Below are positions 1 to 64,000 of a stretch of DNA of 64,000 bases, piece after piece. The notes under the pieces were generated by a model, which was given only the letters and a program-made list of their open reading frames with translations, did not search any database and was not told the origin of the DNA. Location of the stretch: NCBI GenBank assembly GCA_000091205.1, contig AP006492.2; one strand, written 5' to 3'. Position 1 is the stretch's first letter; the number at the start of each line of letters is the position of its first letter. The translations under genes and the position numbers were made by a program. The stretch is from Cyanidioschyzon merolae (Eukaryota).

Positions 1-1432
1 AGTAACCAAAACGATACCGGAGTTGATCTCGAGCACTTCATGAAGCGCACCCCGTGGGCGTTGGGTCCCATCGCACAGGCCTAGGAAAACGGGGACGGAC
101 GAGAGACACGAAGACGAAGACGCCGCGCTGAGCGTGTGGATCCCCCGATGAAGCACACGGTAGCCGTCGCAGTACGTTTCAATCCACAGGTCAGATCCAA
201 CGACCTGAACGAAAAGCAGATGAAGCTGCATACGTTCTTCAGGGCTCCGTACGAGCGCGAGTCGGGCAGCTTGATCGCCAGCGCGCATGCGAACGACTGA
301 AACAGCGGCATCACGGCCAATCTCGACGCTCTGAATACCGCATCGAGCAGCTAATCACGCTTTGATCGCTTCACGCTGACACTTCGTGTACGTCCAAATG
401 GCTCATGTGGACGTCCTTCGGCAGGCCGACACGGAACCGCGTCCGAGTCGCCGAAGTTTTCGGCTTTATGGAGACCCGCAACGGACTTTCGCCAACCCGG
501 TCCATGAGTTGGAAAAAGCAAATCACCGAAAAGCCGTATGCACTGGTGGTAGCCTACGGCAATGCGCGTTCTGTGACGCCTGAAGACAGCGCTCGTTTCC
601 GCTCGACGAGCGCGTGCAACCAGTGCAGACATTGATGCCGCACGATTCCCATCAACGAATTCCGGGCTTCGACGTACGCACATCATGAGCACGGGTGCAC
701 GCTAGATCTGCCTGAGACACAGAGCATGGAACAGAGCCGAATACAATGGATGCTGTATTGTGAACTGAACAAGCGTCAAATGGCGCAGTACCTGGAAAAG
801 GAGACGCATCCTACGATGTGATTCCGCGAAGAGATGATGCGCGCAACCACGAGATGCACCGAAAGCTGAACGCCTCAATCAAGATCCGGAAGCATCTCGT
901 GGTTTCGGAGGATTCAGCGGTATTCTGTGGAGCGACACTTGTGAGCGCATCGTTTTGTATACAGTATATGCATTGTGTTGGCACGTCGAAGACTTGCAGG
1001 GAGAAAAATCAGCCGTCATCCGGGCTGGCATTGGACGCTTGCCTGGAGCAGCGCGCTTCTATAATGGGGTCCAGCAAGCAGGCAAGCATGAATCGCCATA
1101 TATACATTGGGAATGGTCTCCCTGCGTCATTGGTGAACGATAATCGTGTCACGCTATACGCTTTCGCGGAATATCTCGTGGTGCACACCCTGCTTCGCCA
1201 ACAGCTGGCTCCATCTCGCTGCTGACTCGTGCGACCTTCGCGCCACCCCAATGCGATCTCCAGCTGCACAAACACATACACATACACACACTGGAACACC
1301 CGTTCCACACAGGTGTGCTGTCCGCAGACGCCGGCTGTCCGACTGCTACCGATGTGCTCGTATTCACCACCGTTCGTGCGATCTGCAGCGGACGGGGCGC
1401 TATATCATCGGGCATCGTCGATGAAATGTAGT

Positions 1433-1454
1433 GGCGGGCGGAAAACCGCCCGCC
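1433..1454. other. perfect 9-bp stem / 4-nt loop hairpin (GGCGGGCGG-AAAA-CCGCCCGCC) abutting the stop codon and 3' boundary of Fanzor copy A1
   Basis: Read directly from the sequence. It sits at the edge where identity with copy A2 ends, and the equivalent position in copy A2 (about 22350-22370) is degraded. It is a candidate terminal structure of an omega-RNA or 3' UTR. Confidence 0.6.
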
Positions 1455-1919
1455 CTACACGAAATGTCTCCCACTGACGTGCAGACGCCTCCCAGTCTTT
1501 TTGGACCGGCCGCCTACTAAGGGTTTCAACTTTTTCTCATATAATTCCACCTTGAGAGGTTCTTCCGCGAAATTCTCTCTGGTCAACTCTGGAGGTCTTC
1601 TTTCTATCACCGCGCACCTCCTTATATTGATAGCGGCGTTAAAGTCTTGGTTCACAAACTTCATACGTTTCTTGCTATTGATTGTACTTCCGGATGCACC
1701 TAGTCCAGAAACTTTCGCTTTCCTTCCCATGTGCTCTTCTGTTAGCGCTCCGTACTTTTGTATATCTTCAGGGCTCCTCTGGCACTTTTTCATCCCCATC
1801 CTCTGAAGTGTACATCCCAACTCATCGTGTATAGGCGATTTCCGGAACTCATCGATCGGTATCGTAACGAAACGCCTGCGCACTCCTTGTATGTTCTTGT
1901 TGACGGCGCTGGTTGACAC
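1455..1919 (-). CDS. Fanzor/TnpB-like nuclease, C-terminal segment (RuvC-II, Zn-finger-like region, RuvC-III); frame-disconnected from upstream segment
   Basis: The ORF-track protein contains TIPIDEF (RuvC-II Glu), a Cys/His-containing spacer and VNQDFNAAINIRRCAV (RuvC-III Asp, a TnpB/Cas12 hallmark). The listed start codon is GTG. The frame is open upstream to about 1967 but differs from the 1985-3052 frame. Confidence 0.8.
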   Translation of the reverse strand: MSTSAVNKNIQGVRRRFVTIPIDEFRKSPIHDELGCTLQRMGMKKCQRSPEDIQKYGALTEEHMGRKAKVSGLGASGSTINSKKRMKFVNQDFNAAINIRRCAVIERRPPELTRENFAEEPLKVELYEKKLKPLVGGRSKKTGRRLHVSGRHFV

Positions 1920-1984
1920 GCTTTCTGGGTCATCCAGTGCCCTGATCCATACGCTACTAAAAGCCTCTTACTCTTATCTTCCTT

Positions 1985-3052
1985 TCAGGCGCTCAACTGA
2001 TTGAAGAAATCCGCGGTCGCCCGCTGCTTCCCACAGTATAGATTAACGCGCAGACGAGCCCACCGGGGCTTGGCGTACTCTTTCCACGGCGCTTCCCAGT
2101 CAGCAACACGGACTTTCGTGAATTTCAGAAAAGTTCGAAAGTCCGCTCCTCGGCTCGTCACCTCGCTCATAGCTTCCAGGTGCTCGTTCGCTCCTGCATT
2201 CCATGTCTCAACTTTCTTCCTTGCATTCTTTATGCCCGATTCTCGACAGTATCTTGCTCTCGAGAGCTTGAAAAGACGCATGTCTTTCTGACGCAAGTCA
2301 CCGTCACTGCCATCTTCTGCACGCTTCGGTGCTGCGACGGCTATATTCATCGTGTTTCCGGGGTCCACGCCGACGACAAAGTCACTCTCATGCACCTCCT
2401 GCGTCGCAGGATCCGCCTCTTTCTTTTCTTCGTGCTTCGTCAGGGGCGAAGCCGAAGGCACGATAGGACGATCCGCCTTCAACCGCCGACAGTGTGCACA
2501 CATGGACACTCCATCGGTTTCGATCGTGCCCGTGAATACCCTCTGCTTGCTCACTTTGCGACGTTTGAAATAGAAGATATTCTTCCAGTACGTCTCCCGG
2601 CTTTCACCGGTGAACTCCGTCTTCCTTCCATCGAACTGCGGACAGGTCTCCTCCATGACGCCGTAGAGGACTCTGGAGTCGATAATCACATAGTGCGACT
2701 TGATGCTGCACAGCGGAGCGACGTAGAAGCGCTTACCCAGAAGCGCGGCCTTCTGTCGCTCCGGCTCTTCATTTGCTTTCTGACTCGGCTCCATCTCCGC
2801 CTTGCGCTCGAGTTTTCGGTTCAGGAATCCGAAATAGCGCACAATGGGGCGATAACATCTTTCTTCATCTCTTTTCATATCTGGTACCTTTTCCGCTCGA
2901 TTCGCCAGCGCCAAGACTGCACGGTGCTCTTGAATAGCCGCACGGATTACAGAAGCTTCACTCAGGCACCGGCGTGACGTCTTCATGTCGACAAATTCGA
3001 TCTCCTGTACGTTCTGGCGATCGTTCGTGATGCCGTCGATGATGGCCCACAT
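1985..3052 (-). CDS. Fanzor/TnpB-like nuclease, central segment (WED/REC-like N-region and RuvC-I)
   Basis: 355-aa ORF with [19 protein letters not shown] (RuvC-I Asp) about 140 aa before its end, plus an upstream CxxC. It is 98% identical at the protein level to 22895-23962. Its frame is open upstream to about 3180 and overlaps the 2983-3252 ORF in the -1 frame. Confidence 0.75.
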
Positions 3053-3252
3053 CGCGCGGCGAGAGAGGCCGGGGGGTCCAGCGCAAACATGGCGCGTATC
3101 ATGAAGCGTTCGAGGTTCACGATCATATCGTTCTTCAGGTGCGTGAGGTGCTTGACTGCCCCGCTGGTGTAAACACGCAAGTCACCCCTGTATCGAGTAA
3201 CGTTGAAGCGGTATTCAGCATCATTTTTCATGCCGGGCATCCACTCGCTCAT
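2983..3252 (-). CDS. putative N-terminal segment of the Fanzor/TnpB-like protein (out of frame with the central segment)
   Basis: 89-aa ORF starting [21 protein letters not shown], reminiscent of the TnpB N-terminal k-a-y-k-f-R-l-Y-P region. It overlaps the next frame across 2986-3180, which contains a C6/G6 homopolymer at about 3071-3076. Adding one nucleotide there would fuse the frames (..[19 protein letters not shown]..). Confidence 0.4.
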   Translation of the reverse strand: MSEWMPGMKNDAEYRFNVTRYRGDLRVYTSGAVKHLTHLKNDMIVNLERFMIRAMFALDPPASLAARCGPSSTASRTIARTYRRSNLST

Positions 3253-3929
3253 TTCGCCGCGACGTTTCCCCTATAGCAAGCATGAGGTGACGAGTAAAGG
3301 TCTTGTAGAAGGCACGTTCCGAAACCTCAGCTGTTTCCAAGTGCGTCACGTCGCGATACATCTCCCTCGTCATATGCATCGGTCCTCAAGAAGCCTTGCA
3401 AACACTCCCGGAGTTCGACTCGGCACGGTTTCTGATGGCATCTCGCAACTTTTCCCCGTGCGGAGCAGTAGTATGCTTAAGAAGACAGGCTCTCACCACC
3501 ATCTCGTCGTATCGCCGTCTTTCTTGCAGCCTTTATTGTCGGACCTCCCGCTTTTGCTCCTTCGTCCTCTCCTGTTCTTCTGAACTCGGCACCGTTTTTT
3601 GTTTTTTCTCTGCCGGCTGTCGACGCTGTGCCCCCTGGATCCTCCATTTCCTTTTCCATGACTTTCCTTTTTTACATGTTTGGAAATGAGACTTCTTTGA
3701 ACGCTTCTGCTACAAACCGCGAAAAATCACTTGAAAACAGTTACTTGAGGGTTAGTACACAACTGAGGTGAAGGACTGTACTCTGCTACGACTACAACGC
3801 AAATACGACCTGTACGGTAGAGTAACAAGAAAACGATTAGGAAAGATCGCGTTTCCCTTCAACGGCGAGATGCGCGTCGTATCTGCTGGCTACCAGGCAT
3901 GGAGGTGGGCGTATCGAGCGCATTATTTA

Positions 3930-4570
3930 GAACAAAGAACAGAGACTAACAACTTACTAGCAACGATATAACGATTTCTATCCCCATCTACGATGAACAT
4001 TAAAAGGGGAAAACTTTCCGTATCTTCGGAAGTTTAACTTATGGGTGGAGGGTCCCGCAAGCCGGACTAGTCGTCAAGGCTAGTGCTTCGTGCTCTCCCT
4101 CGTGGAAGGCGCCATGATGAGAGCTGCACAGGTCGTCCAAAACGCAGTTTTTTCTGGGACTCGGAGAATGTATGCTGCGTCTGGGCACCGCCCCAGGTAG
4201 TAGTGGGCTTCTAGTATATCGCTTCGCGCTCTCGCAGGCAGAAGGCCTGCCTGCCCAGTTTCCAGGCTCCCGGAATGATAATCAGCCCTGAATCCGGGTC
4301 AAATGTACCATTCTTCGAGACGACGCCTTCACTGGTATGGCAAATCCGTTCTGTCGCTGTGCAGCATGCGCTCCAGCGGTTTAGGCGCTACGACGTGTGC
4401 TCAGTGTAGACACTCGGCGCACGATAGAGCATATGAAACGACCAGTATATCCGCGAGTAAGCTTGAGAAATGGAACTTGAAGATAGGTGCAGCATGATGG
4501 ACGCTTTCGCGAATGCCATCATCCATCCACTCCGAAATCTCGGATTTGTGGTCAATGTACACGCGTACCA
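3930..4570. repeat. paralogous segment X1 (~650 bp), adjacent to the 5' side of Fanzor copy A1
   Basis: About 70-75% similar to 27000-27650 (for example ..aaaggggaaaactttccgtatcttcggaagttt..gcaagccggactagtc.. versus ..aaaggggaaagatttctgtagtttcgaaagttt..gcgagccggacgagtc..). Minus-strand ORFs 4401-4697 and 27414-27668 share ..FKFH..LL.D.LVV.Y..SCA... Confidence 0.5.
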
Positions 4571-5289
4571 TCGATAAAAAATCAGCGGCATCCTCCGCTG
4601 GACACCGGCGGGAGCTGCCACGTGGCAGCACAAACGTGCGATTGCAAAGCATCCGTGTACCCGTGTCGCCGTCCGCGGCAGCGCCTCGGAGCAGCAATCA
4701 CCGCCACGAGCACACGGCGGTGGCTGCACGTGTGCGTGCGCTTCTATAACGCCCGATAGAGCATTCGAATTCGGCGTTCTACCGTAGTGCGCAGCACCGA
4801 GCGCTAGACACGTTACGGAGCTTTCTTCACTTTTGTTTCATCATGGTTTGGGACTATAAGCTGCTCGACTCTGTATCCGTCAGTCCACTTGACTGCATCT
4901 ACCAGTTTTTCTGCCTTCCCTGTGCGTGGGGTGAGTTGTACGCGGTCGACCAAGGAGAGCGCTGTCTTCAGCCGCAGTGCCTCATAGGCACCCTCATCGC
5001 CTTCGTGCCGGTTTTAAACTGCTTTTGCTTTGCAAACCGGCGCGCTGAGCAGATGGAACGTATGGGAATGTACGTTGACTATCTTGAGGTATGCGCTGTT
5101 ATTTGTGGTTTTCCCAGCGCTTGCTGCTTTGTGCACCAGGAGCGACTGCAGTACAATGGAACAGGTGCAGAGCCGAAGCTCATTCTCATGGAGTAATTTC
5201 GGTTGACGACATATGACAGGATTTCTGGTCTGTATCTCCACGATCTAGGTAACTGAAGTTTATATCTGCTCTGCAGGATCTACTTGAAC

Positions 5290-6957
5290 TCAGCGACCTG
5301 GCCTTGGTGGTGGAGTCGTACTTTGGAACCTGAGGGCGCGATAATTCTCTATCTCAGCCAGAGGTCGAAAAGGCTTAGCTAGGAAGCGATCATGATCGCG
5401 TTTCTTATGAGGGAACGTAAATAAGTTTTCTGCCATCAGCGCGGCAAGCGTTACCAGCAGTCCAGCTACAAAAATTGCCAGAAAAACCAAGATCCAGAAA
5501 CGATTGTGGCGCGCGGTACCAGCGATAAGCGGTACAACCTCCTTTCCCAGCGCGATGATGAGCTCCAGCATAATCAGAACAATGATAATGACCTCCAGCC
5601 GGCTGCTATGCCTGAACTGGAGCTCGCTACTCAACAGGTTCAACAGTTCCCGGACAACGTCAACACGTTTGTTCAACATCTCAACTCGTTGCGGTAGTTC
5701 TAAATAGCGCTCAACGAGACGATACAGAGAATCGTATTCGGGATGGTTCCAGATAATGTCAGGCGGATCCAGAACATCCGCAAAGAGGTACAGAATGTGC
5801 CTGTCCATCACCAGACTCCCCAGCGTCATGGCGATATCCCGGCGACTCCGCGAGACAATTGCACCTGTGGCCGCCAGCTCCGCAGCCAGATCACGCGTCG
5901 CCTCGACGCTTCGCTGAACACTCTCTTCAAAGCTGGACAGCTTGATAGATTGTGCCATGCCATGCGATGCAGCAAGCTTCGCTAGAACTGAAGCATCCGG
6001 CATCATCAGAATGTCTGAGACGAAACGCGGTTGATCCCCGCTTATTTCGTATGCAAAGTCATCAGACTCGGGTTCGTCAAGGCCGTCGCGTTCACAAAAT
6101 GATCGAATGATGGTCAGTAGATGGCGCTCCTCTTCGGGATCGAGATGCCACATGACCACAACACCGTAGCGAAAGATGAAGACATCGCCGGGCTCTTCAG
6201 CGGCGTCGTCTTCACTGACCATAGCTGCCCGCCGGGGTCGAGCGTGAATCACCAACGAGTCGTCGACCAAACCAGCCTGATTATTGGACCAGACTCTCAT
6301 TCGTCGAAGAGCTCGCACCATGTCATACTCCTTGGCGGTGCAGTACGTTGTAATGCGATATCGCCTGGCGTGATCGGTGCCCTCGATATCCCTCTGTAGT
6401 CTGGCGGTGCGTGCACGGGCGCGCACTTTTCGGCGGAGCGTTGCGGCTGCAACCTCTGGGGGCGCCGCTGCAGCTGCTGCTAACAGCTCGGCCTCCTCGG
6501 CGTTCGCCTCAAAATCGTCACCTTCTTCGGGGTCGATCGCGGTCGACGAAGACTCGGTCGGGGGATTCGACCCCGTGATCTGCAGCTCGCGGCCTTTGTT
6601 CCCCAGCAATTCGCTGTTTTCACAGGAACGTAAAATCGTCGTGTTGCCTTTTTCAAAGCTGAACGGCTTGCGTCGTACTTCGGGGAGCCAGCGGCTGCTC
6701 TGCGTTCCGCTGATACGGCCGCCTGCCAGCACGTGCCTAACGTGCTCTGTTCTCAGCCTTGCTTGCTTTCTTGGAAGCGCGGGCGGAGACAGCAGCACGT
6801 GCCTCAGTTGCAAGGATTCACTGCGCAATATCCGTAACTGGGCGCCCGCACGAAACCGGTACCCCGCAAGGTCCGCGGTGTGCTGCGTACTGCAGCACCA
6901 CGCACCGCCGGCAAAAGCCAACCGTCCACCAAAGCCGGTCTTTTGCAATTCTCGCAT
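5290..6957 (-). CDS. DUF155 / RMD1-family (RMND1-like) protein with C-terminal transmembrane segment
   Basis: 555-aa ORF with a conserved-looking core (..YRITTYCTAKEYDMVRAL.., ..FIFRYGVVVMWHL..), a coiled-coil region and a hydrophobic C-terminus (..VIIIVLIMLELIIALG.., ..ILVFLAIFVAGLLV..), matching the Rmd1/RMND1 architecture. The N-terminus is Arg-rich and looks like a presequence. Confidence 0.55.
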   Translation of the reverse strand: MRELQKTGFGGRLAFAGGAWCCSTQHTADLAGYRFRAGAQLRILRSESLQLRHVLLSPPALPRKQARLRTEHVRHVLAGGRISGTQSSRWLPEVRRKPFSFEKGNTTILRSCENSELLGNKGRELQITGSNPPTESSSTAIDPEEGDDFEANAEEAELLAAAAAAPPEVAAATLRRKVRARARTARLQRDIEGTDHARRYRITTYCTAKEYDMVRALRRMRVWSNNQAGLVDDSLVIHARPRRAAMVSEDDAAEEPGDVFIFRYGVVVMWHLDPEEERHLLTIIRSFCERDGLDEPESDDFAYEISGDQPRFVSDILMMPDASVLAKLAASHGMAQSIKLSSFEESVQRSVEATRDLAAELAATGAIVSRSRRDIAMTLGSLVMDRHILYLFADVLDPPDIIWNHPEYDSLYRLVERYLELPQRVEMLNKRVDVVRELLNLLSSELQFRHSSRLEVIIIVLIMLELIIALGKEVVPLIAGTARHNRFWILVFLAIFVAGLLVTLAALMAENLFTFPHKKRDHDRFLAKPFRPLAEIENYRALRFQSTTPPPRPGR

Positions 6958-8190
6958 ATTTCAAATAGGATTGCTTCTTTTACGGTCTGTTATAGTCCAG
7001 ACATGAGGAATCGCGACGGAGTGCCTCGACAGCTCGTGACGGGTACACGCTGCCTCCAACAAGGCGAATGCCTTCGTTCTGGTGCCCCGGCCACTGGGCG
7101 ATGGTGGCGTTTGCGTGAGGGCTATCGTCTGCGGCCGTGGCACCGAGTCCGCCGCTTTTGGTAAAGCGCCTGACTCTATGAGTGTCACTTTTGCTCGTCT
7201 CAGTGCGAAGCTGGGACCCCAAAGCAATCGGACTGCAATCGTTAACGACTTTGTTCTGCTTTAGACCGGGGAGCGTCGCTTTACTGTACGCACCGGCATC
7301 CGAGAGAGCCCAGCGGACGCTGGGCGGCTACGTGGTCCACCGAGCCAGGTGCACCCGAAACCAGCAGAACGTGTTTCGCAACCTGACAAACACGCCGCAC
7401 TGCGCCCCCAGCTTTGTTCTGGGAGCAGTTTGCACGCCGTGGTTACGAAGCCCTCTAACGCTGGTGTCGAGCTAGGTGTGGCGTCGGTCACATCGCTTGC
7501 ACTGCCTCACCGTTCCAGTAGAGCGTGCTCCTTCGAGAAGTCTGCCAGCGGAGCGTACCCTCGAACACGCTTTGGAGTGATACGGCTGTGTTTGCCGCTG
7601 CCGCTGCGCTCATGACTCCGAATTATCTGTGCGCACGGCATGGAAAAGATGCAGATGACTGAGTGTCAGTAGGACGCGTAAATGTGTGTTGTGGCTTTTG
7701 GAACTGGGAGGAGTAGTGCGCACTGCTGAACGCTTCCCCGGATGGGGGCAGCAGTCGCGCAAGCATGTCTCCCTGATTAGTGCAAAGGATGCAGCAGTTC
7801 TTGGGAAAGTTGCGTACATCGCAAACACAAATGTAAGCGCAAGTTGCGTCGCCGTTGATGAGTGCAACCGCATCGGGCGCTGACCCGTCTCCTACTGACG
7901 TCGGCGAGGTTCCCGTTGGAGTTATAGATGGCCAGTGCGCAGTTCCCATGCTGGATTTGGCCTGCGAAATCCATGGGAATAACGACAAGCGCTTTACAAC
8001 CGGTGTCAGCGTAGAATCGAATGCTGAACTGCTGGCTCTGTCCGCGCCTCGCGATTATTTTCCGAAATATTTGAAGGTGTACAGCCTCTGCATTGGACAT
8101 GCAGCAATCAGGGCCCATGGATGCTGACGTGGATTAGGATTCGCGGTCATCGTTTCACAGCGGCTCCTTCAACACTTTGCTGCTGGAATT

Positions 8191-8362
8191 CGATACGCGG
8201 TACCGGAATCAAGATGATTACCGATATGGTCCAACAAGGGCGTCCCTGGAATCAACGATCCCGTTACTTAATGGATACGCGGTACCGGAATCAAGATGAT
8301 TATCGATATGGTCCAACAAGGGCGTCCCTGAAAGCATCGATCCCGTTACTTAATGGATACGC
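8191..8362. repeat. 82-bp tandem duplication (about 2.1 units)
   Basis: gatacgcggtaccggaatcaagatgatta[c/t]cgatatggtccaacaagggcgtccctg..cgatcccgttacttaatg is repeated head-to-tail with 3-4 mismatches. Confidence 0.85.
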
Positions 8363-10181
8363 ACAAGCCTGTACGCTTCTCCTCAACGTATGAGTACCAT
8401 GCTCGAATAAAGTATGCTTCAGGTTTTCGATTTCTCTCTCTGTGCGTGTGTGTGTGTGTCAAGGCAACTCGTGAGCGCACCTATTCCGTCCATTGGATTG
8501 CCGACGGGAAAGCGCCGCGACGTCGTCCCTGCACGACTTGCTTACGAGCGCCCGCCCGAAACTCACTACATGCTTCACGTCAATAACCGATTCCATTCGC
8601 AAGACAAATCATGCTTTCGTTCAAACCAACGATGAAACGTCATCCGATGCCAGCACCATCCCTCTTGCGGGATACGCTCCGCGACGCTCCCGACTCTTCT
8701 GCGTGCCCGGCAACGAGTTTCGCGCTCAAAGGGGCGTCATCGCCGCGGCCCCTTCCAGTGGAGCATGCGTCGCAACTTTACACGAAGGAGGCGTACACGG
8801 ACCGGAATTTACCAAGTGGTTCCCCCAGCCTGCATATCCCTCCCGGTACTTGTCTGTTCATGGAGAGCACCGGGCCCCAAAAAGCATCCACCGAGCTGGA
8901 CAGCGTGCGCTTGCGTACACAGCGGACAGCGAACTCGACGAGGTGATCGCCCAGAGCAAGCGCGTCCTCTTCGAACACGGCACCGGGCATGGAATCGGAG
9001 GCGGACCCTTAGGGAAGCCTACCTATAGCGCTCCATCGCATGTGCGGGGCGATGTGTCAGGCCTTGAGGCGCGGTACTCCAGCGCTCTTAGGCGCAAATG
9101 CAGTGTGTCGATGCGAAAACGTGGCCACAGCCAGTTGTCACCGATGCGAATGACGCTCTGTGGCGGTGTACAAACATAGATGAGCGCTGGAAGCGAAGCG
9201 TGGACTGCATCCACCGCCTGCGCATGACATGCGTGGACAACAGCCAGATGCATCGAACTCGAGACTTGAACGCTTATAGGAACGTCCGCCGATCTCCGGC
9301 AACCGAGGTCGACGGACCGGAGAGGCCGGTGTATCTAAAGCCGGCGCCTAGAGAGAAAGACGGCGAAAAAGCAGTCCCAACGCCAGTCGCGAACAGCTGG
9401 CGTTGATGACCCTGGGATGACACTCCTCCGTAGCTTTAGAGTACGCGCTCGTATTCGTGGACTTGTTTCATACTGCTCGGGCATGGATAAAGAGCGCCTA
9501 GCGATCTCATCGACTTCATCGATCCTGAATCAAAACGAAATGCACACGTTCGGCTGCTTCGATCAGCGAGAACGCGTCGTCGCATCACATGGTCGGGACA
9601 TCGCTGCGGCAAAGACCTGCACACGAAAGCGGAACGCCCCAAAGACATCTTCAGAAGCGAATGTCTGTTTTTACGCAGTATGCAACGATCACATGGCGTA
9701 GTGCCAAGCTCCTGGACTTCGTTTCGTACGTGATGAGCGCGTACACCCCAGGAAATCCCGTTTTAACCGCTTGTTTATCTGAACCTATGACCCAGAGTTA
9801 GAGCGAGCAACATGACTGTGCGTGAAAGACTGCAAAAATTTCCCAGATAAAGTACCAGGTTCATGATTGGATTCATTGCCCGCGGGATGATGACACACCC
9901 AGATTTGCCCGAGATCCAATCTCATAGAAAGCGCACTCGCGAGGAACAGGCTCCAGCTACCACCGCCGCAGCACCGCAACATCCAGCACATGACCAGCGC
10001 AAGCGTGTCGCTCGCACAGAGCGTTCGAGCTCGGTTTCACATCCCGAGCTGGCCTACTCGCAAATATGACGCAAGCCGTTCGTCGTGATGTCGTCGGGTG
10101 CTCGAGTCCCTGGGCATCGTGAGTGCTCCAGCATCGTCCAGTATGAATGGCTCGGTCAGCGTGGTCATCGGCGACGAAGCG

Positions 10182-11048
10182 CTAGCGCTCCGCTCGACAT
10201 CCGAGAGATGCACGAGTCGGGGCACCGGTCAGCGGATTCTCTCCGTCGAGCGTCGGGTTTCGGCATAGCCGTCTCAAGCCGTACTCGCCAATATAGACAT
10301 CTGTAAAGTCAACATCACGCACATTCGTACCATCGCTGAACATTGAATCTGAAAGAACCGCATTCCTAAAAACGCTTCCACTGAGATCAGCATTCTCAAA
10401 GTTGACACGGTCAACGACTGCGTCCTCGAAATCGCATCTGCGGCATTTGAAGCCCGGTGCGTATGCCTTGCTCAGCTGCGTGGACCGGAAACGCGCCTCA
10501 TCCGCGGTTGCGCCTTCGAGCAGAACCCCACTCAGATCATATCCACTAAAGTCTCTACCGCGTAAATCGCAAAACCTCCCGTCTAGGAACTTATCGCGTG
10601 CAGCATTCGCTTGGCCAATCGTCGACGACGTCAAGTTGCACCGGTTCGGGTCCGTCATATCGACCGGTGGTAGCTTGAAAGCTGGCGAAGGCGCGGCAAA
10701 CAGTCCCATTGGATCCACGAAACAAAACAGCAGCGGGACCATATACAAACCGACTGCTAAGCTTTGTGTCAGATTCGATAGGCGTTGCCCGGGCGTGCCC
10801 CAGCTGGCTCGAGGTGCAACCGGTGACCCAAGCCGCAGACGACCTTCTCGGCACTGGTGTCGAACGCGTAGACGTTTCGCGTCGGACCCCGCAAAGGCAC
10901 GCTCCCAAAGAAACCGCCCCGTGTTGGATATTGCTGATCGCGTACCTAGTTGCACGCCTGTGCCGATAAAAGCCACCGTCACATAGCGCTGACGCGGAGC
11001 AGGCGCCACGACACCCAAGTCATCCAGTGCTGGTGCAAACTTTGTCAT
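10182..11048 (-). CDS. pentapeptide-repeat protein (thylakoid-lumen TL15/TL20-like)
   Basis: Consecutive pentapeptide repeats (..DFSGYDLSGVLLEGATADEARFRSTQLSKA..NFENADLSGSVFRNAVLSDSMFSDG..). The N-terminal extension is consistent with organelle targeting. Confidence 0.7.
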   Translation of the reverse strand: MTKFAPALDDLGVVAPAPRQRYVTVAFIGTGVQLGTRSAISNTGRFLWERAFAGSDAKRLRVRHQCREGRLRLGSPVAPRASWGTPGQRLSNLTQSLAVGLYMVPLLFCFVDPMGLFAAPSPAFKLPPVDMTDPNRCNLTSSTIGQANAARDKFLDGRFCDLRGRDFSGYDLSGVLLEGATADEARFRSTQLSKAYAPGFKCRRCDFEDAVVDRVNFENADLSGSVFRNAVLSDSMFSDGTNVRDVDFTDVYIGEYGLRRLCRNPTLDGENPLTGAPTRASLGCRAER

Positions 11049-11476
11049 CGTTTCCCAAAAGACTCTCTAGCGTACTTGAAACCTGACCTTGCAGGTTTCT
11101 TCCTAGTGTGTCGAGCCGAGTCTTGACCCGCGAACACGCTCGACAAGAGCACGCCCTTCCGAACGACAAGCGATCGCGCAGGCACGTACCATAAATCCCT
11201 TGCTGAACGGTACGCATCGCACGCCCGGCACGTCACCACGGGCGTATCTGGTGATGTGGTACGCGCTGGGTGTCGAGCATCGCGTCACACTTGAAACGCT
11301 TTCAATCTGTACATAGAAGCCATTTTATATACAGAGCGGACGACGCTGTGCACGCCGAGTCACCGGTGGCCGCCCTCTGACGCGCACGCTGTGCACGAGA
11401 CGCCAGTCGGCTGCGTGCGCGCGTCGCTCACCAGCAGAACGGGTGGTATCGCGCGGCACGCAGAGGCGCGTGTTTC

Positions 11477-12934
11477 GTGCACGCTTTGAGTAATGCGTTG
11501 GCGTTTCTCTGCGGGCACCTGTGGAACGACACGTGTTCGCTCATGTTCTGTTTTCCCAGCTTATCGAGACCGCATATTGGCACGAATTTTGCGGATTTTG
11601 ATGCTTCCAAGGTAACGCTCGCACACAGAAGACGCTCACATGGAGCTTCATCACGCACCGTCTATGCAGTTGCCGAGCGGCCGCTAGACAAAAAGCAGCG
11701 ACGCCGCGAGATTATGCAGAGCGAGAAGTTTAATCGTCGAGGTTTCGCCTCTACGAAAGAAGAAGCACAAGGATTGATGGTTGGAGAGTTCTCATCGGAA
11801 CTCTTGAAGGCGCTACGTGAAAGTGCGTACACCCTGGAACGGGACGGCTTGACGGTGCTCCTGGCCAAAGCGTATGGCTTTTGCTGGGGAGTCGAACGCG
11901 CGGTCGCGCTAGCGTTTGAGGCGCGTCGTCAGTTCGCCGACAAGCGGATCTGGATCACGAATGAGATCATCCACAATCCCAAGGTTAATACGAGACTCAA
12001 GGAGATGGGTATTTTCTTCGTTCCAGAACATGTGGATGAACGGGGCATGCGGCATAAGGATCTGAGCGGCATCGAGCCGTCGGACGTTGTGATTTTGCCG
12101 GCTTTCGGAGCGACGCTCGACGAAATGACGTATCTGGATCGGTTGGGATGCCAGATCGTGGACACAACCTGCCCTTGGGTGAGCAAGGTTTGGAATGCGC
12201 TCGATAAGCATCAGAGGGCGCGCTGCACCTCTATCATCCATGGGAAATGGAATCATGAGGAGACCATAGCAACTGCTTCATTCGCGGAAACGTATCTGAT
12301 TGTCAAGGACCTTGAGGAGGCGGAATACGTTTGCAACTACATTCTTCACGGTGGCGATAAGGAAGCATTCCTGAACAGGTTTCAAAATGCGATGAGCGCC
12401 GGTTTCGATCCCGAACGAGACCTGAATGCAGTTGGCATTGCCAACCAAACCACGATGATGAAGAACGAGACCGCTGCTATCGGGAAGCTCTTTGAGAAAA
12501 CCATGATGCGCAAGTTCGGTCCAACCGAGCTCTCGAAGCACTTTGTGGCGTTCAATACCATCTGCGATGCCACGCAGGAACGCCAAGATGCGATGCTAGA
12601 GCTGGTTGAGCAGGACCTCGACCTCATTCTTGTCGTCGGCGGTTTCAATAGCTCGAACACGAGTCACTTGGTCGAGATCGCCCATCAGCGCGGTATTCCT
12701 GTCTACCACGTGGACACCGCCGAGCGCATTGGACCCGGGAATCGCATTGAGTATCGCGATGTGCATGGACAAATCCAGCGCGCTGAGTACTGGTTGCCCA
12801 AGACCGGCAAGCACGGTGGCCACGTGCGCCTCGGTGTGACATCGGGTGCATCGACCCCCGATCGTTATGTCGAGGAATGTCTTGATCGCATCTTCCTCAT
12901 CCACGCCCTCGCAAAGTCAGAGGTAGCCGTCTAA
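11477..12934 (+). CDS. ispH: 4-hydroxy-3-methylbut-2-enyl diphosphate reductase (IspH/LytB), MEP pathway, with ~100-aa N-terminal targeting extension
   Basis: Hallmark IspH motifs [32 protein letters not shown] and [13 protein letters not shown]. The ORF-track start is GTG; the first in-frame ATG is at 11543. The gene is a single exon. Confidence 0.9.
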
Positions 12935-13754
12935 ACTCACAACGCGGATGATGCTTTCATCTGTTCTGGTTCACGAAGTCGTCCTCCCGTTGGCGACCGC
13001 ATGCATCCTCGAGTCATGGAATGATCGATTGGTACAGGATGTGCGGCAAGTCCAGTGGCGAGCGCATGACCCGTGCATCTGTGGTGTTGCGGGCACCCAG
13101 GAAACCGTGCAGTGCATGCGAACGTGTACCCATTGCAAGCACGTTCACGCGTCTTCATCACGATTCATGACATGTTATCAGCTGCAGTGAGATATCCTTT
13201 CTATCTCTCTCTCTCTCGCACTCTCACGCACGCTAGCATGTTTGCGGTAGCTTGCGGTGCCTGCATCGACGCATCGAATCAGAGCGGTGTGGTGTGTCTC
13301 TGCCCAAATTCCCCGTTTCCACCGCAGCGCTCAGAAAGAACACTTCGTATCGAGTCGAGCCTTGCGGCCGTTGCGCGCAACTGCGGAACCTCGTCGTTCA
13401 TCGGACCGCCTAGATCGGTTTCCGCAGCACGGCACCAGCTGAGCACCGGCTGAAACCTGCTCACACCTTCATTATCTTTCCGTGTGAATAGGAACGCATG
13501 GAATCCGTCTCTGCCCGCTGCTCTGGATGAATACGGCGACGCGACAGTTCGACGCATTTAACCAGGTATCACGGAGTGCGCGATGATTCTTGACACCTAC
13601 CAGAGCTTCCATCATTCCGTACCTGGCCTTCATGCTCCACCAATAACCATCACCCATAGTTCGTCTCGGGGATTCGGGTCCGCTCATACGATTCATGCAC
13701 GCGATAGTTGTCGGCATTGAGCGACACTGGGACGGGCGATGATGCTCAAGCAAT

Positions 13755-14948
13755 TTGGACGGAGGCTGGGCGCAGCGCTTGCAGGATCGAAACCTGTACC
13801 GCATTCTTCCAGGTGTTGCACGCTGTTCCAAAGTCGGGGCTGACGACTTGCTTCCGAACACTCATGCCCACAGTTTTCGAAGTGCGATGACCGGGAAGCC
13901 TCCGCGAAAGCGGAATCCACAATCTGAAGTGCGAGCGTTGTCTATAGCAGCAACGGCAACAGCAGCAGCAGGAGCTGCGGATGCGGGAAAGAACGCAGCG
14001 TCAAGCGTCAGTGCCGCTGACTTGCCGCCTTCCTGCAGACTCTACGAGGCAATCACAGGGATTGGAGGCGGAGCGCTAACTCCGGTCGGAACACGTGGTG
14101 AAGGCGCCGGTGGTGCACCGTCGTCGTCGTCGTCGTTGTCGCCGCTGTTCCTTCAGCCGTACCTCTTCGCACGACCGAGTCCGTGTCTCGAGCACGAGTT
14201 CGAGCGCATCGGGGCCGAGGCTCCACGCTGGTTGGCGGCACCACCTGTGGTGGACGATGAGCTGGAATGGGATATCCTCGGCGATCTCTTTCGGCCGCTG
14301 TATATCGACACGGAAGAGACACAACAATGGGAAACTGTTTTGAATCAAGCTGGCACGACGCGGTGCCTACCGGGTGCGCCCCAGGCTACCTGCGCTTCAA
14401 CGATCTGTCAACATTATCTGAAAGCGCTTTCTCAGGAGATGTCTCGGGCAACGACGGAATACGCGACACTGGATGGCGGCGATGATGCGCAGACGCGTCT
14501 ATCGCCGACGGACACATTGCATCTACGTCGCAATGCTTTTGCGACGCTGGTATACGCATCCCCGATCGTCTTCGAGCCAATGGATTATGTTGTGCTCCTG
14601 GAATGGGTTATGCAGGGGGTTTCGGAGACCGGCGCGACCCCGAATGCGTCCATCCCTGAATCGGTCGAGTTGGGACTTGTCACTCTTGAAATCGCCGTGC
14701 CCTGCATCCTTTATCGTTGGCTTCGGAGGCAGCCGTGCGTCTCGACCGCCGCGAGGGTCAGCTGTCGAGAGCGACTCCTACCGGATGGACTGGTAGAGCT
14801 CGCTCGCGTTGCATGCCGCTGTGCCCAGATCCGCGAACGTTTCCTGTTTCCAGACTGGGTCGCGTGGCTTCGTGAGCATCTGAGGCTCGCGCCCAGGGCC
14901 GGACTCGCTGGGCGCTGGCTCGAATTCGAGTTGATGCGCATGTACTGA
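13755..14948 (+). CDS. hypothetical protein (397 aa)
   Basis: Long ORF in a GC-rich region containing a (CGT)n tract that encodes SSSSS. I recognise no domain. Confidence 0.35.
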   Translation: MDGGWAQRLQDRNLYRILPGVARCSKVGADDLLPNTHAHSFRSAMTGKPPRKRNPQSEVRALSIAATATAAAGAADAGKNAASSVSAADLPPSCRLYEAITGIGGGALTPVGTRGEGAGGAPSSSSSLSPLFLQPYLFARPSPCLEHEFERIGAEAPRWLAAPPVVDDELEWDILGDLFRPLYIDTEETQQWETVLNQAGTTRCLPGAPQATCASTICQHYLKALSQEMSRATTEYATLDGGDDAQTRLSPTDTLHLRRNAFATLVYASPIVFEPMDYVVLLEWVMQGVSETGATPNASIPESVELGLVTLEIAVPCILYRWLRRQPCVSTAARVSCRERLLPDGLVELARVACRCAQIRERFLFPDWVAWLREHLRLAPRAGLAGRWLEFELMRMY

Positions 14949-15196
14949 ACATGAGTGGAATGTTGAGCAAGCATAAACGCTTTAAAGCCGTTGAAGACAC
15001 CGTTCATAGTGCGATGATATTCTGGTTACACTCGTCCGCGGTTCCATACAGTTCTCCGTGTAGGGGTCATTCGCTCGATGCTCAGCAGTTGGTGATGCGG
15101 TAGAGCCTCTTTGGTAAAAAGCAAGCGCCAGATGCGCCCGCGCTCAACCGCAAACCAACAGCACTTTCACTTCCCGTGTTCTGACATGGGAAGCGC

Positions 15197-16639
15197 CTAC
15201 GGGGCTAGAGCATGGCCACGCATCAGGGATCCTATCGTGCGGAAGAGCAACTTGACGTCCTCAACTGGGCTCGTGCGCGTAACCTTCTTGTAAAGATACG
15301 AATCAAAGGTCACCTGTTGGACGTAGTCATCGCCGCAGAGTTCACAAAACGCCTCCCGAGCGGCATTGTTCGTGTAGAACACTTTCTGCAGGATATCAAG
15401 CACTGTATACGTTGGTCCATACTGGCGATCGTACGGCCGGAGGTAGCCATTGCGCAGGTCCTGCTCCGTGGGTATGCGGCTTCCGTTCAAGCTCGCGCGT
15501 ACGATCGCTTCGCCACACATGCGTCCGCTCTTCGCAGCGAAGTAGATACCCTCGCCGGAGCACTTGGTTACGTAGCCGGCCGCGTCACCGACGAGGGCAA
15601 CCCGGCCGACCACGCGACGCGGCCGCGGATGCTCCGGGATCGGATGCGCCTCTACTTTGATCACTTTGCCACCAGCGATCTTCGGTGCTGCTCGCTGGCG
15701 AATGCCTTCCTTGTAGCGTTTGATGTTGGGCTTGTCGATTACCGTTCCGGTCCCGACACCAACGTGGTCGTACTTTGGAAAAACCCAGGCATAAAAATCT
15801 GGTGACACATCATCTCCGACATACATTTCCGCGAGATCTTCATAGAACGCCATCTTGTCGTCGGGAATTTTGATTCGCTCCTGGAAAGCAATCGCATAGC
15901 TGTAGTCGCCAGCGTCGATTGCCTTGGCGACCCGAGAGTTGGCACCGTCTGCCCCGACGACCATGTCGACTTCGAGAGAGCTTGTGGTGGCCCTGCCCCC
16001 GTCGATCTTATCGTAGTCTGCGTACTTGATTCGGTACTTGCCGCGGGGATCGCGCGGATCCGGAAGCTCTACCTCCTGAACGAGCCCGTGCACACGAATC
16101 GCTCCAAGTTCATAAGCGCGCTCTCGCAGATAGCTATCCAGAATCTCGCGACGTGTCATACCGATGTACTCATGAGGTTTGAGCGTTCGACCAACCGGAA
16201 TCTCACGTCCCGAGGGCGAAACCATGAGCATGCGCCGAACCTTCCGGTCAATGATGTCGGGCGGTAAGCCAAACTCATCCACCATACACAGCGGGATAGC
16301 ACCCCCGCAGGGCTTACAGTTATCCATCTTTCGCTCTATGAGAAAAGTCTCAATCTCTGGGCACCTGGCGAGCGCCTCCGCCGCGCACGCCCCGGCGGGT
16401 CCACCACCTACAACAGCAACACGAAACTTTGCTTGAAGGAAGGGTACGCGGCGGATGCATGGGCGGTGAACACGACGGGGAGCAAGCGGGCGCGCGCTTG
16501 AAGCGCCCCAGAACTGGGCGGGCGCGCTCACAAAAGTGACAGACGGTTTCGAGGTTGCCATTTTACGCTTCTTCAAACGGAGCAGATGACTTGCGATGCG
16601 CAGAAACTTCTTGACTTGACCGTCAATTGGGCGTCGCAC
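15197..16639 (-). CDS. chlP: geranylgeranyl diphosphate reductase (ChlP), plastid-targeted
   Basis: FAD-binding VAVVGGGPAGACAAEALA, then ..CGGAIPLCMVDEFGLP.., ..GMTRREILDSYLRERA.. and ..GDAAGYVTKCSGEGIYFA.. conserved across the whole length. The first in-frame ATG (MATSKP..) is at about 16561, since the ORF-track start is GTG. The gene is a single exon. Confidence 0.9.
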   Translation of the reverse strand: MRRPIDGQVKKFLRIASHLLRLKKRKMATSKPSVTFVSAPAQFWGASSARPLAPRRVHRPCIRRVPFLQAKFRVAVVGGGPAGACAAEALARCPEIETFLIERKMDNCKPCGGAIPLCMVDEFGLPPDIIDRKVRRMLMVSPSGREIPVGRTLKPHEYIGMTRREILDSYLRERAYELGAIRVHGLVQEVELPDPRDPRGKYRIKYADYDKIDGGRATTSSLEVDMVVGADGANSRVAKAIDAGDYSYAIAFQERIKIPDDKMAFYEDLAEMYVGDDVSPDFYAWVFPKYDHVGVGTGTVIDKPNIKRYKEGIRQRAAPKIAGGKVIKVEAHPIPEHPRPRRVVGRVALVGDAAGYVTKCSGEGIYFAAKSGRMCGEAIVRASLNGSRIPTEQDLRNGYLRPYDRQYGPTYTVLDILQKVFYTNNAAREAFCELCGDDYVQQVTFDSYLYKKVTRTSPVEDVKLLFRTIGSLMRGHALAP

Positions 16640-16694
16640 ACGCTGGGCTCAAGGCCTGGCTGTTTGTGATCAAGTTCCTGCGGCCCAAGACACC

Positions 16695-16716
16695 GCACAC
16701 ACACACACACACACCT
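16695..16716. repeat. (CA)n microsatellite
   Basis: cacacacacacacacacacac; other short microsatellites lie at about 1272-1291 (CA/CATA), 8446-8459 (GT), 29802-29820 (CAG) and 13200-13213 (CT). Confidence 0.85.
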
Positions 16717-17089
16717 CAACAGAGCAGCACGCGTGTAGCAGCAACGACGCGTTCGTGCAGTCCGTAAATCCGATGCTTTCACGATCCGCTGGAATGCGGC
16801 GTGGTGCAGCGCGCTCGCGGGATCGCACCCCGAGATCCTTTCAGCTCGACGCCGGTGCGTCGGGCTATCTTCCATAATTGGACAAAACCTTCCTAAAAGA
16901 TCAGGGATCCCCAACGGTGCGCGGTGAAGCACCGATCATACCACGCCCTATCTCCAAGGTCCATGGTCCATAATTCTTCTCGGATACATTGGTCACTTTG
17001 TACGTTCTATCGTGTGCCGCGTATCTGCATTCCTGCATCGGTGATCGCGCCTATAGCGCCGTTACGGTCATAGCAGAGAGACAGGACGA

Positions 17090-18440
17090 CGTTGGCGTAC
17101 CCCAGAGGACGTCGGCTCGAGATGGTAAACTGATACCCAGGCGCAGATGCCTCTCAGCCTTTTTTGACCGTCAGACTGCCATCAATTTCAGTTTATTCAG
17201 GCACGCTTCGAGACTGTGAGGCTGCACGAAGCAAGAGGATCGCGCTAGCCCCGAGGGTCTCGTCTCCAGCACCGCACATCATTTGATATTGATAGCGGCG
17301 TTGAAGACTCGGTTCACGAACTCCATGCATGTATTGCCTCTGGTGGTGCTCGCCAATGGAAGGAGTCCTCAAACTAGTGCCCTCAGTGCCATTTGCTGCT
17401 CTGTCAGCTCTCCGTGCTTTTCTATCGTCGAAATGCTCCGCTGCATTCTCCCCATCCCGATCTTTGAATGGTACATCCCAGCTCATCCCTCAGACTTTTT
17501 TGAAAATGAACGCAATTCTTCATGCCATTAGGTGAGGATCTTCCCTAATGGAGAAGGATTCGTTCAAGGAAGATGTAATGTGCCACAGTGTGTCACTGTG
17601 TGCTGGGCGATTCAGCGATTCGGCCAGTGGAGCGGTCGATAATTTCCATGATAGAAAACACTTCTTCAGTGGGGTACAACAACGGAACGTACTACGGAAT
17701 GAAAAGCAGCTCTACCCAGATAGAATCGGCAAATGCTCGATCCCTGGGGAATATTGAAATACCATGTTGTTCAATAGAAGGACGTCTCAATACGTTAGGG
17801 AAACCCTTCAATAATTCGATAAAGTGGTTGGTGCTGTTGTATGCGCCTTTATTACGAGCGATAGCGAGGCCATCAAATGAATGCCCTGCAGCTAGAATAG
17901 ATGATGATGTCCTCGTCTTCTTCGATTTCGATCGTACATACATTGGGCCTCCTTTCCGAGAATACCAATATATGCTCCCACCGTTTCATCCGAAGCAAGC
18001 CTCATCGACTGAGGAAACAAACCAAAGTGCCTGTGCTTCATACCGATCGCGACGTCCCAGGAAAGCTGTGGTAGCGATTTCCGTAGACGATGGCCGTGCG
18101 TGAAACTGGATTTTTTGCCTGTTTCCAAGCTTTTACAGGACCAGATGAACAAGATGTCGAGCAACTGAGACGCCTGTGGCAAATGATACCGACAATTTCT
18201 CTTTCCATACGGTGATCAACGGGTCGCATTCTTCCATTGTCCATAAGCAGTCTTCGAGAATATCGGTTGTTTGCCGCAGAGTGCATATGCTTCTTTGTTT
18301 CAGTGTTCCTCAACCATCGGAGTACTTTGGTATAACTGACTTGAAGGAGAAACACAGTACTCGTTGCACTGTTCAATAAAGAATATATCCCACCGGCAAT
18401 TCGTCTACGATCTATACGGTACATTGCATCGTGATGTCGA
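17090..18440 (-). mobile_element. degenerate chimeric element B1: Fanzor 3' module (about 17090-17490) fused to an unrelated ~0.95-kb segment Y
   Basis: The minus strand at about 17283-17325 encodes MEFVNRVFNAAINI, a RuvC-III motif with the Asp replaced by Val. The plus-strand mirror ORF 17283-17531 parallels the mirror ORF of copy A1. About 17090-18440 is roughly 75% identical to 49855-51210. Confidence 0.55.
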
Positions 18441-19307
18441 TCTCCTGCTACACACCCCAGCAGGTCTCCAGCAAATTGGGTTGGAAGACTAGACGAAGTG
18501 TACGCGGTGCTTTCATTGAGATTTTGCATGTTGCATCTGCGAGACAGGTATTCACTGGAGAGCGCAGTGCAACGAAACCTTGGGTTTCGCCGAAACTCCA
18601 GCGAAGACCGGGTACCATGTTTCGAGAGGACGCCTGGGAGTCCTGTGGTCGCGTGAGCAGGAACAGCTCGCCGGTCTGCTGTTGCTTTCGCAAACGTTTG
18701 GAAAACGGAATCGCGGGTGATCGGAAAGCCATGATTTTGGGCGAAGCAGGTTTTACGAGTTCAGTGCGTCCAGTAATCCAGCCACGGCGGTTGTGAGGAC
18801 CTGCCGCAACCCGCTCTGTTGTGGCAGCTATGACATAGACTTGGTGCCCACACTGTTCAGCAGCGTCTGGTGCATGATCCTGGCCAAAGCTCGCACGTGT
18901 CAGCGTTTCCGCCGAGGGCCATAGACGCTCGTGTCGCCAGCGTTTTCAGAGACAGTGTTCCGAGCGTTCGCGTGGCCTTACCTCGCAACCGAAAGGAAGC
19001 GTTTGTCTCCTAGAGTTCGGAATGCTGTTGTCTAAGGTGCGGCGTTTCAGAGTCAGAACACGGACGCGACGCCGCGGATGTTTCGCTGTCCACTCGGCCG
19101 GCTAGGGCGTTCGACGACGGCTCGGTTGCACGCTTGTTCTGAAGCTCTCTGTTTTTCAGCTGCGAGCTTCTTGGAGTTAGGTATCGCCTGCGAGAAGTGG
19201 TGCTTGCCTGAGGGTTCTTGGATCAGATAGATCGGGGGACGCATGCCGGTGCACTCGATGCAGACGGTGGTATTGAGGCGTTGAGCGCGAGAACGCCCAT
19301 TTTCCCT

Positions 19308-20408
19308 TTAAAGAAGAGATGCTAACGTCGCTCCCATTTGCTGTTCCGAGCAGCTCGTGATCACCGTTTTCGAAAAAATGGAATCGAAGCTTGCAGGAGT
19401 GTCCTCAACATCGCTTGCGGATGCGGGCGGCAACAGGGAATCCGACGTAGAATGCGCTCCTGTGCCTCGTGAGACGGGAGCGGGTTCATCCCGCTCGATT
19501 TGAAGGGGCTCGTCGTACAGTACCGCTTGGATAGCCTTGATGAGCGGTAGCTCTGGCTCCGGATGCGTCTGGCAGAGCATCTCGATATCACGTAGTTTTT
19601 CAAAATAGTAGGTTCGTTCTCTCTCGAGATTATCGATGGCAAGCTGCATTTCAGTAATTTTCTGAATCAGCTTGGACTCCTGTTCCCGCGCCAGGCCGTC
19701 TGCAGCATTAACGGCCGGCGGCTCCGTCTTGGTGCCTGGCGATGCAGTGCGCGGCTGAGCCGGGCTCGAGCAAGTCGTGGATTCCTGTGCGGGCGTGCCG
19801 CCACGGGGATGCGTCGTAGCGGAAGCCGCTCGATAGGCCTCCTCCCGCTGCGCCCGAATGTTGCTGTTAACCGCACCCGTGCATCGAAGCGTTCGCGCAG
19901 CGGGCGCATGAAGGCCAGCGGCAGTTTTTGGGCCCGATACAGGACGTCGCTTCATCGCAGCACCTACGGTTTCCCTGCTGACACCGGGCTTTTGTTCGTT
20001 GTACTTGCGGACAGCGGCTTCGCGTCGCTCCACGGCGTTGTAAGGCTGGCCGGCGTAGAAGCGATCGAACACTGCTTTGACCCACTGGAGAAACTCCAGG
20101 TTATCCTGCGCTCTTGCCTTAATGAGTCGCTCGACTTCGATGTGTTTTTCGATACCAACTTTATCCAAAACCGCTTGAAGCACCTTATAGTTCTGTACGT
20201 ACTCGTACTCATGCCGAGCGCTAAAGTTCACTTTATGCAGCGGTACCTTCCCGGGGAAGAGAGCGTCAAAAACCTGACAGTGCGCTGCACCATCTGCGAC
20301 TTGTTCAACTTTCGTGTAACTCAGTTTGAGAAAGTCGTTCAGCCACGATAAGAGTTCCCCCCGAGAAACAAAAAAAGCCCCAGACATGATGCCCACTGCC
20401 TCTGCCAT
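19308..20408 (-). CDS. EB1 / MAPRE-family microtubule plus-end-binding protein
   Basis: N-terminal calponin-homology domain (..ELLSWLNDFLKLSYTKVEQVADGAAHCQVFDALFPGKVPLHKVNF..YEYVQNYKVLQ..) and C-terminal EB1 coiled-coil motif (..QLAIDNLERERTYYFEKLRDIE..). The gene is a single exon. Confidence 0.85.
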   Translation of the reverse strand: MAEAVGIMSGAFFVSRGELLSWLNDFLKLSYTKVEQVADGAAHCQVFDALFPGKVPLHKVNFSARHEYEYVQNYKVLQAVLDKVGIEKHIEVERLIKARAQDNLEFLQWVKAVFDRFYAGQPYNAVERREAAVRKYNEQKPGVSRETVGAAMKRRPVSGPKTAAGLHAPAARTLRCTGAVNSNIRAQREEAYRAASATTHPRGGTPAQESTTCSSPAQPRTASPGTKTEPPAVNAADGLAREQESKLIQKITEMQLAIDNLERERTYYFEKLRDIEMLCQTHPEPELPLIKAIQAVLYDEPLQIERDEPAPVSRGTGAHSTSDSLLPPASASDVEDTPASFDSIFSKTVITSCSEQQMGATLASLL

Positions 20409-20793
20409 GTTCGTTCAGTCGCTTGAAAAGCCGAAACCTCACGTTGATCTTGCCAAACAATCAGATGCGCTTCCGCTGGGACTGACAGAGATTTGACGCA
20501 ACTGCACCGCAATGACGCTACGAGAGCACCAGCGACAGCAGCAACAGTGTTCCACAACGATACGATTATATAGCGTAATCCGCTATGTTTGCGTGATGAT
20601 TGCGTCCTGGTAGCGGGCGCTTCTAGCGATAGCGTTGCGCGAATCCAGTTTGAAAATTAAGATCCAAGATGCCGCGCCAGCTCGATAACTTCATTCCCGT
20701 GCGCGATCGATGATGCGATGGTAACGGCTGGTTAAACCGGTCGTCAGTGCACCTTGGTACTAACTCTGGGGACGAGTCTTGTCCAGAACTGCG

Positions 20794-22137
20794 ATGCCAC
20801 GTCGGTGTCGCCACACAACTGCGAAGGACAGGCGGGCAGGTGAGAAATGCTGCTGTCGGTGTGGTGCGCTCTGTGAACCTGGGAGCGCGGCAGAAACGGT
20901 ATCCGTTCGGGACGCACCGTGGCAGCATGTCGACGCCAGCGCGGCTGCTGTGTGGACGAGCGCAGTGTACGACGCTGTGTCGCGCCGGTTTCACGACGAC
21001 GACGACAGCGACAACGAACTATCGAGCCCCCTGCTGGCGCTCATGCAACTCGGCTCGGACATGGACTCGGACTTTGAGGCCGACGGTCTACCCAGCGGAG
21101 CGTGGGCGCTCACGCCGCTCGACTTGGACGCGGACTCGGACTCGGACTCGGACTCGCTGCAAGAAAAGACGCGCTCAACTCACACGGGTGAGTCTCGCAC
21201 TGTAACGGCGGAGCGTGGAGCACCTTTGGATAAGAGTGGTCGCTCAGAAACCAGCCCAAGCGAGTCATTGTCTGAGGACTGGCACCGGAAGGAGTTTGAC
21301 ACTGAAAATCTGCAGAGTCTCGCGGAAACAAGCTGGTATCGTAAAACTGGCAACGGCTTACACGCGAAACTGAGCTGGTTGGAGCGGGAGGCGGAATTCA
21401 ACCAGTTGCTGATCGGTCACGGACGCCGAAAGCGGCGGCAAAGACGGAAAAGTGCAGTCAAAGAGAAACGTTTCCTAGAAACAAAAATGAAGCTGGAGGC
21501 CACCATGGATGAGGCGATCCGTACGATGATGCGTTTCTGTGAGGATACCGGACCAAATGCGGTGGACTACGTAGACATGCCAGCCATATGTAGCACGGGC
21601 CGCGAATTCCTTCACCGGCTGGCGCAGGCTTGCCGAACGCGCGTCGTATCGAAGCCTAATGCACATGTAGTAGCGGTCGCTCGAACGCGCAATACTCGAT
21701 GGTGCGGGCTTGAAGAGGCGCAACGGCTGGCCTCGGAATGTTCCGAGAAGGCGCTGCTCAAGCAAAGCGGCCTCTATAGGACACGTCGTGAAACGCGTAC
21801 GAACGACGCCTCGCGGTCGAACGCTTCGGCGACGTCGGCAAAGCGCTCCCCTGAGGACACGGAGAAGCAACAGAAACAGTTCACCAAGGGTACGGTTCAC
21901 ACCGAGCGGGGACGTGCCCAGCTGCAGCAGACCGCGCTTGCCGTTCAGCCAGTTGCAGCCGAGAATCGCGGCCACGAATTGATGCGGCGGCTCGGGTGGC
22001 AACCTGGGCAGGCACTTGGTGCACAAACCGGTGGCGAGCGAGCACTTTTGGAACCGCTCAAAGCGACGTTGCGGCCACCTCGCCGGGGTCTTGGCGCTGC
22101 ACACGCAACTGCGTCTAGTGGAACACCTCCGAAATAG
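20794..22137 (+). CDS. G-patch domain-containing protein
   Basis: C-terminal G-patch (..AENRGHELMRRLGWQPGQALGAQTGGERALLEPLKATLRPPRRGLG..). An acidic (GACTCG)n tract encodes DSDSDSDS. The ORF-track start at 20779 is TTG; the first ATG is at 20794. The CDS ends about 200 bp before Fanzor copy A2. Confidence 0.55.
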   Translation: MPRRCRHTTAKDRRAGEKCCCRCGALCEPGSAAETVSVRDAPWQHVDASAAAVWTSAVYDAVSRRFHDDDDSDNELSSPLLALMQLGSDMDSDFEADGLPSGAWALTPLDLDADSDSDSDSLQEKTRSTHTGESRTVTAERGAPLDKSGRSETSPSESLSEDWHRKEFDTENLQSLAETSWYRKTGNGLHAKLSWLEREAEFNQLLIGHGRRKRRQRRKSAVKEKRFLETKMKLEATMDEAIRTMMRFCEDTGPNAVDYVDMPAICSTGREFLHRLAQACRTRVVSKPNAHVVAVARTRNTRWCGLEEAQRLASECSEKALLKQSGLYRTRRETRTNDASRSNASATSAKRSPEDTEKQQKQFTKGTVHTERGRAQLQQTALAVQPVAAENRGHELMRRLGWQPGQALGAQTGGERALLEPLKATLRPPRRGLGAAHATASSGTPPK

Positions 22138-22223
22138 CAGGAGCAGGCTGACGAACCATGTGAAACGAACGCGCAAAGCGTTCAGCTTTGGAAGAATGCG
22201 GAGTGATGCATCCGTGTCTGCTG

Positions 22224-22829
22224 TCACCGCCTCGTCTGGAGATGGAGGATGCACTTTAGTATCGAGAATGATGCCGTGCACGCGACCTCGGGTGACACTC
22301 GCGAACGCCGTTCAAAAGTCGAAAGCAGTCGCCAGCGGTTTACAGTAGTGGCGGCGAACGCGCCCAAGACAAAACTTCTCCAACTGACGTGCAGACGCCT
22401 CCCAGCCTTTTTGGACCGGCCGCCTACTAAGGGTTTCAACTTTTTCTCATATAATTCCACCTTGAGAGGTTCTTCCGCGAAATTCTCTCTGGTCAACTCT
22501 GGAGGTCTTCTTTCTATCACCGCGCACCTCCTTACATTGATAGCGGCGTTAAAGTCTTGGTTCACAAACTTCATACGTTTCTTGCTATTGATTGTACTTC
22601 CGGATGCACCTAGTCCAGAAACTTTCGCTTTCCTTCCCATGTGCTCTTCTGTTAGCGCTCCGTACTTTTGTATATCTTCAGGGCTCCTCGGGCACTTTTC
22701 CATCTCCACCCTCTGAAGTGTACATCCCAACTCATCGTGTATAGGCGATTTCCGGAACTCATCGATCGGTATCGTAACGAAACGCCTGCGCACTCCTTGT
22801 ATGTTCTTGTTGACGGCGCTGGTTGACAC
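22224..22829 (-). CDS. Fanzor/TnpB-like nuclease C-terminal segment (RuvC-II, RuvC-III), copy A2
   Basis: Carries the same TIPIDEF and VNQDFNAAINVRR motifs. Its C-terminus reads through into flanking DNA because the stop codon present in copy A1 is absent here. Confidence 0.75.
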   Translation of the reverse strand: MSTSAVNKNIQGVRRRFVTIPIDEFRKSPIHDELGCTLQRVEMEKCPRSPEDIQKYGALTEEHMGRKAKVSGLGASGSTINSKKRMKFVNQDFNAAINVRRCAVIERRPPELTRENFAEEPLKVELYEKKLKPLVGGRSKKAGRRLHVSWRSFVLGAFAATTVNRWRLLSTFERRSRVSPEVACTASFSILKCILHLQTRR

Positions 22830-22894
22830 GCTTTCTGGGTCATCCAGTGCCCTGATCCATACGCTACTAAAAGCCTCTTACTCTTATCTTCCTT

Positions 22895-23962
22895 TCAGGC
22901 GCTCAACTGATTGAAGAAATCCGCGGTCGCCCGCTGCTTCCCACAGTATAGATTAACGCGCAGACGAGCCCACCGGGGCTTGGCGTACTCTTTCCACGGC
23001 GCTTCCCAGTCAGCAACACGGACTTTCGTGAATTTCAGAAAAGTTCGAAAGTCCGCTCCTCGGCTCGTCACCTCGCTCATAGCTTCCAGGTGCTCGTTCG
23101 CTCCTGCATTCCATGTCTCAACTTTCTTCCTTGCATTCATTATGCCCGATTCTCGACAGTATCTTGCTCTCGAGAGCTTGAAAAGACGCATGTCTTTCTG
23201 ACGCAAGTCACCGTCACTGCCATCTTCTGCACGCTTCGGTGCTGCGACGGCTATATTCATCGTGTTTCCGGGGTCCACGCCAACGACAAAGTCACTCTCA
23301 TGCACGTTCTGTGTGGCAGGATCCGCCTCCTTCTCATCTTCATGCTTCGTCACGGGCGAAGCCGAAGGCACGATAGGACGATCCGCCTTCAACCGCCGAC
23401 AGTGTGCACACATGGACACTCCATCGGTTTCGATCGTGCCCGTGAATACCCTCTGCTTGCTCACTTTGCGACGTTTGAAATAGAAGATATTCTTCCAGTA
23501 CGTCTCCCGGCTTTCACCGGTGAACTCCGTCTTCCTTCCATCGAACTGCGGACAGGTCTCCTCCATGACGCCGTAGAGGACTCTGGAGTCGATAATCACA
23601 TAGTGCGACTTGATGCTGCACAGCGGAGCGACGTAGAAGCGCTTACCCAGAAGCGCGGCCTTCTGTCGCTCCGGCTCTTCATTTGCTTTCTGACTCGGCT
23701 CCATCTCCGCCTTGCGCTCGAGTTTTCGGTTCAGGAATCCGAAATAGCGCACAATGGGGCGATAACATCTTTCTTCATCTCTTTTCATATCTGGTACCTT
23801 TTCCGCTCGATTCGCCAGCGCCAAGACTGCACGGTGCTCTTGAATAGCCGCGCGGATTACAGAAGCTTCATTCAGGCACCGGCGTGACGTCTTCTTGTCG
23901 ACAAATTCGATCTCCTGTACGTTCTGGCGATCGTTCGTGATGCCGTCGATGATGGCCCACAT
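22895..23962 (-). CDS. Fanzor/TnpB-like nuclease central segment (RuvC-I), copy A2
   Basis: 355 aa, [17 protein letters not shown], near-identical to 1985-3052. Confidence 0.75.
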
Positions 23963-24162
23963 CGCGCGGCGAGAGAGGCCGGGGGGTCCAGCGCAAACAT
24001 GGCGCGTATCATGAAGCGTTCGAGGTTCACGATCATATCGTTCTTCAGGTGCGTGAGGTGCTTGACTGCCCCGCTGGTGTAAACACGCAAGTCACCCCTG
24101 TATCGAGTAACGTTGAAGCGGTATGCAGCATCATTTTTCATGCCGGGCATCCACTCGCTCAT
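23872..24162 (-). CDS. putative N-terminal segment of Fanzor/TnpB-like protein, copy A2 (frameshifted relative to central segment)
   Basis: Near-identical to the 2983-3252 ORF and overlaps the next frame in the same way. Confidence 0.4.
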
Positions 24163-24946
24163 TTCGCCGCGACGTTTCCCCTATAGCAAGCATGAGGTGA
24201 CGAGTAAAGGTCTTGTAGAAGGCACGTTCCGAAACCTCAGCTGTTTCCAAGTGCGTCACGTCGCGATACATCTCCCTCGTCATATGCATCGGTCCTCAAG
24301 AAGCCTTGCAAACACTCCCGGAGTTCGACTCGGCACGGTTTCTGATGGCATCTCGCAACTTTTCCCCGTGCGGAGCAGTAGTATGCTTAAGAAGACAGGC
24401 TCTCACCACCATCTCGTCGTATCGCCGTCTTTCTTGCAGCCTTTATTGTCGGACCTCCCGCTTTTGCTCCTTCGTCCTCTCCTGTTCTTCTGAACTCGGC
24501 ACCGTTTTTTGTTTTTTCTCTGCCGGCTGTCGACGCTGTGCCCCCAGGATCCTCCATTTCCTTTTCCATGACTTTCCTTTTTTACATATTTGGAAATGAG
24601 ACTTCTTTGACCGCTTCTGCTACAAACCGCGAAAAATCACTTGAAAACAGTTACTTGAGGGTTAGTACACAACTGAGGTGAAGGACTGTACTCTGCTACG
24701 ACTGCAACGCAAATACGACCTGTACGGTAGAGCAACAAGAAAACGATTAGGAAAGATCGCGTTTCCCTTCAACGGCGAGATGCGCGTCCCGTCTCATGCC
24801 CGCCAGGTATCCCGGGTGCGCCTAGAGTGCGCGCCGCGTGCGCCACCGCAAGCGTTACAAATCGAAACACGCGCCGCAGCGCCAACGAACGCGCCATGCT
24901 TCATGCTTAGCGTTTTCGGGGGCTCACGTACTAGACGCCGCACAGT

Positions 24947-26236
24947 GTGATACCCGAGGCGCTCCGCTGCTGGTGGCGACTGTTTTTGGACAATAAACCG
25001 CACCGGGTCATGGATGCTGAACCGCAGCTCACCGCTGGGTCAGCAGAAACAGCATCAGCCTGCACTGCGTGCAACTCGTATGAAGCACAAATAAGAGAGA
25101 AGCGGCTTCGGAATCAGCGCCTTCTCGAGTCGCTCGGGATCGCGCAAAGTCGCGCTGTACTCCTCGGCAAGGCTGCGGGGAAGCGCAGCGAATCACTGAC
25201 CATTGGTGAGGACGCTGATCGCCCACAGAAACGAGGGCGGCGCGCTCGAAGCATCGCCGCCAACGCTGTGGCGCTACAGCTTTCCGTTCAGACGCGCAGT
25301 CTGCGCAGACGCTGCTCGCAAACGGAAACGAACGCCGCGGTGGATCCACTCACAACAGTCTCAGTGAATGCTTCGTCCGAGCGCGATGCCGATTCGAATC
25401 TGCTTCATGGTTTCCTCTCCATGCGGGCAAGCGAGAAATCGCCTCCATCTCTAGGAAGGTATGCATTTTGGGAGCCAATATATGACCCTAGAAATGATGA
25501 CGCGAGCTCCATAGCGGAAACCGAAAACCACTCCGCTGTGAAGGATCACTCGGGTCGACTGTTCGTTTTATCGAAGAAGCGAGTCGTCTCTGTGCGGCCC
25601 AATGAAGCTGGCAAGACGGCGCCGAAACAGACTCCTGCCGATCTGCGTGCTGAAAAGCGCCGCGCGTTCGAAAGTCGCTTCTGCGCGGATCTACCCCGCG
25701 AGCCGGCACCGTACGCCCTGCGTCGACTGCTGAACCATCATAGCATTGCTGCCTTCTGTTGCGGTACCGTCGCCGTGCCGTTCACACTTCGCTCCATTGG
25801 TGTTACCGTTCGGAGCTTAGGTCAGCTCGTGATTCGTCCGGATGATCCATTGGTGGAGCGAAAGTGGTTCTCGTCGCGCCTGGCTATGTACGCACATCCG
25901 TTTCCAACAGGTTATCATGCGACGAAAACGCACTGGAACCGGCTCTGGCATATGCACATCGAATCCGACCCGAATGGAGGCGGTCCCTTTTTCATCGTCA
26001 AAAGTGATGACGGTCGCGAGACCTACCGACGCCATACGCCATCGCATGCCTGGATGGACGCATGCCTCCATAGTCATGCGCCTGGGACGCGAATCAGCGG
26101 ACCCTTGTTTTTCGGATTCAGTGACCCGTGGCTGCAAACCGTAATCCAAACTCAATTAGTAGCTGATGCAGAGAAATCCGGGATGTTTCGGGATTCATCG
26201 ACCGCTTCTGAATGCATACTCGGCATGAAACGCTGA
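24947..26236 (+). CDS. hypothetical protein (429 aa) immediately flanking Fanzor copy A2
   Basis: Long ORF with no recognised domain. The start codon is uncertain; an internal ATG (MDAEPQL..) lies at about 25010. Confidence 0.35.
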   Translation: MIPEALRCWWRLFLDNKPHRVMDAEPQLTAGSAETASACTACNSYEAQIREKRLRNQRLLESLGIAQSRAVLLGKAAGKRSESLTIGEDADRPQKRGRRARSIAANAVALQLSVQTRSLRRRCSQTETNAAVDPLTTVSVNASSERDADSNLLHGFLSMRASEKSPPSLGRYAFWEPIYDPRNDDASSIAETENHSAVKDHSGRLFVLSKKRVVSVRPNEAGKTAPKQTPADLRAEKRRAFESRFCADLPREPAPYALRRLLNHHSIAAFCCGTVAVPFTLRSIGVTVRSLGQLVIRPDDPLVERKWFSSRLAMYAHPFPTGYHATKTHWNRLWHMHIESDPNGGGPFFIVKSDDGRETYRRHTPSHAWMDACLHSHAPGTRISGPLFFGFSDPWLQTVIQTQLVADAEKSGMFRDSSTASECILGMKR

Positions 26237-26999
26237 TGATCAATACCGAGAACCTGGGCATTGCTTCTGCACCCGATTCAGAATACTATAGATCGGATCG
26301 ATGTATCTGGCTCGGGTGTGCACGCTAAAGGTTGGGACTCGTCCTAATGCCATGGACACAAGGCGTTGCGAACTCTTTCTGCGACATCGAGCTCTTGCTC
26401 TACGCTCTCTCCGGCTCTAAAAAACGCCAGTTGCTGCTCCTTATCCAGCTCCGTTGTCACCTATCGGTGCGTGTTGATAGCAACGCCCAAGTCCCGAACT
26501 CGCTGTGTACGAATGTTGTCGATGCATTTGATGTAGAGTCGGCAGTTACGATCTACATGACACTGACTATTTTTCGTCTTTTTTTTTGTATACAGCCCTG
26601 ATGCGCCTTTCGCAGCGGTGACACTCGTTTGTGATCAAGAGTTCCCGAACGTCCACTGTATTTCGTCCTTCGTGCACCGAATTGTGGCACCTAAAAGCTC
26701 GCTGTGTCGCTCGATACATGCACTTCACGGGTACGGAAGGGTTTAGTCAACGTCCTCCTCCGTTTCCACGCCTGGTGACACGCCCTGGGATCCAGGGCTT
26801 CTGCTAGGCGATCCCCTTTGGCAAGTACGCTGCCCACTGCAAGTGCAAGCACATGATGCTCTGCTCGATTGATGATTTTTGGGACTTGGCGTTGTCCACG
26901 ATCAAAAAGGTACCGGGCCCAGAATCCAAGCCGGAGAACAATTCGAGAAACCTCGGTCCATCCGCGCTCCTCTCGAACAAAGCGCTTACACACGCTCCA

Positions 27000-27650
27000 T
27001 CGTAATCTATCGAAAGAACAGAAATCAAAAACTGATTAGCAACAAGATAAGAAATGCTTTCCACCTCTACGATAACCGTTGAAAGGGGAAAGATTTCTGT
27101 AGTTTCGAAAGTTTGGCTTCTAGGCGCAAGGTCATGCGAGCCGGACGAGTCTGCGGGGCTAGCGTTTCATGCTTCCCCCAGCGGCACTCGCTGAGGCGAC
27201 ATCAGATCAGCACATCCGCAACGCCGTTCATTCTGGCATCACAAGTCGTTGGAATGCGTCTGGGCGTCGCCCTGGTCGCAGTGGCTTCCTAGCATTCCGC
27301 TTAGTGTCGCCACAGGCAGTAAGTCGATCTGCGGAGCTTGCAAGCCCCCATAATGATTATGTTACTCGGACCCCGTGTCGAATGAACCACGTCTCGAGTC
27401 GACGCCCTCAGTGTCATGGCAAAGCCGTTCTGTCTCCGTGCTGCATCCGCACGATCAGTATTGAGGCGCTCCTACGGGTGCTCATGGCAAGTTTGGCGCA
27501 CGATGGAACGTACAGAACGACCAGTACATCCGAGAGCAGGTCATGGAACTTGAAGGTGCTGTTCAGCGTGATGGACGCTTTCCCGAATGTCAATTTCCAT
27601 CCCGCAATCTGGGATCCATGGTATATGTACTGAACCTGTAAAACCAAAAA
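27000..27650. repeat. paralogous segment X2, directly upstream of the diverged 1.28-kb repeat partial copy
   Basis: See X1 for the similarity evidence. Confidence 0.5.
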
Positions 27651-27659
27651 GACTGGAAT

Positions 27660-28250
27660 CAGTCGCAACGATGACTCAAACCCGATTCCATGATCTTTCT
27701 ACATGCGAACAGAAGAAATGGGAGCCGCTGGAGACGTATCTCATAAACGGTACCATGGTACTGTCGAATCAAGTTCCTTCAACCACCAAAACCAGAGGAG
27801 GATTTATCTTTCGAGCTGACTCAGTTATTTCAAATAACCACTTTGGTAAAGTTTCTGCGTGAGCTCAAGAAGAGGCCATCAAAGGACGACATCCGATTTC
27901 TTTCCTCGTCTATCCAGGATCGCGTATGGCTTCGCCCACCAGTTGCCTTGAAACAAAAAGGTCGACAAATGAATGAATCCGACATTTGAGCACACTACAC
28001 ATATGGTAAGGAGAAGAACGGAGGCTTGCACGTATGCATTGGATAATATCATTGATTATTTTTCGAAAAACTGTACGAGTCCATCGAGAATCATCTCAAC
28101 TCCACTGACGTAAAGAAATCCATCGGCGACTCGTCGAAGCAGGCACTCTCCGAAATCACAACCGAGAATCCGAAACCCAGGGATGCAATCGAAATCCCGG
28201 ATCGCTGCAACACGCATCTCCATGCTGTACATCTTGCGAACAACTTAGAA
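27660..28250. repeat. diverged partial copy (3' half) of the 1.28-kb repeat
   Basis: About 70-75% nucleotide similarity to 31540-32000 (for example ..gcattggataat.., ..cgagaatcatctcaactccactgacgtaaagaaat..). ORF 27587-27862 ends ..VLSNQVPSTTKTRGGFIFRADSV.., matching the repeat ORF ..VLQSNAVASMTAKRGRFVTTRSV... Confidence 0.55.
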
Positions 28251-28279
28251 TGAATTGAACGATTATACCAGAGCAGCCG

Positions 28280-28915
28280 TTGTGTCCATTTTCTTTTGAT
28301 GTGGGAGATCGCGCAGCGGGCGTTGTCTGTTGTCCAACCAGCGGCTACGAAGCGACGTTTGCGGCTTACGTCTATTGTATCGCTCTGTTCACGACCTCTG
28401 TTTTCCTGGTTGCTCAAATGAGGCCACTTCGGTTTATGACACGTGTGGCCGTGGGTTTAACTGGCGCGCTGGCGCTGGGAGCGGCTGCATCCGTCCTCCA
28501 AGATCCACTTTATCCAACAAGAGTGCTCTACACGCACACAACGAGTTTATCGGGACCGCGCTCGACAGCGGCGCTCATTGGCCGCCTGTATGCAACGTGG
28601 TTGCTGACGTCTGGAAGTGTGCGCATCGTTGCGGCAGTTCGTTACGGCTCCGTGGCGTGTCGTCTGCTAGCTGCACTCACGTACGTCATCGCACTCGCGC
28701 ACTTCTACACGGAGGTGTTCTGGTTCGGTACATTATCGCTGCACCCGGCCGGTCGTTTACCGATCATCGTTGCTAGCTGTTGCCTTGGACTGCTGTTTTT
28801 GGACGCGGTGTCGACAGTGATCCTCCAGATGCGCGGTGGCAAGCACCACCCTGAGAAGAGCGGGCCCGGGCGCGGCACCGCAAGATCCCAAAGGCCAAGA
28901 CGTCTTGATGACTAG
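28280..28915 (+). CDS. hypothetical multi-pass membrane protein (211 aa)
   Basis: Several hydrophobic helices (..YVYCIALFTTSVFLVAQ.., ..VAVGLTGALALGAAASV.., ..LPIIVASCCLGLLFLDAV..). Confidence 0.3.
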   Translation: MCPFSFDVGDRAAGVVCCPTSGYEATFAAYVYCIALFTTSVFLVAQMRPLRFMTRVAVGLTGALALGAAASVLQDPLYPTRVLYTHTTSLSGPRSTAALIGRLYATWLLTSGSVRIVAAVRYGSVACRLLAALTYVIALAHFYTEVFWFGTLSLHPAGRLPIIVASCCLGLLFLDAVSTVILQMRGGKHHPEKSGPGRGTARSQRPRRLDD

Positions 28916-30012
28916 GACGCGTCTACAGAGAGAGCTCCTTTTTAAGGTTGAGGATGTTGCTCGAGCGGGTATATCTTCGATGAAGCGTGCTTTGTCAGCA
29001 GATAAGCACGAAAGAAAGCGGAGATGTGCAGGGCATGGATAAGTTCGCGCGACTACGGCCAGAGGTATATCCGCGAGCAGGGCACCCGAGTGCGCCCAGA
29101 ACGCATAGAGTTGCACGGCTAGACCGACACGAGGAAGCGCAGGAAAACGCGGAATGTGCACGGGTCATCGAGCCAACCTCAATGCGCAAGAGTGATGCGT
29201 GTTGTTCTTCAACGAGATACTTGAGTGAACGCAACTTGTCTCAACGCGGACTCCAAGCTGTCCTCTGGATACCGAAGAGTCATCCGCCGAAGACTTGCGA
29301 GGCGTGTCGAGCGGACGTCCACAGACATTTGTTTTTTTGTCTGACGTTGGACACGTATGCATTACGTTGATCGAGGAGTGTGCATGCCTCGCATAGCGCG
29401 CTGTCGTCATCAACCGCCAAGGTCTTGTACTCTTTGAATGCGGTTGAAGCAATGCTACACTGAGCGTGTGCTTCTATCGCGCTAGCGACACCATAGCATA
29501 GAACCTTACTATGACTAGCAGGTCTTCCATTTGTGCAGCTCCCGGGAGCAGACACGTTTTCCAACGGACGGAATTCCATTTGCTTCACGGGAAGAAACGA
29601 GAGCCTAGCTTTCCCAAGCATCGCTTCCCAGCCGAGGCGATTGTACCATTTGCTGGATTGAGATCCAGCCATTCTGTATGTTGACGCGCTTTCATTTCAA
29701 CATCCTGACATGTGGTAACATGTTCAGACAATCTCATTGCATGAATTTCGAATAAAGCAACCTGTACAACTTTTGTACCTGTCTGTCAGAGACCTGACTT
29801 GCAGCAGCAGCAGCAGCAGCGACCTCCTTATTGTCAATGCTGAACTTGTCTGCAACGTACCGCAAAGTTTCGTTCGACATTTCAGCAATGCGCTCCAAGA
29901 CTCGTTCGCAGAATAGGCACGGGCCAGTTCAGTCGTTTTCAGACTGCTCCAGTGGCGCTCTAGAACCGAGCAGTGTCCCAGGACGGGTCGGTGAGAGGTT
30001 CCGTTTCCCACG

Positions 30013-30459
30013 CTAACTACCTTCCGTTGTACACGCGGCCTGCTCAGACGCTGTTTCCGATGGGTTTACAGCTGCGTCCGCTAAGAGGTTCGGAATGCCG
30101 TCGGCAATTACATAAAACTCTCCGTGTTCGCAGTGCAACTGGCCGCCTACGACGTGCGTCTCGAGCAACAGTCGCTGAAGAGCATCCAAAAGCGGCAAAC
30201 GGTCTCCGCTTTCGACCGCTTTTTCCAGCGCCGGCAGCTCCGAGGGGCTTGGAGCTGCTTCCGGCAGTGCATCCACACAGTCAGATTCTACAGAGACCGC
30301 TGCTGCTCGTAGCAGCGACCAGTCGAGTCGTGGGATCATGCGCAGCAGAAACCTGGGTTGGTACTCCACTGGGATTATGTCTACAGCGGAAACGTTACGG
30401 ATCGCCAATGGTTTCTTGTGTACGGGACAGATCAACAAGTTATGGGTCAGGAGACGCAT
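30013..30459 (-). CDS. TRM112-like methyltransferase activator subunit
   Basis: N-terminal MRLLTHNLLICPV and C-terminal ..HCEHGEFYVIADGIPNLL.., matching the Trm112 zinc-ribbon-like ends, with an inserted low-complexity middle. Confidence 0.65.
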   Translation of the reverse strand: MRLLTHNLLICPVHKKPLAIRNVSAVDIIPVEYQPRFLLRMIPRLDWSLLRAAAVSVESDCVDALPEAAPSPSELPALEKAVESGDRLPLLDALQRLLLETHVVGGQLHCEHGEFYVIADGIPNLLADAAVNPSETASEQAACTTEGS

Positions 30460-30732
30460 TGATCTCTTAAAAGAAAACGAGTTTCGTGCAAGCGGCCTCT
30501 GAAGCTGCGACTCGTTCGTTTTGTAAAGTTCGCTGCGGTCGTCCGGGCCGAAAACGCCGAGCGACTGTACGAATGTCTTTACGATGAACGCGTTATGTGC
30601 TAAGTTCGTGCTTTTGCTGACAGCGACCGCGCAACCGGGGGTTTGCAGTCAGATAAAACGTGCTTTTATCATTAAAAAGCATTTACTTGCCAGTGGGCGC
30701 TATGCGGTCCTTAAGCGCCGAAGGCAGCGATA

Positions 30733-32010
30733 TCAGAATATCATAGAACCGGTCTATACAGCCACCATAAGCATGTACACTCTGAAGTTTGCATCGTTTT
30801 CAGTGGCCACCAACGCCCGGGCCTTGGCGAGCTTTTTCCGCGACTGGTTCCTGTTCCTCTAGCTGATTTCCGGCTAGAAATACGCAGGTCTCTCCTTGTT
30901 ATCCCGCCCAGTTGTAGGCAATCGAAGGATGCTGAAGGCAGTGCTCCCGTCCATATCTCGTTGCTTCTCGGTGTTGTCAATACATCTAACAGAGAGACAG
31001 TGGTTGCGATCTGGGCATCGCTTGTCATCTCCATGTTCGATGAACGCTGCCTCGAGGCGCACTTGCAGCGGTGACAGTTGACTGTGGTCAGATGCTCCCG
31101 TATGCTCAGCAGGCCTCCTCGTGGTCAGCAGATCGCCGCCCTGTGGCGCATGAGGGCTAGCACCAGCGCCCGGTACTTGCCATTGACGGGTGCAGGAGGC
31201 TTTGTATTTGCTGGCCTCCGCCGCTTCCGTGCCCGATGCAGTGCCCTAGCATCACGTGCTTCTTCAGGGCAATCCATTTGACAAGTACTGTGACTTGTTT
31301 TACAAGCAAGCGCACGCACTTTCATTCGATAAATGATTTTTGGGGCGCCAGCTTACCCGCGATGCAGCGAGCACCGAAACGAAAATCCAGATTTCAAACC
31401 GAGTCCAGCGATTCCGATCCCTCTACGCTCCCTTTGTGGAAAGCGGTGACGCGAGCTCCAAAAAAAGATGTTGCTGCGATGATGGAAATTCGAGCCCAAG
31501 ACGATTTCCTGCTAGAGCTGCGTCGGAAGCCTCTGGACGCACGTTCCGCGAGAGATGTGGTGCTGCAGTCGAATGCAGTTGCATCCATGACTGCAAAGCG
31601 AGGAAGATTTGTCACGACAAGATCGGTGAATCTTCGGCATGAGCTTATGCGGAAGTTGTCAAGCGACGACGCTGAGCTTTTTGTTGTCAATCCAGCGGCT
31701 CGACATGCTGTGCCCAAGAGTTGCCTTGAACCAGACGGATTGAATACTTGAAGAATGCATAGTTTTAGCACACTACGCATAAGAAAACGATAATCTAGGA
31801 GGTTTCTACTTTTGCATCGGATAATGCAATGGGTTAATTTACGAGCCCTTGCTCGAGTGCGTCGCGAATCATCTTGACACCGGTGACGTAACGAATGCCA
31901 GCGGCAGACAGTCGAGGGCGCCACTCCGAAAACACGACCGAGAACCCTAAATCGACTAGTGAACCCCTGCATCCTTTTTGCTGCGTTTGGAATGTCGAGC
32001 TGTATATCTA
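30733..32010. repeat. 1.28-kb interspersed repeat, copy R-A
   Basis: Near-identical to 55181-56470; the ORF-track proteins in the two copies are identical or near-identical. Boundaries are set where the flanks become unrelated. Confidence 0.8.
31362..31751 (+). CDS. hypothetical small basic protein (~129 aa, MQRAPKRKSRFQ...) encoded by the 1.28-kb repeat
   Basis: The ORF is conserved between copies with 3 substitutions and an in-frame 3-nt indel (A7 versus A11 run: APKKD versus AQKKKD), suggesting coding constraint. The N-terminus is lysine/arginine-rich and NLS-like. I recognise no domain. Confidence 0.45.
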   Translation: MQRAPKRKSRFQTESSDSDPSTLPLWKAVTRAPKKDVAAMMEIRAQDDFLLELRRKPLDARSARDVVLQSNAVASMTAKRGRFVTTRSVNLRHELMRKLSSDDAELFVVNPAARHAVPKSCLEPDGLNT

Positions 32011-33168
32011 TCGAAAATTTTTCGTAAACAATCGCGTGGCAGATACAACGCGAGCAGTTCAGCATTCAGTTTTGTTCGAACATGGGTAATGCGCTCTACG
32101 CCCGTCGGAGCGTGCACACCAGCTCTGAGTCATGCTTGGAATCCTGCCAGACACGAGACTGTCCTCTAGAATTTTACACCTGTTGTCGTTGTTCGCCATG
32201 TTTGATGGTGGACGCTAACTAGCACCGCTCGGGAGGCGTGTCGCCATTGCGAGCGCACCCGCGTCCTGCAGGGCTTTCCGCGCGCGCTCCGTAAACGCCA
32301 TCTCAGCAGGATTTGTGTGCGTTCAGCGAGACCTCGGGATTCGCACCGCTTCCGAACGGGTAATCGCAAGGCGCTTCTATTGGTGAGAAATGTCGCGACC
32401 TTCGCATGGTGAGGCGCTTTTTTCGGCGAAGAGAACCAGCATCCGGCGTGTATGTACACCGCACCAGTCGGGTGAACACATCAGGCGTTAAAGAAAAGCT
32501 TTGGTCATTGTATATTTCCTCAGTATGCTGCATCACAGAGCAGTATCCCTGAGGTCAACGTATGATGACACTTTGTCTACGTGCTTTCACGGAACACGGT
32601 CTGATCCGCATGCATTGGCGCCTCGCTCGGGATCATCGTTTCGTACTGTATAGAGCCCAGGCGTCTACGAAAATTTAAGCGTGATATCTTCCAGCCCCGC
32701 ACCTAGAGCTGAATAAGGGCACAAAACAATGCTGCTGCTCGCAAAAGCGATCATGGTGGCTCCCAGGACTGCCCCCTTGCTGCCATGAATACGTCGTCAC
32801 TGCATTGGTTGACAAATCGGAGTCATCGAGTGCAGCTGCGGCGATCGCCCGGAGCTGAAAGGGAGAATACATCAACAGCATTGCGATGTCCAGCGAAAGC
32901 GAATCTCACTCCACCCGGGAATGGAAACAAGTCAGCCCATAACGTGTCAGCACCTGTTATTTATCGAGCTCGGCTGTTTCGTAGACGTCCATGCGCGTGG
33001 GGTCTCGTTCTCGATGCGTTCGCGGTGCTCGCCAGGCCGGCGAGTGCGTATGCGCCCCGCTCCCGCCCCTCTGCTGGAAAAGAAGAGCATGCCAACCGCT
33101 GCCCATGGCTTTACGACGAAATGCGCTGTGCTATGCGTCGGATGGGGTGCCCGCTCGCTGGGCGCTGC

Positions 33169-34101
33169 TCATACAATGAGCAGGTCCTGCTTCCCGTAGC
33201 CAAACCGGCCCTTATGACGCTCGAATAATTGAACAAATGCGTCTAAAACGCGCTTTTGTAGCGCGAGAATCTGCTCGTCAGACGGCTCGTTGATCGGTCC
33301 GGGTACGCGCACTGGTTTACCAATCACAACATGGACAGGAACGCGTGTATCTGGCCACAAGGTAAACCAGCGCCCGCGAAACAGCAGCAGTGGAACACGT
33401 GTGCGACGCACGAGCCACAGTCGAAAACGTTGCGCAAACCTAGGCCATGTTACATATAGTTCGTTTTCACCAAACGCATAGACCGGAAGAATATGGGCAC
33501 CGTGGCGCAGCGCCAGACGCAGGAAACCTTTTCGCTTGCGAAGAACAATGCGCTGACAATATGGCTCGGCTAGAACCTGTTCGTGTTCACCGCCCGTGAA
33601 GATAAGCAAGCTGCGTCCGAGTCGCAGTTGCCGCTCTGCAACCGAAGGTGACGCATCCACACAGCCCAACCAGAGCGCAAAGTCGCGTATGAATGGACAC
33701 CAAAGCAGCGCCGACGCCACAAGGTCGCGCCGTTCCAGCCCCGGCGCTACCTTGCTCAAAAAGTCGCAACCATCCGTAAACGTCGCGTAATGCTGCCAAG
33801 CGAGGATTCCGTGCGGATGGGCTGCAAATATGTACTTTTGACTCGAATCTAGGATGCCGCACTCGGCGTGAAGGTGCACGTTCAGAACTCGTTGCACGTA
33901 CCACTTCCACAGCGGGAGGCGCGCGAACGCCGGCCAGTAGCGCTCACCGTGAAGCGGGCCATCGTCGAAAAAGATAAAAGCATAGGCCAACAGGGCTGCC
34001 TTGATGAAGTTCCAGTGACATAAGAAGACGGTTACAATGAAAGATGTCACGGAAAGTAAGCGCGCAACCCGAGTAGGAAATATGTAGGTCCGTAGAGGCA
34101 T
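33169..34101 (-). CDS. DGAT2/MGAT-family acyl-CoA:diacylglycerol acyltransferase
   Basis: N-terminal TM region, HPHGIL motif (..YIFAAHPHGILAW..), ..LIFTGGEHEQV.. and ..GFLRLALRHGAHILPVYAFGENELY.., typical of the DGAT2 family. Confidence 0.85.
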   Translation of the reverse strand: MPLRTYIFPTRVARLLSVTSFIVTVFLCHWNFIKAALLAYAFIFFDDGPLHGERYWPAFARLPLWKWYVQRVLNVHLHAECGILDSSQKYIFAAHPHGILAWQHYATFTDGCDFLSKVAPGLERRDLVASALLWCPFIRDFALWLGCVDASPSVAERQLRLGRSLLIFTGGEHEQVLAEPYCQRIVLRKRKGFLRLALRHGAHILPVYAFGENELYVTWPRFAQRFRLWLVRRTRVPLLLFRGRWFTLWPDTRVPVHVVIGKPVRVPGPINEPSDEQILALQKRVLDAFVQLFERHKGRFGYGKQDLLIV

Positions 34102-34499
34102 GTGCGCGCACGCGTACGCCTCCTCCGACGTACACGCTCAGACACGCTCATATACGCAGGTCATTCCGTATTCTGGGCGCTGTGCAGTGCGCTACCGGGC
34201 GCATCAGCATCAGCGTCGTCGTCAGCGGCGGCGGCGGCGGGGGGATCGGGAGCTGGGCAAACATCGCCGTCGATGCGTGCTCGCCAGCGCCATCTACCAT
34301 GCGCGTGTCGGATCGATGATTAGCGTTTGTCACCTGAGCTGTGTTCCACCTCCGGGAGCATGTACGCAAATGGCTTTTCGCGTTGTATAGCAAAAATGTT
34401 CGATATTCGTTCATTTTGACGAGACAAAAATCCAACGGAAACGTATGGACATGGTCGTCGGCGATCCTGGAGGCCTGTCATCACCGGCTACCTGAAAGA

Positions 34500-34885
34500 G
34501 AAACGTAAAAACCCTCTTCTCGTTGAACATCGAGCGAATGAAGAGCAGGTTTCGATGAGGAAGAAGAGCGGATATAGGCGAGAGAGAGCGTTTAGCCTGC
34601 GGGAAGATGACGAGACTTTAGTGCCACAGAGTGCGCGAGTTCTTGGAATCCTCGCATTGATGCGCCTTACTAGAGGCAATACACGCGTTGAGTTTGTGAA
34701 TCGAGACTTTCATGCTGCTACCTGTATCAGATGATGTTTGGTGCTGGAGACGAAATCCGAGGCGCTGGGGCGAGCCAACTTCGTGAAATAGTCTCGCAGG
34801 GTCGAAGTATCGAAGGAGAAGCTGAAATCCATAGCGGGCGGCCGGTCCAAGAAGGCTGGGAGGCGACTGCAGGTGTGGTATTCAT
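34500..34885 (+). pseudogene. degenerate 3'-terminal fragment of a Fanzor-A-like gene (RuvC-II remnant through C-terminus), opposite orientation to the full copies
   Basis: Plus-strand translations align with the copy A1 C-terminus across frame breaks: ..LNIERM.. (compare IPIDEF), ..RVEFVNRDFHAA.. (RuvC-III) and ..EKLKSIAGGRSKKAGRRLQV.. (compare KKLKPLVGGRSKKTGRRLHV). It has internal stops and is about 70-75% identical at the nucleotide level. Confidence 0.6.
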
Positions 34886-36702
34886 TTACCCTAAATAGTC
34901 GTGGGATATTTCCACTCCGCTGACTTGCATGCATGAGGCGGGGCTTTCCTGGTACGCGTCCAGATTTCTGCACCATTCCTCGAGGGTCCACCAGTCATCA
35001 CCTCCAGGCGTGCATCCAATCGGAGATACTGGTTCGACTGCGCGATCCACTTGATGTCGAGTGCCTGTCGTAAGCGCTCGCTCCGACGCATATAGCGCCC
35101 CATCGGACAACGTACAGAAACAGAACAACTCTGCGATACGCTTGTGGATGTTGGCTGCATGCGTGGTTCACCATCGCAATTCAGTGCCGGGCAATGTACG
35201 CACTCACGGCGGTTGCCGCGAGCTGGCACTCATCTAGGCGCCCCATACCAGTCCTGCCTTCACATATCGACTGTGGCGGTGACGCATCTCGCGTTGCTGC
35301 GAGCGTTCATGGCAAGCACGGTATCCGACACGTCGCTGGGTGGATCTAAGATCGATCCCCAACAGATAGACTGGACTGGACGGGAGTTGCTGAAATGTAG
35401 ATGCGTCTCGGAAGGAGCGGCGTTTTCTTCGTTCATTGCCGATAAAACGCGTGCACCTAGGGGAATCTTCCCAGATTCAGCTATTTCATACCATAAAAAT
35501 ATGCGCGTCCATGGATCCATGCGTGGATGGCGATAAACTCGCGACTTGTCGCGAGCGCAACATCGACGACCTGAGCGCGGCCTACGACGCATTCAGAACG
35601 GGAACAAAGATAGCCGCCATGCAGACCTCCGCTGTATCAGACTCTGCACCACGAGACGCTCTGCAGCGCGAAAGCCGCTGCGTCCTTGCCAGCGAACGCA
35701 AACGCAAGCCTAGCCTTTACGACAAATGGGCTGCGAGAGCGCGAGAGAGATATGCCAATATCGCACGCGGACCGCAGAGGGATTCGGGCCCAGATCCAAT
35801 AATGTTGACCTCCAGCGGAACGCGGATGTGGTGATTGCAAGGACGTGTCTGCCATTGACGAGAACTCCGGGCATGCTCCGTGCCCGGGCGGCAGTTTCTC
35901 TTCCCGTTCTGCGAGCAACAGACGATAATCCCATCTCCGGTTGTATGCATCCCAGCGCCCCGGTTACCCGGGTATTCAAGGTCCCTGCTAAGAGTCCGGT
36001 GAGCAGCTTTAGGCACGGCGCTTCTGTAATACCGACGATTGATTCTCGTGCCATCACGTGATGCCTTGGAAAAGATGTTCACGGCGGAGGATAGCTCCGG
36101 ATTCTCCTGCGCTAATGTCGCGAAAACGCAGGTTTGCATATACCAGTTCGCCAACAGGCGAACAGTAGACCCCACGACGCAAGCTAGTCCAAGCCTGTTC
36201 GCAGACATTGTGAGCACGTCGCACGTCTGTTTACGAAACTACCAAACTCGCCGACACTGTTCAGAGACTGCTCTCGACTTGTCAATGCCCAATGCTCCAC
36301 AAGCTCACGCAAATCCCATCAAGATCATCAAAAGACCTTCACGCGCATCGCAATACCATCCGCGGCAACGATGGTGCTCCGAATCATCATCAGAGCGCGT
36401 TGTTGCGAAGCAGGTACCAGCATGTCCATGGCTCTCTAGAGCTCAGCACACGTCCCGCACGAGAAGCCGCGTCTCGCGAGGACCAAAGTCGCTTCCAGTA
36501 CCAGTGCGATGGTGTTGACGGCCATGCAAGGCTCCACCCAAAGGCAGCCCTACCTTGTCGCAACAACGCCGAGGTCGTATCGAGGTCGCTATACTGCGCC
36601 AAATCTCCACAGCGACCTGCACTCGTGCCTACAGCTTCCGTTTTTCGTTGCCATGCTGATCATGCATCTAGAAACCTCGTCGATTGTTTGCGTTTCGTAT
36701 TG

Positions 36703-37176
36703 CTAGGAGCGCGCTTGTCGCGTTTCACGAACCAGTCGCTGGAAGAGTGCAAGTCCGGCCAGTTCTGCGGGCGGCTGTCTCTGCTCTGTTATATATAGAT
36801 AGAGTAGAGGACTTTCGTGATCGAGAACTTGCTCAAGTTCACTGACATCCTGCTCAGTGAACGTTGCCAGGTGCCTCTGCGTCCACTCGCCAAGAAGGAT
36901 ATCGAGCTCCCGCAGACCGCGCTGGTTCGCTCGATAAAGGCAACGACGCTTACGCGTCTCTAGGGCGTTCGCGTCAGTGGCCGTGCTCACGCCCCGCAAC
37001 CAACGGCGTTGGGTCAGGGTGCAAGCACCCAGGTAACGTTCAACGGTTTGCGCCCTAAGAGAACACAGCTGTGTCCGCTCTACCAGATTCAAGCGACGCT
37101 CAACGAGTCCTCTACGAGAAGCCGCTTTCCCACTGAGTTCCTGCAGCATGCTCACCCAGAAGAGCCTCCACTTCAT
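36703..37176 (-). CDS. succinate dehydrogenase assembly factor 2 (SDHAF2/Sdh5, SdhE-like)
   Basis: ..RRCLYRANQRGLRELDILLGEWTQRHLATFTEQDVSELEQVLDHESPLLYLYITEQ.. matches the SdhE/DUF339 signature (RGxxExDxLLxxF....L......E..L...D.DLY.W). Confidence 0.65.
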   Translation of the reverse strand: MKWRLFWVSMLQELSGKAASRRGLVERRLNLVERTQLCSLRAQTVERYLGACTLTQRRWLRGVSTATDANALETRKRRCLYRANQRGLRELDILLGEWTQRHLATFTEQDVSELEQVLDHESPLLYLYITEQRQPPAELAGLALFQRLVRETRQARS

Positions 37177-37503
37177 CGTTGGCCGTAACCATAAAACTCA
37201 AGTGTCACGTCAAAGCGCGCTCAGCTTAGGAAGCGTCGTCGGTACCAGGTGTTACTCGGGTCCGGTACGTTACGCACACGCCGACGTTAAGCGTCCAGTT
37301 ATCACAACAGCTGCCAACACATATGCCTTTGGGGGTTTTCTTCGGCGGTGTGTGGGATCGTCGCTGCGAGTACCCGAAAAGAGCCACCCTGATTGCGCGA
37401 CTTCGATCGACCGCTGAGACTATGGCTATGCCGTGCGCTGACGTTAACCACATAGATCCCTATTTTCTTAGGTAACAGGTAGGCTTGTGTCCGAGCTTCT
37501 TTA

Positions 37504-38334
37504 ATGGACGATACAGAGGCTCGTATTCTTCAGCTTGTGCATAATTTGAAGGAAGTGGACCATCGGGACGCTGCGTTGCTTGAGCTTTCGAAGAAGCGCG
37601 AGTCTGTATCGAACCTCGCGCTCATTCTCTGGCACACACCGGGTACTGTTGCCGTGCTTTTACAAGAAATCATCGCTATTTACCCGCTACTTTCTCCACC
37701 GGCTCTCACTGGTCACGCTTCCAACCGAGTCTGCAATGCTTTGGCGCTGCTCCAGTGCGTGGCGAGTCATCCGGAGACTCGCGGCCCCTTTTTAGCCGCG
37801 CACTTGCCGCTGTACTTGTACCCGTTTCTGAACACCGTCTCGAAGACGCGGCCTTTTGAATATCTGCGTCTTACTTCTCTGGGCGTTATAGGTGCGCTTG
37901 CCAAGGTCGACGACCCAGAAGTGACTTCGTTCCTGCTCTCCACGGAGATTATCCCGCTGTGCCTGCGAATCATGGAGACCGGCTCAGAGCTCAGCAAAAC
38001 AGTTGCTACCTTCATCGTCCAAAAAATACTGTTAGATGATAGTGGGCTGAATTATGTCTGTCAGACGGCGGAGAGATTTTATGCAGTGAGCACGGTACTT
38101 GCGAACATGGTCAATAGCCTCATCGAGCAACCATCCGGCCGTCTTTTGAAGCATATTATCCGGTGTTATTTGCGGCTGAGCGATAATCCTCGGGCGAGGG
38201 AAGCCTTGCGCCAGTGTCTCCCGCAGAGCCTCCGCGACACTACATTTGCGCAGCTGCTGAACGAGGATCAGAGCACTCGACGATGGCTCGCTTCTCTGAT
38301 CTACGCACTGGGTGGAGACGCAGCGCTTGTGTAG
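37504..38334 (+). CDS. CCR4-NOT complex subunit 9 (CNOT9 / Rcd1)
   Basis: Full-length similarity to Rcd1 (..[119 protein letters not shown]..). The gene is a single exon. Confidence 0.9.
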
Positions 38335-38914
38335 TTGGTGTTCCACAGCAGGGCCCTCGCGCCCATATGAGGAAGTACCAAGGCCGCTCGCTGGACACCG
38401 CAATAATACCGTGTGTGCCGACATGGGCTGTGGCAGTGGAGCAGCGCTGCTTGCGCTCGCAGATGCTACCGTGTTCGATGTCCCAGTCGGTGGTTACGGT
38501 GGCTAGGGACGAGCGGTACTTGACGCCCGTCGTGCACTGTCTTGGCAGGGATTCTCATTCTACCGCATGCCGAGAAGCCTCCTACTCTCTGGACAGGGGC
38601 TACGAGCCTGTAGCCGGCGAAGGCGACGGGTCGTGTTCTATCAGATGCCGAGAAGCTTTCCCACTACGATTGCATACACCTACGCGCAACCTACCAGAGT
38701 GCATATTTAACAGTGATCGTGATGGACCGGACGACGACGGCCTGGATTCAAATGCCCCAGACGGTCGAGCCGAGAGCGGTCGCGACGCCCTCGAGGCAAC
38801 ACCGGGGTCTCTATGCTTCCGGACAGGGGTCGAGTCAACTGCAGGAAGCCTTCGTGACTTTTGTGTTGGGCATACACGTGAAAGATACGGCTTTTGGTCC
38901 GAACGTTGGGGTGT

Positions 38915-39637
38915 TTACGTTTTCGGCGACGTGTCGAGTCGATCGCTGGAAGCCTCTGAATTGTTGCGCTGTGCGTACATAGCAAGGATGTGGCGTTTCC
39001 GTTGGAGATGTTCGTGATTCTCTGCACCAGCCACGGGACCATGCGCATGCTCGTGGCTGTTACCACGCTCGCTTGACGGCGCAAAAAGAGCATTGAACCA
39101 GTTGTTTTCAACCGGAACGTGCTTCGAACGCTCGCATGCACCCATAGAGCTTTGTCTGGAGTTTTGCAAAGTTACCGCGGGAGAAACCGTGGACGCTGTT
39201 GCGGCCGAGGCATCCCGCGAGACCGAATGCCCCTCGTTCTCAAAATATTGACTTGGCTCACGATAATATAGCTTTTCGACGTACTTGTTCCAGATAAACT
39301 CTTGCATGCGACCAATATCGCCCGGTGAAGGACGTTCAAAGTCGGTTGGCAGCTGTGCCTCCCATATCGCTGCTGCGCGTCGGTTACCGATACGCTTCAT
39401 GTTCTCAAGTTGCTCGGACGTCCAGCGGTCCAGGTTGATCGAACGGACTTGAGAAACGTGGACACCAAGCTTTCGGTGGAAGCCACTGCACTGGATGCAG
39501 AGAAAGACGCCCAAGTTTACGGACGCCCAGCGCGGTCCAGGGCAAAAGCACTCTGCGCAGCGTCCGTTTTCCTGCTCTGCAAGAAGTATCCGGAAAACTC
39601 GCTCCTGTTCGTCTTCCGAAACAACTTGCTTCGCCAT
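38915..39637 (-). CDS. ArfGAP domain protein
   Basis: The N-terminus carries the ArfGAP zinc finger and arginine finger (..NGRCAECFCPGPRWASVNLGVFLCIQCSGFHRKLGVHVSQVRSINLDRWT..). Confidence 0.8.
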   Translation of the reverse strand: MAKQVVSEDEQERVFRILLAEQENGRCAECFCPGPRWASVNLGVFLCIQCSGFHRKLGVHVSQVRSINLDRWTSEQLENMKRIGNRRAAAIWEAQLPTDFERPSPGDIGRMQEFIWNKYVEKLYYREPSQYFENEGHSVSRDASAATASTVSPAVTLQNSRQSSMGACERSKHVPVENNWFNALFAPSSERGNSHEHAHGPVAGAENHEHLQRKRHILAMYAQRNNSEASSDRLDTSPKT

Positions 39638-41816
39638 GCCCTGCTCCGGCTACTGCGTTCGTGCGTCGAAGACGACACCGACGCAGCGCGTACCCCGCTC
39701 GGTCGTTTGAAGGCTGTAGCGCTAGTGTGGACTGGCGGTGCGCCGCTGTGCCCGCGCAACGCACGGAGCTGATACAGCATCTCGCACGAGTCCGAGTAGG
39801 TGTTTCGCCTGATACAGGATATCTGCCTTCAAAGAGACTATGCCGAGTGCATCTTTGCTCTCTATGAGTAGTGGAGGAACTTCGGTTCCTTGGCAGACGC
39901 TTCTGGGTATTTGAGTCTTAGCGTCGGTCTGTGGGTGTGTCTGGAAAGTCGTTGCTTCGTGTGTTGCACCTGCGGGTGCCAGGGTTTCCAGAAGCAGTCA
40001 AACTCGGGATTCGTCAAACGGAGCGTTGGTGTCGAAACTTCAGCTCCATAAAGTAAACTGTCGGAGGCGTTTGTTCTCGACACAGGCTTTGTCGTCTTCG
40101 AATCATACCGTTTACACCTGTGACGCCCCGACTACGAGTCTGCTTGGCTCGTTTAGGTAGAGGCACTGACACTGGCTGCTTCGGTGGTTGCACTACCTAC
40201 GTTCTTCGCGTTTGCTCTCTTGGAAACGTGGATGCGCAGCTGCTGAGCGTTGCACCGTCGAAACACGGATAACTATGCTACGGTGAAGGGCTTGCATGCA
40301 GGTCGCTCAGAGCAACCTGGGATACGGATTGTTGGCAACATTCTCTAAAACTTTGATATCTTCACGAACGCACTCGCGAATTTTTCGAGTGAATAGCCCA
40401 GTGAATGATGATCGTATCGATCTCGAGACCGGCAGAGGGCATGTAGTAGGTCGCAATCGCATTGATTGCGCGACATGCGAGCCACGGAACTACGAGCTGA
40501 AACTGCGTATCAAATGTCGATTATTCGAGGGATGAATACGCTACGTCCTAGGGTTGGATCCGCAGTTTACACGTCGTTATCGAATGCGGAGGGCCAGGGC
40601 GGTGAACGCGCCGTATACCTGACTTCAGGCTACCTGGTTCATTTTCTCGTTTACGCTGCAAAGCGTCCGAATCTGCGGGAAGAATCGATAGCGTTGGGGT
40701 TTTCGAACAACATCGAATCCGATGAAACGCCCATCGAAGATACAGCTCAATACCCTGTGTCGTATACCAACTGCTTCTCTTTGGAGGGTTCGGAGCAGGA
40801 GTGCATGCCGCGAAACACCACTGGATCATCGAGAAAGCTCGATGCCTCCTACCGCATAGCAGCAATTCTTTGTCAAGCGCCACAGAAGGTGTCACCTGCG
40901 AGCGTGATGCAAACGCCTTCTGGAAGCGGCATGGCATGTGATCCATGGGTGCGGCCGGCGTGCCGGTCCGAATGCTGGACGCTCCGCGATGCGATGCGAA
41001 CGACCTGAACGTGATGCCTGTTCGGGAGACGGAACACCACGGGGCCTGGCAGCGTCGGTGCCCTCTGGGAATCGCACCATCCCGATGCAACTACAAGTCT
41101 TCGCACGCTAATGTTTTCGGAATGGTGTGCTTACGCTTGAGAGCAGACCTATCCTATTGCGCACACTGTAAGCCGACGACTGCTGTCTGGAATGCCGGTT
41201 TGGTAGGGCAACTGGAAGCCATAATGCGTCAACGGTGAGTACGGTTCTTCAAGCGGTTCCGAAATGATCATTCTAGCAACACGTTGTGATGCAGCGGCCT
41301 GCGGGGCGCGCTCCGGGTTTGCATCCCGCGACGGCGAGCAGCATCCGCAGCGCTGCTGTATGTGCAACGCGCTGCCCAGAGCCGCCACCTCGTCAGTACG
41401 GACGCAGAGCCCCTGCCGTGGATGCAAACGCATCAAATAGCATTCAAGCCCGTTTCTGCGAACCTCGGCGCGAATGACGCACCAGCGGCACATGCGGCAT
41501 GTGGCTCGTACCATGCATCGAGTTCGATTTTTACGTCATAGGAGCGCTCAATCTAACCAGGGATCCCGAATGGCTCGAGCTGGAATCCCCACGTATGCGC
41601 GTTGATCCGCCTCGAGGCATCGACACGAGCACCGCCAACGGAGAGCGCACACAGCTTCCGACCAACAATGTCCATAAATCTCCTTTTTATCTACCTTCGA
41701 TATACGCACGGATATGTGGCGTGTCCGGGCCCCCTGCCCAGGCATCATCGAAATTGAACCATCTGACTGGAGAATTCGCCACTTGCCTACAAGCTGTAGC
41801 AGATGTGCGGTTGCGT

Positions 41817-42494
41817 ATGCCCTACGTATACGACTGCGATGAACTGCAGGGATACATTTTGTTTCTCGGAAGGGATAAATACGAGAATGACGCACTGCTC
41901 GAGTATTCGTTGCCGTTGGACTGGTGGTTCCATGTCGATAAGCACTCTTCTGCACACGTCTACGTTCGACCCAAGAGGCGCCTCTTCGAGTTGAGCGAGA
42001 CGTCTGGAGGCACGGCCTACGAGCTGAGCGCAGCACCACTTGAACCGCCGACAGAGGTTGTGCGTGCAGCGGCGGCCGTTGCCAAGGAAAACTCTATCGA
42101 AGGTGCCAAGCAGAGCTTTGTTCACGTCGTGTATACGCCTGCGTCGAACCTGTTGAAGTCTGGAGACATGGGCCCAGGTCAGGTGGGCTTTCGAGACCCC
42201 AAACTTGTGCAGCGAATCCGCGTCGCGCGTTCGGACGCTGTGCGATTGAAGCAGATCAAGAGCTCACGCAAAGAGTGCACAATTGACGAGCTTCGGAAAT
42301 CACACGAAGACTTTCAACACGAGCAGCAACGCTGGTCAAAGGCAGCGTCTCGGCGACGACAGGCCGAGGAAAGAGCCCATCAGGAACAGGCAGCCCGTGA
42401 ACGGGATGCGCGAAACTATGCTCATTTGCATAAGCAAGAAGCGATGACGAGCAATAAGGAATTAGCTGAAAACTACGAGGATGAGTTTCTTTGA
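41817..42494 (+). CDS. CCDC25 homolog (NFACT-R / DUF814 domain)
   Basis: ..GYILFLGRDKYENDALLEYSLPLDWWFHVDKHSSAHVYVRPK.. and ..HVVYTPASNLLKSGDMGPGQVGFRD.. align with CCDC25. The ORF-track ORF starts at 41499, but the conserved protein begins at the ATG at 41817 (MPYVYDCDELQ). Confidence 0.75.
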   Translation: MPYVYDCDELQGYILFLGRDKYENDALLEYSLPLDWWFHVDKHSSAHVYVRPKRRLFELSETSGGTAYELSAAPLEPPTEVVRAAAAVAKENSIEGAKQSFVHVVYTPASNLLKSGDMGPGQVGFRDPKLVQRIRVARSDAVRLKQIKSSRKECTIDELRKSHEDFQHEQQRWSKAASRRRQAEERAHQEQAARERDARNYAHLHKQEAMTSNKELAENYEDEFL

Positions 42495-44401
42495 TGCACC
42501 AGAATCGTGACAATGCGAGAGATGCTCGGCAGGCGCACATCCCGCGAGAAGCTTTCCCTAGCGTCCGATCAAGGCAAATCCTTTTCCTAAGCTTTATTCT
42601 GGTGCATCCGCGAAGCTGGGCATTGCACTCGAAGACACTGAGCCAAAGCCTGTTTACTTGAAAGCGCTTTGTCTGAATGAGGAACGGTTGCACTGCTTGG
42701 CAGGATTCGATTCGAGATACGATATTCCGGGCGCCTAATGACAGAGGTTTTTCGGAGCCTTTCGACCATGCGTAAAAATGACATGCGCTCGCGGACATGG
42801 TTTCGGGTACCAGCGCTGGCGTGCTGGCGTTTTAGTAAGCGCAGTGCACGCTGGAAGACGTGAACCAGCATGCTGGTTTTGTTCTTGTCTGGTTTTCTCC
42901 CCGGTATTCAATTAAAGTCTAGTGTTCTGTGGATTGGAGAAAGTTCGCGGAAGGAGTTGATGCCGCCATGATTAGCTTGCGAGAACAACGACCTTCGTTG
43001 TTCAAGCCACGCTTTCTACGGTCAGCCAGTGAATGAACTGCCCTTGTCGTAGTGCTTAGTGTAGACAGAGCGCACCCGAAACGCAGCTTGTCGAATACGA
43101 TCTACACGATTGTCTCTTCGTCAGTGCATTCCAATCCATTTGCTGTCTAAGAAAAACGATTAGAGTATACACAGGATGTGAAAGCTCCGCACCACTGATT
43201 CGAACGGTGATGAAGAGTCGCAAATGGACAAGGACAAAAGTGCGCGTCTACGGGAGATCGTCACTTGCTGAACGTCACAGAATGGATTTCGCACTGAAAT
43301 GCGAATGCTCTCAACAGGAGGTATGGGAGCTCTTCATTTTCGGTGAGACTTGCCTAGGGAAATGCTAGCCTTGAATACCGGTACCTAACACGGGAAAGAC
43401 CGCTGTTCGTCAAGCAGAGGCAAGCGAGCGTGACGACAACACCAGCCCTAACAACGATTTTATGGTGTGTTCGCCTACGAATTGTTGCAAGGGCTGAATT
43501 GTTCAACACCGCATTCTTCGTTGACGCGCTTTGTGACTTGTGCTCGCCAGATTCTTGTGTCTTGTTCGTAGATACCATGGACTATGATCACTCAAATGCG
43601 CTGAAGCGGTTCGCATTAGCGATTCGTGTTGAGCAGTTCTTCGTGCTAGCATCTTCTCCCTAGTTCAATCGAGTCCGAGGCGTGTTCTCCTTTTCGAATG
43701 CCATATTCAAGCTCATGCTTCTATGGATGAGTCATTCGTATCTGTGATACGGTTTTTCGACGAACCCCTCTGCGTCGACTGGTTCTACACATTCACCTGC
43801 CGTGCATTGCAGTGCTGGTTCGCTGCTCGTACGCGGGAGAAAGCGGAACGGCGCGCTTCGGTCCACGGACGTGGTCGAGCCGGACCAGGTGACGAAAAGG
43901 TAGTTGAGGAATGGGAGAAACAAACGAAGAACAGGCGAGTTTCAGTGTCCACGTCTACGTATTGGATCTGAATACTGCGGAATAAAGGATACGGAGTAGT
44001 GCGTTAGTATCCATGCTAGCCCGCCAAGTCATGAGAAGGCGAGGAAACTCCTGAACAAAGAAGAGAAAAATCCTCGCGAAACGACACCAAGCAAAGATCG
44101 ACAGGAGGAACGGTTTACGCGGAAACAATACCCTGAAATCACTGTCGAGGCCTGCCTAACAAAACTCCTCACCAGGAATAATTTCTCAAAAAGTGCAGTG
44201 CAAGACGCCAGTGGGGATCACGTCGCTCTATACTCGAGAATGTCGTGCCTGGCTCCGCTCGCGAGGACGCACCGCATCAAGCAGTTGCTTGTAGGAGTTC
44301 CGGTGTCGGAACAGCTGGCTACCGACCTTCCTCTCGCATACCTAGACCAAACCAGCATGCGACAACACAGCTGATGCTCCAGACAGAAGACGACATACCG
44401 C

Positions 44402-44800
44402 ATGATCGTCGGATTAGAGCGTCGCACACATACACACTTCCCAGAATACCTGGAGGCATTGGCGCGACACGTCGGTAACCGGAGTGTCTACAGAGCAGGT
44501 GCCCAAAAGCATCATACCAGCCTCATAAACCATATGCTGGTCACCGTCGATTGGTTCGTGCAGCGTACACTGGAGGCGTTGCGCGCTCAACGTACTGTCC
44601 CAGCTAAGTTGGGACTGATAAACGGCATTCGCGGAGTATCGATGACGGTCAACGACGAGCTGGTGACTGCGGAGACGATCGAGGAGCTCGCGAGTACGGA
44701 ACAGATGTCGCAGTGGAAGCGAGTTCGCTTCCGATCGTCCAAGCTCATGGCGTTGCTCTCGGAATCGGGTACACGGAACTCGTATCCGAAGCATGTTTGA
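44402..44800 (+). CDS. hypothetical small protein (132 aa)
   Basis: Protein-like composition (..EYLEALARHVG..VDWFVQRTLEALRAQR..ETIEELASTEQMSQWKRVRF..) in an otherwise gene-poor 3.5-kb stretch. A longer antisense ORF overlaps it, so the call is uncertain. Confidence 0.2.
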   Translation: MIVGLERRTHTHFPEYLEALARHVGNRSVYRAGAQKHHTSLINHMLVTVDWFVQRTLEALRAQRTVPAKLGLINGIRGVSMTVNDELVTAETIEELASTEQMSQWKRVRFRSSKLMALLSESGTRNSYPKHV

Positions 44801-45994
44801 AACGGGATACATGCCTTTTTCGAATACTGCGCTTCTGAGATTTCCTGCACTGAGCGCTCCTAAGCAAAGCAGACTTGGTTCCTGGATTCGAGCACCCAAC
44901 TTCCTCGGGGATCTATTCGATGTATTTCCCATACGACACATCGAGACCCAGTACATCTCCGCAGACAATGTTGTCCTGTGCTGATTGGCCTCCTCAGTGG
45001 GCTACCACTGGTCTCTGCACACAAGTATGAAGCACTCGAACGTCTTCACCAAGGGCAGAAGCGGGGCTCGTTCCTGTGCAATTGCCATCCATGAGTTCAA
45101 GATAATTCACATAAATCACGGGCACTAGTGTACACAGAAACTGGTATGGACCGGGAGAATGAAACAGAGATGGATTCACGAGGTGGGTTACGAGAAGCTG
45201 ATCGGACGCCAGACGGAGAAGCTCCTCCCCGTGGGACGCTTACTTTGGCGTGACTCAATGAGCAAAAATGCACGCAAGCATTTGCTGCACAAAGCTTGAA
45301 CGCCTTGGTCAACATCAGGCAATGTCCTGTGATCCAGTAGCGCCCAGCTGTTTCGTGTCCAGCGAATTTTCCCGAACATCGTCTTGCTCCCTGCGTGGGC
45401 AACCTGTTAAAACGCTAAACACTTGTGATAAGAAAATCACTGCCAACGAGACACAGAATTGCATTACCGCCTGGAACAAGGCACTGGTAGTCTACCGTTC
45501 AGCTGTCCGAACAGACCGGAGCGCCTTATCCATACATCGTGAACGGTTTTCATCGGCAATCGATGAACAAATAGGGTAGTCCACGACTAGACATTTCTGC
45601 GCATCTGGTGCGCTCCGTTCAAGATGACACGACACCTATCGTGACGCAAGCGCCCCCAGCGGTACCTGGGTAGGCACCACGCGATCACTGAGAGTGTACG
45701 TCGCAGCCTCTTCCGCGGCATGCGCAGGTCGCAGCGCCCGCCCGTATATCTACGCGATGCTCCTCGGAGTCTGCCTAATCAGATCGCGCAGCGTCATCAG
45801 AGGCGCTGTCAGTAAAAACCGAAACAGGTTACCTAAAACATATTGCATGCTGCGACTTATGGTAAAGATGTGCGCAGTGACGGCTGGATACCTGCTCTCC
45901 TGGGGCCGATGCAACCAGGAGTCACGTCCCCTGGCGGGCAGACGCGAAGCCGCTTCAACGGCTGGCGTAGAGCCTGCCGCCCCGCCCGCATTCG

Positions 45995-47707
45995 ATGTCG
46001 ATATGCCGTAGACGGAGGCGCGCTGCCTACGATTACTACTACTACTACGCTGGGCAACGAGAGCGGGTGTTCGCGGGGCGGTTTGCACTGGACGCTCGTG
46101 TGTTCCCTGAGCGTTACTCTGGAGTCAGCAGGATCATGTCCGGTAAACTGGCGGTGAAAACAGCAGAAGCGCTTCGAAATATCACGCGCGTTCGGTCGCT
46201 CCGGGAGCCGCTGTGGAGTCCGCGCACCACCGCCGCTTTGCAAGGTGTAAACGCCTCCTTGAACTGGTCGCTCGCCCGACATGATGCTGCACCTGTTGGC
46301 GTGGAATACGTCTACAGGAACCTCCGCGCAAAGAATCTGGTCTCACACTGCATAGAGCGCTATGGGTCAGCGTATACAAGTGCGCTTGTTGCGCATGGGA
46401 ACGCAGAGCGGCCTGCCGGCACGCTGCAGCTCCTCCCGCCAGCTGCGTCACGTCGCACGCATCAAGCGCTAGTCGCGGATTACTTATGTAGGGGTGGCGA
46501 TGCTTTCACGTCATCATCTTGGAAATCAAAGCTTTACGTCTTAGACGGGGCTTTTGGCTCAGATCTGGAGACGTGCCTGGCGAGTCGAGTGGTTTGCGAC
46601 GACCCTGTCGTTGCGCTTGCGCTCACGCACTGGATGGAGCGTCTTCCGGCGGGCGCTCTGGATCTGAATGTATTCAGCCCTGATATCGTGGTCTATATAG
46701 GTGCTGGCTATCATGGTCGGTTCGAGGAGAACTCCGGCAAGAACGGAATATCTTCCTCGCCGCCAAGAGACAAGGCGTCAGCAACACGAGCACCTGATGG
46801 GAACGCTTCGCCAGGCCTTGCGCATGTAACAACTGATGGACAACGTGTCTATATTGGCGCGAGCGTGCAGCTCAATCACATGCGAAGCGCTATCGGCGCC
46901 GCTGCTTCTCTAGCAATGCTCTCCACCCGACGGGGTATCGATCCGGAGCGATATGGACTGATCCTTAATGGGCAGCTCCACTCCAATGGTCGCGCTGTTT
47001 TGGGCGTCGACGGCCAGCACGTCATGTGGACGCATCGAGGACTTGCGCGAGGCTGGCGCGATGTTCTGCGTCTGGAAGACTGGCGGTCTAGCGTGCCGCC
47101 TCCGAAAGTAACGCAGCGACAGTGGCAGCAACGGGTTGCGTTCCCGTCGGGCGATGCCTCCGGTGACACTGCGATGAAGAGCAGCAGCGCATCAGCCATC
47201 GCACCGCTACGCGTCCCGTCCACGCCGAATCTTGTTCTGGAGTCGCCGCTGTTTTTGATCGCACTTGATCACGGAGGTGTGCGGCGATCAAGTTCCGATA
47301 CAAGTAAGAGAAAACGAAAGACCGTACAGAATGCAGAACAGCAACAGCAGGCGCAATCTGAGCCCGATGAGAATCGAGTGCAGGTGGTGCCTCTGAAGAA
47401 CCCACAAACGGCAGCGTTGTATGCGCTTGCCGTGGCGACTTTTCCGGTCCCGGAGAATCTTCTCGAGATCAGTGTTCGGGATTTCGTGGCAGCTTACGAG
47501 CGCGCGAATGCCCGAGCGTTGCTCGTATGCGGCACTGGAGCGACGTCCCATGTATTACAGCTGGCTGCGGACTCCGCGACACCGAGTATCACTGGCGAAG
47601 CAGTTCCTGGAGTGCTGCAGGAGTATGCCCGGCAGTGCATCCTTGACAGGTATCGCCAGGTAGGTCAGCAGCTGCTTGCCCAAGACGGCCCGCTTGCGGC
47701 AGCTTAA
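45995..47707 (+). CDS. hypothetical protein (up to 570 aa)
   Basis: Long ORF with no recognised domain. The likely start is internal (MSGKLAV.. at about 46137). It contains an SQ-rich acidic stretch. Confidence 0.4.
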   Translation: MSICRRRRRAAYDYYYYYAGQRERVFAGRFALDARVFPERYSGVSRIMSGKLAVKTAEALRNITRVRSLREPLWSPRTTAALQGVNASLNWSLARHDAAPVGVEYVYRNLRAKNLVSHCIERYGSAYTSALVAHGNAERPAGTLQLLPPAASRRTHQALVADYLCRGGDAFTSSSWKSKLYVLDGAFGSDLETCLASRVVCDDPVVALALTHWMERLPAGALDLNVFSPDIVVYIGAGYHGRFEENSGKNGISSSPPRDKASATRAPDGNASPGLAHVTTDGQRVYIGASVQLNHMRSAIGAAASLAMLSTRRGIDPERYGLILNGQLHSNGRAVLGVDGQHVMWTHRGLARGWRDVLRLEDWRSSVPPPKVTQRQWQQRVAFPSGDASGDTAMKSSSASAIAPLRVPSTPNLVLESPLFLIALDHGGVRRSSSDTSKRKRKTVQNAEQQQQAQSEPDENRVQVVPLKNPQTAALYALAVATFPVPENLLEISVRDFVAAYERANARALLVCGTGATSHVLQLAADSATPSITGEAVPGVLQEYARQCILDRYRQVGQQLLAQDGPLAAA

Positions 47708-49854
47708 AGTTCCGCAGTCTTAGGCAGCGCCTTGTCGCGGAATGTGCAAGCAACGTATATTCAGCACTGCTTTAGACTCGATTGCATCTACTTGCACACG
47801 AGCAGTAAACCCCGAAGAAACGCATGCGCTGTTGTGTCGAAGCACGTTGCCATAGCGTCCGTTTGGTCAGCGCTCCAAAATTGCTGTATTTTCATTCGCC
47901 TACGCCACAATGGCGGTAGCACTGCTTATCATGGTACTGGACACTACCGGCTGCAGCTGCGGTTTGGCGGGAGTCGTGTATGGGTCGCGGCGGGCCTGGG
48001 TACCGTCCGAGCGCTCTGGCGTTGCCGGCCGCTTTCCTTGACAGACGTAGGGGTAGCGCTTGGATGCAATCAACTCGTTTCATGTTCCGGAGGCAGCCAT
48101 GTATCGCTTTCGCCTGAGCGAAGACGGATGAGCGGTATGCGTGGGAAGCCTTGCTCGTTTCGCTCGATAGTGGACCTGTGTGCGAAATCGACAGCTAGCG
48201 TACGGAATGTGTGTGTGTTTGCTTTTGTGGCGGGCGGGGTTATTCAATAGCTTCTTTGCATGCAAGCTTGTATCCTTGTCTCCGGCGTTTGATCATTGTT
48301 GACTTGCCTGTCCGCTTTTCTGCAAGCATTCAAAGCGTCGGCAGCGGCGGATAACCCGCTGCCTAAAGAGACTCGATCGGCCTATCCTGGGGCCTGCTAT
48401 CTGCACTGCACCGATGATGGGTACTCGGCTCGGCATGGCGTCGGGATCACCTGCACCAGGATGCTTCCTGATTGGGGCAGTTCGGGGCCCCATTTTACGA
48501 CAGCGACACCGTAAAGTTTCCATACGCATGTCAGTCTGAAATGGAACGGTTCCGCTCAGTCAACACAGGAGCATTCGCTCAAGTTCGTGCCTCTTCGTAT
48601 TGCGATCTACACGAGCCTCTGCGAATTTTCATTTGACTGCTTCATTTCCAACTGTCTTGTCTCCGGCTTTCAATAAGAGAGTCTCTTCTGTCTCTGCAGA
48701 TCCGCGACAGGCAGTCCAAGCATGTTGACAGCAGCGTTAAAGTCCGGATTTCACTGCTTCCTGCTGTTGTGGACGAATTCCATGCACAGGCAAAAGCGGC
48801 GATCTATGCTTCGCTTGCCCCGTTCATCTCCTGCGGATGCAGTCTCGATGCGTTTTTCGCAGCGATCACATTTGGCAGTGGTGAGATATCACCTCCTCGG
48901 CTGAGCGCTGTCCTGTGAAGCGTGATCGCGGGCTTGATCGCTCACTGTATGCCCTTGATGACTAGAAAAGGCTCCCGTCGACCCCCACTTGTGTTTCCCG
49001 CCCCATACCGTACCCAAAAACCAAGCGCGGCATGAGGACGATCCCCTGAGCGAGTTCTATGTTCGCTGCGCGCGCTGTGTCATTCGATCGAGGAATTTTG
49101 AGACTATGAAACTTTCCATGATGAAAACTATGGTCAGAAGAACCAGGTTTAAGAGCAAGTTGAGGGATTCGATCCGCCGACGCGCTTCTCGTGCTAAACG
49201 ATGGCGTACTCTTCACCGAAAACCATCGCTACGACAAGCAAGGTCCGAGTCCAGGGATATTTTCCATGCAACTGTAAGAGACAGGGGTCTCTGCGAGCGT
49301 ATCGTCTCAGAGACGTCATGCTAGAGTCTAGAGCCATCTTGTCCATGGCCACGAAGAGAGAAGGATTCGTCATTGGAACGGAATTGGATATTCGACGTGT
49401 CAAGTTCAGCAAACAATTGGCATGAGCTATTGAAGAGGTCTTCAAACTACGATGTTGTGTTTTGGTTGGTCGCCAATCCAGAAGCGCGAATGGCTGTGCT
49501 GACGTGTTGCTTTGAAACATAATGATTGAAAGTTTGAACCTTGCATGATTTGGGGATGCTGCTCTTACGGAAAGGATAAGCGTGCAGACTTGTTGGTATG
49601 CATTACATATTGATAGAGGTTCTTCTACGAGACCTTGTTCTAGGGCACCGCGAATCATGCTGAAGACCATTCCATAAAAAGTTCTAGTGGTAAGGCGTCG
49701 AAGGAGTAACTTTCGAAAGACGCATGAGAATCCAGGGACCGTCTATGGATCTGGAAGCCCGCATCGCTGCATTTCGAATATCGAGACTGAACATCTGAAA
49801 CTTCGAAAAAATCGCAAGGTAGGAATATATAAACCAGGTCAGTGTTCCATTTGC

Positions 49855-51210
49855 AACTATAGACGGTGACTATAACGGAAAACGTTCTACGGTCATGGAG
49901 GATAAACTGGTATCCCTTCACGGGCACCCCGCACCAGCCTTTTCTTGACCGGCCACCTGCCATCGTTTTTAGTTTCTCCTTGCACACGTCGAGCCGGAGC
50001 GCGTGCTCTGTGAAGTTGGATCGCGTCAGCTACGCAGGCCTCTCTTTCAGCACTGCACATTTTTCTGACACTGAGGGCGGCGTTGAAGTCACGGTTCACG
50101 AGCTCCATGTGATTATCGACAATGATGGAAGTCGTCAGTGCAAGTATTGCCAGAACTTTTCCCCTCTGTGCCGTATGCTGCTCTGTCAGAACCCCGTTCC
50201 TTTCTATCGCCGAAGCGCTCCGTTGCGTTTTCCATCTCAACCTTTTGATTCTTTATTTTTGAAAATGAACGTATTTTTATGCCCTGTTTGAGGACCTTGT
50301 TGGAGGGATTAGAACTTTCGGAAGGAAGACGAAAGATGCACTGGTTTTACCGTGTGCTGAACGCTTCAGCGATTCGCCCAGTACAGCGATCAATTCTTTT
50401 CAGGATTGCAAAGACACCTGCAATGGAGTTCAACCACGGAGCGTGCTGCGGCATGAAAAGCAGCTCTACGCGGTAGAATCGAAAAAAGCTCGAACTCAAC
50501 GGGAATAGTCAAATGCCACGTTGTCCAGTAGGAGGATATCGCCACCGGTCTGGGGAGACCCTTCAATGATTCGACAAAGTGGGTGCTGTTTTATGATCCT
50601 TGTCTCAAGCGAAACTGAGGCCGCCAAATCATTCCACTGCAGCTAGAAAAGATGATGATGTCCTCGTTCTCTTCTACATCGATTGTACCCACAACTTGCT
50701 CCCTGCTCGGCGAATACTCATGTACGCTCCGACCGTTTCGTCGGATGCAAGTCTCATCGACTCAAAGAACAGACCGACGTCGCCGTGCTCCCTACAGATC
50801 GCCGAGTTCCAGAAAGTTTTTCATGGGTGCCGTTTCGGTGGAAGATGGCCGTGCGTGAACTAGAAGTTTTATTGGGACTGTCTCCCAGTGTTTCCCGGAC
50901 AACACGAACAAACTTTAGAGAAACAGAGCTGCTCGTAGTTGCAACAATCGTCGCTTTTGCTTTCCTTTTGGTGATCAACGAGTCGTTTTCTACCATTGAT
51001 CGCAAGCACGCTTTGAGAATACCAGTTTTGACGCAGAGCGCATCCACTTGTTTCTTTCAGTGTTCTGCAACCATCTGAGTACTGTGGTATGATTGATCTG
51101 GACGAGGAATGCAGTCCTCGTTGCACTGTTCAGTAAAGAATATACCGTATTGGCAATTCGTCTACGACCTATACAGTACCTTGCATATTGATGTCGATCT
51201 CCTGGTATAT
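49855..51210 (-). mobile_element. degenerate chimeric element B2: Fanzor 3' module plus Y segment
   Basis: Collinear homology with 17090-18440 across both the Fanzor-derived part and the Y part. The conserved GGCCGGTCAAGAAAAGG core lies at about 49940-49960 on the minus strand. Confidence 0.55.
49893..50240 (-). pseudogene. truncated Fanzor/TnpB-like ORF retaining Zn-finger-like region and RuvC-III (VNRDFNAALSVRKM), lacking RuvC-I/II
   Basis: The ORF-track protein aligns with the copy A1 C-terminal segment (..YGALTEEHMGRKAKVSG.. to NGVLTEQHTAQRGKVLA.., VNQDFNAAINI to VNRDFNAALSV). The homologous upstream sequence is replaced by segment Y. Confidence 0.6.
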
Positions 51211-51306
51211 ATTGCACCGGGAGTGTACAAAAATTAACGTGAAAAACTATACCATTCGAAGATCACACACTTCCTACCAACAACCCGGGAAACGCATACA
51301 CTGAAG

Positions 51307-52344
51307 ATGTGGCCCAGCGGAGCTGCTGGCGCCGGCGCCGCTTTCGGCAGTCCAACCGGTAACCGCACCGGTGCTGTGCCGAATGTTTCGAGGCCTCTGA
51401 AGGTGCTGTGCAACGACATGCTTGCCACAATAGGTCGCTGGAGGACTGTTTCTGGAAGCATTAGGGCGGCAAGAGCGTTGTCCGTTGCACTTCGAGCACC
51501 GGCAGCTGTCGTGGCTCGCGAGCAGGCCTCCAGCGTCAGTGTAAAGCGCACAAGCCTGCCTGGGGGCAGCACTCTACTGAGAAACACTTCTGCCCAGTCT
51601 CTGCTCGCTTCGTCCGCGCTCAACGTTTCATCAACTCGAGAGGAACGTTTGGCAAGGCACGTTGGGTCTGGACGTGTTCAGAGAGCGGTAACGCTGGCGG
51701 CTGCGTGCGCGCCGCGTCCTCGGGCAGTGCTCCCGAGTGCTGGATCGAACCAGAACTTTTGCACAGCGTTAAGGAAACTAGGTACCGCCTGTCTCTACCA
51801 ACAGCCACAGCCGTGGCACCACACAACGATTCTGGCTGTGCGGAAAAGTGGCCAAGTGTGTCTGGTCGGCGATGGGCAGGTATCCATGGGTGAAACCATT
51901 CTCAAGGCGAATGCACGCAAGGTACGGCGCCTAGGCGACTCGGTTATTGCGGGCTTTTCTGGTGCCACTGCGGATGCGTTGACGCTTTTCGAGCGGTTGG
52001 AACAAAAACTTGAGGCGTACCCAGACCAGTTGCTGCGAGCATCTGTCGAACTCGCAAAGGAATGGCGTCAAGACAAGGCCTTGCGACGTCTCGATGCGCT
52101 TCTTCTGGTCGCTGACCGTTCGATAACGCTCACGCTCACGGGCACCGGGGACGTGCTGGAGCCCAGTGACGGCGTCATGGCCATCGGCAGCGGTGGTATG
52201 TACGCCCTGGCGGCTGCGAGGGCACTTCTGGAGCTGGAAGACTGGACGGCGGAGCGAATCGCTCGACGAGCTATGCAGATTGCCTCAGAAATATGTGTAT
52301 TTACGAACGAGCAACTAACATGTGAAGTGCTCAGTGGTGCATGA
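51307..52344 (+). CDS. hslV: ATP-dependent protease subunit HslV (ClpQ) with ~110-aa N-terminal presequence/propeptide
   Basis: Mature-domain hallmark [76 protein letters not shown]... The catalytic N-terminal Thr is preceded by a long extension, as in organellar eukaryotic HslV. Confidence 0.9.
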
Positions 52345-53091
52345 TTCGCAGCCTTTGGAGTGCGCGCCCCGCAGCGGCGTCATCATACACGCGCTGCGCT
52401 ATCTCTTCTTTGCGGCTTTGGCCCGAGATCCCCGCTCAACCTTCTGAACTTGTAGTTTTGGTGGCAGTGACTGCTCAAGCTTCGTTGCTTTCCGCGAGTC
52501 TTGAACGACGAGCGTGTAAAGGAACCGACTGCACCGGATCTTAAACTTGGTATTCGCGCGGTTTCGTTTCACGGTTACCCGCGTAGCGTCTGCGCGTTTG
52601 CACAGACTAAGAAACGTTTTCAGGTCTTTGATTTCTTTCGGCATGGTGTTGCGTTTATGCACGCTGCAGTGCCGTTGAACTACGTCCACTAGCCCTAGCG
52701 CGTATCGTAGTTCGGCCCGCTTTTCTCCACAGCGACCTTCCCACGAATAACACGGTCACAGTGTACCGCTGGGCTGCTCATGACGGATGCGACGGATCGC
52801 GGGGCCAGTCGCGGCAGCTTGTCACGTGACCTTGGACATGGCGGTGCAGCGTCTCATAACACCGGCGCCCGCGTCGATCCGGGAACCACGCCGTCCAAAG
52901 CTGGAACAATTTATAAGAAATGAGTTATATTGGATTCTTTAGGAATCATATGTGTCAGGGACCACGATACGTGCCGGTACCGCTACCGCCAGACACGTCT
53001 AAATGCAAGCGATATGCAGTTTCTGGCGAACGGCAGCACTACTCAGTACGAAGGGGATTTACCTCCATGAAACGTATTCAGAACACAGCGA

Positions 53092-54867
53092 ATGCCAAAC
53101 GCTGTTGATTCAGAGAATGAAAACGCATCGGAGTACACGCTTGCCGCTGAGCACGTCAACAGAACGTCGCTCTCTGAACCAGGGCACAAGTCCCAGGCAA
53201 GTACCTCGCTGGCGGCGCTTGCTGACGACACAGAAAACGGCGATAGCGTCTGTGCGCTATGCCAACAGTTGGATCTTGCGCAGCTCCGAGTTGAACTAGA
53301 GCGAAACGGAACGGAAAGACGCAAACTGGAGGCGAAGATTGACCGTACTTTTCTGGTGAGTGTGGATCGCCTTCTCGAACAGGACGCGCTTCTCTGCCGA
53401 CTTGAGGGCGCGATCGAGAGCCAGGAACAGGCTCTGCGGCGTTTGGTTCAAGAGTTTCATCATGTAGCGGTTAAGCGAGCAAACCAGCTCCCAGCCTTGA
53501 GAACAAAGTTAAGACGACTACGCGAGTCGGTCAAATCCAGCGCGCGTAGCAGGTCGTGGCAATCACTTGCCGAGGTCCGCGATCGTCTGGAGCAGGCGAT
53601 TCGCCACCGCGAATACGATGAAGCGCTATCACTTTACGCAAATCTTCGAACAATGTCGGCAAACCTGGGAAAAGCATCCCTGGAAAAAGAATACTTGGAA
53701 ACACAGATGTCGTCTCTGGAGACGATGCTGGCAGTGAGCATTCTCGAGGAGCTCTCGGAGGCAACCTCCCTATCAAAATGTATTGAAATGAGCGGTTTTT
53801 TGCGAACCTTCGATTTCTTCGACAATGCGGAGCTCCGTCGTCTTTTTCTCCATTGTCGAGGACGCTATATCTGGAGATTTATCTCCGATGCAATGCGAGC
53901 GCTCGACGCTCTGCCGACGGAGACTCGGGAGCGAACGGAGGCAATTGTGGTGCTACAATTATCGAGACTCACTGATGCGCTGCGTCAGAGGGTTCTGAAG
54001 CTTTTCACAGAGTACCGAACCCTGTTTTCAAATGCCAACGCCGATGACGACGCGTCAGATTCGGTCGAGGGCGATGCTTTGCTAGTTGATGAAGCCTGGT
54101 GCGCATGGCATCGAGAATGGCTTACTGCGTACCTGCTCGTCGTCGAGAAGACCATTGCCCGCGTCTCAGATGTGGTGCTGATCCAGACGCTGTTCACACA
54201 GACCATGGCCTTTGCAGCCGCGCTTGGTCGCCTCGAGCTTGATTTCCGACCACTTTTGGTCCCGCTGTATGAGCGAGCTGTGTTGCGCGTCTGGCAGCGC
54301 AAGCTACACGATGCTCTGTTGCATTATAGCCGGTTGTTGCGATCGCTAGACCTGGACTCTATCAACCCGGAGGTGCACATGATCTCCAGTGCGCTGGTAG
54401 GGAGCGTTGACGCGTCTCCGGAAACAACTGCGTCGGGAGACGGTGCCGTGGAACCGGCGCCGGCCCCAGCCTCAGCCCCGAAAGAAGGTGTAGCTTTGAG
54501 CGTTGCACCGATCGTCCAGCTCCAGAATGAAATCGAAAGCGCTATCCTACAGCTCGGCGTGTTGGTCCCGAGTCGGCACCTCGGAGTCTTTGCGAACGAG
54601 CTCTGCCAGGCTCTCAAAGATGCTGGTGCGGTCATCGCGGAGCTTCTCGTATTTCCTCGCTTAAACACGGGAGCAGGACACGTTGGAGACACCCTCATAC
54701 GCGCGTTACGCTCCGAGCTCGTCCCGCGAGTCATGCAGCGGTTTCGCGAGGCGACCGAAATACCCGCGGAAGAACTAGCACCTTTCGAAGAGAAACTCGA
54801 GAGGTTCTACTGCGAACTCGACCATCTTCCCCCGATCAATGAGAATCATCACCAATACAACAGCTAA
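53092..54867 (+). CDS. hypothetical coiled-coil protein (591 aa)
   Basis: Long ORF with extended predicted coiled-coil/helical regions. No specific family recognised. Confidence 0.45.
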   Translation: MPNAVDSENENASEYTLAAEHVNRTSLSEPGHKSQASTSLAALADDTENGDSVCALCQQLDLAQLRVELERNGTERRKLEAKIDRTFLVSVDRLLEQDALLCRLEGAIESQEQALRRLVQEFHHVAVKRANQLPALRTKLRRLRESVKSSARSRSWQSLAEVRDRLEQAIRHREYDEALSLYANLRTMSANLGKASLEKEYLETQMSSLETMLAVSILEELSEATSLSKCIEMSGFLRTFDFFDNAELRRLFLHCRGRYIWRFISDAMRALDALPTETRERTEAIVVLQLSRLTDALRQRVLKLFTEYRTLFSNANADDDASDSVEGDALLVDEAWCAWHREWLTAYLLVVEKTIARVSDVVLIQTLFTQTMAFAAALGRLELDFRPLLVPLYERAVLRVWQRKLHDALLHYSRLLRSLDLDSINPEVHMISSALVGSVDASPETTASGDGAVEPAPAPASAPKEGVALSVAPIVQLQNEIESAILQLGVLVPSRHLGVFANELCQALKDAGAVIAELLVFPRLNTGAGHVGDTLIRALRSELVPRVMQRFREATEIPAEELAPFEEKLERFYCELDHLPPINENHHQYNS

Positions 54868-55180
54868 AGAAACTGATTGGTTGAGGTTCCCAATTCGATT
54901 GCAGTCTGTCTCGATCGGTTGACGGTCGTGCCGTTCACATCGAATCGCATGCACGGTCCATGTGCGAATACCGGGTAGCGGACTGAGGCCACTCCAGGCA
55001 CCACAGCAGCTTCATGATTCGTGCCCAGATGATTAAGGGGGTACTCGGGTTGCAGCAGTTCTTGCCGCAGGTCGCGGGGTTCAGCGCCTTTGGCTCACCA
55101 CGTGGCATCCGTTGTTTGCGGAATCGGCGCCCTGGGGTACTCTAACTTTGCTTAGCATGATTCCAGACGCTTCCTGAAGC

Positions 55181-56470
55181 TGCATCCATGCCAGAATATC
55201 ATAGAACCGGTCTATACAGCCACCATAAGCATGTACACTCTGAAGTTTGCATCGTTTTCAGTGGTCACCAACGCCCGGGCCTTGGCGAGCTTTTTCCGCG
55301 ACTGGTTCCTGTTCCTCTAGCTGATTTCCGGCTTGGAATACGCAGGTCTCTCCTTGTTATCCCGCCCAGTTGTAGGCAATCGAAGGATGCTGAAGGCAGT
55401 GTTCCCGTCCATATCTCGTTGCTTCTCGGTGTTGTCAATACATCTAACAGAGAGAAAGTGGTTGCGATCTGGGCATCGCTTGTCATCTCCATGTTCGATG
55501 AACGCTGCCTCGAGGCGCACTTGCAGCGGTGACAGTTGACTGTGGTCAGATGCTCCCGTATGCTCAGCAGGCCTCCTCGTGGTCAGCAGATCGCCGCCCT
55601 GTGGCGCATGAGGGCTAGCACCAGCGCCCGGTACTTGCCATTGACGGGTGCAGGAGGCTTTGTATTTGCTGGCCTCCGCCGCTTCCGTGCCCGATGCAGT
55701 GCCCTAGCATCACGTGCTTCTTCAGGGCAATCCATTTGACAAGTACTGTGACTTGTTTTACAAGCAAGCGCACGCACTTTCATTCGATAAATGATTTTTG
55801 GGGCGCTATCTTACCCGCGATGCAGCGAGCACCGAAACGAAAATCCAGATTTCAAACCGAGTCCAGCAATTTCGATCCCTCTACGCTCCCTTTGTGGAAA
55901 GCGGTGACGCGAGCTCAAAAAAAAAAAGATGTTGCTGCGATGATGGAAATTCGAGCCCAAGACGATTTCCTGCTAGAGCTGCGTCGGAAGCCTCTGGACG
56001 CACGTTCCGCGAGAGATGTGGTGCTGCAGTCGAATGCAGTTGCATCCATGACTGCAAAGCGAGGAAGATTTGTCACGACAAGATCGGTGAATCTTCGGCA
56101 TGAGCTTATGCGGAAGTTGTCAAGCGACGACGCTGAGCTTTTTGTTGTCAATCCAGCGGCTCGACATGCTGTGCCCAAGAGTTGCCTTGAACCAGACGGA
56201 TTGAATACTTGAAGAATGCATAGTTTTAGCACACTACGCATAAGAAAACGATAAGCTAGGAGGTTTCTACGTTTGCATTGGATAATGCAATGGGTTAATT
56301 TACGAGCCCTTGCTCGAGTGCGTCGCGAATCATCCTGACACCGGTGACGTAACGAATGCCAGCGGCAGACAGTCGAGGGCGCCACTCCGAAAACACGACC
56401 GAGAACCCTAAATCGACTAGTGAACCCCTGCATCCTTTTTGCTGCGTTTGGAATGTCAGGACGATATCTC
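55181..56470. repeat. 1.28-kb interspersed repeat, copy R-B
   Basis: Near-identical to 30733-32010. It lies immediately upstream of the DUF21-CBS gene. Confidence 0.8.
55820..56212 (+). CDS. hypothetical small basic protein, second copy
   Basis: Paralog of 31362-31751, differing by the in-frame indel. Confidence 0.45.
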   Translation: MQRAPKRKSRFQTESSNFDPSTLPLWKAVTRAQKKKDVAAMMEIRAQDDFLLELRRKPLDARSARDVVLQSNAVASMTAKRGRFVTTRSVNLRHELMRKLSSDDAELFVVNPAARHAVPKSCLEPDGLNT

Positions 56471-57309
56471 GAAAACAAAATCAGAAAGTAATCGCTGCGC
56501 ACACACGAAACAAGGCGTTCCGTGCTCCACGGGCTCATCGGATACGGACGGCAGGCATCCGCAGACGCGCGCGACCGTCTGCGTCTCCTGAGAGACGCGC
56601 ACGCGCATCAATGCAATGCCCTCTGCGAAGCTGCCCGCGAAACGCACTATCCAGGGCGGCAGCGATGATGCTTGCGCGCCGGGCAACATCACCGCCGCCG
56701 CCGCCGGCATGCGTGCGCCCTCCCAGGCGCGCACCTACACGTGAAATCAGGTCAGGCGCACTGCATCGACGCTGGACGACGACGTCACCCGCTTGCCCGC
56801 ATTCGAGCCGTGCGTGCGTGCGTGCTTGCGTGCATGCGTGCTTGTTTGCGTGCGTGCTCGCCTGCACCACTATTCTTGTTGGTGTGAGCGATTTCGGAGC
56901 TTTCTGCTCTAGAAGAGTGGAAAGCACGCCGCCCAAGTGCGAGCGGTGGTTCATCCTGGTGTGTAACGGTGCCGAAAGCGTGTACCGGACCTCCATGGGA
57001 GCGTTTCGGGGCTGGGCGTTGTCGGTGTCGTCACGCCGCAGTGCCTGTGTGCTGGCGGAGCCGCTGGCCTTTGGTGTGGCGCTTCAAGGGCGACGCTTTG
57101 GCGCACACTGCGTACCACGTTTTGGGCGTCGTGGGGGCACTGTGCGAAATAGACAGCACACGCAACCGAGGCGGAGGTGTCGGCGTAACGAGCGTCTGCC
57201 GAAGGTCTGTTGTCTCTTGACGAGGAATCGGAAGCGCTGTGGCGACTTGCCGGTGAAAAGCGCCGCTACGTGCCGCACGAGAGCGCTTCGGCTAGAACTG
57301 TTGCTTCGT

Positions 57310-59013
57310 ATGTTTCAGCGAGCACTAGCCGCAGCAGCGGCGATGGCAACTTTGGTGTTTCTACGTGACCTAGGCCTGGTGCTTGCTCCAGTGTGGGCTG
57401 CAGTGAGCACCAGTACGCTGCCGCTGGTTGCTTCTAATAACTTGGTGCTGGAGTTCCCGGCACGTTCGGCACTTGCGGCATCGCAGCTGCCGTATCACGA
57501 GTTGCGAAAAAAGGCTCTAGCATGGGTTTTGCTCTTCGCGTCGTCGTCGGCACTGGCTGCGGCGGAGACCGCAATCACTGCACTCTATCCGTGGAAGGTT
57601 CGCGACCTTGCCGAGTCTGAAGGCAGCAACTCGCCATTCGGACGCCTAAACCAAGATATCACTCGGTATCTGACGACGATTCTCGTTGCAAGCACGATCT
57701 GCGGCGTGTATTCGACTGCGCTCGCCACCGAAATGGCAACACGCATCTTCGGATCCGTCGGGGTTGGCTATGCCACAGGTGTGATGACGGTGGTGTTTCT
57801 GTTTTTTGGTGAAATCCTACCGAAAACATTAGCAGTGCATAACAGCGAAAAAGTAGCGCGCTTTATGCTGCGTCCGCTGCATCTGCTCTCGCTGCTCCTT
57901 TACCCTGTTGGAAAAGCGTTCTCCTTTCTTGTGAATCTGACGCTAACAGCATCAGGTCTAGAGCACTCGTCAGAACCGCTGGTCTCAGAGAATGAGCTGC
58001 GTCTGATCACCGCTGGTGCCCGCCGCTCGGGCGGAATCAACATTCACGAGCAGGACATGATCGAATCAGTCCTTGATTTGGAAGAGACCGAAGTGCGCGA
58101 AATCATGAAGCCGCGCGTCGAAATGACCTGTATCAGTTGCGAAAGTACGCTTGAAGAGTTCCTTGCGCTCGAGAAAACAACACACTACTCTCGATATCCC
58201 GTCTTTAAGGAGAATGTCGACGACATCATCGGGATTCTGTATGTGAAGCGCTTACTGGAGTTTCTCGGCAGCGAGGACGGTCACTTGCGCAACACCCGCA
58301 TTGGCAGACTTGCAGAACCAGCGATGTTTGTTCCGGAGAGCCTTCCGGTTTGGCGAGTTCTGGAAGAGATGCGCCGCAAACGCATCCATATGGCAATCGT
58401 TGTTGACGAGTACGGTGGCACCGCCGGCCTCGTGACACTGGAGGATATCATGGAGGAGATCGTCGGTGAGATTTACGACGAGGACGACAGCGACTACGAA
58501 GAGGAGGGTCAAGAGATCGTGCGCATCGACGAGAACACCTGGGTCATGGATGGCCAAGCGCGACTCGAACGCGTTGCGGAGACCATAGGTATGGAAGTGT
58601 CGGAAGACGACCTCCACGAGTATGGTACCATTGGCGGCTTTCTCTGTGATCGTATGGACGGCATACCGGATCCTGGGGATAGCGCCGTCATCGATGCTTT
58701 TCAGTTCTCCGTCGATGATGCTGACGATCGACGTATTCTACGAGTACGTGCTCGCCGTTTCACCGCAGCTCCAACGCAGACAGACGCACCCGATGTGGAG
58801 GATCCCGTCCAAACGGACATAGCTTCGAAAAGCGATCGCGCTCATCGGATGTCGACTGAGCAAGACGGTAGCGCGTCCTCGAATCGTTCGGATGGTCTCT
58901 CGGCGGACGCGGCGGGTCTAGACCCAGGAACAAAAACGAATCTGCAAGGGAATTCGTTGCGAAAGCTGCTTCCTTCGACCTCAACACGCACTGAGGCTCA
59001 AGCCAATTCCTGA
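57310..59013 (+). CDS. DUF21-CBS-CorC_HlyC (CNNM/TlyC-family) membrane protein
   Basis: DUF21 TM region (..ETAITALYPWKV..GEILPKTLAVHNSEKVA..), a CBS pair (..VREIMKPRVEMTCIS..IHMAIVVDEYGGTAGLVTLEDIMEEIVGEIYDEDD..) and a CorC/HlyC transporter-associated domain (..VRIDENTWVMDGQARLERV..). The ORF-track ORF starts at 56356 but runs through a GC-rich repeat; the ATG at 57310 (MFQRALAAAA..) is the plausible start. Confidence 0.8.
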   Translation: MFQRALAAAAAMATLVFLRDLGLVLAPVWAAVSTSTLPLVASNNLVLEFPARSALAASQLPYHELRKKALAWVLLFASSSALAAAETAITALYPWKVRDLAESEGSNSPFGRLNQDITRYLTTILVASTICGVYSTALATEMATRIFGSVGVGYATGVMTVVFLFFGEILPKTLAVHNSEKVARFMLRPLHLLSLLLYPVGKAFSFLVNLTLTASGLEHSSEPLVSENELRLITAGARRSGGINIHEQDMIESVLDLEETEVREIMKPRVEMTCISCESTLEEFLALEKTTHYSRYPVFKENVDDIIGILYVKRLLEFLGSEDGHLRNTRIGRLAEPAMFVPESLPVWRVLEEMRRKRIHMAIVVDEYGGTAGLVTLEDIMEEIVGEIYDEDDSDYEEEGQEIVRIDENTWVMDGQARLERVAETIGMEVSEDDLHEYGTIGGFLCDRMDGIPDPGDSAVIDAFQFSVDDADDRRILRVRARRFTAAPTQTDAPDVEDPVQTDIASKSDRAHRMSTEQDGSASSNRSDGLSADAAGLDPGTKTNLQGNSLRKLLPSTSTRTEAQANS

Positions 59014-59481
59014 TCGCTGCTCGTTTAGTTATCACCTGCCTTTGAAATCGTTGCATTCGGCGGCATGGTGGCATAGACGCCCCCGGGTGTCATTCGCCCT
59101 GATGAATCAGTGTTTGCGAGCGCGAAACGGACACTTTCCATTGAATGGTCGCGAGACCGAACAGGGACGTTGCTCTTGTTGTTGTTGACGCTGCGATGCA
59201 TGATTGCCTATAGGCTATGGAGATCCGGTCCATCCAGGGATGCTTTCGATACACTGAAGACAAGTCGCGTCCATCGCGCGATATCGAGACGAGTACACGG
59301 AGCATGTGTCCCGGCGACGACACATTGGCGGCATGACGGGCGTGCGGCTTCAGTCTCATGAGGCACTTGGTTTCTCGTTCGTGGTGGTTGGTGCTGGCGG
59401 GCATGGAGATGCTCGCCTACGGACGCGGAGCGCCGATGCAACCCCAAAACATCACGGGTACATGCTGGGTCGCATAGAAAC

Positions 59482-59484
<3 letters not shown>

Positions 59485-59523
<39 letters not shown>
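59485..59523. repeat. (CAG)11(CAA)3 trinucleotide microsatellite, intergenic
   Basis: Read directly from the sequence. The surrounding polyQ ORF 59306-59656 has no other coding signal. Confidence 0.85.
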
Positions 59524-59524
<1 letters not shown>

Positions 59525-60472
59525 CGTCCGTACGCCGCGTTTCTTTCGATTATGCGCGACAGAACCTCGAATGTTGTCGATAGATCGCGCATGTGCATCG
59601 ACCAAGTCATTGGATACCTTCGGGTCCGTTTTACTGGTTTTTATTGTTGCCGTTAGATGTCCCAGCGTATGCCTTTTCGTGTGCTCTGTTCACCCTAATA
59701 TGATCGCCCATAGTTGCCGGCTATTCCCTCAGTGTACGCGCTTCAGGGGCAATCCCTTCTCTGTAACCGCCGGGCGACATGCTTGTATGCGTCGGCGTTA
59801 CATCTTACTTCTTCGAAACGAACGTGAGTTCCTGGGTAAGCAACCATACGTCATTGATGCGAAGAGTTGGATACTGGCCTGTTCATCGGCGAGGCTTTCT
59901 GCACATGCGCGTCGGCGCGGTTTTCGGGTCACACCCGGCTACGCCTGCCCGCTACTGCGCATCGTTCCAAACTGCAGCGCACTTGTCGCTAGGGAGCAAA
60001 CTCTGCGGTGTGGCCTTTGCGCCAGTTGAGTGAGCCAACGCTCCCGAGCGTCCTCGAATCTATTCGGCAGTAGTATAGCGTGAATCTTGACTGACTCTGC
60101 GTGATGTCGCGATTCCCTCCAAACCGGTTAAACAGACCTATTCCGGATGCAACAGAACAGATCACGGTGGCAGGAACTTGCTGCAAGCCGCTTGGACGCT
60201 CGCTCTCGTATAGACTGTTTCTTGCTCACGGATTGAATAAAGCGCAAAGGTTCATTACTTCGACGTCATTATCACCTTAGTAATTGAAACAGTCGCTGTA
60301 GCAGGGACTTGATGCAAGCCGCTCGAACGCTTGCTATCATACAGATAGTTCCTTGCTGGCGGCGATAGCAAACCAGACGTTACCAGCAGCAAATGACGAC
60401 CATTTGTGTACCGGTCTCAGCGTTGTTCCAGGTGCTGCTCGTTATCCAAAGCAGTCCCTGAGCGCTGTTTTC

Positions 60473-62179
60473 ATGAAAGAGAAACGCTTTGCGCTTGCTT
60501 TGGATCAGGGTACAACCTCCACAAGGGCTATTTTGTTTGACTTGGAGGAGAGCGTTGTGATCGCTTCCCATCAACTGGGCCACCGGCAGTACTTTCCGCG
60601 AGCCGGCTGGGTGGAACACGACCCATTTGAGATTCTTGGCAATGCTCGTCGCTGTTTGGTTGCAGTCTGCCAACAGGCGGAACAGAAAGGCATAAAGCCT
60701 GCCGACATTGCTTGTCTGGGACTCACCAACCAGCGAGAAACCGTCGTAGCCTGGGACCGGCGAACCGGTGAGCCTCTACACCCGGCTATTGTCTGGCAGG
60801 ATACTCGGACTCGCGAGCATTGTGCAGCGCTCGCTGCAGCGAATGACACAGCAGCTTCCGTCAGCGGCGGTGTTGGTAGCATCAGCGCCAGCACCAGTAC
60901 CAGCGGCAGCGGCAAGTCGAGACAACTGCACCAGAGCAGGTCAGTGGGGCGTAGCAAACGCCATCGAAGGGAGCTGGGCACGGAGCCACAGCAGGCTTTT
61001 GATCGTTTTCGAGAGCTCACTGGCTTACCCATATCCACTTACTTCTCGGGAACGAAATACAGGTGGCTTATCGAGAATGTACCTGCAGTTCAAAAGGGTG
61101 TTGAGGACGGTACGGTGCTGCTGGGTACCATCGACTCGTGGTTAGCCTACCATTTAACCGAGGAACGTGTACACGTTACCGATGTGACCAATGCCTCGCG
61201 CTCTCTGTTGATGGAGCTCCGCACCCAGCACTGGAGCAACGAGTTACTGGACATTTTCGGGGTGCCGCGGGAAGCACTTCCGGTGATTCGCTCCAGCGCC
61301 GAGCGCTACGGCACCCTGACGAGCACCGAGAGTGCACTCGATGGCCAGGTACCGCTGGCAGGTATCCTGGGTGATCAGCACGCTGCCATGCTAGGTCAGG
61401 CGTGTCTACGTGCCGATGATGTCAAGTGTACGTACGGCACTGGTTGTTTCGTGATGCTGCACACCGGCGAGAGGCCGATTCCCAGCCGCCACGGCCTCTT
61501 GACGGTACCCGCGTATCAGTTGGGACGCGACCAGCCGGTTCAGTATGCCCTGGAGGGCTCTGTGGCCATAGCCGGGGCCGGACTCCAGTGGCTCCAAGAG
61601 CAGTTGGGTGTCATTCGTGACATCCAGGAAGCGGAAAAGTTGGCGTCTTCGGTTTCCGATACTGGCGATGTCTATCTGGTGCCAGCTTTTAATGGATTAT
61701 TCGCACCGCGATGGCGTCCCGATGCTCGCGGAGTCCTCGTCGGTATGACCCAGTTTACGAACCGGGCGCATATTGCTCGAGCAATGTTAGAGCAAGTTTG
61801 TTTTCAGACAACAGAGGTGCTCGAAGCAGCGCTAGCGGATCTCGGACAGAGCACTGCTGCGATCCAGATGCTCCGGGTGGACGGCGGAATGACGGCGAAT
61901 CAACTGCTGCTCCAGCTGCAGGCCGACCTTTTGGGTGTGCCTGTCGTGCGTCCCCAGATCGCCGAAGCAACTGCCTTGGGTGCAGCGGCGGCTGCAGCGC
62001 TCGCAACCGGCCTCCTGGATCGAGTGGACCAGGTGCGGAAGCTCTGGCGTGAGGAGCTCGTACTCACTCCTGGTATCGACGATGCAGAGCGAGCACGTCG
62101 ACACCGTCGTTGGAACGATGCCGTTGAACGATCGCTCGGGTGGGTGTCCGTGGACACGCAGCCTTCGTTGCTGGGGTAG
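60473..62179 (+). CDS. glpK: glycerol kinase
   Basis: FGGY-family glycerol kinase motifs throughout (..ALDQGTTSTRAILFD..LGLTNQRETVVAWD..YFSGTKYRWLIENV..LLGTIDSWLAYHLT..KCTYGTGCFVMLHTG..LEGSVAIAGAGLQWL..LRVDGGMTANQLLLQLQADLLG..). A ~50-aa low-complexity insertion follows the VWQDTRT motif. The ATG at 60473 (MKEKRFALA) is the likely start. Confidence 0.9.
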   Translation: MKEKRFALALDQGTTSTRAILFDLEESVVIASHQLGHRQYFPRAGWVEHDPFEILGNARRCLVAVCQQAEQKGIKPADIACLGLTNQRETVVAWDRRTGEPLHPAIVWQDTRTREHCAALAAANDTAASVSGGVGSISASTSTSGSGKSRQLHQSRSVGRSKRHRRELGTEPQQAFDRFRELTGLPISTYFSGTKYRWLIENVPAVQKGVEDGTVLLGTIDSWLAYHLTEERVHVTDVTNASRSLLMELRTQHWSNELLDIFGVPREALPVIRSSAERYGTLTSTESALDGQVPLAGILGDQHAAMLGQACLRADDVKCTYGTGCFVMLHTGERPIPSRHGLLTVPAYQLGRDQPVQYALEGSVAIAGAGLQWLQEQLGVIRDIQEAEKLASSVSDTGDVYLVPAFNGLFAPRWRPDARGVLVGMTQFTNRAHIARAMLEQVCFQTTEVLEAALADLGQSTAAIQMLRVDGGMTANQLLLQLQADLLGVPVVRPQIAEATALGAAAAAALATGLLDRVDQVRKLWREELVLTPGIDDAERARRHRRWNDAVERSLGWVSVDTQPSLLG

Positions 62180-63714
62180 CACCACAGGGGCGTCATGCTC
62201 CAGGTAAGCTGTCCACGGAACGCAGACTGCGCATCGTGTCGATGGAATCGATGCCGTGGACGCGTGCATTTCGAGCTATCAAGTGGGTACGGGGCATGCT
62301 TATCTGCATGCGACGCAGATCGTGTCGCTGAGAGTGCCTGCGCTGCGCCCCAGACGAAGGGAGAAACTCGGATGCATGGGGGCTCTCGAGCAACTAGAAG
62401 CACAGAGAAGCAACCTCGATGGATGGGTGGCATGCCGAATAGGTATGTTTCGAAGCTACTACTGCCCCCAGTACTGGCACGGCTGTTGGTATGGCCATGC
62501 TAGCCGTCCATGTAAGCAGATGGCGGAGTGCGTCTCCGATTCGTTGCAATGCGGACTCCGTACATTCAGTATTGGAGCTTTGCAGGTGTTTCCCTCATTG
62601 CTTCTGAATGATTGCGCCAGGCTTCTCTACACCCCGCCTTGTTCGAAACAATGCATCGATTTCATGCTGGATTGGCGTCCTATCCTCGAGCTCTCGTAGA
62701 AAAAGACGCTGACGAGTGCGTCCATATCCGGGAGGTATCGGAATTCTTAGGTGATTATCGCGCGTATTCGTACGCAGTGCAACAGTCTTTCACAATGATG
62801 CACGTGTTGTGATCGATCTATGAACAGGGATTGTGGCAGACTCGAAACGCAGGCGTCAACGAGCGCTCCCGTGTGGGTGGCGGGCGAGGATGGTACCAGC
62901 ACCTGCAGCCGCAGCACCCGATGCGGATGCTGTAGCGAGCGTGGATAGACCTGGACGACAAAGTGCGTTTCGTATGCGGCAGAGCGGCACGAATGTGCCG
63001 GCAACGGTACCCGCAAAGATGATGATTGCTACGAAATCTGCTCCGCCTGCTGGGTACCAGTCCAGTGCGGGAGCGTGTCTGGACCAGCAGGTGCTCCGAG
63101 GTAGAATCAAAAGCGTTGCTTTGCGTGGACATGCAGACATGCACTGTCTCCTTCATATAAACGGACCTAAGTTCACACGTTCGTTGGCACACCTATCACA
63201 ATAGACGAGTCTCAGAGTAGGACAAGTGCTCGTTCGGTTTATGGTTCAGGAGCACCGCTACGCTGGACTCGTCACCCTGCATCGGGCACATCGTCCGCTG
63301 CCAACGGTTGGACTCGAAACCCAACGTGACACACGTCGGCATCGTGCTGTTCTAAAGGAACCGCACCGACTAATCACACGTTTTTCTTATCGGCTCCTAG
63401 AGAATGCTGTTAGGGCGCGTTCCGGCTCGAGAGCGAGACTGGCGATTCGTTCCCGGGATCATGTCAAATAAGACTTGGTCTCTGGATGGATCTTTATGAC
63501 ACAATCATCGTCTCGTTCAGGATCTCGTCGAATGCATCGGACGCATCACTTGTCGGCCGATTTCCCAGAGAGCGCGCACATGCAAACGCAAACTTCTTTT
63601 CAGACCGGTCAAGTGAAAAAGAATATGCCTCCAAGTACCTCGACTGACTCAGTCAACAAACGAGTTACGCGTGAAGCACCAGAACGGTGCAAGGCCGCGC
63701 AGATAAGGCACCCG

Positions 63715-64000
63715 TTAGCGCTGCGTCCTTGGTAACAACGCTGAATAGTGATTCGTTCCGTTGTAAGCGACTCGAACGGGTTCCAGATCCTGCTGTCTTT
63801 TGCGATAGACTGAGCCGTACTCGACGATTTTGAGCAGCGTCCGGTTTTGCGGGTGTACCAGATACACCTCAATGGGTCTCTCGAGGACGTCCGCCAAGGC
63901 GAACATCTCGGGTTCTCCAGCGTAGAACTCTGGAGAGCGCAACTGTGCGCAGTAAGCGCCCATGTCACCCTCTACGACGTGCTTCTTCTGGAACTCCTGC
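63715..64000 (-). CDS. OTU-domain cysteine protease, C-terminal part (gene continues beyond window end)
   Basis: ..EPEMFALADVLERPIEVYLV..VRVAYNGTNHYSALLP.. matches the OTU C-terminal region, including the catalytic His in the NGxHY motif. The frame is open to the window edge. Confidence 0.5.
   Translation of the reverse strand, partial: QEFQKKHVVEGDMGAYCAQLRSPEFYAGEPEMFALADVLERPIEVYLVHPQNRTLLKIVEYGSVYRKRQQDLEPVRVAYNGTNHYSALLPRTQR

Follow-up and report, generated by a model that had tools for sequence, protein, structure and literature searches.

Two CMe-1A Fanzor1 pseudogenes of Cyanidioschyzon merolae, probably homogenised over 2.4 kb by ectopic gene conversion

Introduction

Two TnpB/Fanzor-like segments lie 20.9 kb apart, in the same orientation and on the same chromosome of Cyanidioschyzon merolae, and their sequences are nearly identical. 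Is this pair the trace of an RNA-guided nuclease gene that was recently copied to a nearby site, or does the identity have another origin, and can either copy still encode a nuclease? These questions were addressed in a window of 64 kb (contig AP006492.2), which is the whole stretch of DNA that was analysed and to which all positions refer. Seven host open reading frames of the window are exact matches to C. merolae 10D entries (proteins BAM80277 to BAM80295; 839,707-bp record), which confirms the eukaryotic nuclear context recognised in an earlier, sequence-only reading. That reading had described a mobile unit with the ordered catalytic motifs, and had left its family and activity open. Its RuvC nuclease type, the lack of a TnpA gene and the lack of a larger duplication have stood, whereas the mobile unit, the possibility of activity and the undetermined family have not. 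One Fanzor1 family, CMe-1A, is listed for the red alga C. merolae, with a consensus of 3169 bp, a 734-aa Fanzor1 protein and about 150 copies that are about 80% identical to the consensus and lack terminal inverted repeats; its 5' 635 bp equal TE-N2_CMe (Bao & Jurka 2013, Mobile DNA 4:12, PMC3627910).

Results

Self-BLAST of the window returned only one alignment between the two segments, 1451-3878 against 22361-24788, which is gap-free over 2428 nt and 98.68% identical with 32 mismatches (E = 0). The earlier estimate of about 98-99% for two minus-strand segments is thereby confirmed, and the limits then given (1425-3888 and 22345-24788) are off by about 25 nt or less. The core of the tract (1473-3878 against 22383-24788) is 98.92% identical, with 26 differences in 2406 nt. 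In a sliding comparison the copies are mostly 96-100% identical per 50-nt window, with four dips to 88-92%, and seven mismatches cluster at the 3' edge in 1456-1496. This block, delimited by self-BLAST and the identity profile and given no strand, is the proposed gene-conversion tract.

By sequence and model comparison, the minus strand of each segment holds the remnants of a gene for a Fanzor1-type RuvC nuclease. The conceptual window protein matched intact homologues of 582-752 aa with E values of 1e-216 to 1e-226. A profile of these homologues, a check that had been suggested before, gave significant matches to Fanzor1, namely PpFz1 (the best, 6.9e-20), SpuFz1 (1.9e-15) and GtFz1 (8.6e-07), and nothing significant beyond these three. 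An AlphaFold2 model (pLDDT 76.5, pTM 0.73) is far closer to SpuFz, GtFz and PpFz than to TnpB, Cas12 or Fanzor2; in Foldseek it matched SpuFz with E 1.6e-16 and a TM score of 0.71, and all seven significant matches were Fanzor1. Profile and model matches thus bear out the presence of TnpB/Fanzor-type RuvC nuclease elements in this nuclear genome, and the choice between Fanzor1 and Fanzor2 is settled for Fanzor1, family CMe-1A / CMe-1.

The catalytic site is of the rearranged RuvC type defined in PMC10530073, and D484, G623, E656 and D725 (P0003 numbering for D484) are invariant in 25 homologues. Each copy has, on its minus strand, all three RuvC motifs quoted in the earlier reading. The RuvC-I motif of 11 residues (2351-2383 in copy 1, 23261-23293 in copy 2) keeps its Asp, which is the invariant D484 of P0003. 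The rearranged RuvC-II region (1845-1957 in copy 1), to which the invariant G623 and E656 belong, combines VAYGSGHW (1934-1957; copy 2, 22844-22867), with a Gly where TnpB has the canonical Glu, and IPIDEF (1845-1862; copy 2, 22755-22772), which bears the alternative Glu. The RuvC-III motif FVNQDFNAAIN (1626-1658; copy 2, 22536-22568) keeps its Asp, and a Gln has replaced the nearly invariant Arg that precedes this Asp. Upstream of this motif, the invariant Arg-Gly of RGLL is replaced by Ser-Gly in SGLG (1683-1712).

Both copies are pseudogenes. Codon-level comparison with the consensus reading frame, three-frame translation and tblastn with CMe-1 revealed a disrupted Fanzor1 frame at 1455-3659 in copy 1 and at 22368-24569 in copy 2, both on the minus strand. 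Copy 1 has frameshifts near 3611, 3225, 3079 and 1879, in-frame stops starting at 3535 (Q>TAA), 3388 (S>TGA) and 1987 (L>TGA), and a 3-nt deletion near 1681. In copy 2 the frameshifts lie near 24521, 24135, 23989 and 22789, the stops start at 24445, 24298 and 22897, and in addition the frame has lost its terminal stop codon. The four frameshifts and three stops are common to both copies, and the longest open stretch in the Fanzor1 frame is 355 aa. The frame is thus not intact, and the copies are not candidate active nucleases: owing to these lesions, neither can act as a guided nuclease. One could object that the genes are read through introns, which are known in Fanzor genes of other algae (PMC3627910, PMC10530073), or through programmed frameshifts, and a variant contig (L001) without one of the frameshifts does have a 421-aa open reading frame. 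We regard functional genes of this kind as extremely unlikely. The published consensus and intact paralogues such as P0003 (752 aa) are single uninterrupted reading frames, the lesions are indels of 1-2 nt and point-mutation stops in conserved, alignable codons, whereas unspliced introns would appear as gaps of intron size, there are substitutions at conserved residues (RGLL to SGLG, RD to QD, FRTS to FRKS), and the local 3' RNA structure has decayed.

This decay was seen in the copy 2 3' terminal region (22306-22430, minus strand), a candidate remnant of an omegaRNA scaffold; its homologue in the consensus is the structured 3' end. The last 131 nt of the consensus fold better than shuffled sequences (z = -3.27), whereas the copy 2 equivalent does not (z = +0.22). 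In an alignment fold of the 3' ends of seven copies the covariation is weak and overlaps coding sequence.

The two elements are built differently. Copy 1 (1437-4563, minus strand) is a full-length CMe-1A that covers consensus positions 12-3125 with 82.9% identity in blastn with the published consensus; its homology to two full-length paralogues is unbroken from 4529 to 1449, and it includes a TE-N2_CMe-like 5' module (3935-4563, minus strand, consensus about 12-636). Copy 2 (22306-24824, minus strand) is a short form that covers consensus 657-3169 with 83.6% identity, without the TE-N2 module but with the complete 3' end. The divergence from the family consensus is about 17% for either copy. 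The short form occurs also in three paralogues (L002, L009 and L010) and starts at consensus about 645-657, just past the TE-N2 part. The '3-kb consensus' may thus be a composite of TE-N2 and a Fanzor unit about 2.5 kb long.

It had been assumed that the identity collapses at both ends into unrelated host DNA, but both elements extend past the tract at either side. On the 5' side, copy 1 continues with the TE-N2 module of about 650 nt that is absent from copy 2, and in the adjacent 45 nt the copies are 60% alike, against an identity of about 72% between each of them and the consensus. On the 3' side, copy 2 reaches the last consensus base where copy 1 diverges; over 60 nt they are 67% alike, and the identity of copy 2 to the consensus is 88%. 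The nearly identical block is therefore not a mobile unit in itself, being internal to two longer family copies. Neither terminal inverted repeats nor target site duplications were seen at copy 1 or copy 2, and the supposedly microsatellite-rich flank of copy 1 has just one short (CACATA)x3.7 array (1267-1288).

Besides copies 1 and 2, the window contains five relics derived from Fanzor elements and two pieces of TE-N2. A degraded old Fanzor1 relic (139-943, plus strand) corresponds to about aa 453-690 of CMe-1 with 34-39% amino acid identity in tblastn, with an nhmmer match at 383-703. A divergent Fanzor1-like relic (44018-45370, plus strand) matches the N-terminal half of CMe-1 / P0072 with 25-29% identity and has a C-terminal trace. 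An internally deleted relic (34319-34887, plus strand) joins consensus about 827-969, near the start of the reading frame, to about 2889-3088 at the 3' end. Fragments from the 3' terminus are common in the window, among them two minus-strand relics at 17135-17486 (about aa 619-728) and 49930-50248 (about aa 624-721). The TE-N2 pieces are a solo TE-N2_CMe (27013-27629, minus strand, consensus 16-636, 79%) and a fragment (16947-17126, plus strand, consensus 84-262, 71.4%). An open reading frame between copy 2 and the solo TE-N2 has a weak, sub-threshold FYRC match.

Discussion

We propose that copies 1 and 2 are old CMe-1A pseudogenes that owe their near-identity to ectopic gene conversion, and we give this explanation as a whole a probability of about three in four. 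Conversion between two old relics is the most likely cause of the tract identity, as judged from the tract boundaries. That the identical block is internal to two differently structured copies favours gene conversion and disfavours recent insertion. The 98.68% identity, the different host genes at the flanks and the repetitive, presumably once mobile nature of the family would also be expected if a 2.43-kb Fanzor element had recently been copied to a site 20.9 kb away, with the limits of identity as its termini. We consider such a transposition unlikely: past the tract the copies match the consensus and the paralogues, yet each other only at 60-67%, the TE-N2 module is present in one of them only, and both carry the seven disabling lesions, so that any mobilisation would need to have occurred in trans. 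Our comparison within the C. merolae genome covered the 64-kb window; copies of about 99% identity with the same boundaries elsewhere would favour a mobile 'core'.

Copies in the same orientation, each with a TE-N2 upstream (3935-4563 and 27013-27629), might also be what is left of a larger duplication, segmental or tandem, whose flank homology has since been lost. In one metagenome contig (L008) the upstream flank of copy 1 is followed by the element and the downstream flank of copy 2, an arrangement expected at the junction of a tandem duplication or a circle. This is very unlikely, however. Self-BLAST detected no mutual homology of the flanks outside the elements, and since the flanks are unrelated, the earlier view that no larger duplication is involved holds. 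Moreover, the two TE-N2 copies share only about 71% identity and their distance to the tract differs (directly adjacent versus 2.2 kb). A second contig (L007) repeats the window arrangement at the copy 1 locus, and L008 is most simply explained as an assembly chimera through the 2.4-kb repeat; diagnostic sites are mosaic across the contigs.

Assemblies often contain errors in repeats as long as these, and diagnostic alleles are mixed in the metagenome contigs, so one might suspect that reads of one copy were used to build both. Such an artefact seems most improbable, as the copies still differ at 32 positions spread along the tract and independent metagenome assemblies, 99.2-99.5% identical to the window, contain the element both at the locus of copy 1 and next to the downstream flank of copy 2. 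In related strains represented in these metagenomes the near-identical tract was already present and no pre-conversion state was seen.

The product of an intact family member is about 734 aa long and has the Fanzor1 fold, with a rearranged RuvC site composed of the Asp in DPG, a Gly at the canonical Glu position, the alternative Glu in DEFRTS and the Asp in RDxNAAxNI. By homology to characterised Fanzor1 proteins, it would bind a structured omegaRNA made from the 3' end of the element, and the 3' extension of this RNA would guide the cutting of double-stranded DNA that matches it and is flanked by a short 5' motif. Copies 1 and 2 are separate old insertions of different structure. Most likely one of them, 20.9 kb away and equally oriented, was the template from which the other was repaired, in a non-allelic conversion that would also have transferred the disabling mutations.

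Prokaryotic TnpB proteins of IS200/IS605 and IS607 elements (e.g. ISDra2 TnpB, 8h1j) differ in several respects. The window protein is much larger, has a Fanzor1-type N-terminal half and a Gly in place of the canonical RuvC-II Glu, its host genome is that of a eukaryotic nucleus, and, as noted previously, there is no adjacent TnpA-type gene. Searches with Pfam OrfB_IS605 and OrfB_Zn_ribbon gave no matches. Closer relatives are the structurally solved and biochemically characterised Fanzor1 nucleases SpuFz1 (8gkh, 9ceu-9cez), GtFz1 (9cer) and PpFz1 (9cf0), although sequence identity is only 12-16% and the CMe-1 clade does not conserve the four Cys of the zinc ribbon that lies between RuvC-II and RuvC-III. 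In contrast to these enzymes the window copies are dead, and omegaRNA, TAM and cleavage are predicted for CMe-1 by homology; the literature searched yielded no nuclease assay on any CMe-1 protein.

CRe-1/2/3 of Chlamydomonas reinhardtii are Fanzor1 genes on non-autonomous Helitron2 elements (PMC3627910). Like these, CMe-1A is an algal Fanzor1 family of high copy number without its own transposase, with a bias towards 3'-end fragments (the 3' part is retained in copy 2 and in three relics), a GC-rich hairpin close to the 3' end and a 10-nt inverted match of the 5' terminus to sequence just upstream of the hairpin. With a score of 20, this match barely exceeds that of shuffled sequences (95th percentile, 18), and individual copies preserve it poorly. 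Unlike in CRe-1/2/3, no RepHel gene, TTTT target or target site duplications were seen, and CMe-1A was left unclassified by those who defined Helitron2 (PMC3627910).

No categorical difference separates the window copies from CMe-1A itself. They share its host genome, their identities to the 3169-bp consensus fit the reported value of about 80%, copy 1 has the reported TE-N2_CMe 5' module, terminal inverted repeats and target site duplications were not seen here either, and the window protein matches the published 734-aa CMe-1. On this sequence evidence they are two members of the published CMe-1A / CMe-1 family and not a new one; what the analysis adds is the short form of several members, the frequency of 3'-terminal fragments in the window and the finding that these two members are pseudogenes, probably homogenised over 2.4 kb.

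Two CMe-1A elements in a nuclear region of C. merolae

Comparison of the window with itself gave one strong direct repeat, 1451-3878 against 22361-24788, which extends without gaps over 2428 nt at 98.68% identity (32 mismatches between the copies) and lies far beyond chance. The repeat coordinates of the sequence-only reading, which had described two near-identical TnpB/Fanzor-like elements, agree with these to within ≈25 nt, and both copies carry, on the minus strand, the three peptide motifs quoted there. Seven host ORFs of the window match proteins of strain 10D of Cyanidioschyzon merolae, a unicellular red alga, exactly (BAM80277 to BAM80295), which confirms the eukaryotic nuclear context.

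CMe-1A is the sole Fanzor1 family listed for C. merolae in the 2013 survey of Bao and Jurka, the paper that defined the Fanzors (PMC3627910). It was described there with ≈150 copies, each ≈80% identical to a consensus of 3169 bp that encodes a 734-aa protein in one exon; its 5' 635 bp are 95% identical to the whole of TE-N2_CMe (≈70 copies), it has no terminal inverted repeats (TIRs), and target site duplications (TSDs) were not determinable. Some copies are still intact, and the authors remarked on the 'long-lasting coding capacity' of the family (PMC3627910). We aligned the consensus from the supplement of that paper to the window. Copy 1 corresponds to consensus positions 12-3125 (window 4563..1437, minus strand, 82.9% identity to the consensus) and copy 2 to positions 657-3169 (24824..22306, minus strand, 83.6%). 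By the same alignment copy 1 has the TE-N2_CMe-like 5' portion of ≈635 bp (3935-4563, minus strand), and copy 2 is without it. Both segments are therefore members of CMe-1A in its type genome. The novelty implied by the earlier reading is lost, as consensus, copy number, lack of TIRs and the link to TE-N2 were all published in 2013, and the present result is a rediscovery.

Further sequence of this kind is scattered over the window. A solo TE-N2 lies at 27629..27013 (minus strand, 79% identity, ending at consensus position ≈636), and other pieces match the consensus at 16947-17126, 17486..17256, 34361-34510 together with 34675-34874, and 50248..50013. Protein-level searches added an old Fanzor1 relic at 139-943 and a divergent, degraded Fanzor1-like relic at 44018-45370 (plus strand). 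In total ≈9.8 kb (15%) of the window comes from the CMe-1A family; 3'-terminal fragments predominate among the relics, and no TSD was visible at the aligned ends of the elements when window copies and paralogues were compared. The relic at 44018-45370 shares 25-29% protein identity with CMe-1, the protein of the family, and scores slightly better against a more distant homologue (P0072). It may derive from a second, older Fanzor1 lineage of C. merolae, a species for which the 2013 survey lists one family.

In four of the seven elements compared, a short form starts just past the TE-N2 part, at consensus position ≈645-657 (24824 in copy 2; ≈7690, ≈3340 and ≈1100 in the metagenome paralogues L002, L009 and L010, respectively). 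Since the solo TE-N2 ends at ≈636, the published 3.17-kb consensus seems to be a composite of TE-N2 and a ≈2.5-kb Fanzor unit. The solo TE-N2 (to consensus 636) and copy 2 (from 657) have the same orientation and nearly abutting consensus coordinates, with 2.2 kb between them, which may be either coincidence or the trace of an old full-length element that was split. A split by a 2.2-kb insertion is unlikely, as a plus-strand ORF of 429 aa, possibly a host gene, lies in the interval 24825-27012; its FYRC match is weak and below threshold (E 0.031).

Two other repeats were noted in the window. One of 880 nt (17566-18447 against 50322-51204, 74% identity) lies, in element orientation, directly upstream of Fanzor C-terminal relics at 17135-17486 and 49930-50248. 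Because both relics adjoin this repeat, they belong to a sub-family that has the same Fanzor 3' part joined to another 5' part, which is apparently non-coding; at the extreme 3' tails, too, they differ from CMe-1A. The other is a near-identical pair at 30734-31996 and 55192-56457 (98.66% over 1266 nt) with a plus-strand ORF of 171/172 aa and a minus-strand ORF of 207/223 aa. It gave no significant Pfam match (weak HTH_Tnp_4, E 0.099) and is probably another C. merolae repeat family.

The encoded protein is a Fanzor1

Neither the ORF fragments of the window nor intact homologues matched a TnpB or Fanzor model in Pfam or NCBIfam, and the scans gave just a weak DUF460 match and a sub-threshold match to Cas12f1-like_TNB (Pfam, E 0.23). 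The precomputed label of the homologues is merely DUF8286, and the exact sequences of the element ORFs are absent from the protein collection. The conceptual translation matches a large set of metagenome proteins with E values down to 1e-226, and the intact homologues (582-752 aa) are ≈60% identical to it. In an alignment of 25 homologues (A1) the RuvC-I aspartate D484 (Asp in DPG) and the RuvC-III aspartate D725 (Asp in NRDxNAAxNI, an RDxNAAxNI-type motif) are invariant, and both are kept in the window copies. Also invariant are G623 (AYGAG) and E656 (DEFRTS), 33 residues apart; the motifs aligned with them in SpuFz1 are MGDW and DEYKTS. Fanzors have a rearranged RuvC-II site in which the canonical TnpB glutamate is changed to an inert proline or glycine and an alternative downstream glutamate completes the site (PMC10530073); the Gly/Glu arrangement of the intact homologues is this rearranged site. 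The motif TIPIDEF, which had been read from the sequence as RuvC-II, contains the alternative glutamate of the rearranged site.

A profile built from A1 gave exactly three matches in the PDB, all of them Fanzor1: the proteins of Parasitella parasitica (6.9e-20), Spizellomyces punctatus (1.9e-15) and Guillardia theta (8.6e-07). Detection required the family profile, as a single-sequence search of the PDB with the window protein gave nothing significant (E 0.41 for SpuFz1). The intact homologue P0003 (752 aa) was modelled with AlphaFold2 (pLDDT 76.5, pTM 0.73), and in a Foldseek comparison of the model the best seven matches are all Fanzor1 structures (top match SpuFz, E 1.6e-16, TM 0.71), with Mimivirus Fanzor2 and Cas12 proteins trailing at E ≥ 2e-3. 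The whole-protein fold of the intact homologues is thus nearer to solved Fanzor1 than to Fanzor2, TnpB or Cas12. Since both profile and model match Fanzor1 structures and the RuvC-II site is of the rearranged type, the clade of the encoded protein is Fanzor1. A lack of significant matches, which would have spoken against the initial TnpB/Fanzor assignment, was looked for, and significant Fanzor1 matches were found.

Membership in Fanzor2 or an IS607-like group was rejected: neither a closest relationship to Fanzor2 in fold or sequence nor a TnpA_IS607 serine recombinase in the element was seen. A prokaryotic TnpB of the IS200/IS605 type is ruled out by the glycine at the canonical RuvC-II position and the missing Pfam/NCBIfam match to OrfB_IS605 or OrfB_Zn_ribbon; there was no TnpA-like ORF among the ORFs examined. 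Of the 25 homologues, P0098 alone retains all four cysteines of the zinc ribbon located between RuvC-II and RuvC-III. At the corresponding place (A1 columns ≈806-880) CMe-1-like proteins have HH..C..C, in contrast to the four cysteines of SpuFz1 and of the 2013 Fanzor motif, and most other members have a single cysteine. CMe-1 was placed in Fanzor1 by Bao and Jurka despite the C4 zinc ribbon of their sequence motif (PMC3627910).

Both copies are pseudogenes

The minus strand has no single open frame across either element. The homologous reading shifts among three frames and is broken by several stops, the longest ORF being 355 aa. Codon-level comparison with the consensus ORF revealed four frameshifts and three in-frame stops in each copy, identical and at homologous positions: single-nucleotide insertions near codons 17 and 146, a 2-nt insertion near codon 194, the loss of 1 nt near codon 594, and stops in place of Q42, S91 and L557. 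In addition, conserved residues are substituted (RGLL to SGLG, RD to QD, FRTS to FRKS). Both window copies are pseudogenes and not functional Fanzor1 genes, and the earlier notion of intact copies was mistaken. A variant of the near-identical tract from another metagenome sample (L001:1-2146) is without the 2-nt insertion frameshift because it has a run of four C instead of the six present in both window copies (3079 and 23989), and it encodes an ORF of 421 aa (P0001). Within the part that it covers, which on the 3' side ends before the last frameshift, it has all the other lesions. The window copies are dead and should not be mined as nuclease candidates, unlike intact relatives such as P0003.

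The near-identity is confined to an internal tract

The ends of the near-identity had been taken for the ends of a mobile unit. They are internal, and the elements continue beyond the tract on both sides. On the 5' side, copy 1 runs unbroken into its TE-N2 module, as do the full-length paralogues L011 and L012, and copy 2 extends ≈35 nt past the tract and then ends, like the short-form paralogues L002, L009 and L010. On the 3' side, copy 2 matches the consensus to the final base and copy 1 diverges past the GC hairpin. Across the core of the tract (1473-3878 and 22383-24788) only 26 of 2406 positions differ between the copies (98.9% identity), and each copy is ≈83% identical to the consensus. 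In the 45 nt just 5' of the tract, identity between the copies is 60% and that of each to the consensus ≈72%; in the 60 nt just 3' of it, the copies are 67% identical to each other, and copy 1 and copy 2 are 68% and 88% identical to the consensus.

The copies thus have the 17% divergence from the consensus and all seven lesions in common over the internal 2.4 kb, while their own termini have diverged as in ordinary paralogues. Ectopic gene conversion between two old insertions, 20.9 kb apart and in the same orientation, is expected to leave such a pattern and probably homogenised the two pseudogenes. Neither a fresh insertion nor a segmental duplication fits identity that is confined to the internal 2.4 kb and gives way to diverged termini. 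The near-identity of these dispersed repeats is no evidence of recent mobility, as the tract lies within older copies that differ in structure.

A metagenome scan returned two loci, both of them the window loci. In related strains from hot-spring metagenomes the window arrangement is seen at the copy 1 locus (contig L007). At the diagnostic sites, copy 1 and copy 2 alleles are mixed as a mosaic in L001, L004, L007 and L008, which fits continuing exchange and mixing by the assembler alike. In L008 (contig Ga0080006_1103189, 1-13795) a single element copy links the upstream flank of copy 1 (9252..3879) with the downstream flank of copy 2 (22360..16370). A circle or a tandem duplication would give such a junction; however, the window arrangement has the support of L007 and the diagnostic alleles form mosaics, and L008 is therefore most simply an assembly chimera through the repeat, with a circle or tandem duplication the less likely origin.

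In related genomes an RVT_1 reverse-transcriptase gene adjoins a Fanzor paralogue (L009:742-2638 and L010:3-399). A reverse transcriptase as partner of CMe-1A was considered and dropped, as the window contains no counterpart of the gene and the gene does not resemble the CMe-1A ends.

A possible role of the nuclease

In the years after the 2013 survey, Fanzor1 enzymes proved to be RNA-guided nucleases, and the structures of three of them were solved. SpuFz1 and GtFz1 are the basis of a function inferred by homology (PMC10432273). By analogy, an intact CMe-1 protein would bind an omegaRNA from the 3' end of the element, the 3' flank of this RNA, beyond the element end, would serve as guide, and TAM-adjacent dsDNA would be cut by the D/E/D site. 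The literature searched contains no experiment on the C. merolae CMe-1 protein, RNA-guided TAM-dependent cleavage included. The 131 nt at the 3' end of the consensus fold more stably than shuffles (z -3.27), and the consensus ORF stops 59 nt from the element end, inside this multi-stem region. The equivalent of copy 2 is not above shuffles (z +0.22), and covariation is weak, with a compensatory change in only two of the 43 pairs of the alignment fold. The whole window gave no Rfam match at gathering thresholds and no hit in a tRNA scan.

Intact Fanzor copies elsewhere in the genome might cut at or next to members of the family, and repair from a paralogue might then copy sequence between loci, by which CMe-1A may persist without a transposase. 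That the 2.4-kb tract is a footprint of such Fanzor-triggered homing or gene conversion, rather than of spontaneous ectopic repair, is a long shot that we rate at roughly one in twenty. What the data show is the conversion-like tract alone; nothing ties the tract to Fanzor cleavage. If true, Fanzor-triggered conversion would explain the absence of TIRs, TSDs and transposase as well as the long-lasting coding capacity.

Terminal layout of the element

Neither the Fanzor unit nor TE-N2, searched separately, yielded TIRs, and in the full consensus a borderline 10-nt stretch was the sole match. It is a perfect inverted match of GACAAAACGT at the 5' terminus (consensus 5-14) with ACGTTTTGTC (consensus ≈3098-3107; ≈22368-22377 in copy 2), the latter spanning the last codons of the ORF and directly preceding the GC hairpin GGGCGCG-TTTG-CCGCC. 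The match scores 20, against a 95th percentile of 18 and a maximum of 21 in shuffles, and is poorly conserved in individual copies. No RepHel was seen in the window or in the fetched loci. Inverted match, 3' hairpin and fragment bias together make a Helitron2-like layout, which we regard as a borderline lead. Helitron2 elements are marked by asymmetric terminal inverted repeats, of which the 3' copy directly precedes a 3' hairpin, by a 5' hairpin and by a RepHel-bearing partner; the 10-nt match of CMe-1A sits in the corresponding positions. In Chlamydomonas Helitron2 elements carry Fanzor1, and CMe-1A shares with them the bias towards 3'-end fragments and the 3' hairpin.

Follow-up and report, generated by a model that had tools for sequence, protein, structure and literature searches.

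The guide RNAs of the characterized Fanzor1 nucleases derive from the 3', or right, end of the element and are composed of three stems without a pseudoknot, with a double-stranded stem adjoining the guide (Saito 2023, PMC10432273; Yoon 2023, PMC10711439; Jiang 2023). In SpuFz1 of Spizellomyces punctatus, whose RNA and activity are experimentally established, the scaffold lies entirely after the stop codon and within a 30-nt terminal inverted repeat (PMC10432273). The scaffold of GtFz1 of Guillardia theta overlaps the last codons (17 aa), and in the insect-virus Fanzor1 RNAs inverted repeats and target duplications enter the scaffold (PMC10711439). In the bacterial IS200/IS605 element ISDra2, which has a TnpA transposase, the TnpB RNA combines 3'-terminal sequence of the nuclease gene with the right end of the element, and contains a pseudoknot. 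According to Bao & Jurka (2013), the Fanzor1-carrying transposon of Cyanidioschyzon merolae, CMe-1A (listed as Fanzor1 CMe-1), lacks terminal inverted repeats, and target duplications are not known for it.

We analyzed a stretch of 64,000 nucleotides of C. merolae (contig AP006492.2; hereafter, the window), in which a first-pass annotation had proposed the last 350–450 bp of a Fanzor-like gene as an omega-RNA scaffold. On balance, we favor a narrower reading: the conserved region is the 3' end of dead CMe-1A copies, conserved as coding sequence and by descent, and a right-end unit of about 100 nt is the likely RNA scaffold. In both CMe-1A and SpuFz1, multi-copy Fanzor1 elements of a eukaryotic genome carry a conserved unit of about 75–100 nt between the ORF end and the right end, followed by a variable flank, and in both the unit also occurs on short gene-less elements (the “ghost loci” of S. 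punctatus and the free-standing units of CMe-1A). Unlike SpuFz1, CMe-1A lacks inverted repeats, and its candidate scaffold extends about 35 nt into the ORF. This overlap, about 12 aa, resembles that of GtFz1, whereas the RNAs show no detectable sequence similarity and the proteins are weakly related (9cer, E=0.028). The insect-virus RNAs share three stems, no pseudoknot and a terminal stem adjoining the guide, comparable to the predicted stem 3 of CMe-1A, but the repeats and duplications that enter their scaffold are not known for CMe-1A. ISDra2 resembles CMe-1A in the proposed origin of the RNA, in the putative subterminal hairpins and in the reported absence of inverted repeats and target duplication; in contrast, no transposase was seen in CMe-1A.

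An exact protein match assigned the window to C. merolae 10D. On sequence similarity, the region at 1458-1920 is the 3'-terminal part of a CMe-1A Fanzor1 gene. It codes for RuvC-II and RuvC-III, for a zinc-ribbon region that is degenerate, and for a C-terminal tail of basic character. A profile built from 12 members of the family matched the solved Fanzor1 structures of PpFz1 (9cf0, E=7.8e-16) and SpuFz1 (8gkh, 1.8e-12), and more weakly that of GtFz1; the search of solved structures with a single family sequence gave no match, and only the profile search worked. In the 12-sequence alignment, the RuvC catalytic D/E/D residues were invariant (motifs GxDPGNT, VDEFRTS and NRDFNAA), as was the TDG motif T358/D359/G360 (IETDGV), a feature of the Fanzor1 WED domain (Yoon et al. 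2023, PMC10711439). The fragments of copy A1 still carry the RuvC motifs VGVDPGN, IDEFRKS and NQDFNAA. The C4 zinc ribbon between RuvC-II and RuvC-III, a signature described by Bao & Jurka, was absent, the consensus having only two Cys and two His (THHELGC...EKC). The Pfam zinc ribbon PF07282 matched neither the A1 ORFs nor P0002, P0003 and P0005; the distant relative P0117 alone scored, at 25.2 bits, below the cut-off of 26.3. Pfam searches of the window ORFs and intact homologues yielded nothing useful. The precomputed Pfam assignment of the homologues is PF26935, merely a DUF (DUF8286). Intact relatives are present outside the window (e.g., P0003, 752 aa); the family numbers ~150 genomic copies, in addition to >500 metagenomic relatives. 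The Fanzor1 gene is the sole long ORF of the element.

As shown in Table 1, the five copies of the C-terminal part listed by the first-pass annotation were borne out by tblastn. Both A1 and A2 are pseudogenes. In A1 an in-frame TGA at about 1985-1987 replaces a Leu of the family and the frame shifts near 1890, 3060 and 3270; A2 shares the premature TGA and the frameshifts, differs from A1 by 32 clustered substitutions, and has lost the canonical stop (TTG). The two are 98.7% identical over 1451-3878 and 22361-24788, respectively, the identity ending within the hairpin that follows the gene. Introns were ruled out as the cause of the broken frames, because what breaks them is an in-frame stop together with frame changes by single bases, and intact relatives read straight through. 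The Fanzor1 system is defunct in the window: each gene is a pseudogene, stem 3 of the unit described below is missing from A1, and stems 1 and 3 of A2 are weakened. Copies C and D are 71% identical along their whole length. The post-stop sequence of C is a much diverged version that aligns up to position 248 of 270 of the HMM; for D and E, the profile-HMM alignment shows similarity fading some 10–25 nt before the stop, followed by a different tail, which in D begins after GGxGGCGTCTGC. Copy F consists of two pieces, 44057-44629 and 45221-45415 (+). Truncated derivatives retaining the 3' part have multiplied.

Table 1. Fanzor1-derived features of the window.
Feature	Position	Strand	Description or basis
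Copy A1, C-terminal part	1458-1919	-	tblastn
Copy A2, C-terminal part	22368-22829	-	tblastn
Copy C, C-terminal part	17138-17505	-	tblastn
Copy D, C-terminal part	49901-50231	-	tblastn
Copy E, C-terminal part	34480-34887	+	tblastn
Copy A1, Fanzor1 (CMe-1A) pseudogene	1455..3592	-	ORFs and frames; tblastn with P0003 covers aa 1-787
Copy A2, same pseudogene as A1	22365..24502	-	Sequence comparison, tblastn
Copy C	17084..18450	-	1.3-kb non-coding repeat; 3' ~370 bp Fanzor1-derived, aa ~665-781
Copy D	49901..51207	-	Repeat family of C; Fanzor-derived part 49901-50231
Copy E	34480..34890	+	Isolated Fanzor1 3' fragment, aa ~700-786, D-type tail
Copy G	139..791	+	Strongly decayed remnant, aa ~484-688; tblastn
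Copy F	44057..45415	+	Decayed, internal deletion; aa 7-187 and ~700-750; tblastn
A1 right-end unit, truncated	1429..1495	-	Stem 1 1461-1491, stem 2 1433-1454, no stem 3
A2 right-end unit, full length, mutated	22303..22405	-	Covariance model 78 bits; ends ...GGCGTT(C)
A2 flank past right-end boundary, candidate guide site	22284..22302	-	Inferred; boundary uncertain by ~3 nt or more

The first-pass annotation held that the long 3' module is constrained in its nucleotides rather than its codons. Across 48 non-redundant related loci, variation was instead codon-wise: diversity at positions 1, 2 and 3 was 0.127, 0.100 and 0.255, and third positions varied 2–3.8 times more than first and second positions. 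Diversity at four-fold sites was 0.24 in the tail versus 0.27–0.31 upstream, and we judged the tail to be no more conserved. Nor is the antisense frame kept open, as had been supposed; it contained a mean of 2.24 stops per 146 codons and was fully open in 2% of copies, equal to the 2% of codon-shuffled controls, and the antisense ORF is due to chance. The core GGCGGCCGGTCCAAAAAG is indeed present, at 1497-1514; the GGCGGCCGGTCC core is well preserved, including in copies C, D and E, which are non-coding fragments. A rise in conservation toward the 3' end was dropped as evidence because the loci had been picked for their resemblance to the C-terminal 146 aa, and this choice biases the gradient. 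The module had been described as common to all five copies to just past the stop; this was true of the coding-derived part, while the right-end unit that reaches past the stop was matched by a covariance model only in A2 and weakly in A1. Judged by these comparisons, the 350–450-bp module is mostly ordinary coding sequence, kept alike by constraint on the amino acids and by the shared ancestry of the transposon copies.

The right-end unit comprises the last ~35 nt of the ORF and ~65 nt beyond the stop, so that about two thirds of it lies after the stop. Its end at ...GGCGTT is sharp: family similarity persists for about 65–73 nt beyond the stop and then collapses. The unit also stands alone on an unrelated repeat (L007:659-758, L023:345-429 and L034:276-367), where it starts at GGAAGCGTCTGCACG and shares its 5' and 3' limits with the gene-borne unit. 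In one copy its last 49 nt are tandemly duplicated, and at seven related loci, representing five or six distinct places, a second unit lies in the same orientation 3.1–3.6 kb upstream of the right end of a full-length copy. All 94 matches of a covariance model to the unit were on the sense strand of the gene. Within the window, the model matched A2 and, weakly, A1 (46 bits over 1390-1495), with no match in copies C, D and E. The stems of A2 lie at 22371-22401 (stem 1), 22350-22364 (stem 2) and 22304-22333 (stem 3), whereas in A1 family similarity ends after CCACTAC (1429). The end of A1/A2 identity had been taken for the element end; the family consensus is ~45 nt longer, and this stretch is present in A2 and absent in A1. 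Rfam 15 gave no match at gathering score in the whole window and none at E<=10 over 22200-22900, and a tRNA search found none. Additional searches aimed at more divergent copies each yielded a single place, too few for added power.

On the sense strand, three hairpins are possible: stem 1 in the ORF end, stem 2 just past the stop, and stem 3, of 11–12 bp, ending at the element boundary ...GGCGUU. The perfect hairpin GGCGGGCGG-AAAA-CCGCCCGCC reported for A1 was confirmed at 1433-1454, immediately past the minus-strand stop codon (1455-1457). It corresponds to the middle stem of the unit, enlarged specifically in this copy. Pairing of stem 2 is kept through different sequences (GGCGGG/CTCGCC, GGCGCG/CGCGCC and GGCGGC/GTCGCC), and stem 3 occurs in two variants with different upper stems, each of 11–12 bp. 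Stem 1 showed almost solely one-sided G-U/G-C changes in a model-guided alignment. The stems contain many G-U pairs, with G-U/A-U/G-C exchanges that are workable on the sense strand only. Compensatory changes were seen in hairpins 2 and 3 in the model-guided alignment, and covariation exceeded controls there but not in an unguided alignment. In the model-guided alignment, which was fitted to the proposed structure and leans towards it, 82.9% of cells were paired, two-sided changes occurred in 16 pairs versus 10.4 ± 1.8 after shuffling (0/500) and 8–13 with slid partners, and the covariation score was 0.166 versus 0.047–0.089 for slid partners. RNAalifold on unguided MAFFT alignments of 65 or 42 copies gave 0–3 pairs, and covariation in the unguided alignment was not above slid controls.

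Folding of the right-end unit gave different results for copies A1 and A2: in A1 the 9-bp hairpin dominates (z = -4.76), and A2 folds worse than its shuffles (z = +2.26). Compared with dinucleotide shuffles, L018 gave z = -3.18 on the sense and -1.10 on the antisense strand, and L029 gave -1.87 and -0.31. Well-kept copies are predicted to out-fold dinucleotide shuffles on the sense strand alone. The sense-over-antisense difference in folding energy was significant; a control coding stretch showed the same sign more weakly, and part of the advantage is therefore G+U composition. Diversity in the 60 nt after the stop was 0.34, about the four-fold-site level (0.27–0.31), and about 0.15 in short cores; thus, there is no clear purifying selection on the primary sequence, the short cores excepted. 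A long-range helix from the consensus prediction, between the AVVGG codons (CAGUAGUGGGUGGC) and post-stop GCCGCCACUACUG, was not adopted; it was 84% paired with few compensations, was not above slid controls, and is broken in L014, whose right end is otherwise intact.

By analogy with the characterized Fanzor1 systems, the right-end unit may be transcribed, processed and used as a guide scaffold. It would be excised from the gene transcript, be bound by an intact Fanzor1 protein, and carry about 15–20 nt of the adjacent flank as guide. The candidate RNA would be sense, ~110–125 nt long, with its 5' end near GGGAGGCG and its 3' end 15–20 nt past GGCGUU. Among the papers surveyed, none reports a discrete right-end sense transcript reaching into the flank for C. 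merolae. The general idea of an omega-RNA at the Fanzor1 3' end is retained here, whereas the 350–450-bp module, the A1 guide and the antisense ORF are not. In particular, the A1 guide had been placed at 1395-1432; the A1 unit is lost after 1429, and since its last third is missing, 1395-1432 is not a guide by the family boundary. An extension of this proposal, in which the unit is a free-standing guide-RNA cassette copied onto unrelated repeats, the many dead copies and ghost units form a dispersed library of guides taken from their flanks for use in trans by the few intact nucleases, and the carrier is a eukaryotic element with hairpin ends like those of IS200/IS605, is speculative and, in our estimation, quite unlikely.

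The ~100-nt unit could instead be only the right end of the transposon, a DNA-level cis signal whose subterminal hairpins are read on single-stranded DNA by a transposase, which we regard as possible but doubtful. Subterminal hairpins act as single-strand DNA signals at the ends of IS200/IS605 elements and Helitrons. The absence of terminal inverted repeats and known target duplications in CMe-1A (Bao & Jurka) is in keeping with such a signal, as are the sharp right-end boundary, the tandem duplication of the last 49 nt in one copy, and the multiplication of truncated 3'-retaining derivatives. GC-rich hairpins, moreover, lie near both ends: stems 2 and 3 on the right and, where the core begins on the left, GCGCTC-GGT-GAGCGC or GCGCG-CTCGATA-CGCGC. 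The left-hand hairpin fits a DNA-level transposition signal as well. The left end is placed only approximately, two different 5' extensions (X and Y) lying ahead of the common core. However, the element showed no transposase gene, the G-U-rich stems and their exchanges function on the sense strand only, and Fanzor1 nucleases require a guide RNA that maps here in all tested cases. Further, Bao & Jurka describe TE-N2_CMe as corresponding to no more than the 5' 635 bp of CMe-1A and as nevertheless present in ~70 copies; if this is correct, the right end is dispensable for spread. The signal reading does not wholly exclude the scaffold reading, because both functions overlap in known systems.

It is unlikely, in our view, that nothing functional lies beyond the gene and that the post-stop sequence is a 3' UTR, a terminator or polyadenylation region, or neutral sequence alike by kinship. 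Post-stop diversity near that of four-fold sites and the negative unguided structure tests would agree with this, as would the finding that the last 146 codons are open in merely 10 of 50 copies, by which the compared sequence is mostly dead. Such an account is opposed by the separate occurrence of the unit, delimited identically at its 5' and 3' ends, on another repeat, by the 11–12-bp hairpins formed by both sequence variants of stem 3, and by model-guided covariation exceeding both controls. That the whole last 350–450 bp, RuvC-II/III coding sequence included, is a nucleotide-constrained RNA scaffold with a conserved antisense frame and the A1 guide at 1395-1432 is highly improbable. The coding-derived 3' part common to all five copies and the preserved GGCGGCCGGTCC core of C, D and E speak for it; variation nevertheless has a clear three-base periodicity, four-fold sites do not evolve more slowly in the tail than elsewhere, the antisense frame is not kept open, the family boundary lies ~45 nt past the end of A1/A2 identity in a stretch that A1 lacks, and the free-standing unit starts merely ~35 nt ahead of the stop.

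Fanzor1 was already known in C. merolae in 2013, and by 2023 it was clear where Fanzor guide RNAs lie; the right-end unit, which we favor as the RNA scaffold, is therefore what one would expect in a known family. New here are a bounded ~100-nt candidate that can form three hairpins and ends at ...GGCGTT, the evidence for a right-end unit without the gene, and the corrected position of the guide start. C. merolae, an alga that tolerates heat and acid, has a very small genome and is genetically tractable; a native Fanzor1/guide pair could be tested in it directly. Both window copies are dead, and a native C. merolae pair might be of interest to those seeking heat-stable, compact editors.

All five Fanzor copies of the first-pass annotation were recovered in tblastn searches that used the three ORF pieces of A1 and an intact homologue as queries; two additional remnants also emerged (table). 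The minus-strand ORFs 1455-1919, 1985-3052, and 2983-3252 are pieces of one gene (A1), for which a search of 5.8 billion proteins returned 117 relatives, all of them unnamed metagenomic proteins and several 580-750 aa in length. Compared with these relatives, A1 carries an in-frame TGA in place of Leu (..FFNQLSA*KED..) and frame changes near 1890, 3060, and 3270; because its near-identical counterpart A2 has the same defects, both window copies are defunct pseudogenes. A 12-sequence family profile matched solved Fanzor1 structures (9cf0, 7.8e-16; 8gkh, 1.8e-12; 9cer, 0.028), and the family has the RuvC-type motifs GxDPGNT, VDEFRTS, and NRDFNAA, an invariant TDG, and a degenerate zinc ribbon of two Cys and two His, with no match to the zinc ribbon PF07282. 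CMe-1A is one Fanzor1 family of C. merolae, already listed at about 150 copies of about 3 kb and about 80% identity to the consensus, without inverted repeats and with some copies still intact (Bao & Jurka 2013).

Copies C and D both belong to a non-coding repeat of 1.3 kb with the 5' end A[GC]CAGGAGATCGACATCA; ~950 bp of it lack a conserved ORF (relatives in the metagenome loci L033, L035, L063, and L073), and the 3' 370 bp derive from a Fanzor gene. The exact match of its 555-aa ORF (table) shows the window to be nuclear DNA of the red alga. The window, with a G+C content of 54.7%, is unusually rich in repeats for so compact a genome; no tRNAs and no Rfam matches were found across its whole length.

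Positions of Fanzor copies, repeats, and right-end units in the window or in related metagenome loci (L numbers)
Feature	Position	Strand	Basis or remark
A1, C-terminal part	1458-1919	-	tblastn
A2, C-terminal part	22368-22829	-	tblastn
Copy C, Fanzor-derived part	17138-17505	-	tblastn
Copy D, Fanzor-derived part	49901-50231	-	tblastn
Copy E	34480-34887	+	tblastn
Additional remnant	139-791	+	tblastn
Second additional remnant	44057-44629 with 45221-45415	+	tblastn
555-aa ORF	5290-6957	-	exact match to BAM80277.1 / XP_005534884.1 of C. merolae 10D
1.3-kb repeat of C and D	17084-18450 and 49935-51207		71% identical
1.27-kb repeat pair	30734-31996 / 55192-56457		98.7% identity
240-bp repeat, three copies	27934-28175, 31712-31951, 56173-56412		~70%
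Inverted 200-bp pair	8019-8219 and 31867-32067		
Short tandem duplication	8192-8362		
Fragments with the alternative tail, window	34781-34971; 49822-50014	+; -	
Fragments with the alternative tail, loci	L017:421-611; L033:3975-4164(-)		
Right-end unit alone, inside a different repeat	L007:662-757, L023:348-446, L034:279-378		profile HMM
Right-end units ahead of full-length copies	L007:659-758, L023:345-429, L034:276-367, L013:425-512, L014:426-513, L033:761-857, L035:761-857		

Related loci came from a single scan of metagenomes, queried with the aligned C-terminal 146 aa; it gave 79 loci from hot-spring metagenomes and 48 after removal of near-duplicates. An apparent rise in conservation towards the 3' end was set aside as evidence, since loci picked by likeness to the C-terminal region itself are biased for such trends. 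Among the 48 loci, similarity runs past the stop codon as GGGCGCGTTTGCCGCCACTACTGTACACCGCCGG(CGA)CGTCGTTCGACTTTCGAAAGGCGTT and then falls to background. A2 carries this whole stretch, ending at ~22303/22304, and in A1 the match stops at CCACTAC (1429), beyond which A1 is unrelated. The perfect hairpin GGCGGGCGG-AAAA-CCGCCCGCC is indeed present at 1433-1454, immediately past the stop codon on the minus strand (1455-1457), but the fading of A1/A2 identity there, formerly taken as the end of the module, is not the end of the element, because the family sequence continues further in A2. The same boundary, with the loss of A1 after 1429, contradicts the proposed A1 guide at 1395-1432. Over 1451-3878 / 22361-24788, A1 and A2 share 98.7% identity, and their 32 substitutions are clustered (at 1456-1472, 1780-1799, and 2396-2443). 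This block is not the element; as family-level similarity of A1 and A2 extends past both block ends, including upstream of 3878 / 24788, the block resembles the product of gene conversion between two older copies. A module common to all five copies through the stop was confirmed for the C-terminal coding part and not beyond it: in D and E similarity ends about 10-25 nt short of the stop, where a different tail takes over, and C keeps the post-stop sequence only in much diverged form. The alternative tail, which follows GGAGGCGTCTGC as ..GGTAT.CA.TTTACCCT..ATAGTCGTG.AACGTTTTC, replaces the CMe-1A right end, and its junction coincides with the 5' boundary of the ~100-nt free-standing unit described below.

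The assertion that constraint acts on nucleotides and not codons did not hold. Diversity over the last 146 codons of the 48 loci was 0.127/0.100/0.255 at codon positions 1/2/3; third positions were 2-3.8 times more variable than the others from RuvC-II to RuvC-III, and the ratio was 1.64 in the 36-codon tail, where four-fold-site diversity (0.24 vs 0.27-0.31 upstream) lay within scatter. The core CTTTTTGGACCGGCCGCC is present at 1497-1514; most reading frames continue through the tail GQPLKVELYEKKLEAVVGGRSKKTGRRLHVSWRRFV and end at a shared stop, so the GGCGGCCGGTCC core encodes GGRS. In some copies, L031 and L054 (GGATAACC) and L041 and L045 (GGATAGCC), codon 112 of the 146 is a stop; the locus type that encodes P0003, the longest intact protein, which ends ..RENFIG, is apparently among them. 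In these copies the 36-aa tail is untranslated, yet the downstream sequence is close to the consensus. The antisense frame, thought to be conserved as open, averaged 2.24 stops per 146 codons and was fully open in 2% of copies, compared with 3.35 stops and likewise 2% in codon-shuffled controls; the alike antisense peptides simply reflect homologous DNA. Since the last 146 codons were open in only 10/50 copies, the divergence compared is mostly post-insertion decay, which limits what diversity measures can show.

Fold prediction on the consensus and well-kept copies allowed three sense-strand hairpins in a ~100-nt right-end unit: stem 1 (GAGGCGUCU...AGACGUUUU) within the final 13 codons, stem 2 (GGCG..CGCC) immediately 3' of the stop, and stem 3, a terminal hairpin of 11-12 bp. 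The perfect hairpin corresponds to stem 2, although its 9 perfect pairs are confined to A1, with 4-6 in other copies; inner pairs vary among copies (GG/CU, CG/CG, GC/GU). Stem 3 forms a long hairpin in either of two variants, ..GACGUCGUUCGA-CUU-UCGAGCGGCGUU and ..CAGCGUUUUUC-UUUU-GAAAGGCGUUG. Relative to dinucleotide shuffles, the fold z-scores were -3.18 sense and -1.10 antisense for L018, -1.87 and -0.31 for L029, -4.76 sense for the truncated unit of A1, and +2.26 and +1.95 for A2. The sense fold was lower than the antisense in 51/57 copies, with the same sign in a control coding stretch (42/54). On an unguided MAFFT alignment, RNAalifold predicted no structure, and pair counts were no better than slid controls. 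A covariance model of 13 gap-free copies and the three stems hit 94 places, every one in the orientation of the gene; within the window its sole hits were A2, at 78 bits, and A1, at 46 bits. In the model-guided alignment, which leans towards the structure, 82.9% of cells pair, with 16 two-sided pair changes (shuffles 10.4 +/- 1.8, 0/500; slid 8-13) and a covariation score of 0.166 (slid 0.047-0.089). On this structure-leaning basis the covariation is encouraging without being decisive; the signal comes from the inner stem 2 pairs and the whole of stem 3, and stem 1 changes are almost only G-U/G-C. Many pairs are G-U, exchanging with A-U and G-C, which is workable on the sense strand only. Diversity in the 60 nt after the stop was 0.34, about the four-fold-site level, and about 0.15 in short cores (GGCG, CGCCACTACTGTACAC).

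In a search with a profile HMM covering the final 270 nt, three places matched over the last ~100 nt only, from GGAAGCGTCTGCACG on. These free-standing units resemble the gene-less 'ghost loci' of S. punctatus, which share the omega-RNA region (Saito et al. 2023, PMC10432273). They and four further right-end units (table), by themselves or accompanied by a Fanzor 3' fragment, are located 3.1-3.6 kb upstream of a full-length copy's right end in the same orientation, which suggests a head-to-tail arrangement or insertion beside an existing right end. In L029:738-797, the terminal 49 nt of the right end are tandemly duplicated (CCGCCACTACTGTACACGCCCGACGTCGTTCGACTTTCGAGCGGCGTTT twice).

The right-end hairpins could also serve transposition as signals at the DNA level, like those of IS200/IS605 or Helitrons, because a GC hairpin likewise stands at the start of the core element that all copies share and the element is without inverted repeats (Bao & Jurka 2013), giving subterminal hairpins at both ends; against this, no transposase was seen in the element. 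This reading and that of an RNA scaffold are not exclusive, as right end and scaffold overlap in known systems. The core-start hairpin, ~75 nt before CGCGCATGTCGCCGTTGAAGGG (in the window about 3950-3960), is subfamily-specific, GCGCTC-GGT-GAGCGC vs GCGCG-CTCGATA-CGCGC, and occurs in loci with either of two 5' extensions, Y (L007, L013, L017, L019, L034, L042) or X (L055, L063, L064, L067, L069); loci other than X type carry Y. Directly upstream of the A1 core lies a 68.5% identical repeat (3934-4560 / 27013-27630). Its core-proximal part (window ~3879-4030) matches the X extension in the five X loci, and the repeat is probably TE-N2_CMe, a 635-bp element described by Bao & Jurka.

The candidate right-end unit fits the pattern of known Fanzor1 RNAs. 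S. punctatus Fanzor1 has a 75-nt scaffold after the stop and then a 14-15-nt guide, and in G. theta 17 aa of the gene fall within the scaffold (Saito et al. 2023, PMC10432273); insect-virus Fanzor1 RNAs have three stems, with a terminal double-stranded stem and no pseudoknot (Yoon et al. 2023, PMC10711439). Jiang et al. (2023) predicted Fanzor RNAs from the 3' conservation drop. In the literature searched, including supplementary files of Saito et al., no mention of a C. merolae Fanzor RNA was found. The original observation was largely real. Its reading as an omega-RNA scaffold at the 3' module was correct as to the kind of feature and mistaken as to its extent and details. The Fanzor family is already known, and the candidate scaffold would be a new example of a known RNA type.

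Follow-up and report, generated by a model that had tools for sequence, protein, structure and literature searches.

Both full-length copies of a Fanzor-like coding sequence in the window, the 64,000-nt stretch of Cyanidioschyzon merolae DNA analyzed here, are spread over three reading frames that break at the same points. This raises the question of whether such a gene could still be expressed, through short introns or recoding, or whether it was already dead when it was copied. The reading proposed here, held at a probability of roughly 85%, is that the two copies, A1 and A2, are dead members of a Fanzor1 repeat family, decayed by seven lesions and homogenised most likely by ectopic gene conversion. 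According to this model, the ancestral gene would have been a single intron-less ORF of ~720–750 codons, starting from a conserved ATG (3659 in A1) and encoding a TnpB-type RuvC nuclease, and in this lineage it has been hit by three nonsense codons and by four small indels that shift the frame. Neither copy can yield a functional Fanzor protein, the sequence offering no hint of splicing or recoding. Once the gene was broken, one sequence would have replaced the other by ectopic conversion between older, diverged insertions lying 20.9 kb apart in direct orientation, so that all lesions became common to A1 and A2. The exchange is apparently ongoing, as suggested by mosaic and concerted variants at the orthologous loci of environmental strains.

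The host is C. merolae 10D, as three proteins encoded in the window are identical to its entries BAM80277, BAM80282 and BAM80295 on an 839,707-bp chromosome. The Fanzor1-encoding repeat family of this alga was first described by Nozaki in 2007, as 253 interspersed repeats whose ORFs are truncated (PMC1955436), and was named CMe-1A by Bao and Jurka in 2013; its consensus spans ~3 kb, its 5' ~635 bp correspond to a separate repeat, TE-N2_CMe, and it is without terminal inverted repeats (PMC3627910). A1 and A2 are members of CMe-1A: they have a nuclear location in the same host genome, a CMe-1 Fanzor1-type coding region, and many diverged and truncated relatives, most copies having broken ORFs. 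A sequence search at the element ends found neither terminal inverted repeats nor target-site duplications. Homology to paralogs (72–79% DNA identity in blastn of A1 against these loci) covers ~3.1 kb at the A1 locus, including a 5' module of ~650 bp (651 bp, 3879–4529) that is common to paralog L006, and its size fits the ~3-kb consensus with its 635-bp module. The split frame, a case of pseudogene decay in a family already on record since 2007 and 2013, is an ordinary and known finding. The flanking genes of the paralogs cluster with BAM82337/82338 and BAM80061, which assigns these paralogs to genomes of the C. merolae type and to chromosomes other than that of the window. A closely related intact master copy may exist in the 10D genome. 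Within the window there are at least seven Fanzor-like fragments, many diverged and truncated copies being scattered through it, and a solo copy of the 5' module, 68% identical, lies at 27013–27630. The one respect in which the pair stands apart is its identity of 98.7%, whereas CMe-1A members are typically ~80% identical to the consensus; nothing essential differs otherwise, and local gene conversion is the likely cause of this excess.

Table 1. Coordinates of the two copies, their reading frames, lesions and catalytic codons in the window.
Feature	Position	Strand	Remarks
Copy A1	1451-3878	minus	2428 nt holding the entire decayed Fanzor1 coding region; window-versus-itself blastn and three-way alignment
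Copy A2	22361-24788	minus	A1 block at offset +20910; all seven lesions at matching positions
Family homology at A1 locus	1428-4529	minus	~3.1 kb, Fanzor part plus 5' module; blastn of A1 against L005/L006/L007/L009
A1 ORFs	2983-3252, 1985-3052, 1455-1919, 3477-3659	minus	three frames
A2 ORFs	22895-23962, 22224-22829		
Conserved family ATG	3657-3659	minus	A1 frame 2, not the frame of the N-terminal coding homology that follows
Lesion 0	3601-3610	minus	+1 nt in the AGAGAAAAAAC stretch near 3609 versus L007; frame 2 to 1; base position approximate (A-rich region, variable among paralogs)
Lesion 1	3533-3535	minus	in-frame TAA; CGA (Arg) in paralogs
Lesion 2	3386-3388	minus	in-frame TGA; TCA (Ser) in paralogs
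Lesion 3	3222/3223	minus	+1 nt, GAAAAATGATGC versus GAAAAAC-ATCC; frame 1 to 0
Lesion 4	3071-3076	minus	C6 run, +2 nt; C4 in L004, 4 nt in all paralogs; frame 0 to 1
Lesion 5	1985-1987	minus	in-frame TGA; Leu (TTG/CTG/CTC) in paralogs; TAA in environmental orthologue L011
Lesion 6	1876/1877	minus	-1 nt, GCA-GGCGT versus GCA[A/C/T]GGCGT; frame 1 to 2
A2 lesion examples	C6 23981-23986; TGA 22895-22897	minus	
TAG closing last A1 coding segment	1455-1457	minus	TTG in A2, whose frame extends to 22224
3' edge of high-identity block	1451-1472	minus	6 A1/A2 differences in 17 nt; putative conversion-tract end
RuvC-I catalytic Asp codon (VGVDPG)	2363-2365	minus	aligns with invariant D484 of alignment A3
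RuvC-II catalytic Glu codon (IDEF)	1848-1850	minus	aligns with invariant E656 of A3
RuvC-III catalytic Asp codon (NQDFNAAINI)	1644-1646	minus	aligns with invariant D725 of A3

The label "Fanzor-like" given to these ORFs in the initial annotation is correct, as a profile of 24 homologues has only two matches, the Fanzor1 structures PDB 9cf0 (E=6.4e-21) and 8gkh (E=1.2e-17), and six family members match Pfam Cas12f1-like_TNB. The homology becomes visible only through this profile of collected relatives; the individual ORFs of the window gave no useful Pfam or PDB match, and exact look-up of the 355-aa ORF returned no called gene. Among 5.8 billion proteins, a set from which unannotated transposon ORFs are possibly absent, the truncated P0001 was the only one more than 70% identical. 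The Fanzor1 nucleases of Spizellomyces punctatus (SpuFz1, 8gkh) and Parasitella parasitica (9cf0), which are homologous by profile search, have in common with the copies the GTIETDGV region, the RuvC-I DPG, the RuvC-II DEFRT and the RuvC-III RD.NAA.N motifs, although in the algal clade no CxxC zinc-ribbon pattern is evident between RuvC-II and RuvC-III. Unlike these two nucleases, A1 and A2 are unable to encode the protein. The split RuvC domain with its D-E-D triad is present only in a frame-corrected conceptual translation, and neither copy has an ORF for the full-length protein: relative to the paralogs, three stops lie in the frame and four indels shift it. A1 and A2 are Fanzor1 pseudogenes rather than functional members.

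The lesions were called by aligning A1, A2 and the near-identical copy L004 with four paralogous loci, and each site proved to be a point change or a 1–2-nt indel. The initial annotation had rightly seen a broken frame, with four A1 ORFs over three frames, a C6 run and an overlap of frames 0 and 1 at ~2986–3181, all of which are present, but the map was incomplete: paralog alignment yields seven lesions rather than two, and the four upstream ones (lesions 0–3) had been missed. The supposed 15-nt frame gap between the RuvC-I and RuvC-II segments is also wrong in detail. It is only mechanical, as frame 2 opens after the TAA at 1968–1970, while the real breaks there are lesions 5 and 6. Same-frame coding homology persists for 36 codons past the TGA until the 1-nt deletion, and in tblastn the alignment changes frame at 1877, the real entry to the RuvC-II/III frame. 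A one-nucleotide change in the C6 run would fuse the two frames, as was claimed, if one C were added, but by removal two C are required. At the 5' end, every paralog retains the ATG together with its context, and the 136-aa ORF that starts from it in L007 is in frame with the rest. The 752-aa single ORF P0003 is uninterrupted across lesions 1–6. The paralogs thus read uninterrupted through each lesion site, the outcome that the initial annotation had set in advance as meaning that the two copies are simply decayed. Of the six mapped lesions, L004 lacks only the C6 run, having C4 instead; this, together with the 4 nt found in all paralogs, indicates that the ancestral state was 4 nt and that C6 is recent. 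In the order of lesions inferred from these alignments, the C6 insertion would be the youngest.

It had been argued that expression of the split gene could depend on short introns or on recoding. Splicing of the segments by short spliceosomal introns is favored by nothing more than the split frames themselves and a candidate with GT..AG ends at 3271–3496. This stretch aligns as coding sequence to residues of the N-terminal region of P0003, and homology to the uninterrupted paralogous ORFs is continuous per nucleotide at every junction. Since the junctions differ by 1–2 nt or by a point substitution, there is no room for an intron. In C. merolae, moreover, introns are found in only 0.5% of genes (PMC1955436), so that this explanation has almost nothing left of its probability.

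Recoding would combine a -1 frameshift on C CCC CCG at 3071–3077, read-through at the TGA of lesion 5 and a further shift near 1877. In formal terms GAC CCC CCG has the X XXY YYZ layout of a slippery site and lies in the required phase, the frame moves by -1 both at the C6 run and at 1877, and the catalytic triad codons are retained. Against this, C6 goes back to a recent insertion of 2 nt rather than to a conserved signal, the paralogs having 4 nt, like L004, and being read through. The folding of the RNA after the run does not surpass that of shuffled sequence, 173 of 200 shuffles being at least as stable (z=+1.19). Bypassing C6 would leave six of the seven events in need of rescue, among them +1-type shifts and three stops. 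The TAA that replaces the TGA in L011 gives no sign of a selected read-through context. TGA is a normal stop and the commonest one in the host, closing 8 of the 17 host ORFs, for which reason a reassignment of this codon was also discarded. With substitutions between A1 and A2 that look neutral as well, recoding is very improbable and is rejected together with introns.

The frameshifts could also be ascribed to sequencing or assembly errors such as a miscalled C6 homopolymer, and two of the indels do lie in or beside homopolymers (the A-rich 3596–3610 and the C6 run). However, the run differs from the in-frame state by 2 nt and not by 1, three lesions are point nonsense codons, and the genome of reference is a finished, "100% complete" one (PMC1955436). 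C6 and the other lesions are also found in two contigs assembled independently from two other metagenomes, L011, which represents the A1 locus (99.3%), and L010, which represents the A2 locus (99.2%), and lesions other than C6 are common to L004. An error of this kind has no more than a negligible chance, and it is rejected too.

The frames as assigned seem to have been under selection in the past, to judge from dN/dS values between A1 and its paralogs of 0.42–0.45 overall and 0.18–0.29 in the post-TGA and C-terminal segments. Between A1 and A2 there are 8 synonymous and 18 non-synonymous changes, with a dN/dS of 0.64 (p=0.21 versus neutral) that, on 26 changes, fits neutrality and weak constraint alike when taken alone. 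These substitutions look neutral, and constraint on the two copies appears to be relaxed now.

How the two copies came to be so similar is a separate matter. A2 carries every break of A1, as had been stated: blastn and alignment give 98.68% identity over the 2428 nt, with zero indels and 32 substitutions, none of which falls at a lesion site. At 98.7% identity, shared lesions are expected by common descent and are no statistical surprise. The window contains a second 98.7% pair (30734–31996 / 55192–56457); one segmental duplication for both pairs was considered and discarded, because their offsets differ (20,910 versus 24,458 nt).

Within the block, A1 and A2 are 98–100% identical, and identity falls to 41–44% just outside it. 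Family homology nevertheless continues past both ends: the 5' continuation of A1 is 67–71% identical to L005/L006, reaching 4529 with L006, and the 3' continuation of A2 is 69–81% identical to paralogs. The 5' continuation of A2 and the 3' continuation of A1 are weakly family-like (39–56%), so each end of the gene-conversion argument depends on a single copy. Differences between A1 and A2 are strongly clustered: of the 32, 10 fall within 48 nt (P ~1e-9) and 6 within 17 nt, and five of the latter, at 1456–1466, are the only locus-specific sites also held in the environmental orthologues. At five sites A1 and A2 of 10D agree while L010 and L011 agree on another base, and L010 joins the 5' side of A1 to the 3' side of A2, in short-read metagenome contigs in which a 2.4-kb repeat is possibly collapsed or chimerically assembled. 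The collapse of identity at both block ends with family homology continuing, together with the concerted environmental variants, favors gene conversion over fresh transposition, and ectopic gene conversion between two old copies is the most likely copying route suggested by the sequences. The same features are known from ectopic (non-allelic) conversion of dispersed repeats and pseudogenes, namely a near-identity tract that ends inside older homologous sequence, patchy differences, and paralogs within a genome that share variants absent from the orthologues of other strains; here the process is suggested by sequence patterns, and the strain comparison passes through possibly chimeric contigs.

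Fanzor is not the transposase, and a broken ORF is no bar to mobility. Thus, a dead 2.43-kb element could have been mobilised in trans, as a non-autonomous transposon, and inserted afresh at the second locus. The sharp block ends at 3878 and ~1451–1472 in both copies agree with such an insertion, as does L004, a third near-identical copy whose contig breaks at the same 5' end, and CMe-1A was held by Bao and Jurka to be non-autonomous and of unknown class (PMC3627910). Yet the family homology past the block (5' of A1, 3' of A2) differs between the copies, which means that neither is a complete transposed copy of the other. The lack of terminal inverted repeats and target-site duplications (this search; PMC3627910) and the mosaic and concerted variants between loci in other strains also speak against fresh insertion, leaving it unlikely. 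The earlier proposal that the disruption is older than the duplication, and that what spread was a pseudogene, with recombination as a possible means, is supported: the gene is dead by its seven lesions, and the block ends point to recombination or gene conversion.

The significance of these results is small and mostly one of housekeeping, in that annotation of the two loci as a Fanzor gene with splicing or recoding is to be avoided. The exact lesion map corrects the earlier frame architecture, with the C-run insertion as its probable youngest member. Beyond that, the copies provide evidence for homogenisation of dispersed Fanzor1 pseudogenes by gene conversion in C. merolae, whose genome is very compact and recombination-proficient, and this matters when the ages of its copies are estimated from pairwise identity.

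Some role for the dead copies can be imagined, although it is improbable: they might supply omega-RNA guides to Fanzor1 from the few intact paralogs, or Fanzor might induce double-strand breaks whose repair, with the sister copy as template, homogenises the pair. In the omega-RNA search, the RNAalifold consensus for the final ~240 nt of six copies had an unfavorable covariation term (+3.06), with only 3 of 58 pairs compensatory; the C-terminal segment shows no drop in synonymous divergence, and Rfam had no match in the window. The guide-supply idea cites the reported transcription of the repeat family and the near-identity of the copies, and the break-repair idea amounts to a homing-like process between paralogs.

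The coding sequence at 1455-3659 (minus strand) lies in pieces over three frames, and the ORFs delimited in the initial annotation (3477-3659, 2983-3252, 1985-3052 and 1455-1919, minus strand) stand as they were given. It belongs to A1 (1451-3878, minus strand), one of two decayed repeat copies. The other, A2 (22361-24788, minus strand), is 98.68% identical over 2428 nt in the window self-comparison, with 32 substitutions and zero indels, so that every break of A1 is also present in A2, as had been proposed. Taken singly, the window ORFs have no match in Pfam or PDB. The frame-stitched conceptual A1 protein retrieves 119 homologues; a profile from 24 of them matches solved Fanzor1 structures only (9cf0, E=6e-21; 8gkh, E=1e-17), and six profile members match the Cas12f1-like TNB domain. 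The label 'Fanzor-like' was therefore correct. Once frame-corrected, the translation can be aligned over its full length with its relatives, and the RuvC D, E and D residues are retained.

Of the host proteins in the window, three match C. merolae 10D BAM80277, BAM80282 and BAM80295 (chromosome of 839,707 bp) with full identity, and further host genes (IspH/LytB, geranylgeranyl reductase, EB1, COG8, CNNM) are consistent with a eukaryote that has a plastid and genes without introns. Earlier publications already cover the element, its identity as Fanzor1 and the truncation of its ORFs. The C. merolae genome harbors 253 interspersed repeats of ~3.2 kb, which together make up ~5% of the genome; in all of them the ORF is truncated and has weak similarity to WSV486, and the repeats were reported to be transcribed (Nozaki et al. 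2007, PMC1955436). This ORF was identified as Fanzor1, family CMe-1A (Bao & Jurka 2013, PMC3627910), with about 150 copies, each ~80% identical to a ~3-kb consensus, without terminal inverted repeats, with a 635-bp 5' module common to TE-N2_CMe, and with few copies remaining intact (PMC3627910). The 64-kb window contains at least seven family remnants, A1 and A2 included, consistent with the reported ~5% share. The five extra fragments have 26-55% protein identity to the paralogs, and several are split over more than one frame.

The comparison DNA, all from metagenome contigs, comprised four paralogous copies (L005, L006, L007, L009) and the near-identical L004. The neighbouring genes of L005 and L009 group with C. 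merolae genes from other chromosomes, which marks these loci as further genomic copies in genomes of C. merolae type. Multiple alignment with the paralogous copies has revealed seven lesions in both A1 and A2, and tblastn with P0003, an intact-ORF paralog protein, places the final frame switch of A1 exactly at 1877. The broken frame initially described is thus real and the C6 run was correctly located, but the map was incomplete. The supposed 15-nt gap separating the RuvC-I segment from RuvC-II does not exist: past the TGA, KEDKSKRLLVAYGSGHWMTQKACQPAPSTRTYKECA follows without a change of frame and can be aligned with the paralogs. The candidate intron 3271-3496 is N-terminal coding sequence.

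Lesions common to A1 and A2 (A1 positions, minus-strand reading frames) and additional Fanzor1-like fragments in the window
Feature	Position	Strand	State	Paralogs	Effect
Lesion 0	~3609	-	+1 nt between conserved ATG (3659) and N-terminal coding homology	L007 in frame from ATG	frame 2 to 1
Lesion 1	3533-3535	-	TAA	CGA (Arg)	in-frame stop
Lesion 2	3386-3388	-	TGA	TCA (Ser)	in-frame stop
Lesion 3	3222/3223	-	+1 nt	without extra base	frame 1 to 0
Lesion 4	3071-3076	-	+2 nt, giving C6	L004 C4, all paralogs 4 nt	frame 0 to 1
Lesion 5	1985-1987	-	TGA	Leu (TTG/CTG/CTC)	in-frame stop
Lesion 6	between 1877 and 1876	-	-1 nt	GCA[N]GG	frame 1 to 2
Fragment	139-791	+	much more decayed than A1/A2		
Fragment	17135-17484	-	much more decayed than A1/A2		
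Fragment	34633-34887	+	much more decayed than A1/A2		
Fragment	44057-45370	+	much more decayed than A1/A2		
Fragment	49940-50231	-	much more decayed than A1/A2		

Sequencing error, suspected at the C6 run, is rejected as the source of the frameshifts. A pattern scan of metagenome contigs, permitting any C-run length, returned two, L011 (99.3% identity with window 1021-8153, covering the A1 locus) and L010 (99.2% identity with 17745-24788, covering the A2 locus). C6 and the other lesions are present in both, the stop at 1985-1987 reading TAA in L011, and five of the six mapped lesions are common to L004 and A1/A2. Therefore, the lesions are real and occur in natural populations.

P0003 is a single 752-codon ORF, open through the sites of lesions 1-6, and L007 provides the in-frame link from the ATG to the remaining coding sequence. 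Near A1 3250, a TAG is present in both L007 and L009, and the ATG of L005 is out of frame. The comparison with other genomic copies suggested in the initial annotation accordingly finds the lesion sites intact in P0003 or L007 and defects that differ per paralog; in the alignment, such separate defects around an intact consensus are the pattern of independent decay. Introns joining the A1 segments are excluded, since the junctions differ from intact copies by just 1-2 nt or one substitution; introns are also present in only 0.5% of C. merolae genes. Recoding, by frameshifting at C6 and stop read-through, does not hold either: although the C CCC CCG run fits a slippery heptamer in phase, the RNA 3' of it folds no better than shuffled controls (z=+1.19), C6 is derived, through a 2-nt insertion that L004, a 97-98% identical copy, lacks, and TGA is the stop of 8/17 long host ORFs. 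What stands of the original interpretation is a pseudogene spread by recombination; introns and recoding fall. In the assigned frames, A1 vs the paralogs gives a dN/dS of 0.42-0.45 for the coding sequence as a whole and of 0.18-0.29 for the post-TGA and RuvC-II/III segments, and the Fanzor1 family was formerly under purifying selection in these frames. The A1/A2 differences (8 synonymous, 18 non-synonymous) are not distinguishable from neutral (p=0.21).

The 98.7% block stops abruptly, and family homology runs past its ends: A1 upstream of 3878 is 67-71% identical to L005/L006 over the next ~50 nt (with L006, on to 4529), and A2 downstream of 22361 is 69-81% identical to the paralogs, whereas A1 and A2 just beyond the block share only 41-44%. 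Neither is therefore a complete transposed copy of the other, which makes a fresh insertion of the dead element at a second locus less favoured. The 32 differences are clustered, with 10 in 48 nt at 2396-2443 (P about 1e-9), 6 in 17 nt at the 3' edge (P about 1e-7) and 4 in 20 nt at 1780-1799, against a background of 0.56%. At five sites A1 and A2 share one base in 10D and L010 and L011 share a different one, as read from metagenome contigs that are possibly collapsed or chimeric across the repeat; only the 3' edge sites (1456-1466) are locus-specific in both strains. The element ends have no terminal inverted repeats. Together, these sequence features favour ectopic gene conversion between two old insertions, which would be still continuing and would have made the lesions common to both. 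L010 (Ga0080006_1103189, 1-7755) connects the A1 5' flank (window 4585-3879) via the repeat with the A2 3' flank (22360-17745). Such an order would be expected from a chimeric assembly at the repeat, or else from the tandem-duplication junction of the 20.9-kb interval via unequal recombination.

Directly before RuvC-I, a ~75-nt unit (2366-2441) encodes an acidic (Q/H)D(N/S)D linker of variable copy number, with one unit in A1/A2, two in L007/L009, three in L006 and four in L005; the densest A1/A2 difference cluster falls inside it. A perfect GC-rich hairpin, GGGCGGGCGG-TTTT-CCGCCCGCC (1430-1452, minus strand), lies at the element 3' end, directly past the TAG at 1455-1457. It is shorter in the paralogs (GGCGCG...CGCC), with a CG/GC swap of one stem pair across copies, and may be a terminator hairpin or a subterminal one of a transposon end. 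The ~650-bp module abutting the A1 5' end (3879-4560) has a 68-69% identical copy at 27013-27630, 2.2 kb beyond the A2 5' end, with an ORF of 429 aa (24947-26236, no Pfam match) in between. The module is joined to the Fanzor part in L006, is absent from that position in L005, L007 and L009, and is probably the TE-N2_CMe repeat of Bao & Jurka.

A second repeat pair, 30734-31996 / 55192-56457 (98.66% over 1266 nt, 3 gaps, offset 24,458 nt), has nearly the same identity as A1/A2 at a different offset. No Pfam match was found for its ORFs 31394-32065 and 55915-56538. Relatives that have diverged further are located at 27934-28175, 8019-8219 (inverted) and 49419-49658, and the pair may be a further family, likewise homogenised locally. 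The ~1.3-kb pair 17155-18450 / 49935-51207 (71% identity), in which a Fanzor 3' fragment is followed by unrelated common sequence, represents a composite repeat or else an older segmental duplication. At 8192-8355, adjoining the inverted relative, an 82-nt unit occurs twice in tandem (95% identical).

Follow-up and report, generated by a model that had tools for sequence, protein, structure and literature searches.

Fanzor1 genes and the elements that carry them

Fanzor1 genes travel in several kinds of eukaryotic transposon, Mariner/Tc1 elements among them (PMC3627910, PMC10530073). A Mariner transposase and Fanzor1 occur together in one element in PUl-1 and PUl-2 from Pythium ultimum and in PGv-1 (PMC3627910), and autonomous Mariner/Tc1-Fanzor associations have been reported by Jiang et al. 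(PMC10530073). The fRNA of Fanzors overlaps the right end of their elements (PMC10530073). In red algae only one Fanzor family has been described: CMe-1A from Cyanidioschyzon merolae, a 3169-bp Fanzor1 family of about 150 copies that are around 80% identical to the consensus (Bao and Jurka 2013, PMC3627910). CMe-1A has neither terminal inverted repeats (TIRs) nor target-site duplications (TSDs), its class was given as unknown, and no transposase was reported for it; its first 635 bp form a separate repeat, TE-N2_CMe (PMC3627910).

Here we describe two decayed repeats, called B1 and B2, in a window of 64,000 nucleotides (the whole stretch of DNA that was analysed). We consider it likely, with a probability of roughly 70%, that they are fossils of a dispersed family of composite DNA transposons of a Cyanidioschyzon-like red alga, in which an IS630/Tc1-mariner transposase gene was combined with the end of a CMe-1 Fanzor1 gene. 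Literature searches found no description of such a chimera of a transposase and a Fanzor tail.

CMe-1A copies in the window

The window is nuclear DNA from an intron-poor eukaryote that has plastids; its G+C content is about 55%, and its genes include those for IspH/LytB, a geranylgeranyl-reductase-like protein, EB1, HslV and a CNNM-type transporter. The open reading frame (ORF) for IspH shares 86% identity with its counterpart in Cyanidiococcus yangmingshanensis, 73% with the one in Cyanidium caldarium and 100% with a Logan/ENA protein, which marks the host as a red alga like Cyanidioschyzon or Cyanidiococcus. A search for an identical entry to one protein of the window gave no match. The CMe-1A consensus, taken from the supplement of PMC3627910, was mapped onto the window by blastn. 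A full-length Fanzor1 copy, A1, lies at 1437-4563 on the minus strand (CMe 12-3125, 82.9%), with its TE-N2 part at 3934-4560. A second minus-strand copy, A2 (22306-24834), consists of the core, CMe 647-3169, without TE-N2, and matches A1 at 98.7% over 2428 bp. A solo TE-N2 is found on the minus strand at 27629->27013. A sequence-only reading of the window had taken these long copies as full Fanzor copies on the same strand as B1 and B2, which is correct for A1 and A2, but both are pseudogenes that have in common one in-frame stop and at least two frameshifts.

A search with the long copy's translation, corrected for frameshifts, gave 88 relatives, almost all of them from hot-spring-type metagenomes. 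A Pfam search of the CMe-1 relatives gave no match, and their annotation in the databases is DUF8286. A profile built from the intact relatives matches the Fanzor1 structures from Parasitella (9cf0, 1e-18) and Spizellomyces (SpuFz1, 8gkh, 1.9e-14); the CMe-1 family is a genuine Fanzor1 family.

The repeats B1 and B2

In a blastn comparison of the window with itself, 17155-18450 (B1) aligns with 49935-51207 (B2) on the same strand, with 71.0% identity over 1321 columns (E = 1.2e-170). The two are collinear homologs of about 1.4 kb each, both on the minus strand, as had been noticed from the letters alone, although at an identity put somewhat too high (~75%). Multi-copy alignments make both slightly wider than first drawn: B1 extends over 17143-18493 and B2 over 49870-51251, with 5' ends at ~18493 and ~51251 and 3' ends at ~17143 and ~49870.

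Read on the minus strand, B1 starts with a terminal leader at 18425-18493, which reads CTAGTCTTCCAACCCAATTTGC; homology begins here, and the sequence upstream of it is unrelated in the multi-copy alignments. It is followed by a segment called Y (17497-18424), a degenerate IS630/Tc1-mariner (DDE_3) transposase gene with stops and frameshifts, and by a Fanzor1 3' module (17143-17486) that corresponds to CMe-1A 2737-3084 (blastn, 71.4%, E = 3e-52). A TE-N2_CMe fragment (16878-17143, plus strand; the 5' part of CMe-1A, ~1-280) is inverted relative to B1 and abuts its 3' end. B2 has the same organisation on the minus strand. Its leader, TATAGTTTTTCACGTTAATTTTTGT, lies at 51179-51251 according to the multi-copy alignments, its equally degenerate Y at 50256-51178 has kept LLLDNVAF and FMPQHAPWLNSIAGVF, and its Fanzor1 module at 49934-50248 corresponds to CMe-1A 2756-3073 (blastn against the CMe-1A consensus, E = 7e-36). 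The B2 3' terminus occupies 49870-49933, and its last ~30 nt, CCATGACCGTAGAACGTTTTCCGTTATAG, resemble the reverse-complemented 5' terminus of TE-N2/CMe-1A. The low-coordinate ~350 nt of both repeats were also recovered in the comparison of the window with itself, as homologous to the C-terminal end of the long copies (1451-3878 and 22361-24788).

The flanks of B1 are unrelated to those of B2. B1 is neighboured by the TE-N2 fragment and then by the geranylgeranyl-reductase-like gene (15197-16639), with an EB1-like gene on its other side; the neighbours of B2 are the Z repeat and the HslV gene. B1 and B2 are decayed copies of an old red-algal mobile element, and as such they are ordinary transposon fossils.

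Segment Y and its predicted transposase

Judged by its predicted protein, segment Y is a decayed, nearly full-length DDE transposase gene of the IS630/Tc1-mariner type, on the same strand as the Fanzor tail. On the minus strand it encodes an N-terminus that resembles a helix-turn-helix (HTH), followed by VDE(A/T)C, LLLDNVAF and PxxxPxLNxIExVF. Raw single copies gave weak family matches, and the classification needed stitched translations and a multi-copy consensus. With the stitched single-copy translations, the NCBIfam IS630 model NF033545 is matched at 3.5e-11 by B2 and at 5.5e-4 by B1; the Pfam DDE_3 match of the B1 translation is weak (0.026), and a PDB search with raw single-copy Y translations found no match. 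A consensus of 15 copies matches DDE_3 at 4.4e-22 (78.9 bits, cutoff 28.6) and NF033545 at 1.3e-34 (120 bits, cutoff 100), covering positions 14-275 of the 299 in the latter model. VDETCFG, LLLDNVVFHH and PPYAPWFNPIEGVF are recovered in this consensus, and there are weak HTH matches to HTH_Tnp_Tc3_2 (5e-4) and HTH_33 (1.3e-3). In tblastn, the family-consensus protein matches B1 over aa 1-311 (E = 3e-89) and B2 in two parts (E = 3e-39 and 1e-27). The earlier description of Y as an unrelated, non-coding segment was wrong. The Z repeat beside B2 was considered as another IS630-like element, which was not confirmed: no frame of it has an NCBIfam match, and in tblastn it aligns collinearly but weakly with the Y consensus (E = 0.1 and 1.1).

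The majority consensus restores most of the Y ORF, with one stop and three frame changes remaining. One copy, L004, reads through these positions in a 255-aa ORF. The remaining stop and frame changes may be alignment artefacts, or the gene may already have been dead at the time of spread.

Divergence of Y from its consensus is 0.179, 0.181 and 0.177 at codon positions 1, 2 and 3 (~17.9%), and the Fanzor-derived ORF shows the same evenness at a slightly higher level (0.215, 0.219 and 0.215). Because divergence is equal across codon positions in Y and tail alike, the decay is neutral: the copies have drifted since insertion. Y gives similar translations on both strands, which had been taken as a sign of nucleotide-level, non-coding homology. 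This similarity instead reflects neutral decay, since each copy has been neutral from its insertion onwards, so that no coding signature appears when one copy is set against another, whereas the consensus has one.

Dispersed copies with a common junction

At least 14 distinct paralogous copies were found, with pairwise identities of 66-73% and a star-like relationship, in addition to orthologs of B1 and B2 at 96-99% identity. A metagenome scan gave 31 loci, and 44 loci were considered in total; the loci counted are L003, L004, L006 and L007 together with 11 distinct groups among L014-L044. Six further decayed relatives came from a protein search with both stitched Y translations. The copies outside the window lie on metagenome contigs, and their assignment to one lineage depends only on the orthologs of B1 and B2, at 96-99% identity, that the same samples contain.

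Wherever enough sequence is available at a locus, the Fanzor 3' module comes after Y on the same strand. Host flanks vary from locus to locus (MOSC, LYR/PET117, DUF760, CDC48 and others), and conservation drops to background beyond both boundaries, which are themselves shared: the 5' boundary has the motif (C)TATAGTCTTTCAACTCAATTTTGT, and the 3' boundary reads ...CCATGGCCGTGAAACGTTTTTTGTTTCA(C/T)(T/C)G. Co-occurrence of Y and the 3' module with common termini, a point raised by the sequence-only reading, is thus seen in the form of the same junction in all of the at least 14 paralogous copies. The chimera was formed a single time and was then dispersed as one unit to at least 14 loci, and the copies have since diverged neutrally by ~18% from the master sequence.

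With only two same-strand copies within 33 kb, the window on its own might point to a segmental duplication or to an ancient rearranged host paralog, the latter having been the alternative named earlier. Such an origin is hardly credible: the flanks of B1 and B2 are unrelated, at least 12 more copies are surrounded by other genes, and both modules are transposon genes. The combination of different neighbours and shared boundaries rules out segmental duplication and a one-off local rearrangement. The B-type repeats are a dispersed family.

Two deletion variants and element C

The copies fall into two variants that differ in their Fanzor sequence. In variant I (B1, B2, L003, L004, L006, L026, L030 and L034), Y and a spacer are followed by CMe ~850-899 and then by CMe ~2745-3092, and CMe ~899-2745 is missing. 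In variant II (L007, L016, L020, L023, L024 and L028), CMe 869-1070 is joined to ~2809-3092, and CMe ~1070-2809 is missing; its Fanzor content is the 5'UTR, the start codon and ~55 codons fused to the last ~95 codons. Each variant has Fanzor sequence that is partly absent from the other. Common to both are the Y-to-CMe junction, the ~110-nt spacer and a TCYAAGG insertion in the 5'UTR. There is no subfamily signal in Y between the variants, with one diagnostic column in 977 and a mean p-distance of 0.32 both within and between groups. Different Fanzor deletions behind indistinguishable Y parts suggest one common master for both variants, with a transposase gene and Fanzor1.

Internal deletions are common among DNA-transposon derivatives. 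The hypothetical master would have carried the transposase gene with a whole Fanzor1 gene behind it, an order also seen in PUl-1, and variants I and II would be independent internal-deletion derivatives of it that kept the transposase and both ends. Among the 44 loci, no full-length copy with transposase and Fanzor was found. In the variant I consensus, the transposase frame is in frame with the C-terminal 140 codons of Fanzor, with one TGA in between, which is TGT in variant II; by these reading frames, a fusion protein of the transposase and the Fanzor C-terminus may once have been made.

A related case within the window is element C (34325-34926, plus strand), an internally deleted CMe-1A without Y. 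In blastn it matches CMe 790-969 and 2840-3088, and its layout is CMe 790-1070 joined to 2809-3088 with a 3' terminus of the B type. Its 5'UTR, start codon and ~55 codons run straight into the final ~95 codons and the tail, and it reads FVNRDFHAA. It is 78% identical to the variant II consensus over 546 nt that span the deletion junction, and upstream of it is CMe-type 5'UTR, not Y. Element C is the clearest internal-deletion derivative of a Fanzor in the window and a better example than B1 and B2. Gene conversion seems to be frequent among these repeats (98.7% blocks in A1/A2 and in Z1/Z2, and an A-type tail in L034), so recombination with CMe-1A copies is an alternative route by which the variants and element C could have formed.

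Element C is in effect a variant-II-type mini-Fanzor module without Y, and TE-N2 pieces adjoin the B-type 3' terminus three times (in B1, L007 and C), which hints at a site preference. Both observations would fit repeated independent juxtaposition, with mini-Fanzors such as element C inserting preferentially just 3' of Y-type transposons or the reverse. We regard this as very unlikely, given that both variants and all copies agree in their Y-to-CMe junction, their ~110-nt spacer and their TCYAAGG insertion, and that the family is star-like with equal divergence in both modules.

The Fanzor-derived tail and the guide-RNA question

The tail consists of the last ~350 nt of a Fanzor1 gene, with a degenerate zinc-finger-like stretch, RuvC-III and the conserved tail. 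That this part derives from a Fanzor had been recognised before, and is borne out both by blastn with CMe-1A and by tblastn, in which the C-terminal 153 aa of a full Fanzor copy match 17138-17505 (E = 1e-21) and 49901-50231 (4e-19). B2 has an open ORF of 115 aa (49893-50240, minus) that contains LVNRDFNAALSV, and LVNRDFNAA is intact at 50076-50102. B1 reads FVNRVFNAAINI and is broken by stops, and its RuvC-III has decayed to FVNRVFNAA at 17294-17320. The translations therefore agree with the earlier description, in which the RuvC-III Asp is retained in B2 (NRDFNAA) and lost in a stop-ridden B1 (NRVFNAA). Neither copy has all of the RuvC active-site residues (RuvC-I Asp, RuvC-II Glu, RuvC-III Asp) in a single ORF, and B1 and B2 contain no RuvC-I/II part.

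Since the fRNA overlaps the right end of Fanzor elements, the ancestral tail was probably once the source of an fRNA-like RNA. From tails of the A, B and L001 types, RNAalifold draws a hairpin at the end of the tail (columns 151-187, around GGCCGGTC...CTGGGAGGCGTCTGC). Each pair in it is either invariant or a wobble change, with a covariation term of -1.16 kcal/mol and almost no compensatory change. Scans of the whole window with Rfam and for tRNAs were empty. In codon-aligned blocks the tail is ~21.6% diverged from the consensus, compared with ~17.9% for Y, and in wider regions the per-copy mean divergence is ~21.8% for the tail and ~18.7% for Y. As the tail has diverged no less than Y, nothing in these sequences points to selection on a guide RNA after insertion, and there is no sign that B-family copies kept the tail for that purpose.

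These data bear on another reading, in which the copies are non-autonomous Fanzor derivatives that kept the guide-RNA 3' end and a passenger, the dead transposase fragment, and were moved in trans with the machinery of CMe-1A/TE-N2. The Fanzor 3' ~350 nt are present in all copies, the tail can be folded into a conserved terminal hairpin, and the Y consensus still has a stop and frame changes, all of which this reading would accommodate. We nevertheless think it unlikely: the tail is not conserved above Y, the hairpin is nearly without compensatory change, and Y spans nearly the whole IS630 model with its catalytic motifs recovered, which fits a gene that was intact near the time of spread. The suggestion that B1 and B2 are derivatives keeping just the guide-RNA end holds in so far as they are chimeric with only the 3' module of Fanzor, but not in the other respects, as the transposase gene was kept and the tail is not preferentially conserved. 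They look like deletion derivatives of a transposase-Fanzor composite that kept its transposase gene, and not like minimal derivatives with only a guide RNA.

Ends and mobility

No TIR was found in the family consensus: aligned with the reverse complement of its last 200 nt, its first 200 nt score 7.5, compared with 9.1 +/- 1.3 for shuffled sequences. B1, B2 and the A copies were searched for inverted repeats without any terminal pair being found, and no consistent TA duplication is visible at the copy boundaries. TA stands directly before the 5' boundary in several copies, and the 3' flanks mostly begin with A, not TA, in copies that are ~18% decayed. TIRs and TA duplications are expected of IS630/Tc1-mariner elements, and that neither was detected speaks against the composite account. 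It would also fit derivatives moved in trans by the CMe-1A/TE-N2 machinery, both of those lacking inverted repeats and target duplications (PMC3627910).

The 3' terminus does have a counterpart. The last ~30-60 nt of B differ from CMe-1A 3093-3169, and when reverse-complemented, the 3' terminus of the family consensus matches the 5' terminus of TE-N2/CMe-1A with a score of 12, compared with 8.0 +/- 1.3 for shuffled sequences, 2 of 500 of which reach it (z ~3). In B1 and L007 the inverted TE-N2 stretch amounts to ~270 nt (E = 6e-26 and 1.5e-28). For B1, CMe 60-280 maps by blastn to 16922-17143 (69%, E = 6e-26), and the stretch ends near 16878, an extension that was read by eye. Homology between B1 and L007 covers 16920-17158, L008 and L009 are the same locus as L007, and the inverted TE-N2 fragment beside the 3' end is common to L007 and the orthologs of B1. 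The short 3' form, found in B2 and in most of the others, resembles an internally deleted version of the long form.

This resemblance, both at the terminus and over the ~270 nt, would again suit movement in trans by the CMe-1A/TE-N2 machinery. The other end argues against it: the family 5' end is unrelated to the ends of CMe-1A and TE-N2, matching neither, and in shuffle-controlled local alignments the 5' end of the B consensus has no significant match to its own 3' end or to either TE-N2 end. A match of an internal stretch of the B 5' region to the TE-N2 5' end, noticed by eye, failed the shuffle control. An origin of B as an internal-deletion derivative of CMe-1A with both parental termini was rejected as well, with only CMe ~850-899 and 2737-3092 in common and an unrelated 5' end.

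Comparison with composite and deleted elements

If the composite account is right, each copy, read on the minus strand, would have had a 5' leader, a once full-length transposase gene, some tens of bases from the 5'UTR of the CMe-1 Fanzor and then the final ~350 nt of the Fanzor1 gene, and would end in sequence that mirrors the 5' terminus of TE-N2/CMe-1A. The composites of the PUl-1 kind are alike in type and order: one mobile unit has a DDE_3-type transposase gene with Fanzor1 sequence downstream of it in the same orientation. PUl-1 differs in that its Fanzor1 ORF is complete and that it has TIRs of 24 bp and TA duplications. In the B family the Fanzor part is reduced to the last ~110-140 codons, and neither a TIR nor a TA TSD was detected. 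With CMe-1A and TE-N2 the family shares the sequence of its tails (CMe-1A 2737-3084 in B1 and B2) and a 3' terminus like the inverted TE-N2 5' terminus, and like CMe-1A it is old and diverged, and neither TIRs nor a consistent TSD were detected in it. Unlike CMe-1A, it is without positions 1-~850 and ~899-2745, and has an IS630-type transposase gene and a 5' end of its own instead.

In having two deletion variants with common ends, the family resembles the internal-deletion derivatives known from DNA transposons and from TnpB/Fanzor elements, of which element C is a classic case. The usual derivatives differ from B1 and B2, which lost the Fanzor nuclease and kept the transposase gene. Compared with bacterial IS630, the consensus Y passes the NCBIfam IS630 equivalog cutoff (120 bits) and has the HTH and DDE layout, whereas the B family is found in a eukaryotic nuclear genome, is joined to Fanzor sequence, and has no detected TIR or TA TSD.

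Meaning for Fanzor elements in red algae

An association of transposase and Fanzor is already known elsewhere, and the B family adds a case from a red alga. The copies are dead and neutral, and their value is historical and for annotation. For annotation they offer a caution, that homology on both strands in old repeats is no proof of a non-coding origin, and they indicate that deletion derivatives can lose the nuclease yet keep the transposase.

It is possible, though we think it unlikely, that the Y-type transposase is the missing autonomous partner of the CMe-1A/TE-N2 group in Cyanidiales. If this were true, the red-algal Fanzor1 would have ridden on an IS630/Tc1-mariner-type transposon with non-canonical ends, and the terminal sequence that the 3' end of B has in common with the 5' end of TE-N2/CMe-1A would be the recognition site. 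CMe-1A, the only red-algal Fanzor family described, has previously been without a transposase partner or a class. The fossils physically link a gene for an IS630/Tc1-mariner-type transposase to the CMe-1 Fanzor 3' end and to TE-N2 terminal sequence, and they are a concrete candidate for how the CMe-1A family was once carried.

Fanzor1 debris and repeat family Z

The window carries an unusual amount of CMe-1-type debris, derived from the Fanzor1 family whose published representative is CMe-1A. A tblastn search of the window found three further Fanzor1-like remnants (E 5e-5 to 0.2), all strongly decayed and all on the plus strand, at about 136-900, 27838-27939 and 45266-45415. One of them reads LVVAYGNA...IPINEFRASTYAHHEHGCTL near 500-800.

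A repeat family of about 1.3 kb, here called Z, has five copies in the window. Four of these share a common orientation (26405-28255, 30734-32085, 48614-49852 and 55192-56490), and the fifth (8015-9200) is inverted relative to them; inside it, a segment of about 82 bp is tandemly duplicated at 95.5% identity (8192-8362). On the minus strand Z includes HTH-like and 'LIVDNAKSQKS' stretches. No NCBIfam family was hit in any frame; tblastn against the consensus of Y, the degenerate IS630/Tc1-mariner transposase gene found in the composite B copies, gave weak collinear matches (E 0.1 and 1.1). One Z copy directly adjoins the 3' end of B2, a decayed composite of Y and a Fanzor1 3' module, and a second Z copy is split by a solo TE-N2 (27013-27629), a separate repeat equal to the first 635 bp of CMe-1A. 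Between A2, a long CMe-1A copy, and a Z copy lies a 429-aa ORF (24947-26236, plus strand) that matched nothing in Pfam.

Termini and reading frame

In three cases a 5' fragment of TE-N2 directly adjoins a B- or C-type 3' terminus: inverted beside the composite copy B1 (16878-17143) and beside the B-type terminus of metagenome locus L007 (7205-7455 in that locus), and direct after the internally deleted CMe-1A element C (window 34942-35172). This adjacency might reflect a site preference, nested insertion or recombination. The published CMe-1A consensus was described as being without TIRs (PMC3627910). It contains a perfect 10-nt inverted match between positions 4-24 and 3087-3107 (GACAAAACGT / ACGTTTTGTC), which is statistically weak, being equalled in 24 of 500 shuffles; one arm is at the 5' terminus and the other about 60 nt from the 3' end.

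A consensus of variant I, one of the B-family forms differing in their internal deletions of the Fanzor gene, was built from B1, B2, L003, L004, L006, L026, L030 and L034. Here the Fanzor C-terminal frame is also the transposase frame, a coincidence that could arise by chance in about one case in three, and the two are separated only by a single TGA. The variant II consensus has TGT (Cys) at this position, and L004 has Ser. About 140 codons of the Fanzor-derived frame are open, up to the element end.

Probable gene conversion among repeats

The metagenome loci L034-L037 represent one B copy whose Y is the most divergent of all copies. It has an A-type 3' end, matching the CMe-1A consensus at 84% up to position 3168, and this tail was probably swapped in by conversion from a CMe-1A copy. 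Within the window, A1 and A2 share a block 98.7% identical over 2428 bp (1451-3878 and 22361-24788), and have the same stop and frameshifts in common, while two Z copies share a block 98.7% identical over 1266 bp (30734-31996 and 55192-56457). Both pairs are old repeats. Outside these blocks, and among the remaining family members, similarity is no more than 60-83%, a pattern suggesting that dispersed repeat copies, both the A pair and the Z pair, have undergone recent gene conversion.

Follow-up and report, generated by a model that had tools for sequence, protein, structure and literature searches.

The closest described relatives of the repeat family analysed here are the mariner-type Fanzor1 elements, PUl-1, PUl-2 and PUl-4 of Pythium ultimum and PGv-1 of the Phaeocystis globosa virus (Bao & Jurka 2013, PMC3627910). 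These are 3.4–3.8 kb in length, bounded by terminal inverted repeats (TIRs) and reported with TA flanks, and in them a transposase gene is followed by a Fanzor1 gene in the same orientation. Among red algae only CMe-1A had been listed: this Fanzor1 repeat of Cyanidioschyzon merolae, also named TE-N2_CMe and also described as a '253-copy, 3.2-kb WSV486-like element' (Nozaki 2007, PMC1955436), has a full 734-aa Fanzor1 and lacks both TIRs and a transposase.

The present family, which is also from a red alga, shares with the mariner-type Fanzor1 elements the bounding TIRs, the probable TA flanks, and the order and common orientation of transposase and Fanzor1 sequences. It differs from them in retaining no more of Fanzor than its last ~115 residues, in a transposase without the C-terminal ~60 profile positions, in its length of 1.36–1.4 kb, and in that all of its copies are dead; its TIR sequence also differs from that of PUl-1. 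With IS630/Tc1/mariner transposons it has in common a size of 1.3–1.4 kb, short TIRs, a single long frame, an N-terminal helix-turn-helix (HTH), matches to DDE_3 and IS630 models, and a probable TA target; it is set apart from these by the foreign, Fanzor-derived C-terminal segment and by a third catalytic residue that is not recoverable. Like CMe-1A it is old, decayed and interspersed in the same genome and ends in a Fanzor1-type C-terminus. We consider it likely that the family consists of decayed copies of a Tc1/mariner–IS630 transposon with a Fanzor tail, formed as a deletion derivative, that two of its copies have been made near-identical by gene conversion, and that a small open reading frame (ORF) on the opposite strand is a by-product.

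The window—the whole 64,000-nucleotide stretch of C. merolae DNA that was analysed—contains five full units of about 1.36 kb (A–E), and a sixth lies ~3 kb past the window end. Their limits were set from family alignments, nhmmer matches and the terminal strings, and are as follows, the strand being that of the transposase sense:

30725..32086, minus strand: copy A, a full relic from TIR to TIR, 1362 bp, with 'ta' after its right end
55183..56549, minus strand: copy B, a full relic from TIR to TIR, 1367 bp
26270..28307, minus strand: copy C, old and split by a later transposon insertion (nhmmer 26276-27005 and 27660-28323)
27013..27644, minus strand: TE-N2_CMe/CMe-1A 5'-end element within copy C
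7997..9489, plus strand: copy D, old and inverted, with TA at both ends
48523..49870, minus strand: copy E, old and full-length, with TA at both ends

Every pairwise relation among A–E is significant in single-sequence nhmmer comparisons (E values of 1e-23 to 1e-88), and these relations are not due to chance. A preliminary description of this DNA had recognised A and B and a third, partial copy at 27660-28250. The third is real (69% identity between 31712-31951 and 27934-28175 with blastn), but it is merely the right half of the full-length copy C, which is split by an insertion of ~630 bp. In this insertion blastn aligns positions 16-636 of the CMe-1A consensus with 27629-27013 at 79% identity; the match covers 27013-27629, and extrapolation by the 15 consensus bases left unaligned puts the end of the insertion at 27644. 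The two full-length old copies D and E are additional to those described earlier; in D a stretch of 82 nt is duplicated in tandem at 8192-8355. A 228-aa ORF in D (8493-9179) and a 158-aa ORF in E were considered as candidate genes and set aside: they have no Pfam match and are not common to the copies.

Beyond the window, at least seven further paralogous loci are present in Cyanidioschyzon-like metagenome contigs, recovered with a DNA pattern; a search for related loci with the consensus protein matched 108 stretches, none of which was confirmed. Sixteen more diverged copies were seen as ORF products in an exhaustive HMMER search. The copies are dispersed and lie in both orientations, and the divergence between old copies is uniform along the unit at ~0.43 per site, or ~43% in pairwise comparison.

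TIR remnants are found in all five copies of the window, and in the consensus the two repeats, CACCCATGTCAGAATAAAATGGAAC and CACCCGTGTCAGATGAAAATGGAAC, are 25 nt long and match at 22 of 25 positions. In copy A their strings were located as follows:

32062..32086, no strand: right TIR, which is the 5' TIR in the sense orientation
30725..30749, no strand: left TIR, partly degenerate

The dinucleotide TA lies directly next to D and E on either side, next to A on the right and next to several metagenome copies, as would fit a TA target-site duplication; many other ends are CA, TG or CG, and it is ambiguous at which base the TIR begins. Of the possibilities that the preliminary description had raised, that of a small mobile element proves right in kind, given the TIRs, the transposase remnants described below and the scattering of copies in either orientation.

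Single copies are too decayed for protein homology, since tblastn with the PUl-1 transposase and Fanzor proteins against the raw window finds nothing significant on the family; the domain matches were obtained at the consensus level only, with a 5-copy consensus and then a 12-lineage consensus. The 5-copy consensus has one minus-strand frame in which the whole element is read with 5 stops in 417 codons, and in the 12-lineage consensus the best minus-strand frame has 3 stops, against 7–14 in the other five frames. Individual copies have 6–10 stops, compared with 17±4 in shuffled sequence. Mapped back onto copy A, the parts of the consensus protein occupy these positions:

31270..32007, minus strand: IS630/Tc1-mariner transposase remnant (consensus matches to NF033545 and DDE_3)
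~31918, minus strand: HTH of the transposase
~31555, minus strand: first catalytic D (DE)
~31357, minus strand: second catalytic D (DN)
~31284, minus strand: YSP motif
30864..31202, minus strand: Fanzor/TnpB C-terminal remnant (PF07282, and BLASTP to the PUl-1 Fanzor1), with a TT-xx-CxxC...CxxC zinc ribbon and an RD-x-NAA-x-N RuvC-III motif, mutated in A itself

The transposase assignment strengthened as lineages were added. The match to the IS630 transposase model (NCBIfam NF033545) improved from an E value of 2.7e-9 to 1.6e-12, at which it covers profile positions 20-238 of 299 in the 12-lineage consensus, with a score of 47.5 bits that is far under the curated (equivalog) cut-off of 100; the score against Pfam DDE_3 (PF13358) rose from 24.4 to 28.9 bits (threshold 28.6, E 1.2e-6), barely over the threshold because of decay. 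With BLASTP the consensus matches the mariner transposase of PUl-1 (E 4e-4) and, co-linearly, the C-terminus of its Fanzor1 (E 2e-5). Of the catalytic residues, the first two D (in AIDETAF and IMDN, respectively) align to the PUl-1 transposase, and the YSP motif is present; the third acidic catalytic residue was not recovered, which may reflect a deletion junction or decay. Membership of the PIF/Harbinger group was considered and rejected: HTH_Tnp_4 matches the minus-strand ORF only at E 0.05–0.1 (13 bits against a threshold of 27), and the consensus matches DDE_3/IS630, not DDE_Tnp_4. Searches of PDB sequences with both consensus proteins and a profile gave only spurious weak matches (KMT5A, tropomyosin). 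The weak resemblance to bacterial transposases in a published report (E 0.071 to 6e-7) is as expected from an IS630-like relic; that report describes no TIRs, Fanzor tail or family structure, and the copies concerned, compared by description, may be some of the present family.

Downstream of the IS630 transposase the consensus reads HLTTAKCHRCEG...RLCMKCVDNSRKQRNRDLNAAINIL, that is, a [TS][TS]-xx-C4 zinc ribbon and then RD(x)NAA(x)N (RuvC-III), in agreement with the motif [TS][TS]-xx-C4-x(5,50)-RD published for the mariner-type Fanzor1 elements. The two consensus sequences score 27.8 and 26.9 bits against Pfam TNB (PF07282; threshold 26.3), the TnpB family model NF040570 is matched over its positions 340-388 of 389 (E 0.011), and BLASTP aligns the tail with the resident CMe-1 Fanzor1 at the homologous RuvC-III position (E 0.005). 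No other part of the CMe-1 or PUl-1 Fanzor aligns; RuvC-I, RuvC-II and the WED/REC N-terminal half are absent. On sequence evidence this module represents a piece of a Fanzor and not an entire gene. The statement in the preliminary description that the repeat is unrelated to the Fanzor elements needs to be divided. It stands at the DNA level with respect to CMe-1A: sensitive blastn with the published 3169-bp consensus (PMC3627910, supplement 2) places CMe-1A at 1437-4563, 22306-24824 and 27013-27629, together with several fragments, and gives no match to A–E apart from the insertion in C, so that the family is not a part of that element. It does not stand for the family as such, which has its own Fanzor/TnpB C-terminal module. 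A general link of the family with adjacent CMe-1A fragments was also rejected, being seen only beside copy E.

How a transposase and the end of a Fanzor came to lie between one pair of TIRs can be read in two ways. Probably, the family descends by internal deletion from a composite 'Mariner transposase + Fanzor1' element, as a non-autonomous derivative. Alternatively, the element would have been autonomous, with a single ORF of ~415–440 aa from TIR to TIR encoding a functional IS630/mariner transposase fused to a Fanzor-derived zinc-ribbon tail; we know of no description of such a fusion between an IS630/mariner DDE transposase and a Fanzor1/TnpB zinc-ribbon C-terminus, and regard this as unlikely. 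In its favour, the 5-copy consensus reads the whole element in one frame, and, as in compact Tc1/mariner/IS630 elements, the ORF takes up the whole length between the TIRs; the same junction is common to all of the lineages (at least 12), the ORF product of another copy (P0065) crosses the transposase–Fanzor junction in one ORF, and no longer parent was found. However, an in-frame junction has a one in three chance of arising anyway, and both consensus sequences have stop codons at the junction. Moreover, the Fanzor part is the last third of a RuvC nuclease, with RuvC-III but without RuvC-I and RuvC-II, and looks like a truncation rather than a domain, the transposase match ends at position 238 of the 299 in the IS630 profile with no third acidic residue recovered, and composite Mariner+Fanzor1 parents are documented elsewhere (PMC3627910).

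We thus favour a deletion derivative. The copies would be ancient, inactive relics of a class II (cut-and-paste) transposon of ~1.36–1.4 kb, with its sense strand on the minus strand in A, B, C and E. The order in the reconstructed ancestor is a 25-nt TIR, an N-terminal HTH, a DDE-type transposase (AIDETAF, IMDNxxxQKS, YSP), the Fanzor tail and the other TIR. This tail corresponds to the final ~115 residues of a Fanzor1/TnpB-type protein and includes a GIxGxxSxPVKG stretch, the C4 zinc ribbon and RDLNAAINI as the RuvC-III motif. Such an element probably arose by internal deletion of a composite Mariner+Fanzor1 element and would have been amplified to dozens of copies by transposase supplied in trans, after which all copies decayed to their present divergence. 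Because the search found no full-length parent in which one pair of TIRs encloses both a transposase and a complete Fanzor, the deletion is a step that we infer.

The family represents a second Fanzor-linked transposon lineage in the famously transposon-poor genome of C. merolae, associated, like those of oomycetes and algal viruses, with a mariner/IS630 transposase, and a data point on Fanzor genes travelling with cut-and-paste transposons. It also illustrates that a consensus built from a handful of relics that are 55–60% identical recovers an element identity missed by single-copy searches. The result changes no major open question; we see only a slight chance that the locus is instead a compact autonomous transposon with a hybrid DDE transposase–Fanzor tail or, as a lesser variant, that its antisense ORF is a young de novo gene.

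That ORF, on the plus strand of A and B, was noted in the preliminary description, which took it to encode a conserved small basic protein and to be a multi-copy gene or the cargo of a mobile element:

31362..31751, plus strand: 129-aa ORF in A, antisense to ('shadow' of) the transposase core, by mapped coordinates; stops in other copies
55820..56212, plus strand: 130-aa ORF in B, by ORF comparison

As had been described, three substitutions and an indel in an A-run, which adds or removes AAA without shifting the frame, separate the two versions; all three substitutions are non-synonymous (D>N, S>F, P>Q). A role as a real gene, either of a multi-copy family or as a young de novo antisense gene kept in two copies by gene conversion, might be argued from its being unbroken in A and B as well as in five out of six complete metagenome orthologues, from 16 diverged relatives in a library of 1.84 billion proteins (exhaustive HMMER) in which the same frame is open for 80–235 codons, often from the same Met start, and from a plus frame that is open for up to 250 codons in the 12-lineage consensus. 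We nevertheless hold this to be very improbable. Stops and frameshifts break the ORF in C, D and E, and in the orthologous strain L002 its A-run carries a frameshift; among A, B and L001, read by hand, there are 5 non-synonymous differences, 1 synonymous difference and one indel, which is no signature of purifying selection. In the old copies the differences per site by codon phase are 0.41/0.44/0.44, as in the flanks, with no codon periodicity; since the third codon positions of both strands coincide in this antisense register, the codon-phase test cannot tell which strand coded, and it shows only that the copies have diverged neutrally. Divergence between strains within the element (1.1–1.6%) is not below that outside.

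Nor do searches lend the protein a family of its own. The 129-aa sequence has no match in Pfam, a word-indexed protein search returned only the orthologous fragment P0001, and the significant family matches are on the opposite strand. All 16 relatives lie antisense in other decayed copies of this transposon and vary in where they end, as DNA-level homology combined with a stop-poor antisense register would yield. In C. merolae 10D, whose proteins are matched exactly by the neighbouring ORFs, no protein is annotated at the ORF, the element being flanked by BAM80286 and BAM80287, and the collection holds no identical sequence. There is no orphan gene for a conserved small basic protein here, and this false lead can be removed; the ORF is best read as a by-product: it occupies the frame antisense to the catalytic core of the transposase, which is poor in stops, and in the A/B lineage it was lengthened by a 25-nt deletion.

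A non-coding function, in which the family would be conserved as RNA or DNA (a lncRNA or omega-RNA-like gene, or a regulatory module), could be thought to fit its intergenic location and a Fanzor 3' end that could once have overlapped a guide-RNA scaffold, yet it appears exceedingly improbable: Rfam gave no match at gathering thresholds, no tRNAs were present, divergence along the unit is uniform at the level given above, and the RNAalifold consensus of eight lineages reaches only -6.25 kcal/mol, its covariation term being +0.78, a result to which decay may have contributed by erasing structure.

The near-identity of A and B has a different extent from the element itself:

30734..31996, no strand: near-identical tract of copy A, read as a gene-conversion tract common to B
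55192..56457, no strand: near-identical tract of copy B, by identity to the A tract

By alignment and blastn the tracts are 98.66% identical over 1266 columns, with 14 substitutions and one 3-nt indel, and similarity is lost abruptly on both sides, so the earlier account of two near-identical copies with sharp limits was accurate. Its interpretation of those limits as element termini or duplication breakpoints was not, as the A tract starts part-way through the left TIR and, on the right, leaves out the last ~90 nt of the element. The flanks of A and B are indeed unrelated beyond the element ends, but next to the tract (~9 nt on the left and ~90 nt on the right) they are diverged family sequence that aligns to the other copies and keeps TIR remnants. 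The last 76 nt within the tract are 100% identical between A and B, compared with 57% for the adjoining 76 nt outside.

Because the tract sits within older, diverged element ends, we read it as the product of ectopic (non-allelic) gene conversion between old relics and not as a fresh insertion; C. merolae is known for efficient homologous recombination. As in other cases of ectopic (interlocus) conversion between dispersed repeats, a tract of near-identity (~1.3 kb) lies in diverged paralogues on one chromosome, and both flanks are kept; here the mechanism is deduced from sequence only. Long after the family had decayed, 1263 bp would have been copied from one relic to another 24.5 kb away, giving both the near-identical pair and its 'sharp' borders within the old element, and a clean example of such an exchange between ancient transposon relics.

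Recent transposition, or an ordinary segmental duplication of the 1.26-kb unit, would also produce sharp borders between unrelated flanking genes, and the left border is precisely where two metagenome contigs, L001 and L002, are broken, as happens in assembly at the ends of repeats. We judge this improbable, as a newly transposed copy would have identical TIRs, whereas the tract leaves out the termini of the element, and these left-out ends are old and diverged between A and B yet family-homologous. A segmental duplication landing in register exactly within an existing paralogue would effectively be a conversion event. Only two loci of the A/B type occur in the metagenomes, each orthologous to A or to B. 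Conversion thus remains our reading of the pair, whose divergence (1.3%) exceeds that between strains in the flanks (0.4–1.1%). Mixed A/B alleles are visible in metagenome contigs L002 and L041.

Five full-length units of one repeat family (copies A to E) were recognized in the window by sensitive blastn, tblastx, a five-way alignment and single-sequence nhmmer, the last of which links the units in every direction with E-values of 1e-23 to 1e-88. Each runs from one terminal inverted repeat (TIR) to the other, and the old copies differ pairwise at about 0.43 of sites, evenly along the whole unit. The preliminary description had reported two near-identical copies and a third, partial one. The first two are confirmed as copies A and B, in which a tract at 30734-31996 and 55192-56457 is 98.66% identical over 1266 columns, with 14 substitutions and one 3-nt indel; the third is real but is merely the right half of full-length copy C. 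Three neighbouring genes match C. merolae 10D proteins exactly, and no annotated protein lies between BAM80286 and BAM80287, the site of copy A.

Repeat copies, open reading frames (ORFs) and neighbouring genes in the window
1437-4563, minus: CMe-1A copy (Fanzor1 repeat; ~83% identity to published consensus)
7997-9489, inverted: copy D, TIR to TIR
16947-17486: CMe-1A fragment (~83% identity)
22306-24824, minus: CMe-1A copy (~83% identity)
26270-28307: copy C, TIR to TIR, interrupted by a TE-N2_CMe element
30013-30459, minus: Trm112 (BAM80286)
30725-32086: copy A, TIR to TIR
31362-31751, plus: ORF in copy A, 129 aa
33169-34101, minus: DGAT2 (BAM80287)
34361-34874: CMe-1A fragment (~83% identity)
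48523-49870: copy E, TIR to TIR
50013-50248: CMe-1A fragment (~83% identity)
53092-54867, plus: COG8 (BAM80295)
55183-56549: copy B, TIR to TIR
55820-56212, plus: ORF in copy B, 130 aa

Copy D carries an 82-nt tandem duplication (8192-8355, 95% identical) and, at ~8440-8470, a short CA/GA-rich microsatellite insertion missing in the other copies. A mechanical 885-aa ORF (56356-59013, plus strand) begins within the right end of copy B; its exact sequence is missing from the protein collection, and the downstream gene itself probably starts further on.

A DNA pattern built on conserved family blocks, which matches each of the five window copies and no sequence among 100 shuffles, retrieved 39 loci from JGI metagenomes. 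Among these and five further loci, 26 have family members, which group into 12 lineages; five of the lineages are the window loci, and at least seven are additional paralogous loci. A sixth full-length copy (contig L005, 16-1328) lies ~3.1-4.4 kb past the window's right end, and six copies in ~68 kb suggest local clustering, by local hopping or by retention in this region, in what is otherwise described as a transposon-poor genome. Six contigs (L008, L018, L022, L030, L039 and L042) represent one paralogous locus with an extra internal deletion, ~820 bp in total, that keeps family positions ~8-246 and 833-1387; the family thus gave rise to still shorter derivatives.

In the five-copy profile consensus one minus-strand frame of 417 codons contains only 5 stops, and single copies projected onto this sense frame have 6-10 stops, as compared with 17±4 in shuffled sequence. 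Its C-terminal segment matches Pfam PF07282 (Cas12f1-like TNB, the TnpB/Fanzor zinc ribbon plus RuvC-III) at 27.8 bits (threshold 26.3, E 2.8e-6), and the whole frame scores 24.4 bits with DDE_3 and E 2.7e-9 with the NCBIfam IS630 transposase model. With the 12-lineage consensus DDE_3 rises to 28.9 bits (threshold 28.6) and IS630 to E 1.6e-12 across profile positions 20-238 of 299, the gain that a true ancestral signal should give; TNB scores 26.9 bits (threshold 26.3), and the last 49 positions of the TnpB family model are matched with E 0.011. The motifs follow in the order APSTLCRW (HTH), AIDETAF (first D), IMDNxxxQKS (second D) and YSP, and then GIEGEPSVPVKG..., HLTTAKCHRCEG...RLCMKC and RDLNAAINIL, this last group being the published Fanzor/TnpB motif [TS][TS]-xx-C4-x(5,50)-RD (PMC3627910). 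A third catalytic residue of the transposase is not recovered in the consensus. By BLASTP the consensus is co-linear with PUl-1, a Pythium Mariner+Fanzor1 composite whose sequence is given in the supplement of that paper (transposase E 4e-4, Fanzor1 C-terminus E 2e-5), and aligns with the resident CMe-1 Fanzor1 at the RuvC-III position (E 0.005). At its ends the element has 25-nt inverted repeats that agree at 22 of 25 consensus positions; TA adjoins D and E on both sides and A on the right, the remaining ends being ambiguous. This makes the family a Tc1/mariner-IS630-type DNA transposon with only the tail of a Fanzor1 gene.

The transposase-Fanzor junction is common to all lineages, and composite Mariner+Fanzor1 elements are known as parents (PMC3627910). 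The most economical reading is that the element would be an internal-deletion, non-autonomous derivative of such a composite, which would have amplified and then decayed; the deletion step is one that we infer, no full-length parent having been found. That the ancestor instead carried a single TIR-to-TIR ORF encoding a functional transposase-zinc-ribbon fusion seems to us improbable.

The preliminary description had proposed that the plus-strand ORF encodes a conserved protein. As it noted, the ORFs of A and B differ by three substitutions and an in-frame AAA indel in an A-run; all three substitutions are non-synonymous. The ORF lies antisense to the transposase core, with the first D near 31555 and the second near 31357 as mapped on the sense frame. 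In C, D and E it is interrupted by stops or frameshifts, and in the ortholog L002 it is frameshifted in the A-run; a 25-nt deletion peculiar to the A/B lineage fuses two ancestral frames. Differences among A, B and L001, read by hand, comprise five non-synonymous, one synonymous and one indel; the old copies show no codon periodicity, and between-strain divergence of the element equals or exceeds that of its flanks. There are no Pfam matches, and HMMER, run exhaustively over 1.84 billion representatives, gives 19 matches: one orthologue, two repetitive proteins and sixteen others, all sixteen falling, like the ORF, on one plus-strand frame of the family consensus. These sixteen (34-48% identity, variable ends) are antisense ORFs of other decayed copies; such matches are to be expected from DNA-level homology in an intrinsically stop-poor antisense register. 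In this register the two strands share their third codon positions, from which we infer that an antisense stop can arise only where the sense strand has the dicodon NNY-TAN or NNT-CAN. The recurrent Met derives from conserved hydrophobic codons immediately ahead of the second catalytic D. Judged by these comparisons, the 129-aa plus-strand ORF is most probably not a gene; of the two earlier suggestions, multi-copy gene or small mobile element, the second survives, as a mobile-element relic.

The A/B tract does not share the bounds of the element: it starts 9 nt inside the left TIR and stops ~90 nt before the right end. Outside it the ends of A and B align to the family, keep TIR remnants and are diverged like any two old copies, identity falling from 100% over the tract's final 76 nt to 57% over the 76 nt that follow (shuffled 49±2.5%). 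Fresh transposition would have left identical termini, and a segmental duplication would not have come to lie, in register, within a paralogue already there. Ectopic gene conversion is the simplest mechanism, in which the tract of one old relic would have been copied into another 24.5 kb away in direct orientation. All A/B-type metagenome sequences are orthologues of locus A or B, except one chimeric contig, and the contig breaks of L001 and L002 coincide exactly with the tract border. Divergence between A and B (1.3%) exceeds strain divergence in flanking DNA (0.4-1.1%), so the event is older than the split of these strains; B-type alleles at some A-orthologue positions suggest continued exchange or assembly mixing. 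In the chimeric contig, L009 (Ga0209012_1010752), the shared tract connects the right-hand flank of A with the left-hand flank of B; the contig is an assembly chimera or else a genuine deletion/recombinant between the direct repeats. Overall the repeat is unexceptional, and two points about it are of modest interest: this clear tract of probable ectopic gene conversion, and a second Fanzor-linked transposon lineage in the C. merolae genome.

C. merolae is reportedly transposon-poor: Nozaki et al. 2007 (PMC1955436) list a 3.2-kb element with 253 copies, 26 class I elements and eight of class II, the latter 'related to bacterial transposases'. Bao & Jurka (PMC3627910) later assigned the 3.2-kb element to Fanzor1 as CMe-1A, from which TE-N2_CMe derives, and they give no other Fanzor family for this species. 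The eight class II elements may be among the present relics, and we found no description of the family in the literature on Cyanidioschyzon and mariner. It is of the same kind as the Mariner-type Fanzor1-associated transposons, of which it is a decayed and probably truncated derivative. An earlier view that the repeat is unrelated to Fanzor elements fails on its Fanzor1 tail, although blastn with the published consensus finds no DNA similarity to CMe-1A.

The TE-N2_CMe element interrupting copy C (27013-27644, reverse orientation) corresponds to the 5' 635 bp of CMe-1A, consensus positions 16-636 matching 27629-27013 at 79% identity, and the family is thus older than that insertion. At 3992-6269 of metagenome locus L027, a CMe-1A copy (consensus positions 1486-3163) directly adjoins a truncated family copy, making this the second instance of a CMe-1A insertion in or beside the family. 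Weaker Fanzor-like matches found by tblastn with the CMe-1 protein (202-782 and 44018-44877, plus strand) suggest further, more diverged Fanzor relics. A repeat pair of ~860 bp (17590-18450 and 50344-51207, 77-82% identity), adjoined on both sites by CMe-1A 3' fragments, may represent a diverged Fanzor subfamily.
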